Source of the DNA: Psilocybe cubensis
Lineage: Eukaryota
Direction of reading: 5' to 3'
Length of the DNA stretch: 64,000 nucleotides
Assembly: GCA_017499595.2 (NCBI GenBank)
Contig: CM039008.1
Coordinates: 682,001-746,000 of the forward strand
Part shown: in pieces, positions 1 through 64,000 of the stretch
Numbering within the stretch: position 1 is the first letter of the stretch
Layout of the letters: every line of letters begins with the position of its first letter
The notes under the pieces: generated by a model
Seen by the model: only the letters and a program-made list of their open reading frames with translations
Told to the model about the DNA's origin: nothing
The model's database searches: none
Made by a program: the position numbers and the translations under genes

Positions 1-44
1 TAACATTACCATTACCATTCACATTCTCAATCACTTTTTGGCGG

Positions 45-419
45 ATGCAGAATTCCGTGGCCGATACACTAAACGGAAAAGAGAAAAATGTGTGCACCTT
101 GCTTCAGCAAAACACACCGAATTCGTACGGTAAAGTAATAAAAGCACACACCAGGAGGAACAGTATCGCGGGACTCCCATGGCCGTTCCTTACCATCTTC
201 CGTCGTCTTGAACAGCTCGCCGGAGGGGGTACACACCATCACCCACCCATGCCCGCACTCGATGGTGTATGCTGTGTTGAAGACGCGTGCGAACGCGTGC
301 AATTCCTCCGGGTGGTCTTTGAGAAGGTATGCGACGTCTTCAATGCATGCGAGTTCGTCGCCGTTCGGCAGCTCTCTGTATATAAAGAAAAGATAGAAAG
401 AGGTTATTGCGGATCGTAG
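45..419 (+). CDS. Possible 3' end of a hypothetical gene entering from the left of the window
   Basis: 124-aa ORF that converges on the next gene; no recognisable motif. Confidence 0.25.
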   Translation: MQNSVADTLNGKEKNVCTLLQQNTPNSYGKVIKAHTRRNSIAGLPWPFLTIFRRLEQLAGGGTHHHPPMPALDGVCCVEDACERVQFLRVVFEKVCDVFNACEFVAVRQLSVYKEKIERGYCGS

Positions 420-434
420 AATAAAAGGGAACTC

Positions 435-2618
435 TCACTTTGTCTTTGATTTTTCTAGTGTCCACAGGATAGAATCAAATTGCGTTAAAATTGATTCCTC
501 GCCGATCCTCCTGCAGTACCCCCGCAAAGCCTCGACGTACTTTCCAAAATTCACTTCTGAATCTTGCTGCTCTTGCTCGACGGTGAATTGTGTTCCGGCT
601 TGAGCTTGAGCTTGGGCTTGCGGCAGTGGCGGCGGCATCACAACCTCAGCCTCAGCCCGCGGACAGCTCAAATATCGCTCCTTTAAATTCGACTGAGAGG
701 CCGACCGGGCTTTCTTTCTCTTTGAAGGACGAGATACGAGCTCACGCTTCCCTCCAACCGTTCTCTTCAACACCCCACCGTGTTCTTCTACGTCATCCTC
801 CGCCGACAACTCGGGCACGGACTCTGAGCATGTGCTCGTGCTCGTGCTCGTGCTATTAGAGCTGGAGCTCGAGGAAGAAGAAGAGGAAGAGGAGGAGGAG
901 AAAGTCAGTGTGTAGTACCTGTGAAACCCATTACCCTGCGGAAAATTCCCATATGCATGCATTTTAGGCCGCCGCGGTTGGCGGAGGTCGGGATTGGTGT
1001 GTGGACTTTGCTTGTTCTGAGTCCAAAGGGGCTCGAATACGAGTGGGGGTATGGGGGTGTGCCATGTAGCTGGTCGGAGTCGAAGGGTTGGTTTCCGAGT
1101 GTGGTAATTGGGTAAACGGGCAGTGGCGGCGGCGGCGGCGGTGGTGGTGGAGGAGGAGGAGGAGGAGGAGGAGGAGGAGGAGGAGGAGGTCGTGATTGTG
1201 GTGAAGGGAACTTGGGAGGAATTATGGATCAGAGGAGCTTCTGCATCTGTGTAAAAATGAGGAGTCAGCTTCGATGATGATGATGATGCACACAACAACG
1301 AGGACGACGACGAAGATGTGTATGCACGGGGATCAAGGTTAGGCGTTGCATATTTGTCGGCGTCCTCAAGTTCACGCACGCGCACACGTTTTTTGTGGGT
1401 GGTGTATGCACGGCGGGGATCAAAGCTAAGCGGCATTGCAAATTCCTCAGCGTCTTCACGCACGCGTTTTCTGTGGGTGGCAGTTGCACCACCCGACGAG
1501 GTTGCAATTCCAGCTTGTAGCGGGAGTGATGTCCCCGTAGCGCAAGCTCCCGCATCGGAATGATGCGCGTTAGCATCATTAGACGCCGAAGCAGTTGGGT
1601 GTGGCGCGCGGGTAGGCGGCGCTTGTTCTTGTATCCGATCTTCACCTGGGTAACACGCTTCACAACGACATCGAACTCCTGTATCAGGTTCTGCTGATAT
1701 TACAGAAGCAAAACAAGAAGAAGAAGAAGAAGAAGAAGAAGAAGAATTCGAAGGCACTTGAATCCGTTTTCTATACCCGACTCGCAGACTCAGAGGCAAA
1801 GCAGCCGGCGATGCATCAGCGACACTGATGTACGGGCGCAGCACGCTTCCTTCACCCTGCCTCACACTCCACGTCTGTGGGCGGGGTAGCGCGCGGCTGC
1901 TAAAAAGTTGCCGGGCAGGGGGTGGCGCAGCTTCTGCTTCTGCTCCTGCTTTGTAGCCTACTGGTGTCATAGGCGAATGCGACCATGTCGCGGATGTCAA
2001 GCTCGAGTGGGGGATGGAGTCCGAGCGATAGGGATGTGTCAAGGGAGGGAAGGGAAGTGGAGTGGGAGGTCGAGCTGTGGATAGATCAGCGTCAGCTTCT
2101 ACCTGCATCTCTGCCTCTGCTGACGTACGCGTATGTGAACTGGGCGCATTGCTGCGCGTCATACTACTCTTCTTTTCCTGCTTTGGTTTCGCTATCCGAG
2201 CTGGTTTTGGTGGTTTGGGTTGAGAGCGAAAGCGGGAGGTGTAGGTCTTCCCTACATGTGGAGGCTGCTCTGATACTGGTAGAACGACGATCCTGGGTGG
2301 GTACTGAGGCAGGGGCAGCGGCCGTGGCAGGTGCAGTTCCGGATGCAGTTGCTGATTTGAATGATACTGAAGAGTTGGAGGAGGGCCTGTGATTGTGGAT
2401 ACTGCATTCACCGCCTGTGGTGCATGCCTGGGCGGTTCCGTCCGTTTGTCAAGGGCGAAGACACCGCTAGAACCCTGATCCACCATCCTACCGTTAATAT
2501 TGGGGAACTGAGAGTTTGACTCTGCAGATACTTTCGGATGGCCCGGGGTGATATACCACCAGGGATTGGGCGCTGAGGCATAAATGTTGGATGAGAAGAC
2601 CTGTCTCCCGTCAGACAT
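435..2618 (-). CDS. Low-complexity Ser/Pro-rich hypothetical protein (~727 aa, single exon)
   Basis: Long uninterrupted ORF (ATG at 2618, MSDGRQ...) with poly-Ser tracts; a decayed paralog lies at ~38880-40130. Confidence 0.55.
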   Translation of the reverse strand: MSDGRQVFSSNIYASAPNPWWYITPGHPKVSAESNSQFPNINGRMVDQGSSGVFALDKRTEPPRHAPQAVNAVSTITGPPPTLQYHSNQQLHPELHLPRPLPLPQYPPRIVVLPVSEQPPHVGKTYTSRFRSQPKPPKPARIAKPKQEKKSSMTRSNAPSSHTRTSAEAEMQVEADADLSTARPPTPLPFPPLTHPYRSDSIPHSSLTSATWSHSPMTPVGYKAGAEAEAAPPPARQLFSSRALPRPQTWSVRQGEGSVLRPYISVADASPAALPLSLRVGYRKRIQVPSNSSSSSSSSSSCFASVISAEPDTGVRCRCEACYPGEDRIQEQAPPTRAPHPTASASNDANAHHSDAGACATGTSLPLQAGIATSSGGATATHRKRVREDAEEFAMPLSFDPRRAYTTHKKRVRVRELEDADKYATPNLDPRAYTSSSSSSLLCASSSSSKLTPHFYTDAEAPLIHNSSQVPFTTITTSSSSSSSSSSSSSTTTAAAAATARLPNYHTRKPTLRLRPATWHTPIPPLVFEPLWTQNKQSPHTNPDLRQPRRPKMHAYGNFPQGNGFHRYYTLTFSSSSSSSSSSSSSSNSTSTSTSTCSESVPELSAEDDVEEHGGVLKRTVGGKRELVSRPSKRKKARSASQSNLKERYLSCPRAEAEVVMPPPLPQAQAQAQAGTQFTVEQEQQDSEVNFGKYVEALRGYCRRIGEESILTQFDSILWTLEKSKTK

Positions 2619-4123
2619 AGTCAAACAATTGTTCAAGTGGGCACGCTTGTGGGCTTGGATGAGCTGGAAGTCTGGGGAAATGGAGAGGGAACAGTTAAGA
2701 CACGGTACTCGCTCCCTGTATGACGATAGTTACGCTTGGTTATAAGTACACGGATGTTGTACTAGACTTTAAATATTCCTATATGTTTTCTAGTGAGCAG
2801 CGAAATGGAGTTTAAGTGGTTGACTCATGATAGGTTCTTTATCGATGGGATCAATCTTTTGTGCATAGACATCTTTGCGAAGCAGGGATAATGAGTCAAG
2901 GGACCGAGGCGTCAACGAAAAGGAGTTAAATCTTGACACTCCTCGTTATTCTTGGTGAGAATACCTAGTGCAATTAAGGAAATAATCTGCTATGTATTTT
3001 TATAGATCTTCAGCGCGGCCTGGAAGACGCTCATGGATGGGAAGAAGAACCTGTAGATCAGGGTCGAAGATGAACTTTTTGGAACTATCTTCGGCGGCCA
3101 GCCACTCACACACCACCTCGAGGTTTGAAGTTGCGTCAAGGCATTTTTTTTTTCTGTTCTCGGACCTGCATTATATGTAAACACGAGGTTGAATATTAAG
3201 CACTTACTAGGATCCTCGGGGCTTTCGCTCCTGTCAGACTATCATCGGAGTGCATCCACAAGCAACCCACAAGTAAAAAATAGAACTTGAACCTGAATCT
3301 AAGGCTCCAACCATTTAGTTTCCGTTTAAAAAATATTATAAAATAAACGGAAAGGGTAGGAAACTGTTTACAAACCGTTTACAAATGTTTGTAAACGGTA
3401 CAGAATGTCACAGCCAGTCACGCGGCATCTGAATTGGTGTCGAGAGTATATTTTTATAGCAAATAAAGGACAGTAGACTACGCAAGTTGTCGCAAGACAC
3501 GGTCAAAAATACCGGCTCTAATCCACATCTTTGAGAGCAAAGACTCAGTGATAGTTTGAGCTTTCAACATCAACTAAACAGACAGTAGATTACAAAGCAA
3601 TGTAAACCAATACAATAAATTTTTTGTCTTACAAATGCACCCAAATTTCGGGGCCCGGTTTACAATGTTAAGTAATATTTTTATTAGCTTTACAATATCC
3701 AAACAATTATTTGTTTTACCCTGCAAAATCAAGTAAGAATTTTCGTATGTTTACGACAAGTCCGGTTGACCGGCCATTACATAACCGGTCGACATAGGGG
3801 CCGAATGTCTTGCCCCGGCGCGTGTATTAAATATAACATACGATCGCTCATTTGAAGTTTCACACACGGTAAGCGTTGTATTTCCATACGTATACATCAA
3901 ATAAACACGCTAATCCGTTAAAAAATCGTCGATATCGAGCTCATCGTCGACGACGATGACCAAAACGGGCGTGGAAAAGCGCGCCGCAGTCGTCAACGAT
4001 GGCGGCGCGCTTCTTTTTTTCAACACCATCACCACCACCACCACCACCACCACCACCACCAAACCCGCCACAGCGCGCCAGCAACTCGTCACCGTCATAT
4101 AACGAGATCACCGAAGACTGGAA

Positions 4124-4510
4124 ATGGATGAGAATGGTGAGTCTTCAATATTAAAAGCATGAACTAACTGTTAATTTTTTTTTGCACTCCCAGGAGTACA
4201 ATTCGGCCTCGCGATCGATCGCGACGGCCTCAGGCTCAACGTCGCCGTCGATGGCCGCAACGGGCACGCAAAAATCAGCGTCAACGTCGATACCGACAAC
4301 AAGGTCGAGATCCTTGTCAGCGTAGAAGAGCCCGCGACCGGGCGAGTCGACACCGAACCCGTCGTTTCGACCCACGGCGAAATTCGAGAGCGGGAGGAAC
4401 AGGTTGTCGCAGTCAAAAATCGTATCGAGGACTCGGGGACCGTCGAAGACAGCGACGTCGAGATGCGCGATGGGGAGGGGGATGATCAGGACGTTGAGAT
4501 GATGGAATAA
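4124..4510 (+). CDS. Small acidic hypothetical protein (2 exons), element cargo
   Basis: ATG GAT GAG AAT G|GTGAGT...CAG|GA GTA gives MDENGVQFGLAIDRDGLRLNVAVDG...DVEMME*; canonical GT-AG intron. Confidence 0.4.
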
Positions 4511-4649
4511 AGGGCCCGTTCGACAGGCACTCTGAGTTTACCGTGACGCGTGTACAATGAAATCAAGTTTTATTTTTCAAAACACATCCATGTGAGATTT
4601 ATATACCCCTCCCTCCCCGTATCGACGCCTCTTTGTATCTGGACGAACA

Positions 4650-5134
4650 CGCACACGCGTGGCGCGCGCATACGCAACACACGCGTGGCGCGCGCATCAA
4701 ACGCGTGGCGCGCGCATACGCAGCACACGCGTGGCGCGCGCATACGCAACACACGCGTGGCGCGCGCATACGCAACACACGCGTGGCGCACGCATACGCA
4801 ACACACGCGTGGCGCGCGCATACGCATCACACGCGTGGCGCGCGCATCAAACGCGTGGCGCGCGCATCACACGCGTGGCGCGCGCATCAAACGCGTGGCG
4901 CGCGCATCAAACGCGTGGCGCGCGCATACGCAACACACGCGTGGCGCACGCATACGCCTCAAACGCGTGGCGCACGCATACGCCTCAAACGCGTGGCGCG
5001 CGCATACGCAACACACGCGTGGCGCGCGCATACGCAACACACGCGTGGCGCACGCATACGCCTCAAACGCGTGGCGCGCGCATACGCAGCACACGCGTGG
5101 CGCACGCATACGCAGCACACGCGTGGCGCGCGCC
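4650..5134. repeat. CpG-rich minisatellite, ~20 units of ACGCGTGGCG(C/A)CGCAT-type core with 3- or 9-bp linkers (20/26-bp periods)
   Basis: Read directly from the sequence. Confidence 0.95.
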
Positions 5135-5498
5135 AGGCACGTCCAGGTCGAAATAGGCTGCGGAACTGGGTTGGGGGCGATGCTTGGTGCTGTCCTTATC
5201 GCTGAAATATAAGGGCGGTATCGTGTCGGGCTGCAGCTAAGGTGGTGTATGAGGGTTGATGTGAGGGGGGTAAGGCACACATACGTAGTTGCACAATGAG
5301 AGAGTAGAGCCCAAAGGGCGTACAGCGATGTATAGGGATGTTACAATAAAATTTCAGTTAAATATCAATACATTTCCTTACCGAATCACGCGAAAATCAA
5401 GAAAAGTATTGTGTATTACTCGCCAAGACAAGGATACACCTAAAAAGGTGTTAGTAGAGGTACAAGAGAATCAACGACAGACTCACATAAAGCTACAG

Positions 5499-8400
5499 TT
5501 AGTATTCAGCGAACCCGAGTTCATCGAGGTCACCCCGGTCCTCATCCTCGTCGCTTTCCTCCTCCTCCTCCTCCTCCTCTTCAGAATCGGTATGCTGGTC
5601 GCTGTCGTCTTCATTGTCATCAGAATCGGCGCTGTTTTCAGGTGCCACTTCAGCCTGGTCCTGAGCGTCTTGCTCCTGGTCTGAGGCCCCATCTGGTTCC
5701 AGATCAGGATCGGGAGCTTCATGTGCCTCGCGGCGTTTTTTGCGAGAGGCAATGTCATCTGCACGTCGGTCTTGCCTAAGAGAATCGGTAGCGGCTCGCG
5801 TGCTAGCGTGGCCAACTCCACCCCCTCTGTACAGCATGACCATGTCGCGATCCACAAAACTGTAAAAAATTAGTAAAGGGTAAGAAGTGACTAAATGTAC
5901 TCACAAATTGACATAATATCTCTCCCATTCTTCCCCTTCATTATTTTCTTTGCTTCTATAAGCTACAGATGGGCCGAGAGTCGGTATTTTTCCAAGAATG
6001 AAGCGAGGGATCAAATGGGTTGCACGAATTACGAGGGATGGGTCCACAAAACCAAACGACGCAGAGTCATTGATATCACCAAACGCCAACTGTGGAAGCC
6101 TTCTATATTTCCAACCGTAATGGCAATCTTCACAAACACCCAGCCATCGGACATGAAGAAAATCCACTTTGTGCTTGGAGGCACGGTAGTAATCATCAGG
6201 GGTAGATATTACCACATTGGCGTGGTAGATTCCAATGATACGGGCATACCAATAAGGATGAACCTGCTGATCTGCACCTTTGTTGCTAGCGAGTACCATG
6301 ATGTCACATCGGGAAGAGTTTGGCTTCAAGGTATCTTGTATTCGACGCATATCATACGAAGTATAGTTGATGCGTAGAACCTGATGTTCGTAAATTCGGT
6401 CACCGAGTATTGTGATTTGGAGTCGCTCATGGGTACCAATGCTATCACTGAATTCGTTTACCCCTGATAAGCGGGCATAAAGGTGAGTTTTGAGACGAAG
6501 CATAAAGTCCTAAATACGACATTGAGTATATAAAAACAAGCGAAAAATCCGGCTTACCCTTGTCGCCGGATCGTTTTGGTTTTGTGACATCCAGGGTAGT
6601 ATATCTAACTTTCGACGCACGTCTGATGAGATGTGATAATGTAAATCAGGAGGAGTGGGCTCCAGTAACTCCCTGTCCTCACGCAGCAGCTTGCGTATCT
6701 CGACACGGTTAGTGCGGTGTACCACACGTTCTCGGTAGATGTGTTTGGCGATACCTCGAATATGATCACCTTTCTTGACCCGTTTGTAGAAGAGTTTCGC
6801 TCTCTTGTGCTCGCTTTCGCCCATCTGAGTGCTCGTGCCGTCAGTGGTGCCAAATTGGCGAATGGAATCGACGTAATCGGGAAGGGAATGCAATTTGTAC
6901 GTTTGCATATTGAACGTGCGGGTCTTGGGTTCATTGGGTTGAGTCGGAGGGTACTGGCAGACCCGCACTCGCTGCCTTTTTGGCCTTGGCTGCCTGTCTT
7001 CTTCCTCTCGCGGCTGTTTCTGATGGAAGCTCGCGAGTGGCGTACTGACTACAAACCTCCTTTTGGAACTGACGAAGGAGATCACATAACCGAGTACACG
7101 AATTCCCCAACTCGTCCAGAGTGGTATCGGTGTGAAGTCGAAGCTTGGCTAGGGCGTGCCATGTCGCCATTTCAAACAAGAGGTTTTGAATAATTTTATT
7201 GTGTGCAGGTTCTGGCAACAAGCCCTCAAAGACTGGTATAGAGCACTATTATGGAATCATTAATAATTAAAATCAAACATCACACGCAATTGAGGCTACC
7301 TGAAGGAGATCTTCAAAATCCCGTGCTGCCAGTTTCTTCATATCTGAAGCATTCCTAGCAAAACGTCGGATAGTTGTGAGGCCGAAAGGGGAGACTTGGC
7401 GGTATCTAAATCTATAGTTAGTTTGAGTAAGAATCGAGATATCACGACAATACCTTTCGTTCAGAGTTGCAATGGCGTTCTGGTTGCTAGAGGTATAAAG
7501 AATCCGGAGTAGGTGACTAAATAGGGCCTTCCAGACACCCAGTTCCACTTCGTGCATGAAGTCGACAGTAAACATCCGATAAAAGTTGAAGCCATATTCA
7601 AATAAAGCCTTGGAAAAAGCGTTCTATGTAATATTCTTAGACAAAATACGTAGATATGAGGAAATAAAAATATACCCGAGTTGGAAAAGCAGAGGTCTGT
7701 TGCAGCAAGCCATTAACCGCCTTGCTGTTAACCTTTTTCCCCAAGAACAATGCTTTACGGGCAGTTTCGATGTCAAATTGACGAGTTTCGCTGTCAACGC
7801 GAGCTAGCTTGAGCCGGTTTCGCATATCCATCTTTGATCCAACCTTTGGGACATTCATAGTTTGAATTAAACAACGTGGACACAAGCAAGTGCCGCGACA
7901 CTTGCAGCAGGACTGCAGCATTCTGCTTGTACATTAGTTATCAAACGAAATAACGAGTAAATGTTGACTTACTTTTCGGGGTAGTCATTTGAACTAAAAA
8001 TAAAACGGAGATACATAGCTCGACATACTCTGTCGGCCAGTTCTACGGCCTCTCCTTCAGCATACGCTCGTTTGACATCCTCATCAAGTAATAGCCCCCA
8101 GACGCCAGTATTGACCTCGCGTCTCATATGGGTGAGCATTTCAGATGTCGCAGCTTTGCCAAACTGTCGCTGATGCCAATCTTGAAAAGTGTCTGTGAGC
8201 TATGACCCAAACGTTAATATGAATAGTACATGCCAGTCAATACAAACTTACTTTAGGGATATACGCAATATGGTGCGCAGCAAATTCTTTAGGTTTCCCT
8301 CTGGTGTATTTTGACTGGTTGAGGATATACATAAGGATCGGCCATATAGAAGCATCGCCAAAACTGGTCAGGTGGGTAGAATCTGAAAAAATCCCGATAC

Positions 8401-9661
8401 CAACGACAAAGGGCTCCAGGTGTCTGTGGGGACCTGTGCGTGGCTCTGACTTGATCTTTTCATACTCTTCATTGAAAATGTCCGCCACGTAGGACTCTGA
8501 GAATAAGCGTTCGGGTGGTTCGTCGGGTGAGGGACGCCAAAATTCTCTGTACGGTATGGTCGTATACGTCTCAGAGGTGCATTCTGCAAAGGCCTGTTTG
8601 ATAACTTCTAGAGGTTTTCGATACATGACGTTTTCAACAACAAATTGAGGAGCCTCCTCTTCCGAATCGAATATGAAACCGTCGCATGGCACTGGTATTG
8701 AAAAGCTGCCCTTGATCCACCCAGCTTCCGGTCGACACACTTCTGACAAAGTAGGATCTGTAGAATTTTTTTGGGTGGAGATTTCGTCCAGACGCGCTGC
8801 CTCTCGAGCAGTAGAAAAGGAGGAATCAAAGTCCTTGGGGTCAAAATCCGGGTCCAGTACGACTTGGTGAATCAATTTGTCGGTATCAGCGTAGGATTTA
8901 GTACCGTGGCCGTTGTAAAACCAAGACATGATAAGTTGAGTAGAACGATTTTTGAATAGCAAGCTCTTGTCGTCTTTTGGCTCAGAATCCAAGGACCAAT
9001 CCGAAGGTAGGGCCATTGGTGTTCCCTCTGACGCCTTTCTCAAAGAGTCGGCTGGGTCTTTGGCAATATTTGGAGAATCGGACACTGATGACAGTGTGAA
9101 ATGTTCGTCAGGAGTAATAGAAGGGGGACCATAGGTATACTCTCGAAATATCCCATAGCCATTCATTGGTGTTCGATACAGACTCTCCACAGATGGAGGT
9201 TCCTGAGGCTGAGGTGGTTCCTCCTCCACGACTGGTGGTATAATTAGAGGAGGTTCGGGTGGGACCTCGTCTCGGAAGCGCTGTGGCAATCTAATAACGC
9301 GTGGAGGAAGTCCTCTGGGCCGTTCAATGGGAGGTGGTGGTGTCGGGGGATGTGGTGGTGGTGTTGGTGATTTAGGTGGAGGCGCAGGGGGCATTGGAGG
9401 TGGTACCATATCCACATCGAGATACTCATGATGGACATCAACGTCCATAGGCCCGGGCTCATTATTCAGGGTTGCCTGGTGCGAAGAACCACTGGCAACA
9501 TTACTGTTCTGATTCTGCCTGCTGAAGTTTTCCTGGAACCCCTTCAGGACCTTGCTCATTGCAGCAGGATATTTTTTACATTTGTTGGTATGCTGCTTCA
9601 AGGAGCGACCTGGTACGAAGAGTTTATGGCACCCTAAGCAGGGTCTTTTTTCGTCGGACAT
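5499..9661 (-). CDS. Plavaka-family transposase (multi-exon)
   Basis: N-terminal CxxC..H (MSDEKRPCLGCHKLF); FSDSTHLTSFGDASIWP, NQSKYTRGKP, CLCPRCL, DFMHEVELGVWK, YKLHSLPDY, STQMGESEH, HPYWYARIIGIYH, and C-terminal DRDMVMLYRGGGVGH, all typical of fungal Plavaka transposases; GT-AG introns. Confidence 0.85.
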
Positions 9662-9684
9662 AATTACGGCCTGCTGAAGTACAA

Positions 9685-9980
9685 CTATCCACGCAATGAG
9701 CCTGGATAGGGAGTAGAAAATCCTTGCCCAAGCAATGAGCCTGGGCAGAGTAACGATACCCTTATCCCAGCAATGAGCCTGGATAGGGGGGATATCCTTG
9801 CCCAAGCAATGAGCCTGGGCAGGCGAACGACACCCTTATCCCAGCAATGAGCCTGGATAGGGGGTAGAAAATCCTTGTCCTAGCAATGAGCCTGGACAGT
9901 GGATAGGAAGCTCTTATCCCGGCAATGAGCCTGGATAGCGAGCCACCGATTCGTTCTGACCCGAGCAATGAGCCTGGGTA
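9685..9980. repeat. Array of 8 imperfect palindromic GCAATGAGCCTGG units with variable linkers
   Basis: Cores at 9693, 9732, 9770, 9806, 9844, 9883, 9922, 9965; lies immediately upstream of the transposase ATG. Confidence 0.9.
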
Positions 9981-10312
9981 GAGCGAATAAGGAGAGTGCA
10001 GACATCAACCTCAGGCGTGATAGGGCGCGGTGTCGGAGTTCAAAACTTAGCGGAGTTTTGATTGGCCTAACCGGCTTACTGTAAGCAATCTCATGTTTTT
10101 TTTATGTTTTTTGGGCTCAGAATTGATTCACACATGTTTCGATGCAGGTCCAAACAATTTTTTCCGTGGTATACATGATATCTGACCAATAGTTTGTACG
10201 AAGAAATATAGATAGTATACATAAAATTTGTTTTGTAGTATGTACGAAGGCAAAAATAGACTGTGAGTAGTGGTGTAGATCCGTGAATGAAGAAACAAGA
10301 AAAATGTGCTAC

Positions 10313-13300
10313 CTATCTACGAGGATTCCTGGTTACGGGGATATGTTCATGGACAAATGCCGCTGATCGAGCTCGCACCGATTCCCTTAGAACACGGACT
10401 GGCTTATTTTTGAGAAGGCTCTTCCAGTCTTGAAGCGTTAAAGGTTGCGCTTTGCCATTTCGAATTAATTCCAGCCTAGTCTGGTACCAGTACTCGTTGC
10501 GTTCAGTCCATTCCAGCCATCCTATCCCATTCCTGTCGATTTCATTCCATACCGCCGGGGGAGGAAACCAAGACTTGACTCCGACCTGATTTTTAAAATC
10601 TAAAAACAACATTAAATAGAGCGATCAGTTAAATGTAGTGAACACTTACCCGTCATGAGAGAATACGACCCGATAATAATCGCAATATCGTGTTCTGTAA
10701 GCCCGTCATCGCAGTAAGCCAGCAACTCGGCCTCTGGATTAGCGACATATCCGCGTCCATTTCTCAGCAATTCCACTGATGGGCCCTGGAGAACAGACTC
10801 TGTGCTCAGATACTCTTTGGCGATTCGTCCTACTATTCCACCCATGAGTAGCGCTGCACGACCGCGTTGTTGGTCCAGTATCTGCCGACAGGCCAGCATC
10901 GAGGACTCATAGTCGTCGTTGGTAAACTTGTAGCTGACTTTGCGGTAAAAGGTAACTTCCTTGTAGGGTTGATGCACCTGAACCACATTTTTACGCCCGA
11001 CAAGAGTTCGAAACTGCACTCCTTTGGACAAAAGTCTGTGTGCCACACTGACAACTGTATGCCCAGGATGGGACTGGAAGACTCGTAAGACATATAAAGC
11101 AGCCTCTGGGGTTTCGACTCCAATACTCCAATCAGCAGACATTCTGTCGGACTCTTCCTGAGGTGCACGTATGTCGTGATGAGCGAAAACAAATAGATTT
11201 GGGATGGGCCGATGGATGAGGCTGAGATTCCCTAAAACTTGAAGGGATAGGTAATTTTGCGGGTGGAGATCGTGAATGTCTTGAGGGAGCGGACGGTCAG
11301 TTGACCCCATCAAACCGTCATGAAACTGACAGATGAGTTGACGATCCGTGTTTGAGACAAACTGTTCTGCCCCATCCTTCCTAAACCCAAAGTGTTGACA
11401 GGCGTGTTTCCAGCCTTCCGGTGTCTTATCCTCCTTCTTCGGGACTACAGAGGCTACGAATCCATAGCTGTATCGCAAGTTGGAGATGAGGTCGGCGGTG
11501 TCCCAATCGTAATCGTGGATTTTCGAAGCTTCATCAGTGTCGGTATCCATGGTGGAGGGGCCCGGCTCTGGACGATGTACCGGAGGCTGGGAAGGCCCCT
11601 CCTGAAATTCCTCCGTGTCCATGGGGAATGTTTCGTACTGAGGTTCATGAGGGGAAGTCGCACCACCCGAGGAAGAGTCTACACAGGGTTCTGGGATGAC
11701 GGGAACGGATTCCACACGGGGTACATCGTTGTCGGGGATGATGGACTGGGGATTGATGCGGGCGGCTTGGATAGGATAGTCGTAGATATAACCGTCCTTC
11801 CTAGGAGGGGGGTCCACAAATTGCAGATATTTTCGTGGCAAATCCACTTCATCAAAAATGTCCCACTCGTTTGAGACTGCATTGTATGTTCGTTGAGAGG
11901 GAGGCACCTTTGCGAACAGTCTCTCGTGCTTTGATCGAAGGAGGCGAACTCGCATGTATAATTCCTTCCCCCCCGGCGTCGTGACACTTTTCCACCTATA
12001 GACCGATGTGTTGTACCCCGGGAGGGCCTCCTCTCTTTGAAGCCTTTTGATCTTTGCGTCCTCGGTCTCAGTCGCAATGATAAAGCGCTGGTTTCTCTCG
12101 CGTTTCTCCAAGAATATCGAGACGTGGTCGTACAACTCTCCTCTCCGGTGGTAGTCACCTTTGTCCATCCAATCGTGAGTGGGGAGATTTGCTATGGCTC
12201 GCTCGGCCTCTGCGAGGTCCATGTCCATGGCTCGGCTTACTATCTCCCTCAATTCTGCAACCGTGGCCTCCACCTGGTTCTCCTCCATAGCCGCCTTGAC
12301 CTTGTCGGTTTGCGAGGCAAATTTTTCATACATATATTTCGTGACCAACGACGTACTGTGTTCCATTCTCAATATATGTTTGGTGGAGTGCAGCGGGCGA
12401 TCATGAAATCGAAAGTAGGACCTAAGGATTAGGCCAGCGAGAGGAACACTGGGGAATCGGTTCAGAAACTTCTCAAGGGCATCCCAAACAAGGTTTGCAG
12501 GAGGCTCAAGATAGCGAAGGGTGGGGTTGTTTATGATGGCCTGTTCTGCGATGGCACACCACGGAAAGAAAACAGGAATCTGCTGGTCCAGGAAGAACTG
12601 TATCTCGGGCCTCCGATTGTCATATTCATACCAGGGAATAACTATCCCTGCACGCTGAGTGTCGGGTGAGAATACACACGCTGGCGATGTTAAAAGCCCG
12701 TCCAACCAGGATCGCTGTAGCATCGGAACCTCCTCGAGCAGCCTGGTATACCATCGGGGTAGTAACTCGCCCTGTTCTCTCACCATCTTTCCTGCACAAT
12801 ACTTGTCATACTTTGCACACGCAGCGAAATATGCAAAGAATCCCATCCATACGGCAAACCAATCTCGCGCCAATTTAATCTGGCGATAAGCTTCTTCTTT
12901 CGATGTGTAGGGCTCATCGTATTTAAAGATGGAAGGCGGGGGTGGTTGACTGGCTGGTACGTGGTACCATAGCTTCATTTTGTGCGCAGCTTCCAGTAAA
13001 CATTGTTCCTTAAACCGCCAATGCTTTATAGTATGAATTTCGAGCTGGTAGAGAGTGGGACCGGGTGGAGTATTATAGCTAGGAGTTACATCCAGCTCAG
13101 GCTGCCAGGTAAAGGTGTCGAAGGGGTCGGAGATAAAGGATGGGTTGAGCGGTATGAAGGACATCCACCCAAAGGTGTCTGTCCACCAGACAGGATGCTT
13201 GACAGAGGTGGGATCTGGCTCTGCACGTTCGGGGAATGGGTGGGGGTGATTCCGCTCTGGGGCCTTGATACGGACTGGTCGGTTACAATTGGGAGAGTAG

Positions 13301-13422
13301 TAAATTATACCGTCTTGTAGGAAGACGGAGCCCTGGGACCAGTCAAAGGAGGGCGTAGTCTGTTGTACGTAGAATTAGCAACCAAATACACCTCGATATT
13401 GTAAGATACATACGGGGGGCAT
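10313..13422 (-). CDS. Large (~1000 aa) transposon-associated hypothetical protein
   Basis: 850-aa ORF extendable upstream (MPP|TTPSFDWSQG...YYSPNC) plus a last exon (SWFPPP...WTERNEYWYQTRL); GRAALLMGGIVGRIA motif recalled from basidiomycete TE-linked proteins; function unknown. Confidence 0.75.
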
Positions 13423-13465
13423 TATGGACAGTCGGGGGAGCAGGAATTCCAATTTATCTGTGCGT

Positions 13466-13662
13466 ACTGCCCTGGCAATGAGCCTGGGTAGTTTAAGCGT
13501 TCTGCCCTAGCAATGAGCCTGGGTAGTTTATGAGTTCTGCCCAAGCAATGAGCCTGGGTAGTGTCTCGCGTTCTGCCCTAGCAATGAGCCTGGGTAGTTT
13601 GCGCGTACTGCCCGAGCAATGAGCCTGGGTAGTGAGGCTGCCCGAGCAATGAGCCTGGGTAG
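13466..13662. repeat. Second array of 6 CTGCCCnnGCAATGAGCCTGGGTAG units (~35-bp period)
   Basis: Cores at 13475, 13510, 13545, 13581, 13616, 13646; lies upstream of the 10313-13422 gene. Confidence 0.9.
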
Positions 13663-13792
13663 CGAAGAAGAACCAATGACGCAGGAACGTGTTGAGATCA
13701 CCACGCGTGTCGGAGTTTGAAATTGCCATCAGGCGGAATCTGAATTTGGGTAGGGTTCCGTTTGTTGGCTCTGTTGACTTCCGCACCACTAC

Positions 13793-14320
13793 CACCCTTC
13801 AACCCACGGAAATACCTGGGGGTTCGTTGGGTGGCAGCCTGCTGACTACGGTGATTCCGTAGTCTGTAGGCTGCTCAAGTCGGTGCCCACATCCTTCAAC
13901 CCACGGAAATACCTGGGGGTTCGTTGGGTGGCAGCCTGCTGACTACGGTGATTCCGTAGTCTGTAGGCTGCTCTCGGTGCCCACATCCTTCAACCCACGG
14001 AGATACCTGGGGGTTCGTTGGGTGGCAGCCTGCTGACTACGGTGATTCCGTAGTCTGTAGGCTGCTCTCGGTGCCCACACCCTTCAACCCACGGAAATAC
14101 CTGGGGGTTCGTTGGGTGGCAGCCTGCTGACTACGGTGATTCCGTAGTCTGTAGGCTGCTCAAGTCGGTGCTCACACCCTTCAACCCACGGAAATACCTG
14201 GGGGTTCGTTGGGTGCGCGTATACACCCCTTCTCGTTGTCGAAAGCCCTGGCCACAAGCTTCAACACACGGATATACCTGGGGCGTCTTGGGTGGCTACC
14301 TCCTGGCTATGGTGATTCGC
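13793..14320. repeat. 94-97-bp tandem repeat (4 full, 1 partial, 1 degenerate copy), each full unit with a hairpin
   Basis: Unit CCTTCAACCCACGGAAATACCTGGGGGTTCGTTGGGTGGCAGCCTGCTGACTACGGTGATTCCGTAGTCTGTAGGCTGC... Confidence 0.93.
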
Positions 14321-14518
14321 GGTGGGCTATTTTTATCCTCTGACAGCTCGCTGTCGATGGCGATCGCGCCTCCTTCGCCCGCTAGTTATGGCAATGGCGC
14401 GGAATAGCGCGGACATCTGTACCTCCTCAGGTGTCCATTACATAACCACTGCGCTCGGTATATGCGGAAGGGAGTTTTTTTCATCCCTTTTCTTCCCGTA
14501 CCACCACCATCCACCACC

Positions 14519-16630
14519 ATGCTCACCCCGACCCAGATTGAAAAAGCCCTCACGGCTATCGACACCAACAAAGAACTCGAGTAAGCCTGAATCCCCCCCT
14601 CCCCCGTCCCCGTGCGCGTTAACCGCTAACGTTATTTGTAGATGCCCCGAACTAGCAGACACTCTGAAGGGCGCGAGATGGATTCACCAGTCCATCGACC
14701 CATTTATGAACGTAAAGAGCGTCATCCAAGAGGGTCTCGAGTTTCTGGCCAACCATATAACGGATGGTATGACCCGACAACAAATATTGGAGTAAGTATA
14801 TGCGCCTTTTTTTTTCTGGGGCATTTATTTATGCATATATTAGTTTACAACCCAAGCTCTGGTCCTTCTATGAGATGCAGGACTTGATGCCCGACCTTAT
14901 GGATATCATCAAGAAGTGCGAGGACAATTCTGCCTTGATTGGCAAAGTCATTGATTTGGTAAGAATTTTGTGAGGTCGCATGTACAGATCGACTAACCAT
15001 ACTTGTAAGGTATCGAGTGCTGCAGCTCATTCGCGATCCGACGATCTCTTCAAGGCACATAAGTTGATCCCGGAGTTGATCCCATTTGATCTGAGGGTCC
15101 CACTTGACCTACAGGCCTACAAACTGGCCTGTGCCAGGGTGAACCGGGGCTATAAACACCCTGCATACGCCGCTCTTTTAATCCCGCGTGTCAAGTTCGC
15201 CGAGCTCGCCGACCTCAATGCGCGTGAAATTCTGTAAGTCGGCTTGTTATTTTCTGCGAATATGAGTTGATTTATTTGTGGATAGCGTGCGATGTGAATC
15301 ACTCGAAGCCGATACCAAAAATGGAGACGCGCTGGATTGGCCAGCTTGCTTGTATGACCCTGACATCCCATTTGACATAGACGACGAGGTCCAAGGTCTG
15401 TTTCGACCACCCTTGGGTCCCCAAGTAAGTTTTTTTTTATGTTTTGACATGTCATTGATACATATTGGCACTCTAGTTCGTCCAACGTATGCTTGTAGGC
15501 GAGGCCAACAGGCTTGGAGGACGTGCCAGCAAAGGACAGATTCACAAAGTATATGAACTAACGATAAGACTCATATGTTATTATTGCATGATGGTAAGTG
15601 GACATTGCCAGTAGTCTGTCAGTGCTAACCTCCTTCAAAGCTTGTCATTGCAATCAGCGGTAAGACTTGGCCTGAGGCGAAGAGCATTTTGAAGGCCGAC
15701 CGCCTCTACGCATCTATTCTGACGCTTCTGTCGGGTCTTTCTGATGACGATACGTGGGCCAAGGAGACTGTGGCTTGGTGGCAAGAGTAAGCGTGCCTTA
15801 CGCGCTTGATTTTATGCTAATGAATTTCTAGGAACATTATCTTGCCATCTGAGCCCGTGGATCATGACAAGAAGTCGTCCCCTTTGGAAGGTAGTGCACG
15901 CGACGGACGCCTCAGAGACCCGGTAGAACGGCGTAAAGCTCAAATGGCCGCTGCGGCTCAAGCACCTGCACCTGCTCGTGCACCTGCTCGTGCACCTGCT
16001 CGTGCACCTGCACCCGCACCCCCTCGTGCACCCACACCCGAACCTGCTCGTGTACCCACACCCGCACCTGCATCTCCTCAAGCACGCGCACCCTCCTCCC
16101 ACCCCGCCCCAGATAATGGGTCTGCACCAGCGCTAGCTAAAGCATTTGCAGCTGTTTCACTGGCGGAACCTGTGCCTCAACAAGTCTCCCGTCGCCGAAT
16201 GGCATTAAACGCGATTAGGATCCCTTCAGAATCCCCCCCTGACCTCCCTTCCGAGGATTCTTCCTCTCTTTCTTCCGAAAACGAACGCTCCCCTTCCCCA
16301 CCAGCCCCGATCAAGATCAAGGTGCGTTTTCACTCGAGATTGGTTCATTACACTAATATTATGATTAGCTCCCTGCAAAGAGGAAAGCGGCGCCACGCCG
16401 CCCTGGTCCAAAGCGTAAAGACGTGAGTGTATTTATTACATTCTCTATCTAGGGCTCATATTAGCTACAGGCACCACCTTCAGACCCCTTCGAGACCGGG
16501 GATGAGGCCCAGCCTACTCCCAATTCTGACGCCACCGCCGCCGACGGTGAAGAACCACCAGCTAAAAAGGCCAGGACCCAGGCCAAGGGAACGCGCCAAC
16601 CTATCAAACGTAAGGCTAAGAAATTCTGAT
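14519..16630 (+). CDS. Multi-exon TE-cargo protein, DUF6698-like, with Pro/Ala-rich C-terminus
   Basis: MLTPTQIEK..., ARWIHQSIDPF, AHSRSDDL, GYKHPAYAALLIP, WPACLYDP..GLFR; many short GT-AG introns; family call from motif recall only. Confidence 0.6.
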
Positions 16631-19320
16631 GTCTCTCATTGCTGTAATTATTGCTCTGCTCTGCCCTGCTTTACATACCATGCCTGTACTTTTATTACTG
16701 AATAAATAAATTTGTTCTATTATAATCTGCTGGGTGCCTCAAAATCCCATTCAATCCTCCTTATCATTGAGAAACCCAATAAATTCTCGCAATGTTTTAT
16801 AACGCTCTTGATTCCTTGTCATCTCATACAGTAATTTGTTGAGATTATAAACTAGCCGCTTATTCTTTCATATTGCAATACCCAAAAATATTGTAAACCT
16901 CAAATTAATTTATTCACACTGCAATATTTCCGGTTTCTCACAACATTTCAAGAGGGTTGTAACGCAGTGTGAGAATTTCGAATAAAAAAATATTTAATTG
17001 GGTTTACAATGCTTTGTAATCTACCCGCACTTTTTATGATGAAAGAGGACCGGAGGTCAGCACACAGATGACGTGACTTTGAAAAAAGTCTCTCCACCGA
17101 GACACTTGTTCCTGGAATAGCCAGAAAGTCTTTGGCCATTCTACTAATGACCGGGAAGTTGTGCCCGTAGTTCTGTAGAATTATCAATTCTCAATGGTTA
17201 GTAAAGTATTCCAAACAATTAATAAGTGACGAAATTGCTTACTTTCCACCATAATAAAGGTTTGTTTGGTTCTCCACAACCAAATATTTGTCGAGCTTGA
17301 AGAAAATGCTCGCGTTCGTCTGTGGTGGGAGAAATTGCCTCTTCATTTACTGCATCGTCTTCGAAGAAGGCAATTTCATCAAGAAAACTTGAGGAGGCTG
17401 AGCTTTGTCGAGTAAGTGGCACTGCTGACTTCGGAGAATTTTCAAATGTAGCCTTGTAACGATCAAATGCATGCTTGAAAATGGTCTGAGCTTTAGCAGC
17501 TCGGTCACCAGAAGCATCAACTAGACGAAAAAATCTGATTCCAAGGAATGGATGTAGCACTAGTTATGATTAGACACATTTGTGGCAATAGCAAAATAGT
17601 TTAAGAACGTACTCGTGGCAATAATGTTGTAATGACAGTTTTGAGCTTTCCCATGATACTTGTACAGCTTTTGAAGTCCTGCGGCCGCTGCTTCTTGAAG
17701 TGATGGAAGCAAGTTCATGTCGCTCGCAGCTTTTGAGAGATGTTTATCCATGAAATCATACATTGGAAGGACCCAGGGTAATGTTGGAGTGTTGGAATGC
17801 GACATCTGGAGTGTAACCTGAGCAAAGGGTTCCAGAATAGTTTCAAGCTTCTCGAGATAAGACCAGCTTTCTCGGTCAAGCACAAGGCTACTAAACCCAT
17901 GTAGCGATGCCCATCCGTTAATTGCCTATAGTAAATTCAAAGTCAGTACAATCTTATCAGATGCAAAACGTGAAGAAAATCAAACATTTCTAAGCATTAG
18001 AGCCCGCTTTATCATTGCGTGTGTATAGTTCCACCGTGTTCGAACATCCCGGATAGGTAGCAAATGGGCAATCAATACTTTGGGTGCCGGTTCTGCTGTA
18101 GTTGATGAAGGGGTATCAATTTTAGAAGATGGTTTTACCTCGTCCCTATACATTGTTGATGCAATTTTACGAAACTGTGCACGCCGTTGAGGAGATGATA
18201 AAATCTTTGATACGGTTGTGCGAAGCTAAAATAAAATTGAATCAATTAAGTAGAAAGCTCCAGCCAGCATGCAAGAATCTACCTTCAAAAGAGGGCTGAG
18301 GGCTGGCATAGAGCCGGCCAAAAGTATATGATCTTCCTTGTCTTCAGCAGACACCATAAAGGCGGTGCATTCATCTCCATTTTCCCCTTCACCAGCTTCG
18401 CGCTCCATTTCCTGAACAGCTGTATCGTTGTTGGCATCGTAGTGTACCGGCAGATCTTTCATTGTTTCGTAATAGTCATTATTTTCAGGATGTTCGGCCT
18501 CACCAAGAGTGGCAAGAATTTTTTGCACTACAAGATTGATGACGTGTGCAAGGCAGCGAATCTGCGCATTTTCAGGAATAAATTGTATGTCAAACTTGTT
18601 GATTAGAAGACGAGATAGTGTTCGCAGAAGAACATCGTTGGTTGCCGCATTATCGCAGGTTACTGCTAAGAGGTATTAAATTAGGTAAGTAATCGTGATC
18701 TAGTAAGCATCGCACAATGAAAACTGGCTCATCTTTTCTAAAACACCCATGTCCGACAAAGCTTTTGCCATCCCTTTGGCAGCATACTCACCTTCATGCT
18801 CCTTGTCAACAATTGTATGAAAGTCGATTACCCGTTCTACCAGCTCCCAGTCATCCGATACCCAGGTGGCAATGGTTCCCGCAAATGTAAAAATCATTGA
18901 TTTTGTAGTCCAGGTATCCGTCGAGACTGCAATTTTTGATTTGACGCTCTACAGAATACAATATGTTAGTCCACATATTGGGTATTGAGTATAATGTACG
19001 TACCTCTAACTCGCCTTTTACAACTCTATTCATCTCACAAAAAATCTTTGCAAGATAGTTGCGAACAGTTGTGTCTGATGGTAGCATGTATCGGCTCTCG
19101 ATGTATTTGAAAAGGCGACCAATGCCAGATGTTTCACCAGTTGTAAAGGGTAAGTCGTCCTCTAGAATCCATGCTGCGAACACGCTAAAAAAACCTTTCT
19201 GTGTTCGTGCCAGAGCCGGATTAATCTCGCCGTCCTTGAGATAGTCCTCCATAACTTTTGCTGAGGCTGCGGAAATTCCCCGAAGCTCGCCGGAACCATT
19301 AGGAGCAACAGGTGGTACAG

Positions 19321-19638
19321 CACATAAGACAGTTTATTTATAACGTACATTACCTAAGATTTAATAATAAGGATATTACGTGACATACGGTGGATTTACT
19401 CCCGCTACCTAATTAGGAGATTAGCGTGATGTACGTGTGATTTAGCCTGGCAAATCATAGCGTACATGACGTGCCATTTAGCGCTAAATGGAGCCGCCGG
19501 GTGGCCTGCGGGATCCGCGCGTCTACCTACACGGAAGAAACACGGGCCGGAAATGAGCCGGACGGGTCCATTTGCATCCCGTGTATTGCAAGCAGACGGA
19601 TCCGCTTGACCCGTGTTGTGCTGTCAGACGGACCCATT
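19321..19638 (+). repeat. Left TIR of the KDZ element (318 bp)
   Basis: Reverse complement of 34638-34955. Confidence 0.95.
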
Positions 19639-19763
19639 CATCCATCCGCTTCTGTATTCCGACAAATATCCGCCTTGAATCGTACATTGGATGACCGTTA
19701 ATATATGTAATAAGGTGTATAGATTATACTGGCAGCAAATTCCTTTCCACATACCCTGATAGT

Positions 19764-21043
19764 ATGGATTATGCCTTTGAGCTAACCCAATCCCTCTCAA
19801 ACTACATGAAGGCAAAGATAGCTAGTCGTCTTTGGCATGCAGAACTGCCTAATCAAATCCGGGAAAACTTCAGTGCTGAGACCATGTTTGAGTGCAATCT
19901 AGCTGTGGAAGTGATTTTGCAGGCATTTGAAAATCAAGGTATGCAATCAATAAGCTTTGAAAATTGAGATTAAATAATGTGTGAATGGCAGAATATACGA
20001 CGTGGGATGCAGAAGAATATTTGACCCATCTCAGCGCACGTTGCACGGGTCAGAATTCTGCCGTTGAGGCTCGCCTGAAAGACCAGTTTCCTCCGGTGCA
20101 TTCCACGTTACAGTACCAAACCCTGCCCGGAACTGTAATCGATAGTGCAGGCAACATATTGGTGTGGTACCTGCCAGGTATTTTGTCAGAGACAAGGGTG
20201 GTGAGTTTTAGAAACGGACCGATTAATTCCTATATTATGCGTTCTAAAGAGTAACAGGAGAGTGTGTGGAATTCATTACGGGATATTGAAACAATGATTC
20301 ACAAGGCGGCACCTTTGGCCACAAGCTGGAGGGTCAATGACAGTTACTTTCGACATGAGCCAGGTTGGCTTCAACCTGGAAATCTTAACTTTTCCCCGGC
20401 ATGGTTTCAGCAAGGCCATGAGGTGAGAAACTTGTTTGCTAAGTATTATACTGCCTCATATTTTCCTCAGACGTCCAACCCGCTTGAGGTCTCCTTGGAC
20501 TTGTGTAATCCTATTGGACAGGAGTTTATACGAGACATGATGACATCTTCGGCTTTGCTGGGAGCCATCTTGAGCATTATACACCCCGAGCAGTACCGGG
20601 CGGGAATAAAATTTCTTCAACGGCTTGCTGCGGAACCGGAGTTCGTCCATAAGGCCGAAATATTGAAGCAAATTCTCACAATATGGAGTTCGCCCTTTGG
20701 AGTCATGACCGCCATCAGCAACCGAGATACACCGTACCATCGGGATAATGGGTCATGCTACTCATGGTACGATTTTTTGATGCCACTTGGGAAGGGTGAA
20801 CACGGACGGCTTGAGCTTCCTGGCCTTGGACTTCGGTACAAGTATGATCCCATGACCCTTGTTGCAATTACCGGCAGGTTGCTTCAACACGGCGCGGTGT
20901 GCGAGGGAGATAGGGCAGTCATAGTCTATTACATGCGTAGGAATGTATTTAAAGAGCTGGGAGTCCAAGAGGCGGGATGGTCTACTACGTACGATCTTTT
21001 TGCAAATTTACCGGCCACCAACACTTTTGATTTTGAAATATGA
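19764..21043 (+). CDS. TET/JBP-family 2OG-Fe(II) dioxygenase (fungal TET-like; about 4 exons)
   Basis: GNILVWYLPG, FSPAWFQQGH, TPYHRD (HxD), LELPGLG, LLQHG (distal His), GDRAVIVYY (2OG-binding Arg); located in a KDZ element, as is established for basidiomycete TET/JBP genes. Confidence 0.87.
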
Positions 21044-21270
21044 TCAGTTTTTGACTTGGAAGTTGGGTTTGGGGAAGATTTTTTTATATTTCCAAAACAA
21101 AACGGTACGAAAGCTACAGAACAACCAGAATTCTCTGTCCCAGGGTGTTTCCGACGCGCCCGCGCTGAGCTCTTCCAAGGTTACCGGAATCATCGGACTC
21201 CGCCGTCGTATTACCGGCGGAAAAGGCATCATCCGCCTCCTCTTCGATGTCCTGTGCGAGAGGTGGGCAA

Positions 21271-22895
21271 CTAAGATTCCTCATCCCAGGGTGTTTCCGA
21301 CACGTCCTCGCTAAGCTCTTCCGAGTTACCGGAAGCATCTGACTCCTCCGTCGTATCACCGGCGGAAGACTCCTCATCCGCCTCCTCTTCAAAGTCCTGT
21401 GCGAGATGCTCTAAAAACGTAGCTGGTGTAGAGGATTCAGTGGTATCGGACGTACTATCAATATCATCCTCTTCTCCCGGGAAAACAGGTCTTGACCTTG
21501 CGTTAAAAAGGAAGGCATTGCTGGTGTGTGCATTTGACGGAGGGCTGACGGAACCGGGAGTAGGCAGAGTATCTGTTGGGAGATGAATATTTGCAGTGTT
21601 GGAGGGTGGCGAATGATACCAGAGTGGATGAAAAGGTAGTTCCTTGACGGCAATAAAAGAATAAAAAATGTCGTTGATGTAAAATGAAGCGACTTTGAGC
21701 TTTGAGACCTCGAAGGACCGGGCTTGAGCCGTTATAGCGCCCCAACTGTCAGGAGAAGGGTGAATGGGATGCTGAAATTTGTATTTGGCTGAAAGCCCCT
21801 TGCCGTTAGAGAACGGGTGCTCCTTAGAGTCAATCCACATCTTCTCCAATACAGAATATCTGCCCAAGGCGGCCGAAGAAGTAGTCACTGCTTTATGGGC
21901 ATTTTTCATTTTGTCCGCCACATTCCGGCGCAGGTGAGCCAACTCCCTCATTACGCCCGTTAGGATAGGCTGACCGCAGCGGGGACAGTAGGGCGGTCTG
22001 TGGTCAGAAATTGCAATTGGGGATGTTTCATCCCGCGTGTTTGCAACACGGGTCGGCGGATTGGGTTTCCCCGTGGGCGGTGAAAACGCGGAGCCGTGCT
22101 TTCCCGTCAACGCGGATCCGTGCTTCCCCGAGGTGGGGACGGATGTCCGTTCAGCCGCCTTTCCCTTGCCCTTGGGATTGTTTTCCTGATTTCTTGGAGG
22201 CCCAGAGGTAGATGAACTTGCGCCCTCCTTAGCTTCTTTCCTCTGATTATTTAGCCGGAGTACCTCTTGTTGGTATTCAGGCAGAACCACCTGGTGGGAA
22301 GGACGCAAATCAGATATAATCCACAGCAATAAAAAAACATACCTTGTTCCAAAATTCTCTTGCTTGCGATTCAACGGTAACAAAGGCAACTTGCCACTCA
22401 TCGCCTTCAGCAAATCCGTCCCTCCACCAATATCCCCAGCTCTTGGTCTGATTTAAAATTTCATCATCTTCCCATGCTGACCAGCTTTGATTTAGAGATT
22501 CAAATAGAACAGCTCGATGGTGGGGAGTTCGGTTCAAAACGGCATGTACGCTCTGATTGAGAATTTCTGATATAAAAAATGGAATATCGACTTGGAATCC
22601 ATTGACATAGCAGTATCCGAGTACTCTCAGCAGTATAGCCTGACGACCAGTTCTCAATACAAGATATAATCGTTCAAAATTACTGTCTTACCACCTCCAG
22701 GTCGAGCAAATACATCCATTTTTGGCGACGCACGGAGGAAACAGAGTCTCCGTTTGCAATGAACAAACGGTATCCGGCACGGATCCGTGCACCACAAATA
22801 TGGACATGAACTTTGGCCAGAGCACGTCGCTCATCATAGGTAAGGAGATGATGTTCGTCCTCGACAGGAGGTTTAAAAAGCCGCGGTAAGTGCAT
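21271..22895 (-). CDS. Hypothetical KDZ cargo protein (multi-exon; CPRC motif, acidic tail)
   Basis: ORFs 22680-22964, 22310-22657 and 21271-22413 can be joined by GT-AG introns; start uncertain. Confidence 0.55.
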
Positions 22896-22939
22896 GAATT
22901 CAACGAGATGGGATACAACAAGAATGTTCAAAGAACTGG

Positions 22940-25900
22940 TTAATCTGTAATTATAAATCTCCACACGGACGGATACTCCGGGTTAATTTGACGGAAGACC
23001 TTATCCGCGGCCCGCCCCAGATCATTCCACATGGCAATCTGCTTTTGAGCATTTGCCCTGTGACCAACTAACCTGTCAGGAACAAAATCATGCCGTGCAC
23101 GCCATGTCTTTGCCATATACACATAAAATCTGACAGTCCATTCCATTTCCTTTTTTGTCAAGGCCAGCTCCTCTTGCCATCTATTCCTCTGAGCTCGCGC
23201 GCGGAGCCAGTTTAGCCTAAAGACTAAGAAGCCCTTGAGAAAAAAATTAGAAATACAAATAGCAGTACTCACACTCATTAACGTATAATTGATTATCATT
23301 GTCCAGGCCCTGACGGGATCTCCAAATCCAACTTAGACGGTCCGAGCTTCCTCCGCGAATGTTCGGATCCGACACGGCATTACTATGCTTGCAATCATGG
23401 ACTTGCAGAATGGGATATTGTTTCCGAATATTATCCTCGTCTCGCACGCCAGCAGATAAATAGATCATCTTCTGACGGTTTGTGTTGTAGAGTCGCCGGT
23501 GCAATTTCCAGGAAGCATTCAAAAGCTTGACGCCATCCCAAGCACGAGTCCCCATATAGACGGAGTCGGCGGTCCGAACCTGATATTTATACTGCCAAGA
23601 AAGCTGGATCAAGGCTGACCGGACCGCTTCCAGACAGTCCTCTGCGTGGCCATGTCTTATTTGAAGTTCAAGTTTGCGAAGCCCTTTTAAAATGAGGTTT
23701 GTTCCCGCGTCAAGGCCGTCAAAGAAATCTTGTTTGACGGCGGAGGGAAACGGAAGCGGCTGTCGTTCCGGATCCGCGCGGGTAATGTTGACATTTCCAA
23801 GATCAGGATCGTCGTTGTCACTGACTTCATAGTCAAGTATGGGAGCGATGTCCCCTTGAATATCCTCCAAGACATCTTCGCCCATGAAGGTCATAGCGGA
23901 TCGACAGAAGGCTTCAACGCGGGTCCGCATGGAGCGACGTTTATTGACCAAGTCAAGTTTCTGCGCGGTGGAAGGATGCTTTCCGAGCTTTCTGACATGG
24001 TCCCTGAGCTCCAATCTAAAAGCATGTTAAATTCTGTAGGATGCAATTGAAATAATCGTACTGCGCTTGCTCCAGTTTTAAGCCGGATGATATCCATGCT
24101 GCCTTTCCAGTAGCACCATTAGATGTAAGTTCCATATTTGAAAGATGCAATTCAATTTCTTGGCGTCCAGCAGCCGTTTTCACTTTGCTTGCCATTACCT
24201 TGCCAACAGCGTCGGCCACACCTTGTTCTCGGTCCGCTTCTGCTTTTGAAATTTCATCTTCCCAAGTGTTGATGAGCCCGGAATCTTGTTGATCCGTGAT
24301 ACCCCTATAAAATCGGTCTGTGATTCCGGACTGTTCCCGTGCCCGTTTGAACTTTGCAGCAATTGTTGCAGCCATATTAATGGTCTTCTTCCAGTTGGAA
24401 TCCCCCATGTGGTCGTCCAAAACCTCTGCTCGATGGGCAGTGGTAGCGGAACGTGTACTCCGGGATGTGTCATTTAACACGGACCACAACAGCTCCAGGA
24501 TTTCTCCGTCAATGATTCCCACACCCGGGACATAGGTGGATGCGTAGTTGTAAAGACATTCCGTCTTGTGCCCGTGGACGTGAAATAAACCAATTGCAAA
24601 AATCATTTTAACAGAAGGTGGCCAATGCATTTTTGTGGACTCTGAGAGACGCCTTGCCAAGTTAACGCAATATTGACAGTTTATATCGTAGATTTCCAAA
24701 TGTTTTGTGATTCCCTGTGTGTTGGTAGTTTCCCTGGCCTGAGTCAAAGACCAATCCATGTGCATCTGCTTTTCGCCTTTGTCAAAATCGACAACGCTGG
24801 ATGGACAGAAGCATCCGTGCCTAGCGCAAGCGTGTGCCCCAATTCCACGTACTCTCTTACCCGGGCTGACTCTGTTTTCAGCTTTCTGGGCGTGGTAGTT
24901 ATGACATGTTTGTTCCTGATATTTTTTTACACGGAGGATAAGCCATCCGCCGTGGAAGATTTTTTTGACACGGAAGGGAAGCATCCGCCGTGGAAGATTG
25001 TGACACGGAACGTAAGCATCCGCCGTGAAAGATAAATCATGGTAGATAACGCACCCGTTTATAACGTGGAGCAAGAGAAATTGCTTCCTTGATGTGCTCC
25101 TTGTATGGGCCCGGAGCAGTCATGTATCCTTCTCCAACGCTCAACCAAACATCGTCTCCCTCGTTTTTCTGATTGAGGTGATCTGCTTTGAAATTACCAT
25201 CTGCAACATAACTACGTATGTACAGATTGCTATTTGCTGTTAATTGCAGTCACCCTTGAAGAATAACTAAAACTTGCCTGTCAGCATCATCAATCCAGGT
25301 ATCAGGTAGGTTTATTCCAGGCTGTGGACAGGCGGGGCAGAATAAGGCCAACTTCCCTCTCCTATCTTCAACTTTGGGATGATCCTCGGTCCGCATCATT
25401 TGTGGTGCAGGCGGACCATCTAATCCGCCGTGTCCCAGAGACGGGTCCGTTGACATTCCGACTTCTTGAGACGGACTATCAGATCCGCCGTCAATTGGAT
25501 CAGATACATTAATACCCATCCTCTCTGGTGATGAATCATGGCAATGATGATAGTAAGGGACCACCGCTTCTCTTGTATGCCCTTCTCCGTATTGTCGTCT
25601 CAGGACAAGGTCCCTGTATTCTCTACTAAGCCTTCTCAATTCACGATAGCGGTTCAGCACCTTTTTTGGAAACGCTGGCGAAGTCAGTCTTCGCAACTTT
25701 TGGTAATACTGATAAGCCGACGTTTTGCACTCGAGGTTGTCCATCCGAAAGTCCTCAAGGACCTCAACTGTGAACACAGTTTGAACGTTTTCAAAGCTGG
25801 CTGCAAATAATCCCATCTCCAGATACTGTAAATCGATAGACGGAAGGCGGACGGACCGGCATGTGCATGTTCGCACGGGCAGATAATGGACTCCGGAGGT

Positions 25901-26862
25901 GTGCACAATTGCCTTGAAAGGAATTCCATTGTTGTCTGCTGCCTTTGGACGAGGTTGGTCCAGATAGGTTGTATCGACTTCCTCGAATAGATCATCATCT
26001 TCATCGTCTCCATCGTCCAGCTCAACCAAATGGGGTACCTCCGGGTCCGCCAGAAGCTGAGCCGTAAAGGATTCTTGGTCATTGCTCGCAGGAAGCGGAT
26101 CCAGGTCCAATCCGTGTTCATCCTCAAAGATGGGCGAATTGTTTCCGCCGTGCCCATGACTCCCGGATGAATTGTTTCCGCCGTCGCATCCTAGATGGCT
26201 CGGATCCGTGGGATAAGGACACCGCTTCCCATTATGACCCAAATACAACTTGACACCCACTTCCCACAGAGCTCCCGGACGGAAATATAGACCCGTCCAC
26301 TTCTCAACGCGGTGGAAAGGTGTAAATTGATGGTTTCTTCGCAGGCATTCAGAACACAAAATTCTAGAGCCAAAGCATTGGCAACATCTCCACACTCCAG
26401 ACATTCCTTGACATTGCTGACACCGTCCATTCAGATCCGGATCCGGGGCTTCTCCTCCAATCATTGTTCCAAGATACACCTCTCGTTTCGGGAGCCATTC
26501 CCTCAGGTAATCATTTTGAGACTGGATAGGTAAAGTCATCCTGATCATTCTACTGAAAACATGTTAAAACATACCTTTCCTCCCGTTCTGTCGTCATCTA
26601 GCTGTCTCAGGTTATCAAGTACCTGCTGATCAGTTAGATCTCCCGGATAATGAGGTATTTCTTCTTCCAGAATGTTGTGTTCATGGTTTTGGAAAGAGTA
26701 AGTCGTTGTTTGAGGGAGGTTTGTTGATGATGATTCTGCAGGAAGTTTGTGGATCCTCGGCCGCCCTCTCTTTCGTTTCTTGGCCCCACTAGACCAGGAG
26801 GCCTCCCGAACATTGGGAAACTCCTCATCCGATCCCCTATCAGGTACTTTCTTGAAGCCCAT
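22940..26862 (-). CDS. CxC2-domain KDZ transposase (multi-exon)
   Basis: CQQC..WRCCQC..CSEC..H..PFHRVEKWTG, VHTSGVH..CTC, CPACPQPGINL, DGNFK, ACARHGCF, DFDKGEKQ, YDINCQY, FHVHGH, DGEILE.LWS, LDDHMGDSNWKK, RARAQRNRWQEE. Confidence 0.92.
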
Positions 26863-27741
26863 GGATGTTGGAAACAAAGAGTCTGACAGCCTGTGAGCGC
26901 AGATCTAAATGTAGTATAACATGTTTATTTCTGTAGATAAATTTCCCTCAATTATGCCGTTTTAAAGAGGAGAAAAATAGCTTTCATATGATCTATCTTG
27001 CAGCATATTTGGATGAGTGAGTGAAATGTTATGAACAAAACTTAATCCAGAGATGCACAAAATGGACGTGATCCCATCATAAATGTACAATATGATGCAG
27101 AACGACCCTTTCAGAACCACACTTTGGAGTGTTTTTGAAATATCTTTTCACTGGCTGGCCCCTCATTCCTCCGGCGTATATCATATGAAAGATATTTTTA
27201 ATAGCTACCGAATGACATTTTTTGTAGAATGTGAATCCTCGTATTTAAGGAGATATTCTCAATATACTAGAAAATGTGTCAAAATGAGCTCACTGGGATC
27301 ATTATATTTTTTGAAAAAAATTATGCATTTGAATACCTCTCATGGTCTCTGAGATGACTGCCGTTTTGGGTTTCACAAGTTTTGGGTGAGAAGACGTGAA
27401 TTTGAATTTTGTGTTTCTGTATCTTTACAGCCATCTAACAAGAATTTAAAACCTTGTAAGATTATCTTTATATAAAGCGCTAAATGTTTACAAAATTTCA
27501 TGTTTATTGATTGAGTGCAGAGGGAACTATTGCAAAATCATGAGGTCAATGTATGTGACAGCGACCAGCATGCTTTGATCATCGTGGCCGACGATGAAGC
27601 GGGATTACCTGATTGGGAAAAATATGACATCACATCATTCATTTAGTATGATCGGAAGCTTATTTTATCTCCGTATGACGTGAGATTTGACTAGATCACA
27701 CAGATACTCATCGATAAGCTACTTGTTACATCGCTGCAATT

Positions 27742-30052
27742 ATGCCCACCATTGCATCCCCCGACGCGGATCCGCTTCCTTCCACCGCAAATGCCACAAC
27801 CCACAACGGACCCAGAAGCGGACAGACGGCGGAGGGTGACTTTCCGCCGGAAGAATCAAATATATGGACCACAAAGGAAATGCGCGTGTTGAAAAAGCAT
27901 GTACAGCCCTACAAAGATACATCAAAGTCATCCAAAGCAGACTACATACAGAACACTGTCATACCTGAGCTGCAAGCTACATGGGATCACAGATACTCTA
28001 GACGTGCTAGGAAGGAAGATAAGCAACTACACAAAGAATGGAAGGTGAAGAAGCATGTGAGCTCGTTGTTTCTTTGAAAATTTTGTTACACACATAAACC
28101 ATCACAATAGCGAATTTTTAATTGGTTTAGAAACCATGCGTCAAATCGAATTGGTGTAAAATTGGAAGGATTGAACTCCCGTATAACCTTTCAGACGGTA
28201 TTCCGTGAGGAGAAGTCGGCAGAGATTGACTCCGAGGTTGCGCTTCTATCAGGGAATGCTGCTCGTGGAAGTAAAGATTGGATGAAGTTTTATCAACAAG
28301 GACGTAAGCAGGTTGAGGCCAGATTGACTCAGGAGGAGCGGGACAGGTTCATGGAGATCCTCGAGGAATGGAATAAGAAAGGTGTTTCAAAATCAATGAA
28401 GGCAAAGTGAGTCGGTGGAACTTGTTTCCGCCGTCAATCTGACATCTGCAGGACTGCTGCCAGGCAAGGCAGAAAAATACTTCGACAAATGGAGAAACTT
28501 AAGTGGCAGAGAATGGGTATGAGGTCCATTACCTTTGAGGGGCATTATGATATTGAGGGTAAAATCGAATACTCAATGTAAGTGTTAAACACGGCATGAA
28601 CAAGTTCCGCCGTGAATGCTTACGGCGGAAACTTTATCCGCCGTAAACACCCTACGGCGGATAAAGTTTCCGCCGTAAGCATTCACGGCGGAATAATTTG
28701 GCCCGTATTAATGTTGACTGATGGGCATTGAAGGACCCAGACAAGCGATCTAGCACTCGACGATGTCAGAATTCCTTCCTTTGGGCAACTCTTTCCATCC
28801 GAGTTGGCCGCTTTTCGCAGAGCGTTTGTTCAATACCTCGTCCACATTTCAGAAATAGAGAAGGGTGTGGCCAATCCAGCACTGCCAGATGCATCGTTTC
28901 ATGAAAAATCCCTCAAGTTTAGCAGCAATGGATTTCCAATAGTACCTAGTCCTATCTATGGCTCAACTGGGAGAGAAGTCGCTTATGCGCAAAAGTCAAT
29001 TATTAGAATTTACATGAACAAGGTTTATGGTGTGTAATTTGTCTATGTCCTCAACAAACTTGCTAACTATGTATACAGCTTTAGCCAAGGATAGGCCTGG
29101 TTCAAGTGTTCCTTGGGATGCTCTTGAAAGGCGTTCTGCAGAAATGATTGATCCAGAGTATTGGCCAAGTTCAATCCCCGTGACGGATCCGAGCCGGCTC
29201 CGCCTGGAGTCAACTTCTGCAATTCTCAAGCTATGGAGGGACCGTCAAGCGCAAGGAGACATCCCCTTTAAATTCTCAAAGGTTTTTGGAAATGGCTATG
29301 ACATTATGGAACCTCTCTATCCGTCCAACTTGTTTGACGGCCTAGAAGCCCACCCGATACCTCCACCTCCTGCAGCCATAACCAAACGTCGGCTGAGGCA
29401 AAAAGCTATACGACTTCAAACCCAATCTTCAAGCGACTCTGAATCATCCAATCTGTCAGAGTTTGATAATGGACGGGGTAGTCCGGCATCCGCGATGCCA
29501 CGCACTACTGCCAGATTTGAAGTCACGCCAGAGACGGATGAGACTCCTACCGACGCACCTTCAAGATCTAGCGAGCCACCCTCTCTACCAAGTAGATCCA
29601 GCCCAACAATTGTCAATCCATCATCCAGCCCAACTCCAGAGGTTGAGGAGGCGCCTCCCAAGCCAGCTAGAAAGATTATGCCAAGAAAAAGAACAAAGCC
29701 ATATGTCGGAACGGCGGAAATGGACGGACCCGATGAAGAGAGTTCTGTACCCCCCCCAGTTAAGCCAAAACCAACTAGAAGGATTCAACCTAGGAAAAGA
29801 ACAAAGCCCTACTCAGATCCACTTAACACAGTGGAAGAAGATGGAGTCCAAACAGGAACAACCCAAGACACGGATAATACACGGGCCGGCAGGGACGTGA
29901 CTTGTGATGCCTTTGTGGAGACAGTAACAAGTCCAGATACGGATGAAACACGGGCCCGCAGGAATGTGACTTCGGATGCCTTAGCACTTCAGGAAGCAAG
30001 TCTGCTTGCTGTAGCAGGTAAAGGACAAAGAAAAAAAACTTTGAAAGCCTAG
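27742..30052 (+). CDS. Multi-exon KDZ cargo protein (helical, possibly HMG-like N-terminal region; Ser/Pro-rich basic tail)
   Basis: ORFs 27742-28077, 28162-28410, 28804-29037 and 29027-30052 linked by GT-AG introns; domain call tentative. Confidence 0.6.
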
Positions 30053-30330
30053 CTGTTGAAGTAGATTCATGATACCTATTGAATGTGATGCTTTTTATTC
30101 TTATCTTGATGTTTCTCAAACATGTTTTCACACAAAATCAAAACAGAAAGCGGGGTTCATTAAAAATCATCAAGTGCTACTTTTTGGGAGAGGTATAAAA
30201 CAGATGAGCACATGAGAGTAAAAACTATATACAGTCCAAATGATGAAAAAATTGTATAGGGATGTGAGCAATGTAATATATGACAGGCAAAAAAGGAGAC
30301 CAAAAAAAAGTTACAAAGAATTGAAATACA

Positions 30331-32895
30331 CTACTTTTTTTGGGCCTTGGATTTTTTGGGCGAGCGCGATGCTTCAGCCAGAGTCGTTTCCGCCTTTCGC
30401 TTTCGTCCAGCCCTTGTCTTTGTGGCTATGTTCGACGCGGGCAGCGTGGACGCCACGATCTCAACATCCTCCTCCTCCACAATTTCAACCTCGTCGCTGT
30501 CCGAGGGATCAGACAACTCCGATGAGTGTCCATTCCCGGATGGCCCAGCCTTGGAGGATGGCTTAGCCTTTGACAATGGCTTAGCCTTTGAGGATGGGCC
30601 GGCCTTTGACGATGGCGCGGCCTTTGACGATGGTGCACCCTTTGACAACGGTGCGGCCTTTGACGTCGAACTTCGAGGACGTGGAGCTGGGAGAGGGGGT
30701 GGTGGAGACAGGGAAAGGATGGGCGGTACCGGTGGGAGCGAGGGTCGGCCAGCTGGGGGGGGCGAAGGCGCTTCCGGAGTCGAACCGGGCAAGAATAGCG
30801 CTGTTGGTGGCGCAGACACGGCAGGGAGGACGGGTGCGGGTGGAGGTGGGGGAGGGGAAGGGAGGACAGGTGCTGGCGGTGGTGGAGGAGGGGAAGGGAG
30901 AATGGGTGCTGCTGGAGGTGGAGGTGGGGAAGGGAGGGGTGCTGGCGGTGGTGGTGCGCTTGGGGATTGTGGCACAGAGGTGGGTTCACGGGTCCGCGAC
31001 GGACCCGATTCTTGTTCGACCTCCGTCTTGGAGGGTCCTGCTGCCTGTTTGGGGGCGGGATTCCTTTGTTCATCCTGCTCCAGCAAATCGTCGACCACAT
31101 CTCGGACGTGGTTGATCCTCTTGGTGATGTCGTTGAACATCGTGACGGAAAGCGAGGTGCTTCCTGCCACTTGTTCTTTGGCCATGGTCCATTCGGCCTT
31201 CACCTCTTGGATGCCGTCCTCGATGCTCTTCATCCTGTTCTCCACCGCCAAGTTTGTCTCGGCAAACGTCGCAATCCGTGCATTAATCGCCGTCATGGAC
31301 GCGGATAACCCGTCCAGCCGTTCCATGATTCTGCCTTGGCGCTCAAAGAGCTGCACAAGCAGTTCTCCCACATCCTCGGGGAACGACCCTTCCCCGGCCT
31401 TCCCCTTCGCCGGAACATCTTCTCCCTCCTCCAACTTCAACGCCTCCCCATAGCTTCCCAGTGGCGTCGTCAAAAATTGACCCACGAAGGTGTTGCGCCC
31501 CGGGTAGAAGCTGCAGTGGATCTTGCGAGACTTGCAAGACTCGCAAGATTGGTGCTTCACGGGGACGAGAGGCTCAGTGCCTGTCTCCCCCTTGACATAG
31601 CATGGCACCTTGAATTTGATGCATGCCGTGCACCTTTCCACCATGTCCACCATCCCCTCTGGCACCTGGCGCACTTTCTGGGATCTCGACCGCGCCTTCC
31701 TGATGGGGGGGACATCGTCCTCGGTGTCCTTCTTTACGGAACGCGTGCGCATCTTCCGGGTGGGGGTGGCAGTGGGGGTGGTAGGCGGTGCCCCTTTGTT
31801 ATCGCCTTCGTCGTCCTCGTCGACGTCCGCGTCCGCGTCTTCGTCCGTGTGGCTTCCTATGATCGCCTTGCTCCTGAATTTCCCCTGCTTGGACTTCGCC
31901 AATCTTTCCAGCTTCTCCCTGTACGCTGGGTGACCGGGCATGTTGGAGGCGGTAATGTGGGGAATAATTTCCCCCTTCTTTGTCCGTGGGCCCCTGTAAT
32001 CCGCTGGAGCCAACTGAATGGACTCCACGGGGTCCGCCGCTTTCCGTTTGCCCTTGTCTTTGTGGGCGTCTGTCACGGGTCCGTCTTCCACCGGGGGTTC
32101 GACTGCCTTGCCCTTGCCCTTCTCGGCCCGTCTCTTCTCCGTCTCCTCCTTGTTCCTCTCCTCGTCTGTCTCCTGCTCCTGCTCCTGCTCCTGCTCCCTC
32201 TTCCTCCTCTCCTCCGCCTTCTGCCTCTCCTGCTCCCTGGTCCTCCTCTCCTGCTCCCTCTTCCTCCTCTCATCCTTTCTCCTCTCCTCCACCTTCTGCT
32301 TCTCTTCCTCCCTCTTCCTCCTCTCCTCCTCCCTCTGCCTCTCCTCCTCCTCCTCCCTCTCCTCTTCCTCCTCCCTCTTCTTCTTCTCCTCCCTCTTCCT
32401 CCTCACCTCCCTCTTCCTCCTCTCCTCCACCCTCTGCCTCTCCTCCTCCTCTTGCTCCTCCTTCTCCCTCCTCTTCTCTTGCTCCTCCTCCTCCCTCCTC
32501 TTCCTCTGTGCCTCCTGGCCTTCCTGGTAGGCCTTGAAGTTGGCGACTTGATGTTTGAGCGTCGCCCAGTCGACCTCAAACCTGTAGATGTTCTCGCCGT
32601 CCTTGCCCTGGATGACTTTGTACGAGTAGACAACGGGGCTCGCAACATAGTCAATGAGCCGGAAGCGTGCGGCGTCCCTGACATGCTCCTGACACAATGG
32701 AACCTATTGGAATTTTTTTTTTTTTGTTGAGCAAGTCATGATCTTATAAAATTGAGAACTTACCAAGTCCCTGTAAAGCTGCTCCAACTCAGCGTTGAAC
32801 GCGCTTTCACCGTTGCGGTAGCACTCGGTAAACTTTTTTTCCCAGTCAGCGAGGCGTTGGGCGAAGGTGGCGGTGGTGGAAGATGAAGCGGCCAT
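30331..32895 (-). CDS. Coiled-coil + Zn2Cys6-like cluster + Pro-rich protein (KDZ cargo)
   Basis: Exon 1 MAASSS... plus a 788-aa ORF; Glu/Arg/Lys-rich coiled coil; CTACIKFKVPC-x16-CESCKSRKIHC; basic NLS-like C-terminus. Confidence 0.75.
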
Positions 32896-33380
32896 TGAAA
32901 AAAGCGTGTTTTTATGGGGGAAGACGCGTTAAAGTGGTGAGGCACGGTAGAACGTGAGGGTGGTGATCGTGGTTGGAGTTAGTCTAAAAAAAGTCTAAAA
33001 AAAAGCGGTCCCGCAAAACAAAACCATACACAAACATGTACAATCTGAGTCATGTGATTTCTTCACCAGATCCAGTTTGTGCAAAAGTTGCTAAGTTCGA
33101 TACACGGGTGAATCTATTTCCGTGTCATGGAGAATCCTCGGATAGTATTGTATTCCGTGAGATATATAAACAAGCCCACCCAGTTGCACTTTCTGGACTG
33201 TATGTCCTCCTACAACTTTATTCCCACCTCTAGCAAAAATTCCCCCATTGACTACACCAGTCTCAACAATCTTACCAGGCTTCTTGAAAAACTGAAGGAA
33301 CCTCCTCCCGTAAAACCTATAAAATGTAAGACTAATGGCATTAATTCAAGTAAATTTTAATTGATTTCTGAGCATCAGCA

Positions 33381-34559
33381 ATGTCTTCAAATATTAGCAA
33401 CTCTAAGGAAAGCAAACGCACAGCAAGGACGGATGACCTGGCTCCGCCGCCAATGCCAGTCATTCCAGATAACCTGGCTCCACCCCCTATGCCTGTTATT
33501 CCAGATAACCTGGCTCCTCCCCCTATGCCAGTCATTTCATCTAACCTGGCTCCGCCCCCTATGCCAGTCATCCGGAAAGACCTGGCTCCGCCGCCAATGC
33601 CAGTAATTCCAGCTAACCTGGCTCCACCCCCTATGCCTGTTATTCCAGCTAACCTGGCTCCGCCCCCTATGCCAGTCATCCGGAAAGACCTGGCTCCGCC
33701 GCCAATGCCAGTAATTCCAGCTAGCCTGGCTCCACCCCCTATGCCAGTCATTCCAGCTAACCTGGCTCCGCCGCCAATGCCAGTCATCCGGAATGACACG
33801 GCTCCGCCGCCAATGCCTGTCATCCGGAACGACACGGCTCCGCCGCCAATGCCTGTCATCCGGAACGACACGGCTCCGCCGCCAATGCCAATCATTCCAG
33901 ATAACCTAGCTCCTCCCCCTATGCCTGTCATTCCACCTACCCTGGCTCCTCCCCCTATGCCTGTTATTCCAGATACCCTGGATCCTCCACCTATGCCTGT
34001 CATCCGGGATGATGTGGCTCCGCCGTTGATGGCAGCACATGTTTCATACACGTCTGTCGTCGACAAAATCATTATGGACTCTCGTCCAGCTATTTCCTCT
34101 GAGAGGAAGCAAGGTCGCTATTCTCCACCCCCTGAAGCATGCCACCTGCTCCTTCAAAACCCTTATTTTCGAACCTACGGCAGGTTTGATCCCATGGGCG
34201 GCTACCCCGGTTCGCCTCCCACCCAGTCTGACATTGAGTTCGAGGATGTGACAGATCAGACGGCATATTTTAACCCTCCTTTTCTATATGTATGCACTCA
34301 GATATTACCAAGCACTAGATACTGACAACTATTTTAGAATTATACCGAGCAGCAGCTACGGGCAACATACGACCAAATAATCGACAGTTCCGTCGGCGAC
34401 AATAGTTATGACAGCAAGGTCACAACGTTTAAGAACCTCCGCCTGCATCAGCTGCAGTCAGAAATTCTGACTTATAATGCGCTGGAGGAAATTGACGCTG
34501 GGCTGGCAGGGATTGAATCGAGTTTGGAAAAGCATTTGTATACCGGTAGAGATGAATAA
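33381..34559 (+). CDS. Repeat protein with ~16 (L/T)APPPMPVI-type 12-aa repeats (KDZ cargo)
   Basis: 36-bp coding tandem repeat at 33435-34030; intron ~34289-34338; last exon ends ...YTGRDE*. Confidence 0.7.
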
Positions 34560-34637
34560 ATTATTTTTGGAGCCCTTGTGCTCATTGATTCGCAATACCT
34601 CTCAAATATCCCTCCCTCTCTGGGAAGATACGGGTCA

Positions 34638-34955
34638 AATGGGTCCGTCTGACAGCACAACACGGGTCAAGCGGATCCGTCTGCTTGCAATACACGGGAT
34701 GCAAATGGACCCGTCCGGCTCATTTCCGGCCCGTGTTTCTTCCGTGTAGGTAGACGCGCGGATCCCGCAGGCCACCCGGCGGCTCCATTTAGCGCTAAAT
34801 GGCACGTCATGTACGCTATGATTTGCCAGGCTAAATCACACGTACATCACGCTAATCTCCTAATTAGGTAGCGGGAGTAAATCCACCGTATGTCACGTAA
34901 TATCCTTATTATTAAATCTTAGGTAATGTACGTTATAAATAAACTGTCTTATGTG
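34638..34955 (-). repeat. Right TIR of the KDZ element (318 bp)
   Basis: Reverse complement of 19321-19638. Confidence 0.95.
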
Positions 34956-36829
34956 GGTACAGTTAGGTCAAGGTTAGAATGTTTTTTAAGGTGAGTTGCT
35001 AAATTTCCGAGTGCTGGCTTTGGATGCTCATCGTCGAAACTCTTTTCTTTGTCCACAGTCCGTGGAACTGTTACTGACCTAATTTTTATGCAGAGCTGAG
35101 TAACGCGACTAATTTTATGATTGATTAAGTCACTTACTTTTTGCAGTGCCTACACGAAAACTCCCATCGATGAACTCCTTGTACTACAACGGGTACCGGA
35201 TTTCTAAAATGGGCTCGACTATAGTTTGCAGGGCCCTTTTTGTTGTATTTGACTTCTGTTTCTAATGCCTCAGGTACGTCGTCAACATCAATGACCTTAA
35301 TCTTTGCAGATTTGGCTGCGCTTGCTGATTTCTTTGCTTTTTTGTACGACGGGCCCTATTACAGTAAATATTCAATAGTAAGTTAACTTATACTTCTTAT
35401 ATTTCAATGTCTTACCTTGTTAACCTGTTCTCCTTCACTTTCTGTATCAGATACTACTCGCTGGCGCTTTTTTGGGTCATTCTTGCTATCATCAACTTCA
35501 AGCCCGTCCTTATCGAGGGTATATGACAAAATTGAATCTTCGGATGACTCACGCTCCATATTTCGGCGTGGTTTAAATGTAGCGTCATCCTCAGAATTGA
35601 TGTCGGTACACTCTCCATCTAATACAAGGTATTTAGATCTTTTATTCAGGGCTAGACGTGAGTTTAATGTGACATTACCTTTGCTAGGAAGGCTCCGAAG
35701 GTCACGTACAGCACCATTGATTAGATCCTGAGTTATTCCACTCATTTTTTTTGCCTTCTTTTTGGTTTTTGGTACCGGCTTTGTCTTTGCATTGTTATAG
35801 ACTCCTGTTTTCTTAGGAGGAAGTTTTCTAACCAATAGTAAGTACATATTAGATTGAATATAAATGTAGATATTAGTTACGCACGTAAGATATTTGAGCT
35901 CATCAAGTATCCGTTCCAGCTTCATCCCAACAAGGTCAAGGGGAATGTCGGAGACTTCCCAGTTTATTTTGCCTATATACACACAGAGATTTTCCATTCC
36001 AAGCTTTCCACGACGGATATAATGAAAGCGACCGTGCTCATCTCGACAGTCTGCATCTTCTTTAAATAGAATGTCCGTGACACGATTAAATGTCTCAAAG
36101 ATGGCTGAACCCTGACTTTCGATAGGAGCAGTAGGTATTGCAGTATAGATTTTATCGTGCCGTGTAGCCACTGGTATATTGTCCGGAAGCGACGATGAGA
36201 GAAGAGTCAAGGATTTGACAACTTTCTGAATGTGCAAATGCGTAACACGATTGCCAGGCAGAGGTGCTGACATGTCAATGTATGTGGTAGAATTTTCTGG
36301 CTTACTCTTGCAGCCTGCAACGTTGCCAACTCTCAGAAATCACATTTCAGTGAATTTTCTCCGGTTCTTACAGTAACCGCTGTCCCGCAACATTGGAAAT
36401 TGTGTTTTACTAATGCTTATTGGACAATTGAGTTGCTCAGATCAATCCTGGAATAGGGACCGTGTAAACTGTTTGTAAACGGTTTGTATACTGTTTGGCA
36501 TGAAGTACAAAATAAACTAAACAGTAAATGGAATAAACAGTTTGTAAACGATAAACAAACTAAACGATTGGAGCCTTACCTGAATCCAAATATGGATGAT
36601 CAGTAAACAACCCTGAACATGTGCCACCGTGAGAATCAAGTGAGGTGTTGTTTGTTTGGTTCAGGCAAATTAGAATGTGATAAGCTTGCAGTGGCGCTAC
36701 GCAGTGTTGACAATGCTGTGAGGACATCATACTGAGCAGAGAGATGGGCTGAAGAGGGTTTTGCGCGCAAAGCAGCAGAAACGCCCGAAAACCGCAACGG
36801 CTGCTTCCACATTTGGCAAAAACCAACAT

Positions 36830-38332
36830 CATCAGGAAAACAGGCGAAGAATAGAACAAATAGAACTAGCAAAAATATTTAATTATATTTAATATATTGA
36901 TTCTATTTGTTTATTTGTCGAAATAGATCTAAGCCCTCTGATCGGATTGCAAATCGACGTTTAGAAATATATGCCATGTCGGAAACTATTTCAACTGGTA
37001 GAAACGGCACTACAGGTATTTCTAGCATGCACTTATAGAGGAAGTAGAATTTGAGATATAATCAAATAGAACATTGCTTGAATTGAATAGATTTTTACAT
37101 TTTTTAAGCTTCACCCAAATAGTAGAGATAGAAAATTTATATTTTGGTTAATATGTACTCAAAAACATTCATGTACTATGAGAATATCCTAAGAAAAAGC
37201 TACTATTCCTGGTTTCCTGGAAGGGTGGCATGAATTGACAACGGGCGAGGATAGCTAGAAAGCTAATCAGGTTTTGCTGAAGCTACAATAGTACATGTCA
37301 GCAAGCAATATCAACAAGAACAATAACACTCACAGCCTAGCAGACGGCGGCGGTGTTGTCTGTAGTTGTAGGAGTGGGGTAGTTAGGAAGGTGGAAGGAA
37401 TGCACGTACCTCACTCAAAGCCGAGCAGAGATGGCGGTGGTGCGATCTGTAATTGTAGGAGTAGGGTGGTAAGTTAAGGGAGGTGGAGAATGCACGTACC
37501 TCACTCGCAGCCGAGCAGAGACGGCGGTGGTGTCATCTGTAGTTGTAGGAGTAGGGTGGCAAGTTGAGGGAGGTGGAAGGAATGCACGTACCTTGTTGGC
37601 CTCCCCTCACGACTCTCACGCGCCCTTTGTCATGTTTACAGCTGCGGTGAACACATCGTGTTGTTGCATCAGGCGTCGTCCGAGTCGTGTCTTCATTGCG
37701 TTGCGACGGTTGTGCATACGTAGGAGATGGTGGTAAGTTGGGACTTGTGTTGAACGTGAAAAACGCGGGATGGCTTGTAAGTCGGAGTTTGAACATTTGA
37801 TCGAAAAATTAAATCGGATCACTTGTTGGGTGAATAAATATTTCGGCCACGCCAAGTCCGCGGAGAGATCCAACAAGTGCTCCTCCGTTGGAGGAGCAAT
37901 CCATACCCGCTGCGCTTTGTCGGGGTCATTTTGCTGTATCCGTAGTTGAATCTGGTTTCGCATTCAAGTTGGTGATGAGTCGTTTATCGGCTTGATTTTG
38001 TGTCGTGACCGCGTTGTCGGGATAATTTGGGTGTTAAACATTTAATAGTTTGTGTCACCTTTGTGGTGTGGCGGTTATGTCTGACAGTTGTAATGACCTT
38101 TTTTGTAAGGTTACGCGTTCGATCCTGCACGAGCGTCGTTTTTCTGGACTTGATAGAAATATAACTCACCCCTGTAAAACATGGAAAAAAATTCGTTGAA
38201 TAGGATTTGATAGGAAATTTTCATGTAGTTGATAACATTTAGAGAAAAATTGTTAGATAGAAAATGGTTCATTATGTGGACTATCCCTTCTATATCTTAT
38301 ATCTCTTCTAATCCTCGCCTGTTTTCCTGATG
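36830..38332. mobile_element. Non-autonomous TIR element (1.5 kb) with CATCA termini, CMC/Plavaka-like
   Basis: TIR CATCAGGAAAACAGGCGA(A/G)GA(A/T)TAGAA at both ends; 2-bp TSD AT; paralogous empty site at ~42237-42262; internal ~90-bp repeat x3 at 37340-37590. Confidence 0.8.
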
Positions 38333-38879
38333 ATCTCGGTCAACGCACGCGTAATCTGCACTTGAACGTGCGCTGTCCATTAGCAGACCTCAGAGGCAGA
38401 GCGGAGGATTGGGTTATAATTGGATATATGCTGAATCGCGTGTTTTATGTGGTTTTCTTTAGTGGTTTCTGAGAGATTCGGGTATGTTACGAGTTACCGG
38501 GACATCGGGAATGAATTATGATTTGGGTGGAATGTGAGTGTCTAGTTTTGCTGCAAAACTGGATCTTTAATAGGCTTTGTTAATGTACTCGATTCCTTCG
38601 TTCCTGGAAACCAATTTAACACTGCATTCATAAAGTGAGTCTGAAAAGAATCATTATGTAGTATTCAAGAACCATTCGGATTACTAACTCTTTCTTCCAA
38701 AATTCCAAACAACGACAAGCAGATTGTGTTTGCCATAACGGCGTCGTGTCCAGAATAGAGAATGGGATATGGAAAGAGAATAACTGCGAAAGCAGCGGCG
38801 AAGGTATATTATGACTGTTTTACATTGGTAACTAGAACTCAGAGCATGTCCTTGTGCTATGTGAGCTGCTGGAGGAGGA

Positions 38880-40130
38880 CTCGAGAAGGAGAAAGTCCGA
38901 GTCAGTGTGTAGTACCTGTGAAACCCATTACCCTGCGGAAATTTCCCATATACATGCATTTTAGGCCGCCGCGGTTGGCGGAGGTCGGGATCGGTGTGTG
39001 GACTTTGCTCGTTCTGGTTCCAAGTCCAAAGGGGCTCAAATATGAGTGGAGGTGTGGGTGTGTACCATGTAGCTGGTCGGAGTCGGAGGTTAGGCGTTGC
39101 ATATTTGTCGGCGGCATCCTCAAGTTCCACACGCGCGCACGCGTTTTCTGTGGGTGGCAGTTGCACCACCCGACGAGGTTTCAATTTCAGCTTGTAGCGG
39201 GAGTGATCTCCCCGTAGCGCTAGCTCCCGCATCGGAATGATGTGTGTTCACATCATTAGACGCCGACGCACTTGGATGTGGCGCGCGAGTGAGCGGCGCT
39301 TGTTCTTGTATCTGATCTTCACTTGGGTAACACGCTTCACAACGACATCGAACTCTTTTTTTATACCCGACTCGCAGACTCAGAGGCGAAGCAGCCGGCG
39401 ATGCATCAGCAACACTGATGTACGGGCGCAGCACGCTTCCTTCACCCTGCCTCACACTCCACGTCTGTGGACAGGGTAGCGCGCGGCTGCTAAAAAGTCG
39501 CCGAGCAGGGGGTGGCGCGGCTTCTGCTATGGAGCCCGCTAGTAACATAGGCAAATGGGATCATGTCGCGGATGTCAAGCTCGGGCGTGGGATGGAATCC
39601 GAGCGGTAGGGATGTGTTAAAGGAGGGAAGGGAAGTGGACTGGGAGGTCAAGCTGTGAATGGATAAGCGTCAGCGTCTACCTGAATCTCTGCCTCTGCTG
39701 ACGTACGCGTATGGGGACTGGGCGCATTGCTGCTCGTCATACTACTCTTTTTTGTCTGCTTTAGTTTTGCCATGCGATCCGGTTTTGGTGGTTTTGGTAG
39801 AGGGCGAAAGTGGGAGGTGTAGCAGGGTTGGCCTACTTGCAGAGGCTGCTCGGACACTGGTAGAATGACAATCCTGGGTGGGTATTGAGGCGGAGGCGGA
39901 GGCGGCGGCAGATGCAGTTCTGGATGCAGTTGCTGATTTGAACTATACTGAAGAGTTGGAGGAGTTTGAGACGGGCCTGCAACTGTAGCTACTGCCTCTA
40001 CCGCCTATTGTGTTGCATGTCCAAGTGGCGCCGTCTGTTTGTCAAGGGCGACGTCACTTGTTGGATCATTTCGGAGTGGATGCTGGAGGAGATAGCCCGT
40101 CTCCCATCAGGCATAGTCACAATAATTCTT
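38880..40130 (-). pseudogene. Decayed paralog of the 435-2618 gene
   Basis: Shared peptides (LFSSRALP.PQTWSVRQGEGSVLRPYISVADAS, PHT.PDLRQPRRPKMH) scattered over different frames, with deletions. Confidence 0.8.
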
Positions 40131-41016
40131 CAAGCGCGGGCGCTTGTGGACTCGGACGAGCTAGAAGTCTGGGGATGGAGGGGAAACGATTAAGACACGG
40201 TACTCGTTCCCTATAAACACCGTCAAGCGCTGTAGCCAGTACTGTAGCCGCTCTGGATTGGCATCATTGGCATATAAGATGGATGCCGCCTTCCCAAAAA
40301 ATCCAGAGGAGTATATGGGCTGGATGGACATAGGGAGTATATTTGAGGCATCTTGTAATTTAAAGTGGCTCTGAAAACGTACCTGGTATTGCGATATTTC
40401 CACTTCGTTACAAGTAGACGCATGTCGTAGACATGCTTAGAGTCGACACCAAATTCGGTCTGGAGTTGGTTATTCCAAATATTTGTTAAATTCATTGGTA
40501 GGAGGAATAAAAGGGAGAAATGGGCGCAGCATATACCGCCGATGGGGTGCTTTAAATATCCCTGTATGTTTTCTAGCGGGCAGCGAAATGGAGTTTAGGT
40601 GGTCGACTCACGATAGATTCTTTATCGATGGGATCGATCTTTTGTGCGTGCTCACTGTGCGCGAAGCAGGGATAATAAGTCAAGGGACCGAGGCGTCAGC
40701 GGAAAGGAGTTAAATGTTCACACTCCTCATTGTTCTCGGTGAGAATACCGGGGCGATTAAGGAGATAATCTGCTATGCATTTTTATAGATCTTCAGTACG
40801 GCCTGGGAGATGCTCATGGATGGGAAGAAGAACCTGTAGATCAGCGTCGAAGAGGAACTTTTTGGAAGATTTTCGGCGACCCGCCATTCACATGCACACA
40901 CCACCTCAAGGTTCAAGTTGCGTCAAGACAATTTTTTTTTCTGTTCTCGGATCTGCATTAAATTTCTGTTCTCAGACCTGCCTTAGTATACACACAAGGT
41001 TGAAGATTAACTTGAC

Positions 41017-41477
41017 GTGCTCTTAAACAACGCCGCAATTTCCAAGTTCGAGGATAATCAGCATCCTTCAAGTATTTCGGAATCTACACTTCAAGAGGTG
41101 ATGAAAACCAACTTCTTCGACCTTGTTCTGACTACCGTAGTACGACCGTCTTCGTTCCTCGAGTCATGCGGAAGTCGTTGGCGCCTGTCGTGCAGTCACA
41201 TATGGCTGCTAGGCTTGGATGGCCGGTGGTTGCTTATCGCGCTAGCAAGGCCGCCGTCAACGCATACACGATTGCGCTGTCTCAAGAGCTCCAGTCTGAG
41301 GGATTCAGGGTAAACACAACAGCCCCAGGCTTAGTGTCAACTAAGATAAATGACTTTTCAGAGGAGGGTAAGTCTCTGAAGGAAGGTGCGCTCTCTTTGC
41401 AGCGCTTTACACTGCTGGATAAGGATGGTCCGACTGGAAAATTTCTCGACTGGGAGGAGAAAGAGATGCCTTGGTAG
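41017..41477 (+). pseudogene. Short-chain dehydrogenase/reductase fragment (carbonyl reductase-like)
   Basis: LLNNAAI, TNFF, AYRASKAAVN (YxxxK), RVN..PGLVST; lacks the N-terminal Rossmann motif and is frameshifted. Confidence 0.7.
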
Positions 41478-43135
41478 ATATCACATAGGGACATTCCATT
41501 GTTGCCTCTGAGTGAGGAGTTCAATATGCTCGGAGGTGTAGGAGTTTTTCAATATTTTAAAGTGGTAACAAGAGGACAAGGAGTAAATAGCCCCTGAATG
41601 TATTCGTGAAAACCTTCCCGGGGATCAACCCGACCTCGCGAAGGAGTGCGGAAGCGGGCTTGAACACGCCCAACGACGACAACAGTCCGAGGTATATCAC
41701 CCCCCATGTTTCTTATTCACTATCGATAGCCTCTCGACAACCGCCAAATGAAACTTGTCCTGGCACTTTGTCTTGCACGTATGACCACCGTGAACCGGTT
41801 TTGCTGCATGAATAAACTACTTAAATCAAAAATCTATCAAGTACCTGCACTTTTTTACCAAAGCCCTACACACCTACGGAAATTCGCGTCACCACGAATA
41901 TCTCAACCTTTCACTTATTAAATTCCTTTTCATTCTCGAACTCTCAAGTCTCCCTACTCATCTTTTCATTCTCTCACAGAAACACAGGTAAAAAATCGAA
42001 CTTGAACATGGATCCAAAGATCAGCAAATAACCCTGAACATGTGCCACCGTGAGAGTGAAGTGAGGTGTTGTTTGGTTCGAGCAAATTAGAATGATGATA
42101 AGCTTGCAGTGGCGCTACGCAGTGTTTACAACGCTGTGAGGACATCATACTGAGCAGAGAGATGAGTTGAAGAGTGTTTTGCCCGCCAAGCAGCAGAAAC
42201 GCCCGAACAGCACAACGGCTGCTTCCACATTTGGCTAAAATCAACCTCCCGGTGAATACACGTGACGAACGCACAGACCACATTTCGAAAAACTATATAA
42301 TGCGGACACCCACATTGCTGATTCCCTTAGAACATACTCAATCAGGATCTGTTTACAGAAACTGACCGAGTCTCGCATTTTTACAAATGCCGCATTCTTT
42401 ATATCCACTCGATGACATCCGCGCTCACTCGTTTGACTGAGAACATGGCCTTCTCTTCGGAGGAGGTCTCGAGGACGTTTGGCGGGTTTTGAAGTATCGG
42501 GTGTTCTCGCAAGAGCCATTCGAACACCTTGCCAGCGAGTTGAGCGTCTGTCTGATGGATACATTTCTTTTTATTATTTGATTTCTTACTTATATTATCT
42601 TTTTGTACGCAGTTCTATACAAATTCAATTGTGCTTCACTTTGAAAACTGAGCTTGTCTGATTCTGAATTTGTGCAATTGTGAAAGTTTTTTGCATTTTT
42701 TGTTGTATCTTTGCTTCTGCGGCCTAACTCAACTGCAATAGCATTTACATGGTGAGTCCGTGACTGTGCCTGCAGTCCTGCACCCCCACTCCCGTCAACG
42801 AGGAGAAGCAGTCATTATAGCTGCACATCCTGTTGCCTCCTCCCCCGCCCCCGCCCCCGTACTCAACTACACGATAAGCAGTGTCTAGTTTCGAGAACCC
42901 ACATCTCGAGGCATGTGTGTCTGCGAATGTGGCCGTGCGCGTTGCCCAGAGGGCGGTATATACGCGAAGTGCCCACAACTCCCTCTGCTCTTGAACCGAG
43001 AGCAGCTACCGCCTTGCCCCTTACCACCCTTCACGCCCCTTACCACCCTTCACAAGCAGTGGTTCACGCCGGTTTATGCCTCCTGTCAACATTCATCACC
43101 CATGATGTTGCCATTAACGATGTACTTCAAAAAAA

Positions 43136-46100
43136 AAACCAAGGGGAATGCCTGACACAGAGGCACAGCGTACGTACGATAGGTCAAATGACAAAAGAGG
43201 CAAGAAGGGCGTCGAACCCCCTGCACCTAGAGCACCCACAGTGCATATGCAGCGAGTGTCAATACGTAGGCGACGAACCCTAGTAGGATGCGAGAACCCT
43301 GCAAAATGTTTCACGACAGCCATAAAAGTGATGAACACGTTACCGGAGAAATGGCAAACTAGCACATGGCGACCGCACGAACTCACACAACAGACACTAG
43401 GGTCGTACAGAGAGGACACCCCACAACAGGGCAATAGGGCGAAGGTAGCCCAAACAGCCCAACTCGAGTGCCCGGAAAAGGCACAGGACTTGTATAGAAT
43501 ATTCACAGAACACCGAACTAGATCTCTTAAAAGACCAAGACACCCAAATCCACCCCACACAAACTGCCCCCAGAAGATATACACAGGCACGCACACGGAC
43601 AAAGCAAACCCCAACAAGAGAGGACTCGCGGTGATACTGACGGAAGATGGCAGGGATCCCACGACGAAGGCGTTTAGGCCTCACGGTTTAGGCCTCACGA
43701 AATATGCTGGTCGACGTCGTACCGACGAAACCCTCAACAAAATGATAAGGGACGTTAAGAGACTATTGCAAATAACGATAACTCCAGCAGATTTGTGGAA
43801 AGCAGTGAGGCACAGAGATCTAAACCGAATAACTCGTTACTTCCTCTGGATGGCAATACATGACGCATACATGGTAGGCAGGAACTGGCAAAGATCATCC
43901 TTCTCAGCTGAGCTATAGGAGAGAGGAACATGCAAGACATGCGCAACAACGGAGACCATGGACCACATACTATTCGAGTGCAAGGCGACCGGCCAAGAGC
44001 TAGTATGGGACAGAATAAGTGAGGTCTGGGAGGAGAGAACCTCGAGTCACCCATGGACAAAGTGGCCACTCCCCCACACATTAGGAACTGTTATAGCAGG
44101 CCCAAAGGCCAATTTGAGTGCGGACCCTGATGACGAGGAAAAGGCTGGCCTGATCAGCCGCCTGTACAGAATACTGACAGCAGAAGCTGCGCATCTAATA
44201 TGGAAACTGAGATGCGAGAGAGTGATAAATAACGAGGACAAAGACTTCACGGAACAGGAGGTAATAGCAAGATTTAACAAGACACTAGAACAACGCATCA
44301 TTATTGACATTGGTGCAGCAACGACAAAGAAAAAGAAGAATAGAGCACGCCAGACCAAGCGGACCGTGCTACTGACATGGAGAGACACTTCCTTAGGCGT
44401 GGCCCACCTGCCGGGAACGTGGCTGGAAAGAACAGGAAACGGAGTTTTAGTGGGTACAGCAGAGACAGCGAACGACGACAGGGACAGAGACAAGGAACAC
44501 ACCTGCTGCTAAGCCCCACACAGCGTGCGTAAAGCATTTCTTCGTGGTGTACACTTCCAGCGACTACTACATCACCAAAAGCGCAAAAAGCATGCCATGC
44601 CATGCCGTCCTTGGAAACTCCCACGATGATTGGTTGCTGTTGGATTAACAATAGAACACGGATTATAGAATTGTGAACAGTTTGTACTGCCATGTATTCC
44701 ATGAAAATAAATGGAGTAAAATTGTAGCATGATACCATGTATGATAAACCTTGAATAATGGCATACATTATTTTGTACACTTTACAATGTTATTACAATC
44801 TTTTTCAATATGATACATGCCATCCGCCGAGTTATTAGTAGAATACATGAGAAAGCATATTTTTGTAAATATTTGTAAGAATGCTGAGAAGGACCATGCA
44901 AAGTGAGCATACCATACAATGTTCTCATATTTTTTTAGGTGTTTGATTGACAATGATTGTATATGCGCATATACACAAAATGAATCGGAGATTCAATCTG
45001 CTGTTTATGCCAGCGTGGGACTCAATGTAATCGACGCCGACTGCGCCTGTCACTTCCTCACACCCACCTCAACTACCCAAGCAATGAGCTTGGGTAGAAG
45101 CACATTCACGCATCTGGTTCATTGCTCGGGTATTCCCCCGCTGTAGATGGTGCCTAGGAATTATTGGGCATGGAAATACACTGGGCACTATCCCAGCGGG
45201 TGGAATTAAGCATCTCACCTTTAAGCCTTTCAACCCTGTAACCCGTTGAAAAGCATACAGAGATCACCTACTGCAACTTGACGTCACTTCTGGGAGACGC
45301 AGTTGTCCTGAATAGGTATAATCACGTGAGTAAACGCGTCCCATGGCTTTTCCAACTGAATGTGACTCAACTGCATTTCTCTTTCTTACCTCCATCTTGC
45401 CTCTCTTCCACCATCTCCTCCCCGCCTAGCCATTGAAAAATGAAGTAGACCCTATCACTTCCTTGGATCTTCATGTCAGTGTCTCCAGTGCTTACAAGTT
45501 TTCTACCTTTTTTTAGGAAATTTCTTCCGAATTTCAGATTTCTATACCTCTTTTGTGCGCTTTTACACCTGCAGAAGGCCATGGCTATATGGGTGTAATA
45601 TACAGAAGCAAGTTTTAAAAAAATGTGAGTATATGCGCATACATTATACTTTCTCTTTGCTTACCCAACCTTTTTATACTCAAGGCCGATTAATCAGATA
45701 AAGATGAGATGTACGTACATTATCTTGCATTTTACAGCGCATACATTCACATCTGTCACGCAGTCTAGTGTTGCCGACCGATATGCTGCTAAAGCTTGTG
45801 CTAAACATTTGGTAGTTTGAAAAACATATTTGCTTTTCTACGAGGCCATGTTTTATATCTGATGAAATATAATTGATTTGTGCATCAATTTGTGTGATAT
45901 AGTACAAATGTAACGGAAATAAATAAACGACTGGATGGGCAACTACCCAAGCTTTCTTGTTGATCCCTTCTATGACTAGAATAGTAATTATATACATTCC
46001 CGTTCAAGGCCAAACAATCTTGGGAAGCATTGGAATCCGATGGATGCCCATGTATTTTGCACCAGAATTGTATTGACTAATAATTCTGTATAACATTCCA

Positions 46101-46331
46101 TGAAACCTTATGTGAACTTAATGCAATTCATTTTAATGGAAAACGGGCAAAATTATTCTATGTCATGTAGGTCATGTAGACCTTCTAAGGCCGATGCATT
46201 CCAATGTAACTAAGTTGCGGTTTTGCTAATGTAACTACTAAACGGGACTAAGGCCCTATTCCTTAGATATCACCTTGGCGGACCGGAGGCACGGCGAGGC
46301 CACAGCTAACCGGTTCCACCAAAAAAAAAAA
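43136..46331 (+). mobile_element. 5'-truncated non-LTR (L1/Tad-like) retrotransposon insertion
   Basis: ORF2 C-terminus at ~43650-44512 (FLWMAIHDAY, in-frame stop at 43918, CKTC...ETMDHILFEC, LIWKLRCERVI, GVLVG); A11 tail at 46321-46331; 17-bp direct repeat GATGTACTTCAAAAAAA at 43119 and 46332. Confidence 0.65.
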
Positions 46332-46661
46332 GATGTACTTCAAAAAAATATGACATTGAGTATCCTAAATGTACTAAAGTTGATCTGTGACAAAGGATGG
46401 GAGTTAAAGGTGTCTAAAATGGTCTGTTGTTTGCTAGCATTGCTTAGCGTTACGGTGCTACAAAATCCTAATCATACGAATTAGTGCACAGTAGAAGCAT
46501 TGGGCATGTGGTGTCAGAAGGGTACTGATATCGGTAAAATTAGGGTTAGGGTCAGACCAGCGCCTGAAAAGGCATCCAGAGGTTTCCGTATTTAAAAAAA
46601 ATGTTTTCACCTTCGCCTCATTATCTGTGCCATAGGCGCTCCATTGCTCTACGGTTGGAGT

Positions 46662-48281
46662 ATGTACAGAAGATGTTCCAGAGGACTTCTCTATGAACGC
46701 TTTCTGCAGCGGCATGGCTTCGTACGCGCCCAATCCACCGTCGCGGCCTCACAGAAACCGCGGCCAGACCCATTCAAAACGCTCGCCCCTAAGCTCGCCG
46801 AACTACGCACAGATCTGATATCCATGCTAGGCTCAGGGCATCCAGCAATCAACGAAATCGCCAAATACTACTTCCTACACCCGTCCAAGCAAGTCCGCCC
46901 CGTCATCGTACTACTGCTGGCACAAGCGACGAATGGGCTCGGCAGCGACTGGAACAAAAAACTGTGGGAGGCTGAATGCGAGAACGCGGGAGGGCGTCAG
47001 GAAGAGCTGAACCGCCCGCTCTCGCGGCCGGACGTGCTGAACGACTGGAACCCGAGCATGCCTGCCAACACCGCCAACTTCGACCCCAAGTTCGCTATGC
47101 ACCCTGCAAAGCCCCATCGACCGCCAAAACCGCCGCCAGCGTACTCGAACGCGTCGGTGTCTCGTACACTCGCCAATATCGTGCTCCCCACGCAGAGGAG
47201 GCTGGCGCAGATTGTGGAGATGATGCACACGGCGTCGTTGTTGCATGACGATGTGATTGACGAGTCCGCGCTCCGCCGCGGTGCTGCGTCTGCGCCGGCG
47301 TCGTATGGCAACAAACTGTCCGTGCTGGGTGGGAACTTTGTGTTGGGGAGGGCGTCAGCCGCGCTGTCGCGTCTTGGAGATGGGGAGGTGATGGAGCTCA
47401 TTTCCAGTGTGCTGCCGAATCTGGTGGAGGGTGAGATTTTACAGCTCCGTGAAATCAAAATGGACGACGACAAGGCCGCGGTGTCTGCCAAACATGATGT
47501 CGACGTGGCGAAGGATATACTCGAGAAGAATATAAGCGGGCAGAGGAGTCGGGATGCGTGGAACATCTATTTGCAGAAGACGTATCTGAAGACGGCCAGC
47601 TTGATGGCAAAGGGGGCTCGGTCCGCTGTCGTTCTAGGTGGATGCAAAGAAGGCGAGGTGTGGAAGGAAATTGCTTATGCTTACGGTCGCAATTTGGGAA
47701 TTGCGTTCCAGGTGAAGTCTATATCCCACTTTTACAAATACTGTTTACCTTCTTACCGCACGCTTTCGTTAGCTTGTTGACGATGTACTCGATTATGAGT
47801 CTGCTTCGGCCACTCTAGGAAAACCTGGAGGCGCAGATCTCCAGCTTGGACTTGCAACAGGGCCGGCGCTCTACGCCTGGGAGGAGTTCCCTGAGATCGG
47901 CGACCTCATTCAGCGCAAGTTTGATAGGCCGGGTGACGTGGAGTTGGTAAGTGATCCGTTTGTTGCTTGTACAACCCAACGCGTTTGCATATATCTCATA
48001 ACTGTCCGACACTCTTGACCATCTCTCGTCGTCATTCATTCATCCAACACATCAAAATGTCTCGCTGGAGTGTGGAGCTGAAACTGACTGAACGCCTTTT
48101 TTTTTCTTTTTCTTGATAGGCCCGCGATTATGTACTTCGGTCATCGGGTGTCCAACGAACGCGGGCGCTGGCACAGGCTTACGCTGATAAAGCCAAAGAA
48201 GTCTTACAAGAGCTGCCCGACAGCGAAGCAAAGGCGGGTCTAGAGGTGTTGACGGAGAGGGTCATTGGGCGGAAGTCATAG
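46662..48281 (+). CDS. COQ1: Trans-polyprenyl diphosphate synthase (coenzyme Q side chain, Coq1-like), 3 exons
   Basis: KQVRP, EMMHTASLLHDDVID..RRG (FARM), KTASL, GIAFQ|LVDDVLD (SARM); Arg-rich mitochondrial-type N-terminus. Confidence 0.88.
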
Positions 48282-49927
48282 TTTCACAATTCGATCGTGC
48301 AAATTGGCTTTTTTCGCAAATCCCTTTTACGTGTTTTCGTCCCTTTTCTTACGATGTTGAACATTTTATTGATCATTGGCTTTGTGAACCAAAATTCACC
48401 GGCGTCCATTTGCTCTGGGTCTGGAGCTGAAGCTGCTTTGCCTGTCTATTTTGGCATGAATCCGATTGTCATGGACGTCGATGACTGAATGTTAACGAAG
48501 GGCATCATTTAACGGTCATCAACGTCATTTTTCTTACACCGTCGGTTTCAAGCCTTGCCGCCATATACTTATTCCCCCAAGGTGCGTACCGTGTACATGT
48601 ACAATTCCATTCAACCCGAAATAATTTATGATTTGTCGGTCTTGGGAAAAGAAAGTGTATTGGGAAAACCGTTGTTGTTCGTCCGTTGATGTCGTTCCGG
48701 TATGGACCCACAAGTGGTTTTAAGCGCTATGTCCTCGGTCCGTCGCGTTTTACTGAAGTGGTCTGATTTACCAAAGGCGGCTATGATCATCTTTTCTATC
48801 TTTTCTGCCCGAGGGCACTGCAGTTTCAAGTCTAACGCACTGCGCAGTACTAGACTACATTCTGATCTATTGACGGACTACATCATTTTTTGTTCTTGCA
48901 GAGTCGAAACGCACTCAGAGTGACATTTTTTTTCGTGGCATTGGTCAGTGGTGCATTGTTGCATATTGTCGCATTTTTTCGATTTGTTTGGGCTGTCGGT
49001 TTTCAAAACTTCCAGGCCCATCATTTTCTTTCACTGTGGTGCTGAGACTGCTGACGCTGATGACGTCGGATGTTGTGTCGGTAGGGTAACTTGTCAATGT
49101 GAGTGCCTTAATTGAAACTTCATACACGGAACATTTGTCGACCTGCCAACAGGGCTCTGTTCCGTTGACATCCTCGATTCGGATACCACTTTTTTTGATA
49201 GTGGAAATATCGCTCATCGCTTATACGTCAACGGACATCAAAGTACGACGTCCCTTGGACAATATTAGAATGTCGCAATGACTTGTTTTCCAACGCGCAC
49301 AACGTCAGGGATATTGCGAATTACGTTGGACATTTGAGTGCAAAGACACAGCTCTCTCCATCTTTGCTGAGGAAACTTGGGTGGAGGTATGTGGACTGCA
49401 CACAAACCTTACGGTCGATCATGATGTATAATGACTCGTGATGATTTAAGGTTGCGTGTTCTCTGATCTGCTAAGTAATCGCAGGTGCTCTGCATCAACT
49501 CCGGGGGCGCGGTAGATCGCGAGCAGCGAAAATCTCGACCCGTCAGGCCACAGCGTTGGATGAAAAGAGCCAGGTATAGTATTTGCTATCTTGGCGGATG
49601 GATGTTAAAGGCTACTTACTCCGAGCTGCCGCCGAGCTTGGGAAGGACGCCACTTCATTGCGCTTGCGCTTGCGTTGGCTGTTCTTGTTGTTTGTGTGGT
49701 GTGTATGTGTGTCCATGTCCAAATTTGAATTGGACAGGGGGGTGTCACGATTGCGATTGCGATTGCGATTGCGCGCACATCAGTCATAGCCATTGCTGAG
49801 GTAGACTGCTTTTCGTATTTAAGCGCTATCCTTTTTTGTAGGATGACCATAATCCACCCCCTCCACTTTTCTTATCCTTTCTTTGGCTTGAAACTACCTC
49901 ACCATAACCCCTCGTGCAACGAACAGG

Positions 49928-51409
49928 ATGTCTAAACAGTTGATTTTGGTACGCTCAGTTTAATATTATCCTGTCTTTTGAGACTATATTAACATAACCT
50001 ATCTCATAAGGTCACTGGTATATCTGGCTTTATAGGAGGGCATGTCGCTGAAGAACTGTTGAAGCATGGATTTCGAGTGCGAGGGTAAGCTTATACCTCA
50101 CTGATTTTCTTCTCTCTGTGGTGCACTCGGTGTATCCGTCACTATCGGAGAAGTTCAGTCGCTTAAATGGCTTCATCAACAGAACTGTGCGAGGAGCCAA
50201 ATACCACACTTTTGTCAACACGGTTAAGAGGCCTGATCTGGAATTCGTCGAGGTGGATGATGTCGTCACGGGAGATTTTACCAAGGCATTGGAAGGCGTG
50301 GAAGGTGTAATTCATACTGCATGTCCGCTTCCAGGAAAGAAGAACCTGGAGGAACTATTATCTGTGAGTCATCTCTGCTTGCAAAATTAATTATTATCGA
50401 CATTCTCATTACTCTGAACCTATTTCTTTGCTTCTTACTCTTTCTTAGATTGCTGTGCAGGGTACTTTGAATGTTGTTCGTCAGGCTCAGCAGGCCGGGG
50501 TGAAGAAGATTGTGGTCACAAGCTCCTTTGGTGCTCTTCTTAGTCGTAAGTCAAGCTTTTGCTTTACTGTTGCCGCTTGACTCGGGTTGATCTGCGCGTA
50601 ATTTCGCGTAGCCACACACATGCCTGCCTTTCATGGAATCAACTTCACTGAAAACAGTAAGTTATTCGTTATTATGACGGTCCTTAACGGGCGCCATTCC
50701 GTTAATTCTGTCATTTTTCTGTCTTCTCACTTACATGTATCTCATTAGTGTGGGGAGAAGTCGACGATCAAGAACTCGAGAAAAACAAGGACGAAAAATA
50801 CTACGTATACTTCACCGCCAAAATCAAAGCAGAAAGGGCACTATGGGCGTTTGCTTCGGAACACCCAGAGCTCGAAGTCGCTACAAGTGAGTTACAGACT
50901 CACGTTTTGTTCCAGTACACCTTATTAATGATTCATGTGCAGTCCTCCCTGGATGTGCTATAGGGCCATATGCTCAAACATTCCCACTGCCTGCCAATAG
51001 CGACACAATGGCTACAAACGACTTTGTCCTTCTCGTTCTCAGCAAACAAGAACCGCCATTCGCTCCGAACTGGATGGTCGATGTTAGGGACGTCGGCAAA
51101 GCGCATGTCCTCGCATTGGAAAAACTCCCTCTACCTAGCGAGGACCCCAAAAGGTTCACTGTTAACTCTGCGACGTATACATGGGGTGCCGCCGCTGCGT
51201 ACATCAAAGAGTCCCGTCCAGAACTGGCGGATAGATTGTTCCCCTTGGAGGATATCAAGCCGCTTCCTGGTGTGCTGTCTACATTGGACACGACGAGAGC
51301 TAAGGAGATTCTAGGATTCGATGAATTTATACCTGTGGAGAAGGCTCTCGATGAAGCTGTGAATGCAGTTTTGGAGTTGGAGAAACGATGGTCAAGTAAC
51401 GACATTTGA
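49928..51409 (+). CDS. NAD(P)-dependent epimerase/dehydratase family aldehyde reductase (Gre2/Ari1-like), multi-exon
   Basis: VTGISGFIGGH, VIHTACP, VVTSSF, YFTAKIKAE (YxxxK), VDVRDVGKAHVLAL. Confidence 0.85.
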
Positions 51410-51480
51410 TTTGGGTTTTAGATGGCTACGCGTTGTAATTGTAGTGTATGATTATACGGTAATATTCCATTAATTCGTTT

Positions 51481-52781
51481 TTAACATAGATCAGATTCTC
51501 CGTCTTGTGTTGACATTTTTGTGGGTGTGTGCGATGTAGGCATAGTGGTGGTTGTTCCTTCGGAAGCCGTTTCGGAAAATACATGTCTTCTCATATTATT
51601 CTGCGATATGGAAGCCGGCCTCTGGGAGACATCCACAGGCGGCAAGCCGAATGTTATTGGCCCTCCAATTGATAAGTGATCCAGTGTCGTGTTTTCGAAA
51701 TAGATTCCACATTTTGTTTTGCGATAAACACGGCAAGCCATAACGTTCATCAACGTAAATTCCGGTAAACCTAGAAGTGTCCGATACACCAGTGGTATTG
51801 ACTCCATGTAGAAAATAACCAAAACAGCTAGGTTGAATACAACGGTGCTCCTAGTCATCTAGGTTAGCCGTCATGACTATCAATAAACTTGAAGGTGAAA
51901 CTTACAGATAGTATACTTGGCCATCTTGTAGTAGGACTTTGGATAATTTGGACAATTTCTTGCCTAATACGATAGCTTTTATGACGTCCTTGAAATTGAT
52001 ATCCATGTCGTCTACCAGATTAAGATGCGTCAGACGCCATGATATCGCAATGAAAACAGCGCTGTCGTAAATCAAGGACATAATTGTGCCTAGAGCAACG
52101 TAGTGCTTGAGAGTGGTGCTTATGCAATATTTCGTCGGTCCAATCATAGCTCCGGATACTCCAATTGTGCTGGGGACACAACCGCCGACCACACCGAGCC
52201 ACATGACGAAAAAGAACGCCGAAATAGCTTTGTTGTTGTGGTACATCGCGCACACTCGGAAGTAAAAAAGGAGGGAAGTAGAAGGCAGGGCGACTACGAA
52301 TATCCAGGGCGGTAGCTTGGAGAGCATCATGCAATGTCCAATCGGAGCCGCTTTTTGGATTCAGCGTTGCTAAAAAGCAAGAGATTCTGGACTTACTTTC
52401 GTATAATGTGGCAGCTAAAAGATAGGCAAGCGTTGATATCCTATGTCAAATCAGAATAATGCACGCTGTTATAACAAACGAGAGGAAAACCTTGATATGC
52501 AATACACGACGGCTGGAGGCTTCAGCGGGTGCTTCCTCAGAAGCATGTAATCTGTTCCAATGTTATTCGCAATGTCCCATAGTTGTACCTGTATTTTTGA
52601 TGTAATTTCAGTTAGATGCAGCGCTACCAAACAGGGTGATATGGCTTACGACCAATGCACCGACTAGAACGTAAGAGGCCATTGTTAATTCCCGAACTAC
52701 CGAAGCAGGGAGGTACGCCATTGGATTTGCGGAATCGAAGGTCGGCACTGTGACATTTGTGGACACCTCAGGTATTCTCAT
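51481..52781 (-). CDS. Fungal multi-pass membrane protein (DUF6533-like)
   Basis: NPMAYLP, hydrophobic helices, LLQDGQVYYL, NVMACRVYR; paralog of 60725-61984. Confidence 0.75.
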
Positions 52782-54777
52782 CTGACCGAGAATGCAAGCA
52801 GAACCTGTTCCTTCGAGCGGCTAGGGGATTGAAATATGCACTGTCGAAAGGAAAGGTTGAAATGTACTTACAACGACCTTGAAATAGGTGCCCTGAATTC
52901 AATGTTGACAGAAAGAACCCGGATATGCTGATCAACCACAATAATGTAGCCGCCCACGGGGTGAAGAAATGTGCGCCTCGCCAATAAATTATGTTTTCAT
53001 CAGTAGTGTAACCGCAAATACCCGTCGGATGAAACTCAGGGTTTTGTTAAATTTATCCAAAAAGCAACGAGGCAGACTTGTCAATAAACATTCAATTGAA
53101 ATGGTTTGAGCGATATATTGGACGCAATTATTGATCCCTTCAAAAGGCTATTTGAGTACTACCGCAGATTTTTCAGCGGTCAGAATATGTGTGCAGAGGC
53201 GCCCCAATGTAATCGGTGGGTTGTTACATTTAAAACGGAGTTTAAACCCATCACCGCGACTCTGCAATCTTGACTCCACCTTTCACCTCTGTGAGAATTG
53301 AACGTGGTTTGAGATTTTTGTTAGTGCAATCCACAAGCCACATAGCTGCAATTTTTTAAGGGATGAGTTGCTCTATGGAGCACGGTAAACATTATTTGAT
53401 GCCTTGTTACCCTGTTAGGTTCCACGTGGTTTCAACCCAAACGCTCAGGTCTGTGCCAGTGGCGGCCATAGTCTTCTCCAAATCAGTCCATTTTGTTGCG
53501 TCTTCATTGCGTCAGACTTTTGTCGATCATGTGGAAGTAGCCACAAACGGGTACACTTTCTCATGCTGAAGGAGACGCCGTCGCGTGTTGCGATTACGCG
53601 CATCACACCACCGCTGGTAAACTTAATTTCTACCACCACCGCTGTCTCCAAGCAGCGCGAACCCACTCTGGCTCATTGCGATCCACACTAAACCTTTGTT
53701 TTCAAAATTCCACCCACCCTTCTTCCAAATTCAAACTCATATCACTACACAAATAAGCAGTGTTCCCAATTCAAACAAATGAAATACTATGGTTGCACGC
53801 CCACTACAATAACTGTTGGAGGGACGCATTAGCCGGATCGCATCCATACCTAAAAGCACAGGACGCTTGGGGTCCACTAACGTGCATCGCAGGCGCTTAT
53901 AGTGCCTGCCTAAAAGAGCAACACGATCGATCGTCTGTTCCTCATGTTTATTTGTGTTTTTGCTTCCTCAATTTTTCCCAGTATTTCTTTGACGTACAAA
54001 CAAAACTCCCCCCTCAGTCGATTCTACCATCGTACTGAGGTGAGGAAATTTTTCTGCTTTACAACACCTATGCTACATACTTACGCATACACAGCATAAT
54101 ATCTATTTTGTCTAACAGGTAGCATACAGTCTAATACAGTCGATTTTACCATCGTACTGAGTATCACATCTATTTTGTCTAACAGTGGCCAACGACGACA
54201 TGGTACTATCTGAACGCAGATAACCAGCCGTAATTAGCGCAGATTTTAACACAGTGATTGAAAGGGTAAAGCAGACTACATTAAGCAAGAAGTAGGAGTA
54301 TCGAATAGATGTCAAATACTAGTGATCAATGTCATCATTGCGCTATCGTTAATTCGAAGGTCCAATTGCCCTTGGCACAACATCGGTCCAGGCATCCTCG
54401 ACAAAGCGTCCTCTGTCAGCTTGAGCGGACCGTGATGAATTGGGAGCTATATATATATTCTTTCCCTTTGACTTGCGGGAACCAAATAGGCTAAAACCAG
54501 ACGATCCTGACCTCGCAGGAACGCTGTTTGCTGGTGCATTGGACATCTGACCATCCAATACTTCATTGGACAATTGTTTATTTCAAACGAAGAACACAAC
54601 GGTAGGTAGGTAGACTGTATGAATTCACTTCGGTCCATCAGCTGTCCCCGAGACCCACTCGACTAGGGTGCTCCAATGGGACTTTTTAATTCCCTTTCCC
54701 TTTCAGCTGTGTCATAGGGACATCAAAATCCCTACTCAAAAAAACCGCACCCAAAGCCAAGGCCAATACCAAAGCAT

Positions 54778-55326
54778 TGTTGCGCCTGCAGCCCAGGATG
54801 ATCCCAAATCATTGTCAAACAAGTATGTTGGATCAGTTATACAAAGGGATACTCTGAGGCGCCTATCTAATGATTCCAACAAAATTCAGTCATTTTCCAA
54901 TATCTATGCTTGATTTCACAAATCTGGAGGCTCTTACAACAAAATACGCGAATGCCAAAGCATTGGTAACATACATTGCGAAAACAAAGAGGCTAAGACG
55001 AACATACAAAGAAGACACGTTACTACGAGGATTGGAGGAGGAGGATTAGGGAAGAGGAAACAAACATACAAAGCGGTCGGAAGGACTGCGAAGATAAAAG
55101 GAGATCAAGGAGAAGGAATACACTAGAAGGGAAGGAATTGCCTGAAGGAGGCGCCGGAGGTGCTGGGCCAAACAGCCCGGGGAAGGGTCTGGGTCTAGAG
55201 GGGGGACGAGAAGGCCCTCCGAGACGCAGGCACAGGCCGATGAAAGCAACTAAGGGCTCAGGGAGCCTATAGGTAGATTAGCAGTACTACGCCAAGGGAG
55301 GGGCCCTCCCCTCAGAGGCGCTAACA
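54778..55326. mobile_element. Possible solo LTR (~550 bp)
   Basis: TG...CA ends with short inverted termini TGTTGCGCCT / AGGCGCTAACA; no matching TSD. Confidence 0.35.
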
Positions 55327-56273
55327 TAAAACAAAAAAAAATGTTTGATTTAGTACACCAGATCGTTACTTGAAAATGTAGAGAATATATGTCTACTTCT
55401 ATATCTTGGTATTTAGCCATGCCTGACCCATAAATTCCGAGACTGTATGCTTTAATCCTCCCTAAGTTAACTTTCTCATGGCCCCATAACTTTCAATTTA
55501 ACAAGTACAAATTTGCCACCACACGATGAACTAACCAATGCACTAACATAACCCTGAACGCACTGACACACCCTGACCAATTTATAGATCATTGGAAACA
55601 TGCACTGACATTGCACTGACATTACTGTGGTATGCACTGACATGCACTGACCGCACTGACGTTGCACTGACATTTTCCAGTGCCCTTATCGAGTGTAAGG
55701 TATTTTTCGGACCTTTAAGCTTCTAAGAATAGGCGCCGGTGCCTTCTGATAATTGAGAACGATTGCCCAAGAGAAACTCTTTAATTTGAGATACCCTATA
55801 AACGAATCAGTGATTCGTGTTCTCAACAAACCAACATTGGGATATGAGTAGATGACATCACGGTCAAAATTGTCCGCTGGGAAAAATTGGTAGGAACCGC
55901 CAAGCGCCCTGATGTTGCGTCACGAAAGGTCAGGAACTAGGTTGGACTCAACTCGATGAAATATTTTGAGATCGTGTATACTAGAACCTCAACGAACTTG
56001 TGTCTGCCTTCGTACACAAAACTCGGACGGGTCAGTTTAATTCCAGGCGAGCCGCGCGAGCTGGCCAAGTGCGTGCCGAAGTCGGCATGCTATGCCAAGT
56101 CCAGGCAACTTCCGGTTGGCAAGGTTTGGAAGGGATGCTCATTCGGTGAAGGTTGTTCAGTTCTTCCATTTCCCCCTCCCGCTTTTTCATCGTTTCTCTT
56201 CCTTCCACGTCGCCTCCTGTCTTCTGGACTCCAACCTTTCTTTTTGAACTCACACTCTTTACGCAAGACCACA

Positions 56274-57102
56274 ATGTTCTCCCAACTTTTTGCCATCGCT
56301 GCTCTTGCTATCGCTGCTCAATGTAGGTGCACTCCACCTTTGTCAGGTTGATAATACTAATCATGCCGTTTTTTTGTTGAAATATTTTTAATAGCTGTGG
56401 CTGCCGCGGATTGCACTAGAAGCTACACCATTCAAGACGGAGATTATTGCGACAAAATCTCGCAAGCGCAGAATGTGTCTACGTAAGTACTTTTTGGAGA
56501 TAGTTTGACCGCCAGCGCTCACAGCACAACCCTTTTGCAGATACCAGCTCGCTGTTGTGAACAGTGACTCAGTTGATACGTCTTGCTCCAATCTCAAACC
56601 TGGAGCGTCTCTTTGCCTTGCCCAGAAGCCAGAGGAAGACTGCCGTACCACCTACACCGTCGTGCTAGGAGACACCTGTGACAGCGTCGCCGCCAACAAT
56701 GGACTGAACACCACCATTCTCTACTTGAACAACCCCCAGATCAACGAAGGATGCACTAACATCTACACTGGCGAGGTACGTGAATTTGCCGATCACATTC
56801 CTGGCCTTAACTGAAGGAAATTGTATCAATAGGTTCTTTGCACTTCGAAGACCGTTCAAGTAGCTGCTATCCCCGCTAAAGGTGTCTCCATCGCCGCCCC
56901 TGGTTCTTCCACGACTCTCCTCACTCCATCTGCCACAAAAGCTGCGATTACACCCGCAAGCGCCGCCCCCGCCGCGGCTGCTACTCCAGCTGATGATGGA
57001 AGCTGCGACGATGACGATACTCCTGCGTCCAACGACGACGATTGTGACGACGACAGCAACGATGATGACGATGATGACCTCCCTTTCTGCGACGAGATCT
57101 AA
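56274..57102 (+). CDS. Secreted LysM-domain (CBM50) protein with two LysM domains and an acidic tail
   Basis: Signal peptide MFSQLFAIAALAIAA; CTRSYTIQDGDYCDKIS and CRTTYTVVLGDTCDSVA..NPQIN..CTNIYTGEVLC; ends DDLPFCDEI*. Confidence 0.88.
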
Positions 57103-58805
57103 GGGATCGGCCTTCCAATCATCGCGCACCATTGAACAAGCTTTCCCGAACTATCTCCACCCTAATCCCTAGACCCTCTACTTCAACCCTCTTCTGAGCC
57201 TGACCGATTCTAGTGGGAGACGAGAATCAGCCGGCCAGATCCCCGCGTCTCCTACACTCTTCTCTTTCTTTTTCTTTCTCTTATTCTTATATCGTAACGT
57301 ATCGGTCACTTTCTTTCTCGATCTCGCCTATCAGTGGTGTACTCCACAGCGAACCTCTTTCCTATCTCTTGCCTCCTCGGAGACCTTGCATTCTCAACAC
57401 CTTGCTTTAGCTTGCTGTATGCCCAAATTTCATCTCCGGCTTCGGTTCAGCGAATCGATAAGGTCCGGGATGTATACCTTGCCTGTTCCTGTTCTTTGAT
57501 AGAATAGACGAAATGTTTGACCCAATACCCATTCCTTTAGATGAGATGTTGATATCCATGAAAGCCGCAAGAGGAGTATTGGGTGCTCAACTCAGAATGA
57601 TATGCAGTTATTCACATTCTAGAGGTCCAAAGAGGATGACCCGGTGTAGGGTATGAACCGTGTGGTAGCTGGTCTTGGCAGCGGGTATAATGGACTAGCG
57701 CTGGCGGATCTTTTTTCATTGAGGCTGCTATCCGACTTGTCCGTCTTCCTTCCTTCCGTCGGTCACCGTAGTGCATTGTACAAACAACTTTCCAGCTTTT
57801 AGAAATCGAAATTGCTCTATTTCCTGCTTGCAGGACTATCTCGGCTTGTACTCGACCTCGGCATTCTTATCACGGGAAATTTTGACGGCATCCCGGCACT
57901 GCACTGGTTTGCGAACAGCGACTGAGCTTTATCGCGTGCTTCGTTCCTTGTCCAGAGTTTAACACACTCAACTCCCCCAGTGCGCGCACTGCGGCCCAAT
58001 ATCTGTCTTTATTACTGAAGCTGAAACGGTTGATTCGAATTCTTGCTCTTTCAGGACCTCTGTCCCTCAAAAGCCCTTGATCGATTAATCAAAACTAAGA
58101 CTAGCTCCACTCGCCTTGGACGGACAACAATGGGAGAAGCCAGAGACCTCGAGTCGTCGGAATTCTTATGCAGAATGAAAGCATCGGACGTCTTGAAATG
58201 ACACGGGTATCTTGCTCTGAAGCTCCTTCAGCTAGGAATCAATGGGCGGAAAGAGTTTCACCGTTTTAATCCTAGGTTACCTAGAGATATATCCTCTTCG
58301 CTCCACAGCTTCGCCTGTCATAAAAGAACGATCATCAAAGGCTCGTATTTGTGCGTACTTTTGCCTTGGGCTCTGATTGCGTGCCGATTGCGAGGACTGA
58401 TCCTCATATGCAGAATATGAATGGCTTGCACGCCTACTATGATCTCGAAGACTCGGTCATTCCTGGCTATATTCAACGCGCTGTCTTCGTTTGCTCCTGA
58501 AGCTGAATGTTCTACACTTAGTAATTAAAAGGTGCACATAACTGTTTAGCCTTTTCTTCGGACGGGCTCTGTATCCATCATTCACTTATAGCAGATCTCA
58601 ACCCCTTGTTTGAGTGTCAGACGCTGTATAGGACGAAATACCATCGGGATTTCGATTTCGATCTTCCCAGAAGTAACGCGCAACCACATATGCTATGAAA
58701 CAGGACAATGTTTCCTATTTTTAAAGTTGTCTATGTCATACATAAAGACTCTCTGCTGTTGTTCTGAAATCTGAACGAATTCCTTAGTTGCTCCAGACTC
58801 GGAGA

Positions 58806-59897
58806 ATGCAACTTTCAAAACTCGCTTTGTTGGCTTCTTTTGTTGGTGCTGCTGTAGCTCACACTCGCATTTGGGGAGTATGGGTCAACGATGTCGATCA
58901 AGGCGACGGTGTAGGCGTTTATGTATGTCCTCGCATCATCTCATCCAACAAGTGTCATTAACTGTCCCTCTCAATTGTTGAAGGTTCGTTCTCCGCCAAC
59001 AAACGACCCCGTTAAGGACTTGACATCCTCTGCCATGACTTGCAATGTCAACAATAACCGTAATACCTTTTCATTTCGTTTCAGTGTCATGATTTATAAC
59101 GTTATGTAGCCGTTCCTCAGACTGTCCCTGTCAAAGCTGGTGATAAGCTCACTTTCGAGTGGTTCCACAACACGTCAGCGATCAGCCTTTTTAAGTTCAA
59201 TATGCCAATCTAAGAAACATTCTTTTCAGGCGCGGTGACGACATCATTGCAAGCTCACACAAGGGACCTAGTGAGCAACATCATTTATTTTATTTATTTG
59301 ATACATCTGATTGAAAGCGACTGCGAAGTTCTCGTGTACATCGCACCAACAGACACAAATGGTGCTCCAGGAGCAGTCTGGACGAAGCTCTACGAATTCG
59401 GCATCAGCAACAATCTATGGGCCGTAGACGACCTTCTCGCCGCGAAAGGGAAGCACAATATCATCGTCCCAAATATCCCTGCTGGAAATTACCTACTCCG
59501 CGGTGAGCTTTCTCAGCAGGACCTTTCCTTCGTGGAGCACTTACACCTAATTTGGACGTGCCATAGCTGAGATTATCGCTTTGCACGAAGCGAATGTCGC
59601 CTACACAGATAACCCCGTCCGTGGAGCGCAGCTATATATGAACTGCGTTCAAATTCAGGTGACTTCCTCTGGTAACCTCACCCTTCCGGCTGGAACGTCC
59701 TTCCCTGGTACGTTAGACCTTTCTCTCATTCTCTCCATGCTTACAATTTTATTTAATTTGCTTGGACAGGTTCATACACCTCGGATACCCCAGGAATTGT
59801 TTGGAACCTCTACTCAACGACAGTGAACCAGAATACGTATCCAATTCCTGGTCCTGAAGTGTGGTCTGGCGCGGCTGGGGGGTCGATCGCAGCATGA
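58806..59897 (+). CDS. AA9 (GH61) lytic polysaccharide monooxygenase, multi-exon
   Basis: Signal peptide followed by His1 (A|HTRIWG); [29 protein letters not shown]. Confidence 0.9.
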
Positions 59898-60724
59898 TCC
59901 CAACAAGAACCCAGAAAGCATTGAGGAGGCCATAACACATTTGTTAAAGTAGTTTCAGTGAAAAATACAAGAGGGCGAGTGGTATAGTGGTAGGTTTCAA
60001 ATGAAATTCCTTCAAGTTATATTGAAATTTTCAACTTCACGAATTACGGACCTTTGGGCCTTCGACTAAAAATAGATTTAACTCTTTCGGCGTCCTCCCA
60101 GATGAAAAAAGGCATGTGTTTCTAGGGGCAAGACCCCAAGGCCAATGTGCGCTCAGAGTCAGAAATGTTCAACTTGAATCCAAGGTCAGGATATATCTGA
60201 TGTCGCATACCAATAATCACAAATCAGAGGCCGAAGGAGAAAGAGGAAAACCTTCAACTGGTAACTCGAAAGTAAAGGCGGAAAGCAAAATAAGCGGATT
60301 TCTTCTTGAGGTTCTTGGCTTTTCTGTAGACACTGCGTACATCCGGACCTCCTCCATAATATTATTCTGCTGCCACGACGCGCTGACTTCTAGTGACGAC
60401 CGTTTATGAGATATTCCTGAAACTGGCAGTATACTCAAGGATACACTTTGGCTAAAATAAAGCTCATTTATGACATCTACTTCTATAAACACCATTCAGA
60501 CCAGCTCAAAAGCCCTCGTAGTATTGACAAATTAGTATTACAGTGTCTACTACCCGAGCTTCGTTACAATAAATTAGGTTTACAACGGAAGAGATAACAA
60601 ATAATTTTAGGGTATAAAATGCACGAGGTTGGCACATATTATTTAAAGTCTCCGAAGCATATATGAACCAAACGGTTCTTGGATTTTACACCAGGCACGT
60701 CTTTTCGTGTTCGTGAGTCCTCCC

Positions 60725-61984
60725 ATGAACACTGCTGGTCCTGACGTCCCACCGTTCGACGCTTCAAATCGTCATTTTTATCTCCCCTTCTCACTGTCTC
60801 GTGATTTGGAAATCGCGTCTTACGTCCTTGTTAGTGCTATGGTTGTACGTCGTTCAGCTCTAGGATTTTTTATCTTAGATAGGGGCTAACCTTGATGTTT
60901 GTTCATCATCTAGATCCAGCTTTGGGACGTTATAAACAACCTCAAGACTGATTATAGACTTCTCATAAAACATCGTTTCAGGATACCTGTCTTCGTATAC
61001 TGGACCTCTAGGTAATTTTATTCGTACTTTTTGCAAGGATGGGACTACCTTTAAACGTGATGCTGTATCAGGATAACAACACTTTTATATCTACTTGTAG
61101 CCACGATCTATTCAAGTAAGTAAGACGGTTTTAAACCAAACTTCAGCTCAAGATACCTTTCATTTTTTGTCACAGCGGCACCTGTCGGAAATTGCGAGAT
61201 GCTTTCCAAAGTACCGCCTGCCGTTTTCCTGGTCGCACTTCCGTCAACCTCCCTTCTGTTCTACTTCCGGGTGAGCGCTTTGTACAGCAACAAATACGTC
61301 TCTGCAGTATTCTTCGTCATGTGGCTCTCCATCCTTGGCGGGTGCATACCAATTATCAGGAGTGTGTCAGGTGCGCACATTGGCCCAACGAACTACTGCA
61401 TCAGCATAGCTCTGGAAGACGCCGCTGCGCCGGGAACCATCATCCCCCTCATCTATGACAGCACAATTTTCATTGCTATATCTTGGCGGCTAATGCGCAT
61501 GTCGCTTCCACATGATACTGGCCTCAAGGAAGCCGTAAAAGTCGTCGCATTTGGCAAGAACCTTTCCAAATTCTCCAAGTCATTGCTACAAGACGGCCAA
61601 GCATACTATTTGTGAGTACACACGTTTTGATGCATTTTTCCCTCCGTGACGTCAATTTAACCTTCAAGGAGCTCAGTCGGATTGAACCTGGCCGTTGTGA
61701 TAATTTTCTTTAATCGCTCGCTTCCAGTGGTGTATCGGTCCTTACTCCCCCTACCCCACTTCACCATAATGAACGTCATGGCATGTCGCGTCTACCGTAA
61801 AACAAAAGCGGGGGTTTATCGTGAGAACTCTACGATGGGCCCGGTTAGCGCCCTCAACTTCGACCACAAGACGTCATCATTGAGAACAGACTGCACCTTC
61901 GAGCGCGATAACTCGGTACGGGAAGTAACTTTCGATACGCCAGATACGTCTGGTAGAACTACAATGGTGAGTGGAACCCATTAG
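60725..61984 (+). CDS. Fungal multi-pass membrane protein (DUF6533-like), paralog of 51481-52781
   Basis: VALPSTSLLFYFRV, LLQDGQAYYL and NVMACRVYRKTK shared with the paralog; matching intron layout. Confidence 0.75.
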
Positions 61985-62727
61985 CCTCATCCTAGTACCA
62001 GCGTAATAATTACATCCGTTTTGGCGATTTACAGGTATAATTTAGGTGTACTGGCAAGACACTCGGAAGACCTATTTTTCATGCCATTTGAAGGATAATA
62101 CTGCCATGGAAGTAGGCTGGAGGAAAAATCATCAGCGTTAACAATGTCATGCGCATTTTAACGAGGCAAATCACTGAAAACTGGGGGCAGTGTCCTCTTG
62201 GTGTGATCCTCGAAATGTTGGAAAAAGTTCCATGACTCCGAATCTATGGGTAGGGTAGTTCTATCAGTTCAACCATGTTTTTAGAAAGATCTACGCGTCA
62301 ACAGCGAAAAACCCATAAAACCTGGGACTTTGAATGGCCTTTGGCTAGCCATCATTATGGAGCTAACAGTACTTTGCAACCAGCTGCAGTAATGGAACAA
62401 GCCTTACAAAATACAATACCGAGACTGTATTGATACTACCCCATGTATTCACAAATCAAGTGAGATGCGTCGATATCTCTAAGAGTCATCTGATGGCCAG
62501 TGGTATCCAGCTGTCACAAACGCATTGTTGGTTGGATGGAGGTTGGCGTTGAGCCATGTTTGATACCAGATAACCATGATCCCGGTGAGTTGATCGTTCA
62601 GACCCAAGTTAAGGCGCACTATTATTGGAATAAGGTAACATAAATAGAGCCCTGTGATCACTAGAGGGTGCTAGGGAGCTACCCTAATTTTAGCATTCGA
62701 ACCTTGTTCAGAGCAGGTCCGCCGTGC

Positions 62728-64000
62728 TCAGATACGAACTAGCCATCCCATGTATAGGATCTGCATAAGGGCCTCTAGGAGGAGGAAAATGATCCGTCTC
62801 CGACGCTGTGCCTGCGTGACTGTTGCGGTGGCATGAGTGGCGGGAACACTGGCGGGATCGGGGAGAATGACAGCTCGCAATGAACGCAGCTAGGCAAAAC
62901 GATCAACGTCGAAAAACGAAAAAAGAAAGGGAAAAAAGCGATTACCAAGAAGAACGCATAGCCTGCAAACGCGTACAAAAATACCATGGTCCATAGCGGG
63001 CCCTTAACGCCGAGAAATCCAGCAGCGAGGGTAAAAATCACACTGATAGTAGTACGCGTCAATTACTCATCAGTTGCGAGATGCCCAACACTCACCCAAC
63101 AAATTTATAGCCACCATAAGCAATCAGATCCATCACTTGCGATGATCCTTGGATATTGAGGATGTAGCAACCTAATCTAACAAAGCAAAAGTCCAAAAGG
63201 AGGACGGCAGTCGAACGCGACGCGGATTCTCCGAGAACCTAATGCCAGATGAGTTTTATAAAATTGTCAAAATTATAGCTATACAAACCAGAGGCGAAAA
63301 CTTCGAGTTAATTCCTGAGTTCAGTGTCGTCAAGAGGATGTAGGTGAACACAGCCATGACTATCGATTGTGATAGAATTAGAAAGAGATTTCGCCTCCGT
63401 TCGGCGAGAACAACTCACCAGGAATGTACAAATCTGGACTGTTGATATCATTTCTGGGTGGGAGCCACTCTCCTTGGGCGCGCGGACGACGAAAATACGT
63501 TTTGTGCATCCAGGGAAACAGCAACAAACGAAGCTTTTTGATGACATACGAGTTCGAAACATTGAAGTAATGTTTGATGTGGTAAGAGGGAATGATTGTC
63601 CCGAACTACGACGCGTTTATATGAAGAAATAGGATTCCATGTTAAACACACGCACATTTCGTTGCACATATTCTTGACCAGCCGCAACAGCGCTTTGTCC
63701 CAATTGCATTCCCAGCTGAGCTGTTGCCCCATCAAATCCCCAAGCTGCATAATCAGGCCCTGACATATGTGCGTTCTGCTGAGGTGGTAGAGGATGCTGT
63801 TGCTGAGTTTGAGGTTGCATATGGTGCATATTCATTCCAGTCTGGTATTGAGGGGGTATGGGTGGTTGCGAATGCTGAAAAGGGGACGTGTAGGCGGGTA
63901 CATGACTTGGGTATGACTGCTGCTGCTGCGGTTGACCGGGCCCAGGAGAAGAAGAGAAACGTTGGTAACCCTGCGGTGACGCTGGCGTTGAAGGTGGCTC
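62728..64000 (-). CDS. YIF1: YIF1/Hrf1 ER-Golgi membrane protein (5' end outside the window)
   Basis: GMQLGQSAVAAGQEYVQRN, DINSPDLYIP, MAVFTYILL, C-terminal RRRIIFLLLEALMQILYMGWLVRI*. Confidence 0.85.

What the first reader, a model, noticed from the sequence alone, without database searches (positions are those of the whole stretch)
3292..36586. Nested locus: two large transposons of different superfamilies both inserted into one hAT transposase ORF
Three sets of TIRs/TSDs (8, 2 and 7 bp) are all readable. Removing 13,474+2 and 15,635+7 bp leaves a ~4.16-kb hAT with in-frame junctions, so the hAT is older than both inserts. Its own TIRs are still intact, so a trans-acting hAT transposase could in principle move a 33-kb composite carrying TET and ~10 genes (inference).
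Basis: partly seen in the sequence, partly recalled or inferred. Interest (0 to 1): 0.7.

Follow-up and report, generated by a model that had tools for sequence, protein, structure and literature searches.

The report
Mushroom transposon hit twice by giants
A 4-kb jumping gene in a mushroom genome was recently broken by two much larger, already described kinds of jumping gene landing inside it; the nest is real but has not moved as a unit, and such nesting is common in this genome.

Summary
Confirmed to the base. A hAT element (3300-36578, 8-bp TSD) holds a PlavakaB element (3568-17041, 2-bp TSD) and a TET-carrying Kyakuja/KDZ element (19321-34955, 318-bp TIRs, 7-bp TSD). Removing both leaves 4,161 bp that match an uninterrupted copy on another contig at 99.3% without gaps and encode a 1,048-aa transposase. 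The locus differs between samples: one run has the empty site, three lack this copy's alleles or junction forks. The 33-kb composite is single-copy, so there is no sign that it moved, although its ends, a likely helper copy and 15 clean 453-bp derivatives exist. TET-less long Plavaka copies nest as often (4 of 9), which favours survival of large insertions in dispensable DNA over targeting. Both inserts are known kinds (Kojima 2025; the Plavaka end matches a published family). The scan already noted this Kyakuja family and other nests elsewhere in this genome. Side find: a conserved AT-AC intron in the hAT transposase.

The parts
3292..3299 (.). hAT target-site duplication, left copy (CCTGAATC)
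   Evidence: identical to 36579-36586; empty site in run X7
3300..3567 (-). hAT 3' end: last ~29 transposase codons, subterminal region and TIR
   Evidence: positions 1-268 of the 4,161-bp element; matches C12 copy
3568..17041 (-). Insert A: PlavakaB DNA transposon, 13,474 bp, CATCA..TGATG ends, 2-bp TSD AA, no TET gene found
   Evidence: PF18759 E 6.4e-11; its right end, reverse-complemented, reads as the start of PlavakaB-1_PsiCub in the supplement of PMC12730594; 25 matches to this end in the genome, 9 of them long copies
5486..9835 (-). Plavaka transposase gene (several exons; bounds approximate)
   Evidence: PF18759 on 8240-9835; downstream ORFs read
10094..13374 (-). second Plavaka gene, 920-aa ORF, no Pfam family
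   Evidence: 97.7% identical in the C9 Plavaka copy
14316..16702 (+). third Plavaka gene (several exons, weak DUF6698 below cut-off; bounds approximate)
17042..19320 (-). hAT middle piece: catalytic core exons (D, D, CxxH, RW, E motifs, dimerisation region); starts with second AA copy, ends with left copy of the 7-bp TSD
   Evidence: PF05699 E 1.3e-10; gene model
18673..18732 (-). predicted 60-bp AT-AC intron in the hAT transposase, just before the second catalytic Asp
   Evidence: not tested with RNA
19321..34955 (+). Insert B: TET-carrying Kyakuja (KDZ) transposon, 15,635 bp, 318-bp perfect TIRs (19321-19638, 34638-34955), 7-bp TSD GGTACAG
   Evidence: 23 paired copies and 4 single ends; 22 of 23 with exact 7-bp TSD
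19695..21040 (+). TET/JBP dioxygenase gene, AG type, HxD motif in HRDNGSCYSWYD (5' bound approximate)
   Evidence: PF12851 E 3.1e-19; CcTET 7VPN E 7.8e-27
22943..26904 (-). KDZ transposase gene with CxC2 cluster (several exons; bounds approximate)
   Evidence: PF18758 E 1e-37, PF18803 E 1.4e-21
21274..22927 (-). Kyakuja cargo gene, no Pfam family (bounds approximate)
   Evidence: ORFs; no family
27718..30049 (+). Kyakuja cargo gene, no Pfam family (bounds approximate)
   Evidence: ORFs
30334..32928 (-). Kyakuja cargo gene with coiled-coil, Cys cluster and Pro-rich tail, no Pfam family
   Evidence: 790-aa ORF; no family
33112..34556 (+). Kyakuja cargo gene with 12-aa Pro-rich tandem repeat (bounds approximate)
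34956..36578 (-). hAT 5' piece: right copy of the 7-bp TSD, BED finger and N-terminal exons, subterminal region and TIR
36579..36586 (.). hAT target-site duplication, right copy (CCTGAATC)

Best explanation
Three recently active cut-and-paste families collided at one spot. An intact 4,161-bp autonomous hAT inserted about 0.7 kb upstream of one copy of a tandemly duplicated host gene (shown: TSD, empty site). A PlavakaB and a TET-carrying Kyakuja then inserted independently into its transposase gene (shown: TSDs, uninterrupted sister copy), most likely Plavaka first and Kyakuja last (inferred, weak). The Kyakuja cuts the BED finger from the catalytic core, so this hAT copy is dead in cis (shown from the gene model). 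The 33-kb composite has stayed where it was built (shown for this assembly). Large elements pile up inside other transposons here mainly because those are places where a 13-16 kb insertion destroys nothing the fungus needs, so they survive while hits in genes are lost (inferred).
For: Rejoined element equals the C12 copy, 99.3%, 0 gaps. Model with 9 introns gives 1,048 aa without a stop in both, 47% identical over 1,056 columns to a Tricholomella hAT protein. Uninterrupted form at the B site in 4 of 4 runs; X14 has the non-window allele in 86 of 86 and 90 of 90 reads at two sites; X7 has a contig joining the left flank to 36578. A paralogous flank in the window is also uninterrupted. Nearest copies differ by 0.12-0.13% for B, 0.5-0.6% for A, 0.67% for the hAT. 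No second composite: 39 hAT TIR ends resolve into 15 short elements, 3 full copies, one diverged relative and one single end; 23 of 23 paired B copies have distinct flanks. For survival rather than targeting: no target consensus at 22 sites; TET-less long Plavaka copies nest as often as B (4 of 9 vs 11 of 23, p 1.0) while short Plavaka derivatives (1-3 of 16) and hAT derivatives (0 of 15) rarely do; B also sits in single-copy DNA (2 of 3 unassigned sites searched); 11 of 23 is compatible with transposons being 30-40% of tolerated DNA (p 0.055 and 0.29); Cryptococcus KDZ elements insert into ordinary host genes (PMC11343200, PMC12810828, passages).
Against: Two of 23 B insertions fall in a 3-copy, 12.5-kb hAT family: chance 2e-5 genome-wide, 8e-4 if only 15% of the genome is open (not corrected for the many families that could have been hit twice). 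Several other hosts are also rare, with open reading frames: 1 copy, 2 copies, or no relative above 77-80%. Transposon Pfam domains lie within 2 kb of 9 of 21 B sites but 1 of 35 control stretches (p 0.0003), a larger excess than selection alone easily gives at the point estimate. The long-versus-short Plavaka contrast is weak (p 0.04 to 0.20, one flank only). Junctions were not seen on long reads.
Confidence: 0.7

Rival explanations
1. Same anatomy and history, but the nesting is driven by target choice: the Kyakuja (and perhaps the Plavaka) integrates preferentially into other transposons, for example by reading CpG-methylated or otherwise silenced chromatin through TET or a cargo protein, a safe-harbour strategy.
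For: 11 of 23 sites inside transposons (9 firm, 2 probable) vs 3 of 35 control midpoints, p 0.001 (0.008 for 9 of 23). Two hits in the 3-copy hAT family, 200 bp apart in the element, opposite orientations. Hosts include rare families. Conserved host domains near only 4 of 21 B sites vs 21 of 35 controls. The host copies bear a methylation-type signature: 52 of 56 private changes in the C9 hAT are C>T, 32 at CpG. CG methylation in Agaricus is reported to be almost restricted to transposons (PMC12730594, discussion).
Against: No sequence consensus. The TET-less Plavaka nests as often, so TET is not needed. Short Plavaka derivatives, presumably moved by the same enzyme, rarely nest. The window hAT itself has few private changes (10). 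About half of B sites are not in recognisable transposons. All sites are survivors, and controls are few (95% interval for 3 of 35: 2-23%).
Confidence: 0.22
2. One reading: the 33-kb unit is a working hAT macro-transposon that a helper transposase moves together with TET and about ten genes.
For: Both TIRs and subterminal regions are intact (268 and 1,616 bp, longer than the 100 and 120 bp the short derivatives share with it). C12 copy has an open model. Maize Ac/Ds ends can move up to 100 kb of nested retrotransposons (PMC3260210, passages).
Against: One copy only; none of 3 other samples shows its alleles or forks. The short derivatives are closer to the diverged C8 family (93%/85%) than to this one (86%/80%), so they do not prove that this family's enzyme is active now. 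The helper needs an AT-AC intron spliced, untested. Kojima reports no transfer of AG-type TET between superfamilies.
Confidence: 0.06
3. Assembly artefact: repeats mis-joined into a false nest.
For: All three parts are multi-copy repeats; no long reads were available; one search lists no piece spanning the whole stretch.
Against: Three exact TSDs of the lengths proper to each family, gap-free rejoining, 10 private alleles spread over the hAT pieces, and graph forks in X1 at 17042 and 19306/19307 where X5 and X7 run straight through.
Confidence: 0.02

Closest known systems
PlavakaB-1_PsiCub, PlavakaB group of the CMCT clade (Kojima 2025, PMC12730594; parts 1-5 of 7 read, supplement searched)
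   Same: CATCA..TGATG ends, 2-bp TSD, Plavaka transposase; the start of the published consensus as shown reads the same as the reverse complement of insert A's right end printed (compared by eye over about 90 bases).
   Different: Only the start of the stored consensus was visible, so whole-length identity was not tested. No TET in this copy.
TET+ Kyakuja families of Agaricomycotina, e.g. Kyakuja-1_LB and -2_LB of Laccaria bicolor (PMC12730594)
   Same: KDZ transposase, 7-bp TSD, CA..TG ends; 11 supplement families also begin CACATA; AG-type TET with Ser and Asp at the CcTET Gly331 and Asp337 positions.
   Different: 318-bp perfect TIRs, whereas the two Laccaria families are described as having none. 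This family's terminus was not found in the stored supplement text (long cells are cut).
Autonomous fungal hAT elements, e.g. MarorhAT-10 of Marasmius oreades (PMC9674265, passages) and hAT proteins of Tricholomella and Mycena
   Same: Short TIRs, 8-bp TSD, few autonomous copies with many short derivatives, BED finger, DDE core, dimerisation region.
   Different: Longer N-terminal region (1,048 aa) and a predicted AT-AC intron; no relation to MarorhAT-10 was tested.
Ds elements with nested insertions and Ac/Ds macrotransposons of maize (PMC3260210, passages); ToxhAT of wheat pathogens (PMC6737239, search listing only)
   Same: hAT ends enclosing large unrelated DNA, including other transposons.
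   Different: Those were shown to move; this composite has one locus, and its cargo is two whole DNA transposons rather than retrotransposons or a host-acting gene.
TET+ hAT7 elements of rust fungi (PMC12730594)
   Same: A TET/JBP gene between hAT ends.
   Different: hAT7 make 7-bp TSDs, carry PU-type TET as a bare gene beside a transposase gene; here TET is inside a whole Kyakuja that destroyed the hAT transposase.

Membership tests
hAT superfamily (outer element) | 8-bp target-site duplication | tested here: met
   window, C9 and C12 copies; 15 of 15 short derivatives
hAT superfamily (outer element) | short terminal inverted repeats | tested here: met
   about 22-bp TIR at 3300 and 36578
hAT superfamily (outer element) | transposase with BED finger, DDE triad, CxxH, RW and C-terminal dimerisation region | tested here: met
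   PF05699; motifs at residues 335-373, 495, 563, 596, 750, 1001-1006 of the model (motif roles recalled)
hAT superfamily (outer element) | autonomous activity of the C12 copy | not testable with these tools
   open model only; no RNA run listed
PlavakaB (insert A) | CATCA..TGATG termini | tested here: met
PlavakaB (insert A) | 2- or 3-bp TSD | tested here: met
   AA, fixed by the empty C12 copy; TA at the C8:79673 and C9:966414 copies; 2 further copies showed no match at the ends I assigned
PlavakaB (insert A) | Plavaka transposase domain | tested here: met
   PF18759 E 6.4e-11, above cut-off
PlavakaB (insert A) | C(2)C and H(3-4)H motifs between second D and E | tested here: inconclusive
   CPRC is present; the segment before GESEHKR reads KLHSLPDY with one His; no alignment to the paper's set
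Kyakuja within KDZ (insert B) | KDZ transposase domain with CxC cluster | tested here: met
   PF18758, PF18803
Kyakuja within KDZ (insert B) | 7-bp TSD (Zisupton and Dileera 8 bp) | tested here: met
   22 of 23 paired copies; rule
Kyakuja within KDZ (insert B) | CA..TG termini | tested here: met
   CACATAAG..CTTATGTG; 11 published families begin CACATA
Kyakuja within KDZ (insert B) | AG-type TET/JBP gene close to CcTET | tested here: met
   PF12851; 7VPN E 7.8e-27 with HxD and distal His aligned
Kyakuja within KDZ (insert B) | no TIRs (as stated for the two Laccaria families only) | tested here: not met
   318-bp perfect TIRs; the paper states this for two families, not as a rule for the group; Cryptococcus KDZ1-3 have 139-241 bp TIRs
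Kyakuja within KDZ (insert B) | placement in the Kyakuja clade of the transposase tree | not tested
   reference transposases were not available as stored sequences
Mobile composite (macro-transposon) | same inner junctions at two loci with different outer TSDs | tested here: not met
   one locus in this assembly; absent from 3 of 4 runs laid
Mobile composite (macro-transposon) | intact cis ends and a helper transposase gene | tested here: met
   (sequence level only)

The most novel reading that the evidence does not exclude
TET-carrying Kyakuja elements actively home in on other transposons, including rare intact ones, and so keep producing composites in which a TET gene sits between the intact ends of another superfamily (two hAT[Kyakuja] units of 33 and 26 kb and one 31-kb Plavaka[Kyakuja] unit in this one genome). 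Internal deletion of such composites would be a concrete route for the unexplained 'passive' transfer of TET genes between transposon superfamilies in fungi.
Probability: 0.2. Interest if true: 0.65.

Novelty: new member of a known kind. Interest (0 to 1): 0.33.

Why it matters
As it stands it is a clean, dated example of three DNA transposon superfamilies active in one mushroom species at the same time, with exact ends and an empty site, useful for annotation but not surprising: nesting is common here. It would matter more if the excess of Kyakuja insertions inside other transposons proves to be target choice, because no target preference is described for this group in the papers I read, and because such nests are a plausible intermediate for TET genes passing between superfamilies, whose mechanism Kojima 2025 leaves open. 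The genome offers the material to test both: 23 young insertions with known sites and a probable helper hAT.

Tried and rejected
Whole-element search for B was not scored; replaced by end searches. A target-site consensus for B: none at 22 sites. CpG depletion as a marker of transposon context: B sites and controls overlap, not used. The idea that the C9 composite is a moved copy of this one: rejected, different site and orientation, no gap at the window's site, and B there is not the nearest relative. I first took the LTR family counted (40 scored of 107 candidates) for the Copia that B hit twice; it is another family, and the right one has 21 copies (note corrected). First gene model had a wrong acceptor at intron 3 and stopped at 342 aa; corrected. 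An alignment used the wrong C8 stretch and is not used. No RNA holder listed and no long-read run listed: no evidence either way on expression or splicing. Paper searches that found nothing: nested + transposon + insertion preference + basidiomycete + methylated (0 papers); AT-AC + intron + transposase + hAT + fungal (0 papers); one search gave 21 general papers, listing only; one search found no transposon survey of this species. The library lacks most subscription papers, and the long cells of the Kojima supplement are cut when stored, so absence of the hAT and Kyakuja families there is not proof that they are undescribed. Look-up of the hAT core among earlier scan findings gave nothing. Eight unassigned B sites were not searched genome-wide and are counted as not in a transposon.


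Full report
Observation. The window is G000:C11:682001-746000 of a 46.6-Mb, 21-contig genome. The outer element runs 3300-36578 between two copies of CCTGAATC and has about 22-bp inverted ends. Insert A is 3568-17041 (13,474 bp), ends CATCA..TGATG, flanked by AA. Insert B is 19321-34955 (15,635 bp), with 318-bp identical inverted ends and GGTACAG on both sides. Taking out both with one TSD copy each leaves 4,161 bp, which aligns without a gap, at 28 mismatches, to an uninterrupted copy on C12. This settles the lengths of both inner TSDs and shows that the hAT was there first.

What the parts are. Pfam finds the hAT dimerisation region, a Plavaka transposase in A, and KDZ, CxC2 and Tet_JBP in B (103 ORFs scanned). 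Kojima 2025 (PMC12730594; parts 1-5 of 7 read, supplement searched) defines PlavakaB by CATCA..TGATG ends with 2-3 bp TSDs and Kyakuja by CA..TG ends with 7-bp TSDs. The supplement holds PlavakaB-1_PsiCub, whose start reads like A's right end; that label, and the text of earlier scan notes, point to Psilocybe cubensis as host. B's TET aligns to CcTET (E 7.8e-27) with the iron-binding motif and with Ser and Asp at the two positions the paper highlights. B differs from the two Laccaria families in having long TIRs. I count about four genes in A and six in B from ORFs, in line with 'about ten'.

The hAT gene. A nine-intron model gives 1,048 aa without a stop in the C12 copy and in the rejoined window copy; it is 47% identical over 1,056 columns to a Tricholomella protein. 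B interrupts it at about residue 379, between the BED finger and the catalytic core; A at about residue 1019, past the last catalytic Glu (roles of the motifs recalled). The window copy is therefore dead in cis. A third copy on C9 has a stop and two broken donors, and 52 of its 56 private changes are C>T, 32 at CpG, against 10 private changes in the window copy and 18 on C12.

Age and polymorphism. Over 10 kb, three of four B copies fetched differ from this one by 0.12-0.13%; the nearest two of five A copies by 0.5-0.6%; the hAT from C12 by 0.67%. These are upper bounds and only weakly suggest the order hAT, A, B. Four runs from four studies were laid on 16750-36749 (4 of 17 listed). All four show the uninterrupted hAT at the B site. 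In X14 the window's private alleles are absent (86 of 86 and 90 of 90 reads carry the other letter). X5 and X7 have contigs of 3,809 and 4,133 bp running through both insertion points, and X7 has a contig joining the left flank to position 36578, the empty site. X1's hAT contig begins at 17042 and ends at 19306, a fork at both points, and X1 also shows the C9-type junction; this is indirect support for the assembly and may be the same strain. No long-read or RNA run was listed. A paralogous flank at about 41983-42248 is also uninterrupted.

Has the composite moved? No sign of it. The family has three full copies. The 39 TIR ends in the genome resolve into 15 elements of 447-453 bp, the three full copies (C12 with a doubled end), one diverged relative on C8 and one single end. 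All 15 short elements have perfect 8-bp TSDs, but they are closer to the C8 relative than to this family. All 23 paired B copies have different flanks, 22 with an exact 7-bp TSD and no target consensus. Movement in trans remains possible: the ends are intact, a helper gene is probable, and Ac/Ds ends can carry 100 kb (PMC3260210, passages).

The C9 hAT copy carries its own B-family insertion, about 200 bp further along and in the opposite orientation: two of three copies were hit independently. I therefore classified all 23 paired B sites. Eleven lie inside another transposon (nine firm: two hAT, four Copia-type, one Gypsy-type, one Plavaka, one TIR element with a weak DDE domain; two probable: a single-copy Tnp21-like ORF and another KDZ element), against 3 of 35 control midpoints taken at round coordinates on C1-C13; p 0.001, or 0.008 for nine. 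By Pfam alone, 9 of the 21 non-hAT sites have a transposon domain within 2 kb against 1 of 35 controls (two of the nine are below the curated cut-off). Of three unassigned sites searched genome-wide, two are single-copy and one is in a gene family; eight were not searched. The four single ends were left out of the count; three of them touch Gypsy-type DNA.

Why? For survival bias: TET-less long Plavaka copies nest as often (4 of 9, two of them probable, one flank only), short Plavaka derivatives seldom (1-3 of 16), short hAT derivatives never (0 of 15); the excess fits if transposons are 30-40% of the DNA where a 15-kb insert is tolerated; Cryptococcus KDZ elements enter host genes (PMC11343200, PMC12810828, passages). 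For targeting: the double hit on a 12.5-kb family (uncorrected p 2e-5 to 8e-4) and several rare hosts with open frames. The numbers do not decide; I put survival first (0.7) and targeting second (0.22). Nesting is not special to this locus: a 6.4-kb LTR element sits inside one B and three A copies, B sits 81 bp inside a Plavaka copy on C9, and earlier scan notes, unchecked, list several other nests in this genome.

Relation to an open question. Kojima finds TET genes passed between superfamilies in rusts without a signature at the borders and names no mechanism, and finds no such transfer for the AG type. Composites like this one are a possible first step, but here the hAT transposase is destroyed and the TET is AG type, so this stays a low-probability reading.

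Side find. The fifth intron of the model (18673-18732, minus strand) has AT..AC ends with a major-spliceosome-like donor (ATGAG) and branch site. The same ends occur in the 70%-diverged C8 family, and two database relatives, one from Mycena, carry an unconserved 17-20 residue insert at this spot that starts with Met or Ile and ends with Tyr, as a retained AT..AC intron would (their DNA was not seen). AT-AC makes up 0.019% of annotated fungal introns (PMC7072748, passages). One search found no paper on it. It is a prediction without RNA.

Verdict. Real, exactly delimited, recent and polymorphic; built from known kinds; not shown to be mobile as a unit. Interest 0.33, carried mostly by the repeated hits and the testable question of target choice.

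Noticed in passing
window 18673-18732 (minus); L016 about 6704-6763; L020 about 5639: Predicted AT-AC intron with a U2-like donor just before the second catalytic Asp of the hAT transposase; same ends in a 70%-diverged family and a matching retained peptide in two database relatives, so probably old and conserved. Could throttle transposase output.
   Followed up: partly
G000:C9:888693-914813 (L022, L023, L018, L019): Second hAT[Kyakuja] composite, 26.1 kb, TSD TACTCAAC; its Kyakuja holds a 6.4-kb LTR element; its hAT is heavily C>T mutated.
   Followed up: yes
G000:C9:966414-997180 (L063, L162, L169, L170): The same Kyakuja family sits 81 bp inside the end of a PlavakaB copy, giving a 30.8-kb unit with TA on both sides; the three Plavaka ORF pieces tested are uninterrupted, but one terminus reads TGAAG.
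   Followed up: partly
L016 8661-8829 (G000:C12:1154660-1154828): The intact hAT copy has a tandem second copy of its 169-bp 3' end, and the 8-bp TSD lies outside the doubled end.
   Followed up: no
L118-L132; L020 3377-7551: Fifteen 447-453 bp hAT derivatives with perfect TSDs, closer to a diverged hAT on C8 whose 5' TIR looks damaged than to the window's family.
   Followed up: partly
G000:C8:79673-109182 (L024-L027): A PlavakaB copy holding an LTR element that itself holds two further LTR elements (repeats of 369, 186 and 451 bp): a three-level nest.
   Followed up: no
window 438-3176 versus 38900-42248: Tandem duplicate of a low-complexity gene region at 80-92% identity; the hAT sits upstream of the copy with the 764-aa open frame, the other copy is in shorter frames and is followed by a short-chain dehydrogenase piece.
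   Followed up: partly
window 28605-28693: 41-bp perfect hairpin inside the Kyakuja; a 63-bp deletion at this spot is frequent in runs X14, X5 and X7.
   Followed up: no
G000:C2:474428 (L038, L039): A Kyakuja copy interrupts a single-copy 542-aa open frame with no Pfam family.
   Followed up: partly
window 4651-5133: Array of short CG-rich repeats near the Plavaka end, variable in length between copies.
   Followed up: no
L133-L134 (G000:C9:1392001-1412000): An older Kyakuja relative (94-96%) with no listed TIR and further insertions; such decayed copies are outside the 23-site count.
   Followed up: partly
window 51712-52352 and 61174-61807; 54577-55685: A 66% inverted repeat pair, and a repeat shared at 88% with control stretch L108; not identified.
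   Followed up: no

What the first reader, a model, noticed from the sequence alone, without database searches (positions are those of the whole stretch)
19314..34962. Complete, young TET-carrying KDZ transposon with base-resolved ends (318-bp TIRs, 7-bp TSD)
Seen: 318-bp TIRs with no mismatch found, TSD GGTACAG, and six genes (TET/JBP, CPRC protein, CxC2-KDZ transposase, helical protein, Zn-cluster coiled coil, APPPMPVI-repeat protein). Removing the element and one TSD copy restores the hAT frame, which confirms a 7-bp duplication. Known: TET/JBP genes are linked to KDZ transposases in basidiomycetes, and fish Zisupton makes 8-bp TSDs. Inference: this is a recently mobile unit carrying its own DNA-modification enzyme, perhaps to counter 5mC silencing. 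The termini, the 7-bp TSD and the cargo set define the unit precisely.
Basis: partly seen in the sequence, partly recalled or inferred. Interest (0 to 1): 0.85.

Follow-up and report, generated by a model that had tools for sequence, protein, structure and literature searches.

The report
Mobile TET-carrying Kyakuja transposon, Psilocybe
This is a complete 15.6-kb jumping gene of a mushroom genome that carries its own DNA-demethylating enzyme; the type was described in 2025, but here its ends, its recent movement and a constant DNA-binding partner gene are shown.

Summary
Arms 19321-19638 and 34638-34955 are 318 nt and 100% complementary, flanked by GGTACAG on both sides. A contig of another sequencing run passes from 19320 straight into 34963 with one GGTACAG, so an empty site exists and the 7-bp duplication is real. 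A nested copy in two raw-read runs gives a second 7-bp duplication. Pfam finds Tet_JBP, KDZ and CxC2. The TET gene is intact, 373 of 373 residues identical to a Psilocybe cubensis protein.

The kind is already in print: Kojima 2025 (PMC12730594) describes TET-carrying Kyakuja elements of Agaricomycotina with 7-bp duplications and CA..TG ends. Three things go beyond the sections of that paper that I read:
- The arms are 318 bp, whereas its two Laccaria families are said to have no inverted repeats.
- The insertion is present in some strains and absent in another.
- The "helical protein" is a constant divergent partner of the transposase, found in 17 of 17 testable related loci. It carries a GTF2I-like repeat (profile against PDB, E 7e-05).

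The hAT label of the interrupted host ORF is not confirmed. The Zn-cluster, repeat and CPRC parts are lineage-specific or doubtful.

The parts
19314..19320 (.). left copy of the 7-bp target site duplication GGTACAG
   Evidence: the empty site in run X13 holds a single copy
19321..19638 (+). left terminal inverted repeat, 318 nt, starts CACATAAG; three GACGGRYCC units at 19561, 19595 and 19627
   Evidence: In X14 and X15, 591 and 628 reads have unlike flanks before 19321, and 302 and 304 reads diverge behind 19638 into the right-end inner sequence
19764..21043 (+). TET/JBP dioxygenase gene, 4 exons (19764-19937, 19991-20200, 20258-20422, 20471-21040, then the stop), 373 aa
   Evidence: Pfam Tet_JBP E 3e-19. 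CcTet 7vpn_A E 8e-27 with HxD, distal H and R kept; Ser aligns with G331 and Asp with D337. 373 of 373 residues identical to P0211 of P. cubensis
21274..26862 (-). CxC2-KDZ transposase gene, 9 exons in the long model (26862-26575, 26521-25253, 25210-25055, 24915-24061, 24014-23274, 23221-22964, 22934-22692, 22639-22340, 22287-21274). Short annotated models stop at 22943.
   Evidence: Pfam KDZ and CxC2. Exon chain against P0135, P0198, P0200 and P0202 shows no frame break. Exon 22340-22639 has relatives in 5 of 80 loci, the CPRC exon in 0 of 80
27742..30052 (+). partner gene ('helical protein'): GTF2I-like repeat protein with a possible HMG-box-like module. Exons about 27742-28077, 28111-28407, 28450-28578, 28735-29031, and 29078 onward
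28605..28693 (.). perfect palindrome (41-nt arms) inside an intron of the partner gene; other copies are 63 nt shorter here
   Evidence: the two skip-63 joints 28604->28668 and 28621->28685 together take 250 (X14) and 226 (X15) reads at a bin depth of about 380-410, and the X13 contig skips it too
30331..32703 (-). 790-codon open frame with a CX2CX6C..CX2CX6C motif, a coiled-coil stretch and low-complexity tracts; doubtful gene, lineage-specific
   Evidence: Zn_clus only E 0.0086, below Pfam's cut-off. No relative in 0 of 80 loci. The Atlas gave only weak leads
33327..34325 (+). 36-nt tandem array (33327-34111) inside a 317-codon frame (33372-34325) that reads APPPMPVI repeats; either a coding repeat or a subterminal minisatellite
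   Evidence: no relative in 0 of 80 loci
34638..34955 (-). right terminal inverted repeat, 318 nt, ends CTTATGTG
34956..34962 (.). right copy of the target site duplication GGTACAG
18854..19320 (-). downstream part of the interrupted host open frame; it continues from 34963-35149
   Evidence: family not identified

Best explanation
Window 19321-34955 is one intact copy (15,635 bp) of a multicopy cut-and-paste DNA transposon of the KDZ group, of the Kyakuja type. It most likely lies in Psilocybe cubensis or a very close relative. Its CxC2-KDZ transposase is inferred to bind the 318-bp inverted ends, perhaps at the three GACGGRYCC units in each arm. It cuts at CA..TG and inserts with a 7-bp staggered cut, which leaves the duplication GGTACAG (shown). 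The element carries two further conserved genes. One is a CcTet-like (AG-type) TET/JBP dioxygenase, convergent with the transposase. It is inferred to oxidise 5mC in and around the element and so loosen methylation-based silencing. The other is a divergently transcribed partner protein with a GTF2I-like repeat. It is inferred to be a DNA-binding helper of transposition or of the element's transcription, by analogy with the Myb-like second protein of PIF/Harbinger elements. The right third (Zn-cluster-like frame, 36-nt repeat array) is lineage-specific baggage of unknown use. The copy inserted recently: the site is empty in another strain.
For: Ends and TSD.

Empty site: X13 contig record 1 (4,161 nt) lies on 17042-19320 with 5 other letters. 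It then runs on for 255 letters; the 30-letter consensus shown for them equals window 34963-34992.

Second event: the joints 19860->19321 (14 reads in X14, 10 in X15) and 19320->19855 on opposite strands with 1 shared letter (7 and 9 reads), together with base 19854 = C, give a nested copy with TSD 19854-19860, 7 bp.

Multicopy: element depth is about 5.3x (X14) and 4.0x (X15) that of the flank at 95% likeness. 591 and 628 reads have unlike sequence before 19321. The transposase cluster has 39 members and the TET cluster 17, all P. cubensis. At least 13 transposase/TET pairs have neighbouring locus tags.

Intactness: TET is 373 of 373 identical to P0211. The transposase exons are open and differ by one residue from P0200 where they overlap. 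The transposase holds all 33 invariant columns of an 18-sequence KDZ alignment that includes it.

Kyakuja type: 7-bp TSD and CA..TG termini as in PMC12730594. TET is closest to CcTet, with Asp at 337 and Ser at 331 as that paper states for AG-type.

Partner gene: present in 17 of 17 related metagenome loci that have at least 4.5 kb upstream of the KDZ domain, divergent in 16. Locus tags neighbour a transposase in Psilocybe and Crepidotus, and both genes sit on one Agrocybe contig. The family has 971 clusters at E 1e-3. For the GTF2I likeness: profile of 150 members against PDB gives GTF2IRD1 7e-05, TFII-I 1.3e-4 and GTF2IRD2 0.0018, with 7 of 13 hits being GTF2I repeats; VIA Z is 7.4 and 6.9; Foldseek's top 6 are all GTF2I at probability 0.90-0.99.
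Against: - The transposase was not placed in a tree with labelled Kyakuja, Dileera and Zisupton references, because none could be obtained. The Kyakuja label therefore rests on TSD, termini and TET type.
- Kojima's two Laccaria Kyakuja families are said to have no TIRs; this element has 318-bp ones.
- No transcript, protein or transposition assay was seen, so autonomy of this copy is inferred.
- TET's anti-silencing role is untested here. Differences of other copies from this one are mostly C>T (94) and G>A (81), against T>C (29) and A>G (28) in X14, and element CpG o/e is 0.82. Methylation-type decay is therefore not prevented.
- A minority of reads (27 in X14, 9 in X15) skip 19663-20658, so a derivative without the 5' half of TET exists.
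- TET was found in only 19 of 80 related loci. A relative with both arms in view (L009) lacks it.
- The fold scores for GTF2I (Z about 7, Foldseek E 0.14) lie in the range the tool calls middling.
- Whether X14 and X15 carry this insertion was not shown.
Confidence: 0.88

Rival explanations
1. It is a KDZ element of the Dileera or Zisupton clade rather than Kyakuja. The long TIRs would then match the Cryptococcus KDZ1-3 elements.
For: Cryptococcus KDZ1-3 (Dileera clade) have 139-241-bp TIRs and sizes of 9-11 kb. Kojima's Laccaria Kyakuja families lack TIRs. No labelled tree was made here.
Against: Those elements make 8-bp (4-8) TSDs and carry CxC1. Zisupton and TET+ Dileera make 8-bp TSDs. Here two events give 7 bp. 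The ends are CA..TG, the cysteine cluster is CxC2 and TET is CcTet-like.
Confidence: 0.07
2. The copy is structurally complete but no longer mobile by itself. The perfect arms reflect arm-to-arm homogenisation rather than youth, and the presence/absence difference is old standing variation.
For: TIR letters at 19384 and 19386 differ from the window in 82-88% of all arm reads in X14 and X15, although both arms of this copy agree. So each TIR type is symmetric, which requires copying between arms at some time. No expression or transposition data were seen.
Against: All three conserved genes are open. TET protein is identical at several P. cubensis loci. A nested insertion with fresh 7-bp TSD is seen in two raw-read runs. 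Differences from other copies are skewed so that this copy keeps C and G where others have T and A, as expected of a copy close to the source.
Confidence: 0.15
3. TET on this element does not serve to undo 5mC silencing. It might act on 6mA, mark the element for regulated expression, or simply be a selfish passenger.
For: CcTet also acts on 6mA, and the two residues tied to that activity are kept in AG-type enzymes (PMC12730594). They are Ser and Asp here. C-to-T decay is still seen in other copies. TET-less relatives exist, as does a minority derivative deleted for TET.
Against: TET-transposase linkage is kept in at least 13 P. cubensis pairs and in 19 of 80 distant loci in a recurrent convergent position. 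Catalytic residues are kept. Kojima, citing Chavez 2014, reports oxidised 5mC around Kyakuja elements in Coprinopsis (the cited paper itself was not held).
Confidence: 0.25

Closest known systems
TET+ Kyakuja DNA transposons of Agaricomycotina (Kyakuja-1_LB, Kyakuja-2_LB and others; Kojima 2025, PMC12730594)
   Same: 7-bp TSD, 5'-CA..TG-3' termini, KDZ transposase, AG-type (CcTet-like) TET/JBP gene, host in Agaricales.
   Different: This element has 318-bp perfect TIRs, whereas the two Laccaria families are said to have none. 'Psilocybe cubensis' does not occur in the main text of that paper (0 occurrences in the listing); its Table S1 could not be seen. The main text searched there mentions no third conserved gene for Kyakuja.
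Cryptococcus KDZ1, KDZ2, KDZ3 (Dileera clade; PMC11343200, PMC12810828)
   Same: Giant (9-11 kb) KDZ elements with long TIRs (139-241 bp), extra genes of unknown function, and shown mobility.
   Different: They make 8-bp (4-8) TSDs, carry a CxC1 cluster, and no TET gene is reported in the passages read. Here the TSD is 7 bp, the cluster is CxC2 and TET is present.
Fish Zisupton
   Same: Same transposase superfamily, with TIRs and TSDs.
   Different: 8-bp TSDs (stated in PMC12730594); animal host; no TET.
PIF/Harbinger two-gene elements (transposase plus Myb/SANT DNA-binding protein)
   Same: A second, DNA-binding-type gene is constantly linked to the transposase (mentioned for Nuwa in PMC12730594). 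Here the GTF2I-like partner is found in 17 of 17 testable loci.
   Different: Unrelated transposase and unrelated partner fold. A helper role for the partner is only an analogy here.
GTF2I (TFII-I) repeat, Pfam PF02946
   Same: The conserved block IIRxYxNxHY..VPW..I..(F)ID.EY.P..V...DPSR aligns with I-repeats of GTF2IRD1, TFII-I and GTF2IRD2, and the fold matches.
   Different: All 27 members scanned are below Pfam's cut-off (best E 0.0057, 5 of 27 members at E up to 1). There is a single repeat, the proteins are fungal, and the gene is transposon-borne.

Membership tests
KDZ transposon superfamily | KDZ transposase domain with an N-terminal CxC cysteine cluster | tested here: met
   PF18758 KDZ E 1e-37 (130 bits, cut-off 26.6) and PF18803 CxC2 E 1e-21
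KDZ transposon superfamily | defined ends with a target site duplication | tested here: met
   318-nt TIRs and a 7-bp TSD; empty site in run X13
Kyakuja (as in Kojima 2025) | 7-bp TSD | tested here: met
   GGTACAG, and CAAATCC at a nested copy; 2 of 2 events seen
Kyakuja (as in Kojima 2025) | 5'-CA..TG-3' termini | tested here: met
   CACATAAG..CTTATGTG
Kyakuja (as in Kojima 2025) | transposase falls in the Kyakuja clade, apart from Dileera and Zisupton | not testable with these tools
   No labelled reference sequences could be obtained. Iyer 2014 and Chavez 2014 are not held and supplements are closed. The nearest named relatives are CxC2-KDZ proteins of Agaricales, Coprinopsis included.
Kyakuja (as in Kojima 2025) | absence of TIRs (stated for Kyakuja-1_LB and -2_LB only) | tested here: not met
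   318-nt perfect TIRs. The paper does not present this as defining for all Kyakuja. A TET-less relative, L009, also has arms of at least 193 nt.
AG-type TET/JBP dioxygenase | Tet_JBP fold with HxD...H and the 2OG-binding Arg; close to CcTet; Asp at CcTet 337 and Gly or Ser at 331 | tested here: met
   PF12851 E 3e-19. CcTet 7vpn_A E 8e-27, with HRD, H and R aligned, Ser at 331 and Asp at 337 (counted on the printed alignment)
GTF2I-like repeat (PF02946), for the partner gene | sequence match to the family model at the curated cut-off | tested here: not met
   Best single-member E 0.0057; 5 of 27 members at E up to 1; all below 27 bits
GTF2I-like repeat (PF02946), for the partner gene | profile-level homology and shared fold with solved I-repeats | tested here: met
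   Profile of 150 members against PDB: 7e-05, 1.3e-4, 0.0018 and 0.013 for four I-repeat chains. VIA Z 7.4 over 91 of 114 residues and 6.9 over 82 of 90. Foldseek top 6 are all GTF2I, E 0.14-0.51.
HMG box, for the partner gene residues 88-162 of the P0229 model | L-shaped three-helix fold with sequence match | tested here: inconclusive
   Many HMG-box chains at Z 4-6.4. HMG_box_2 in 1 of 27 members, E 0.0033. No HMG chain in the profile-to-PDB searches.
hAT transposase, for the interrupted host frame | hAT catalytic or dimerisation domains | tested here: inconclusive
None of 6 flank ORFs scanned reached E 0.01; 5 of them rescanned at E up to 10 gave only an irrelevant match. No PDB match for 18851-19333.
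Fungal Zn(2)Cys(6) cluster, for frame 30331-32703(-) | match to PF00172 at the curated cut-off | tested here: not met
   E 0.0086, 16.6 bits against a cut-off of 21, with only 14 of 39 profile positions matched

The most novel reading that the evidence does not exclude
Kyakuja-type KDZ transposons are two-component elements. The transposase always travels with a divergently transcribed DNA-binding partner built on a GTF2I-like repeat, perhaps with an HMG-box-like module. This large fungal family (971 clusters at 50% identity) shares ancestry with the I-repeats of animal TFII-I, GTF2IRD1 and GTF2IRD2. TET is a third, facultative module. If so, the partner and not TET is the constant accessory function, and a DNA-binding fold that I recall being described only from animals (checked only by three literature searches) has a transposon-borne reservoir in fungi.
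Probability: 0.4. Interest if true: 0.7.

Novelty: new member of a known kind. Interest (0 to 1): 0.5.

Why it matters
It gives a base-resolved, apparently intact and strain-polymorphic reference copy of a TET-carrying Kyakuja element in a fungus that can be cultured and crossed and has many sequenced strains. That makes the standing idea that transposon-borne TET enzymes fight methylation silencing directly testable, by comparing methylation, oxi-mC and expression between strains with and without this insertion. It also points to a constant partner gene with a GTF2I-like repeat. The text I could read does not discuss this gene, and any model of how these giant elements move would need to include it.

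Tried and rejected
- Whole-genome search for other copies: no genome is held for this window, so TSDs and cargo of other copies could not be tabulated from an assembly. Reads and protein clusters were used instead.
- Labelled Kyakuja, Dileera and Zisupton references: Iyer 2014 and Chavez 2014 are not held. No paper holds both 'CxC2' and 'Kyakuja'. No C. cinerea gene identifiers are given in the Cryptococcus papers. No tree was built for that reason.
- hAT identity of the host frame: Pfam at E 0.01 on 6 flank ORFs and at E up to 10 on 5 of them, plus PDB sequences, gave nothing.
- ESM Atlas on exon 28732-29037: best score 0.79, with bacterial and arthropod hypothetical proteins; uninformative. 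On residues 330-560 of the Zn-cluster frame: 0.83-0.84, Basidiomycota hypothetical proteins without Pfam; a lead only.
- Long inverted repeats in 15 related loci of 9 kb or more: only L009 showed both arms. The others probably do not hold both ends, so TIR and TSD of distant relatives stay unknown.
- Earlier notes of this scan: nothing by place, sequence or words.
- Whether runs X14 and X15 carry this very insertion: the table of loose ends shows only the best-supported rows, so this is not decided. All their reads at 19307 carry the letter of the empty-site haplotype, which suggests absence but does not show it.
- X7 (share 0.50) covers the flank too thinly to say anything about the site.
- The TCCGCCGT motif as a binding site of the Zn-cluster-like protein was considered because Zn2Cys6 factors bind CGG half-sites (recalled). 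It was not tested and was left as a note.


Full report
**1. The observation**

The two arms 19321-19638 and 34638-34955 are 318 nt long and 100% complementary. Identity collapses at position 319. The first 34 nt of the arm occur nowhere else in the window, against 0 expected in 100 shuffles.

GGTACAG stands at 19314-19320 and again at 34956-34962. The element is 15,635 bp and ends CACATAAG..CTTATGTG.

Pfam finds three domains:
- Tet_JBP, E 3e-19, in 20255-21043(+).
- KDZ, E 1e-37, in 24016-25119(-).
- CxC2, E 1e-21, in 25250-26563(-).

Only one KDZ/TET unit lies in the window.

**2. The duplication and the mobility are shown by other strains**

No genome is held for this window. I therefore looked for sequencing runs that hold 13000-21000 and laid two raw-read runs (X14, X15) and two sets of contigs (X13, X7) on 15300-30300.

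*Empty site.* In X13 a 4,161-nt contig lies on 17042-19320 with 5 other letters. It then runs on for 255 letters; the 30-letter consensus shown for them is identical to window 34963-34992. That is the empty site with a single GGTACAG, so the 7-bp duplication and a presence/absence difference between strains are shown directly.

*Shared ends.*
- In X14 and X15, 591 and 628 reads fit from 19321 inward and carry unlike sequence before it (agreement 0.35 and 0.34). Several copies at different places therefore share this exact terminus.
- 302 and 304 reads leave the arm behind 19638 into one sequence (agreement 0.96 and 0.95). That sequence is the reverse complement of window 34608-34637. These are the right arms of the copies, and the inner border of the repeat is shared.

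*Copy number.* Depth over the element is about 5.3 times (X14) and 4.0 times (X15) that of the flank 17304-19307, at 95% likeness. I worked these ratios by hand from table 2.

*A second insertion event.* Reads join 19860 to 19321 (14 in X14, 10 in X15). Others join the arm's end, read on the other strand, to 19855 with one letter that fits either side (7 and 9 reads). Base 19854 is C, the complement of 19320. So a copy sits inside the first TET exon of another copy, with the duplication 19854-19860, again 7 bp. Two of two events seen give 7 bp.

**3. Organism and family size**

The closest proteins are all from Psilocybe cubensis.
- The TET gene has four exons (19764-19937, 19991-20200, 20258-20422, 20471-21040). 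It encodes 373 residues, identical in 373 of 373 to P0211, a protein recorded under four protein accessions (its UniRef entry says n=8).
- The transposase exons run from 26862 to 21274 without a frame break. They differ by one residue from P0200 where they overlap.
- At 90% identity the transposase cluster has 39 members and the TET cluster 17, all P. cubensis.
- In at least 13 cases a transposase and a TET carry neighbouring locus tags.

A minority of reads (27 in X14, 9 in X15) skip 19663-20658, so a derivative without the 5' half of TET exists.

**4. What kind it is**

Kojima 2025 (PMC12730594) is the key comparison. I read sections 3.1.1, 3.2 and 2.2, the figure legends, and passages found by term search. 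The paper characterises TET-carrying Kyakuja elements in five orders of Agaricomycotina. They have 7-bp TSDs and 5'-CA..TG-3' termini. Zisupton and TET+ Dileera, by contrast, make 8-bp TSDs.

This element meets both Kyakuja features. Its TET is closest to CcTet (7vpn_A, E 8e-27). HxD, the distal His and the Arg align. CcTet Gly331 and Asp337 align with Ser and Asp, which is what the paper states for the AG type.

The clade of the transposase could not be tested, because I could obtain no labelled references.

One stated feature differs. The two Laccaria families 'have no TIRs', whereas this element has 318-bp perfect ones. Long arms are known in the Dileera-type Cryptococcus KDZ1-3 (139-241 bp, with 8-bp TSDs). 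A TET-less relative from a metagenome, L009, has arms of at least 193 nt at 96%.

I therefore file it as a new member of a known kind.

**5. The gene set**

I fetched the 80 best of 492 confirmed relatives of the KDZ domain from metagenome contigs. I then searched their six-frame ORFs with HMMs.

*TET.* It is present in 19 of 80 loci, mostly downstream of and convergent with the transposase, as in the window.

*The 'helical protein'.* It is present in 26 of 80 loci. It is present in 17 of the 17 loci that have at least 4.5 kb upstream of the KDZ domain. In 16 of those it lies on the opposite strand, again as in the window. L060, L061 and L062 look like one element seen three times, so the independent count is somewhat lower.

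Named genomes agree:
- JR316_0009877 lies next to transposase JR316_0009878 (Psilocybe).
- CPB83DRAFT_891564 lies next to CPB83DRAFT_891565 (Crepidotus).
- Both genes lie on one 19,805-bp Agrocybe contig.

*The remaining parts.* The Zn-cluster-like frame, the APPPMPVI frame and the CPRC exon have relatives in 0 of 80 loci. Exon 22340-22639 of the transposase has relatives in 5. P. cubensis annotations join the CPRC exon to the transposase in some models and not in others, so the element has five or six genes.

The core is partner, transposase and TET. The right third is lineage-specific or not coding. The 36-nt array 33327-34111 may be a subterminal minisatellite. The Zn_clus match is below Pfam's cut-off (E 0.0086).

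**6. What the partner is**

A profile of its conserved blocks finds 971 clusters at E 1e-3 and 182 at 1e-10 among 1.84 billion representatives. None of 10 long members has a Pfam family at E 0.001; one has a weak DUF3047 match at 0.0069.

An AlphaFold model of member P0229, built with 27 sequences, has mean pLDDT 81.8. Four lines of evidence point to a GTF2I-like repeat:
- Foldseek's six best PDB matches are all GTF2I domains (E 0.14-0.51, probability 0.90-0.99).
- VIA-align, run against 48,161 chains, puts two GTF2I domains first. Z is 7.4 with 91 aligned residues and 6.9 with 82, over model residues 267-390.
- Pfam's GTF2I model is the commonest sub-threshold hit, in 5 of 27 members with a best E of 0.0057.
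- A profile of 27 members finds only two PDB sequences, both I-repeats (0.048 and 1). A profile of 150 members finds GTF2IRD1 at 7e-05, TFII-I at 1.3e-4, GTF2IRD2 at 0.0018 and TFII-I at 0.013. Seven of its 13 hits are I-repeats.

The block aligned is IIRxYxNxHY..VPW..I...FID.EY.P..V..DPSR. In the window it is split by an intron between 29031 and 29078.

Residues 88-162 of the model resemble HMG boxes at Z 4-6.4. That is within the range the tool calls common, and the sequence support is one member only. I call this inconclusive.

Three searches of the paper library found no text that links GTF2I with KDZ elements. The founding paper of Iyer et al. 2014 is not held, and supplements are closed, so prior mention cannot be excluded.

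**7. How it most likely works**

*Shown:*
- Defined ends.
- 7-bp duplication in two events.
- Several copies with the same ends.
- A site empty in another strain.
- Open reading frames for transposase, TET and partner.

*Inferred:*
- The KDZ transposase cuts and pastes the element.
- It recognises the arms, where three GACGGRYCC units lie 34 and 32 nt apart.
- The partner binds DNA and helps transposition or expression.
- TET oxidises 5mC at the element.

*Evidence bearing on the last point.* Places where other copies differ from this one are mostly C>T (94) and G>A (81), against T>C (29) and A>G (28) in X14; X15 is alike. Of the 10 such transitions displayed, 6 are at CpG.

This skew says two things. 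This copy is close to the source sequence, which fits youth. Older copies decay in the way methylated DNA does. So TET does not prevent that decay.

**8. Verdict**

The kind, however, was published in 2025.

What is worth carrying forward:
- The polymorphic, apparently active family in P. cubensis.
- The long arms.
- The constant GTF2I-like partner gene.

Noticed in passing
window 3568-17041: A second giant DNA transposon (13,474 bp) lies 2.3 kb to the left in the same host segment. It has termini CATCAAC..TTATGATG, imperfect 58-nt arms (72%), the 2-bp duplication AA (3566-3567 and 17042-17043), and a Plavaka transposase match (8237-9835, E 6e-11). Contigs of X13 and X7 run from 17042 straight into window 3536-3565, so this insertion is also absent in other strains. 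The ends fit 'PlavakaB' of Kojima 2025 (CATCA..TGATG, 2-3-bp TSD)..
   Followed up: partly
window 21199-34026 (19 sites) and 62718: The 8-mer TCCGCCGT occurs 20 times in the window against 1.4 expected (largest shuffle 6). 19 of the 20 are inside the element and none is in the arms. They cluster in a transposase intron (3 tandem units at 24925-25032), in the CxC2 exon, and in the palindrome 28605-28693. It could be a binding motif (it holds CGG/CCG half-sites) or a small internal repeat..
   Followed up: partly
window 19384, 19386, 19445 (and mirrored positions in the right arm): In X14 and X15, 82-88% of all arm reads carry G and C where both arms of this copy carry C and T, and 20-26% carry T at 19445. 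Each TIR type is thus symmetric within copies, which requires copying between the two arms at some time (concerted evolution of the arms)..
   Followed up: no
window 28605-28693: The perfect 41-nt-arm palindrome lies in an intron of the partner gene and is specific to this copy or subfamily. The two skip-63 joints together take 250 (X14) and 226 (X15) reads at a bin depth of about 380-410, and the X13 contig skips 63 nt here too..
   Followed up: partly
window 26566, 29750, 30152: One-base deletions relative to this copy appear in 20%, 12% and 32% of X14 reads. The one at 29750 lies in the low-complexity tail of the partner gene's last frame, so some copies may be frameshifted there..
   Followed up: no
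L009 (metagenome contig, 11,639 nt) 1-193 and 11267-11461: This is a TET-less relative (KDZ domain 42% identical) with the partner gene and inverted arms of at least 193 nt at 96%. The left arm is cut by the contig end. Its arms hold repeated AAATCCGCT units that recall the ATCCGC(T/C)T units at 19600, 19644 and 19668 of the window..
   Followed up: partly
window 46596-47780: An open frame with a polyprenyl synthetase domain (E 5e-39): an ordinary host gene about 12 kb to the right of the element..
   Followed up: no
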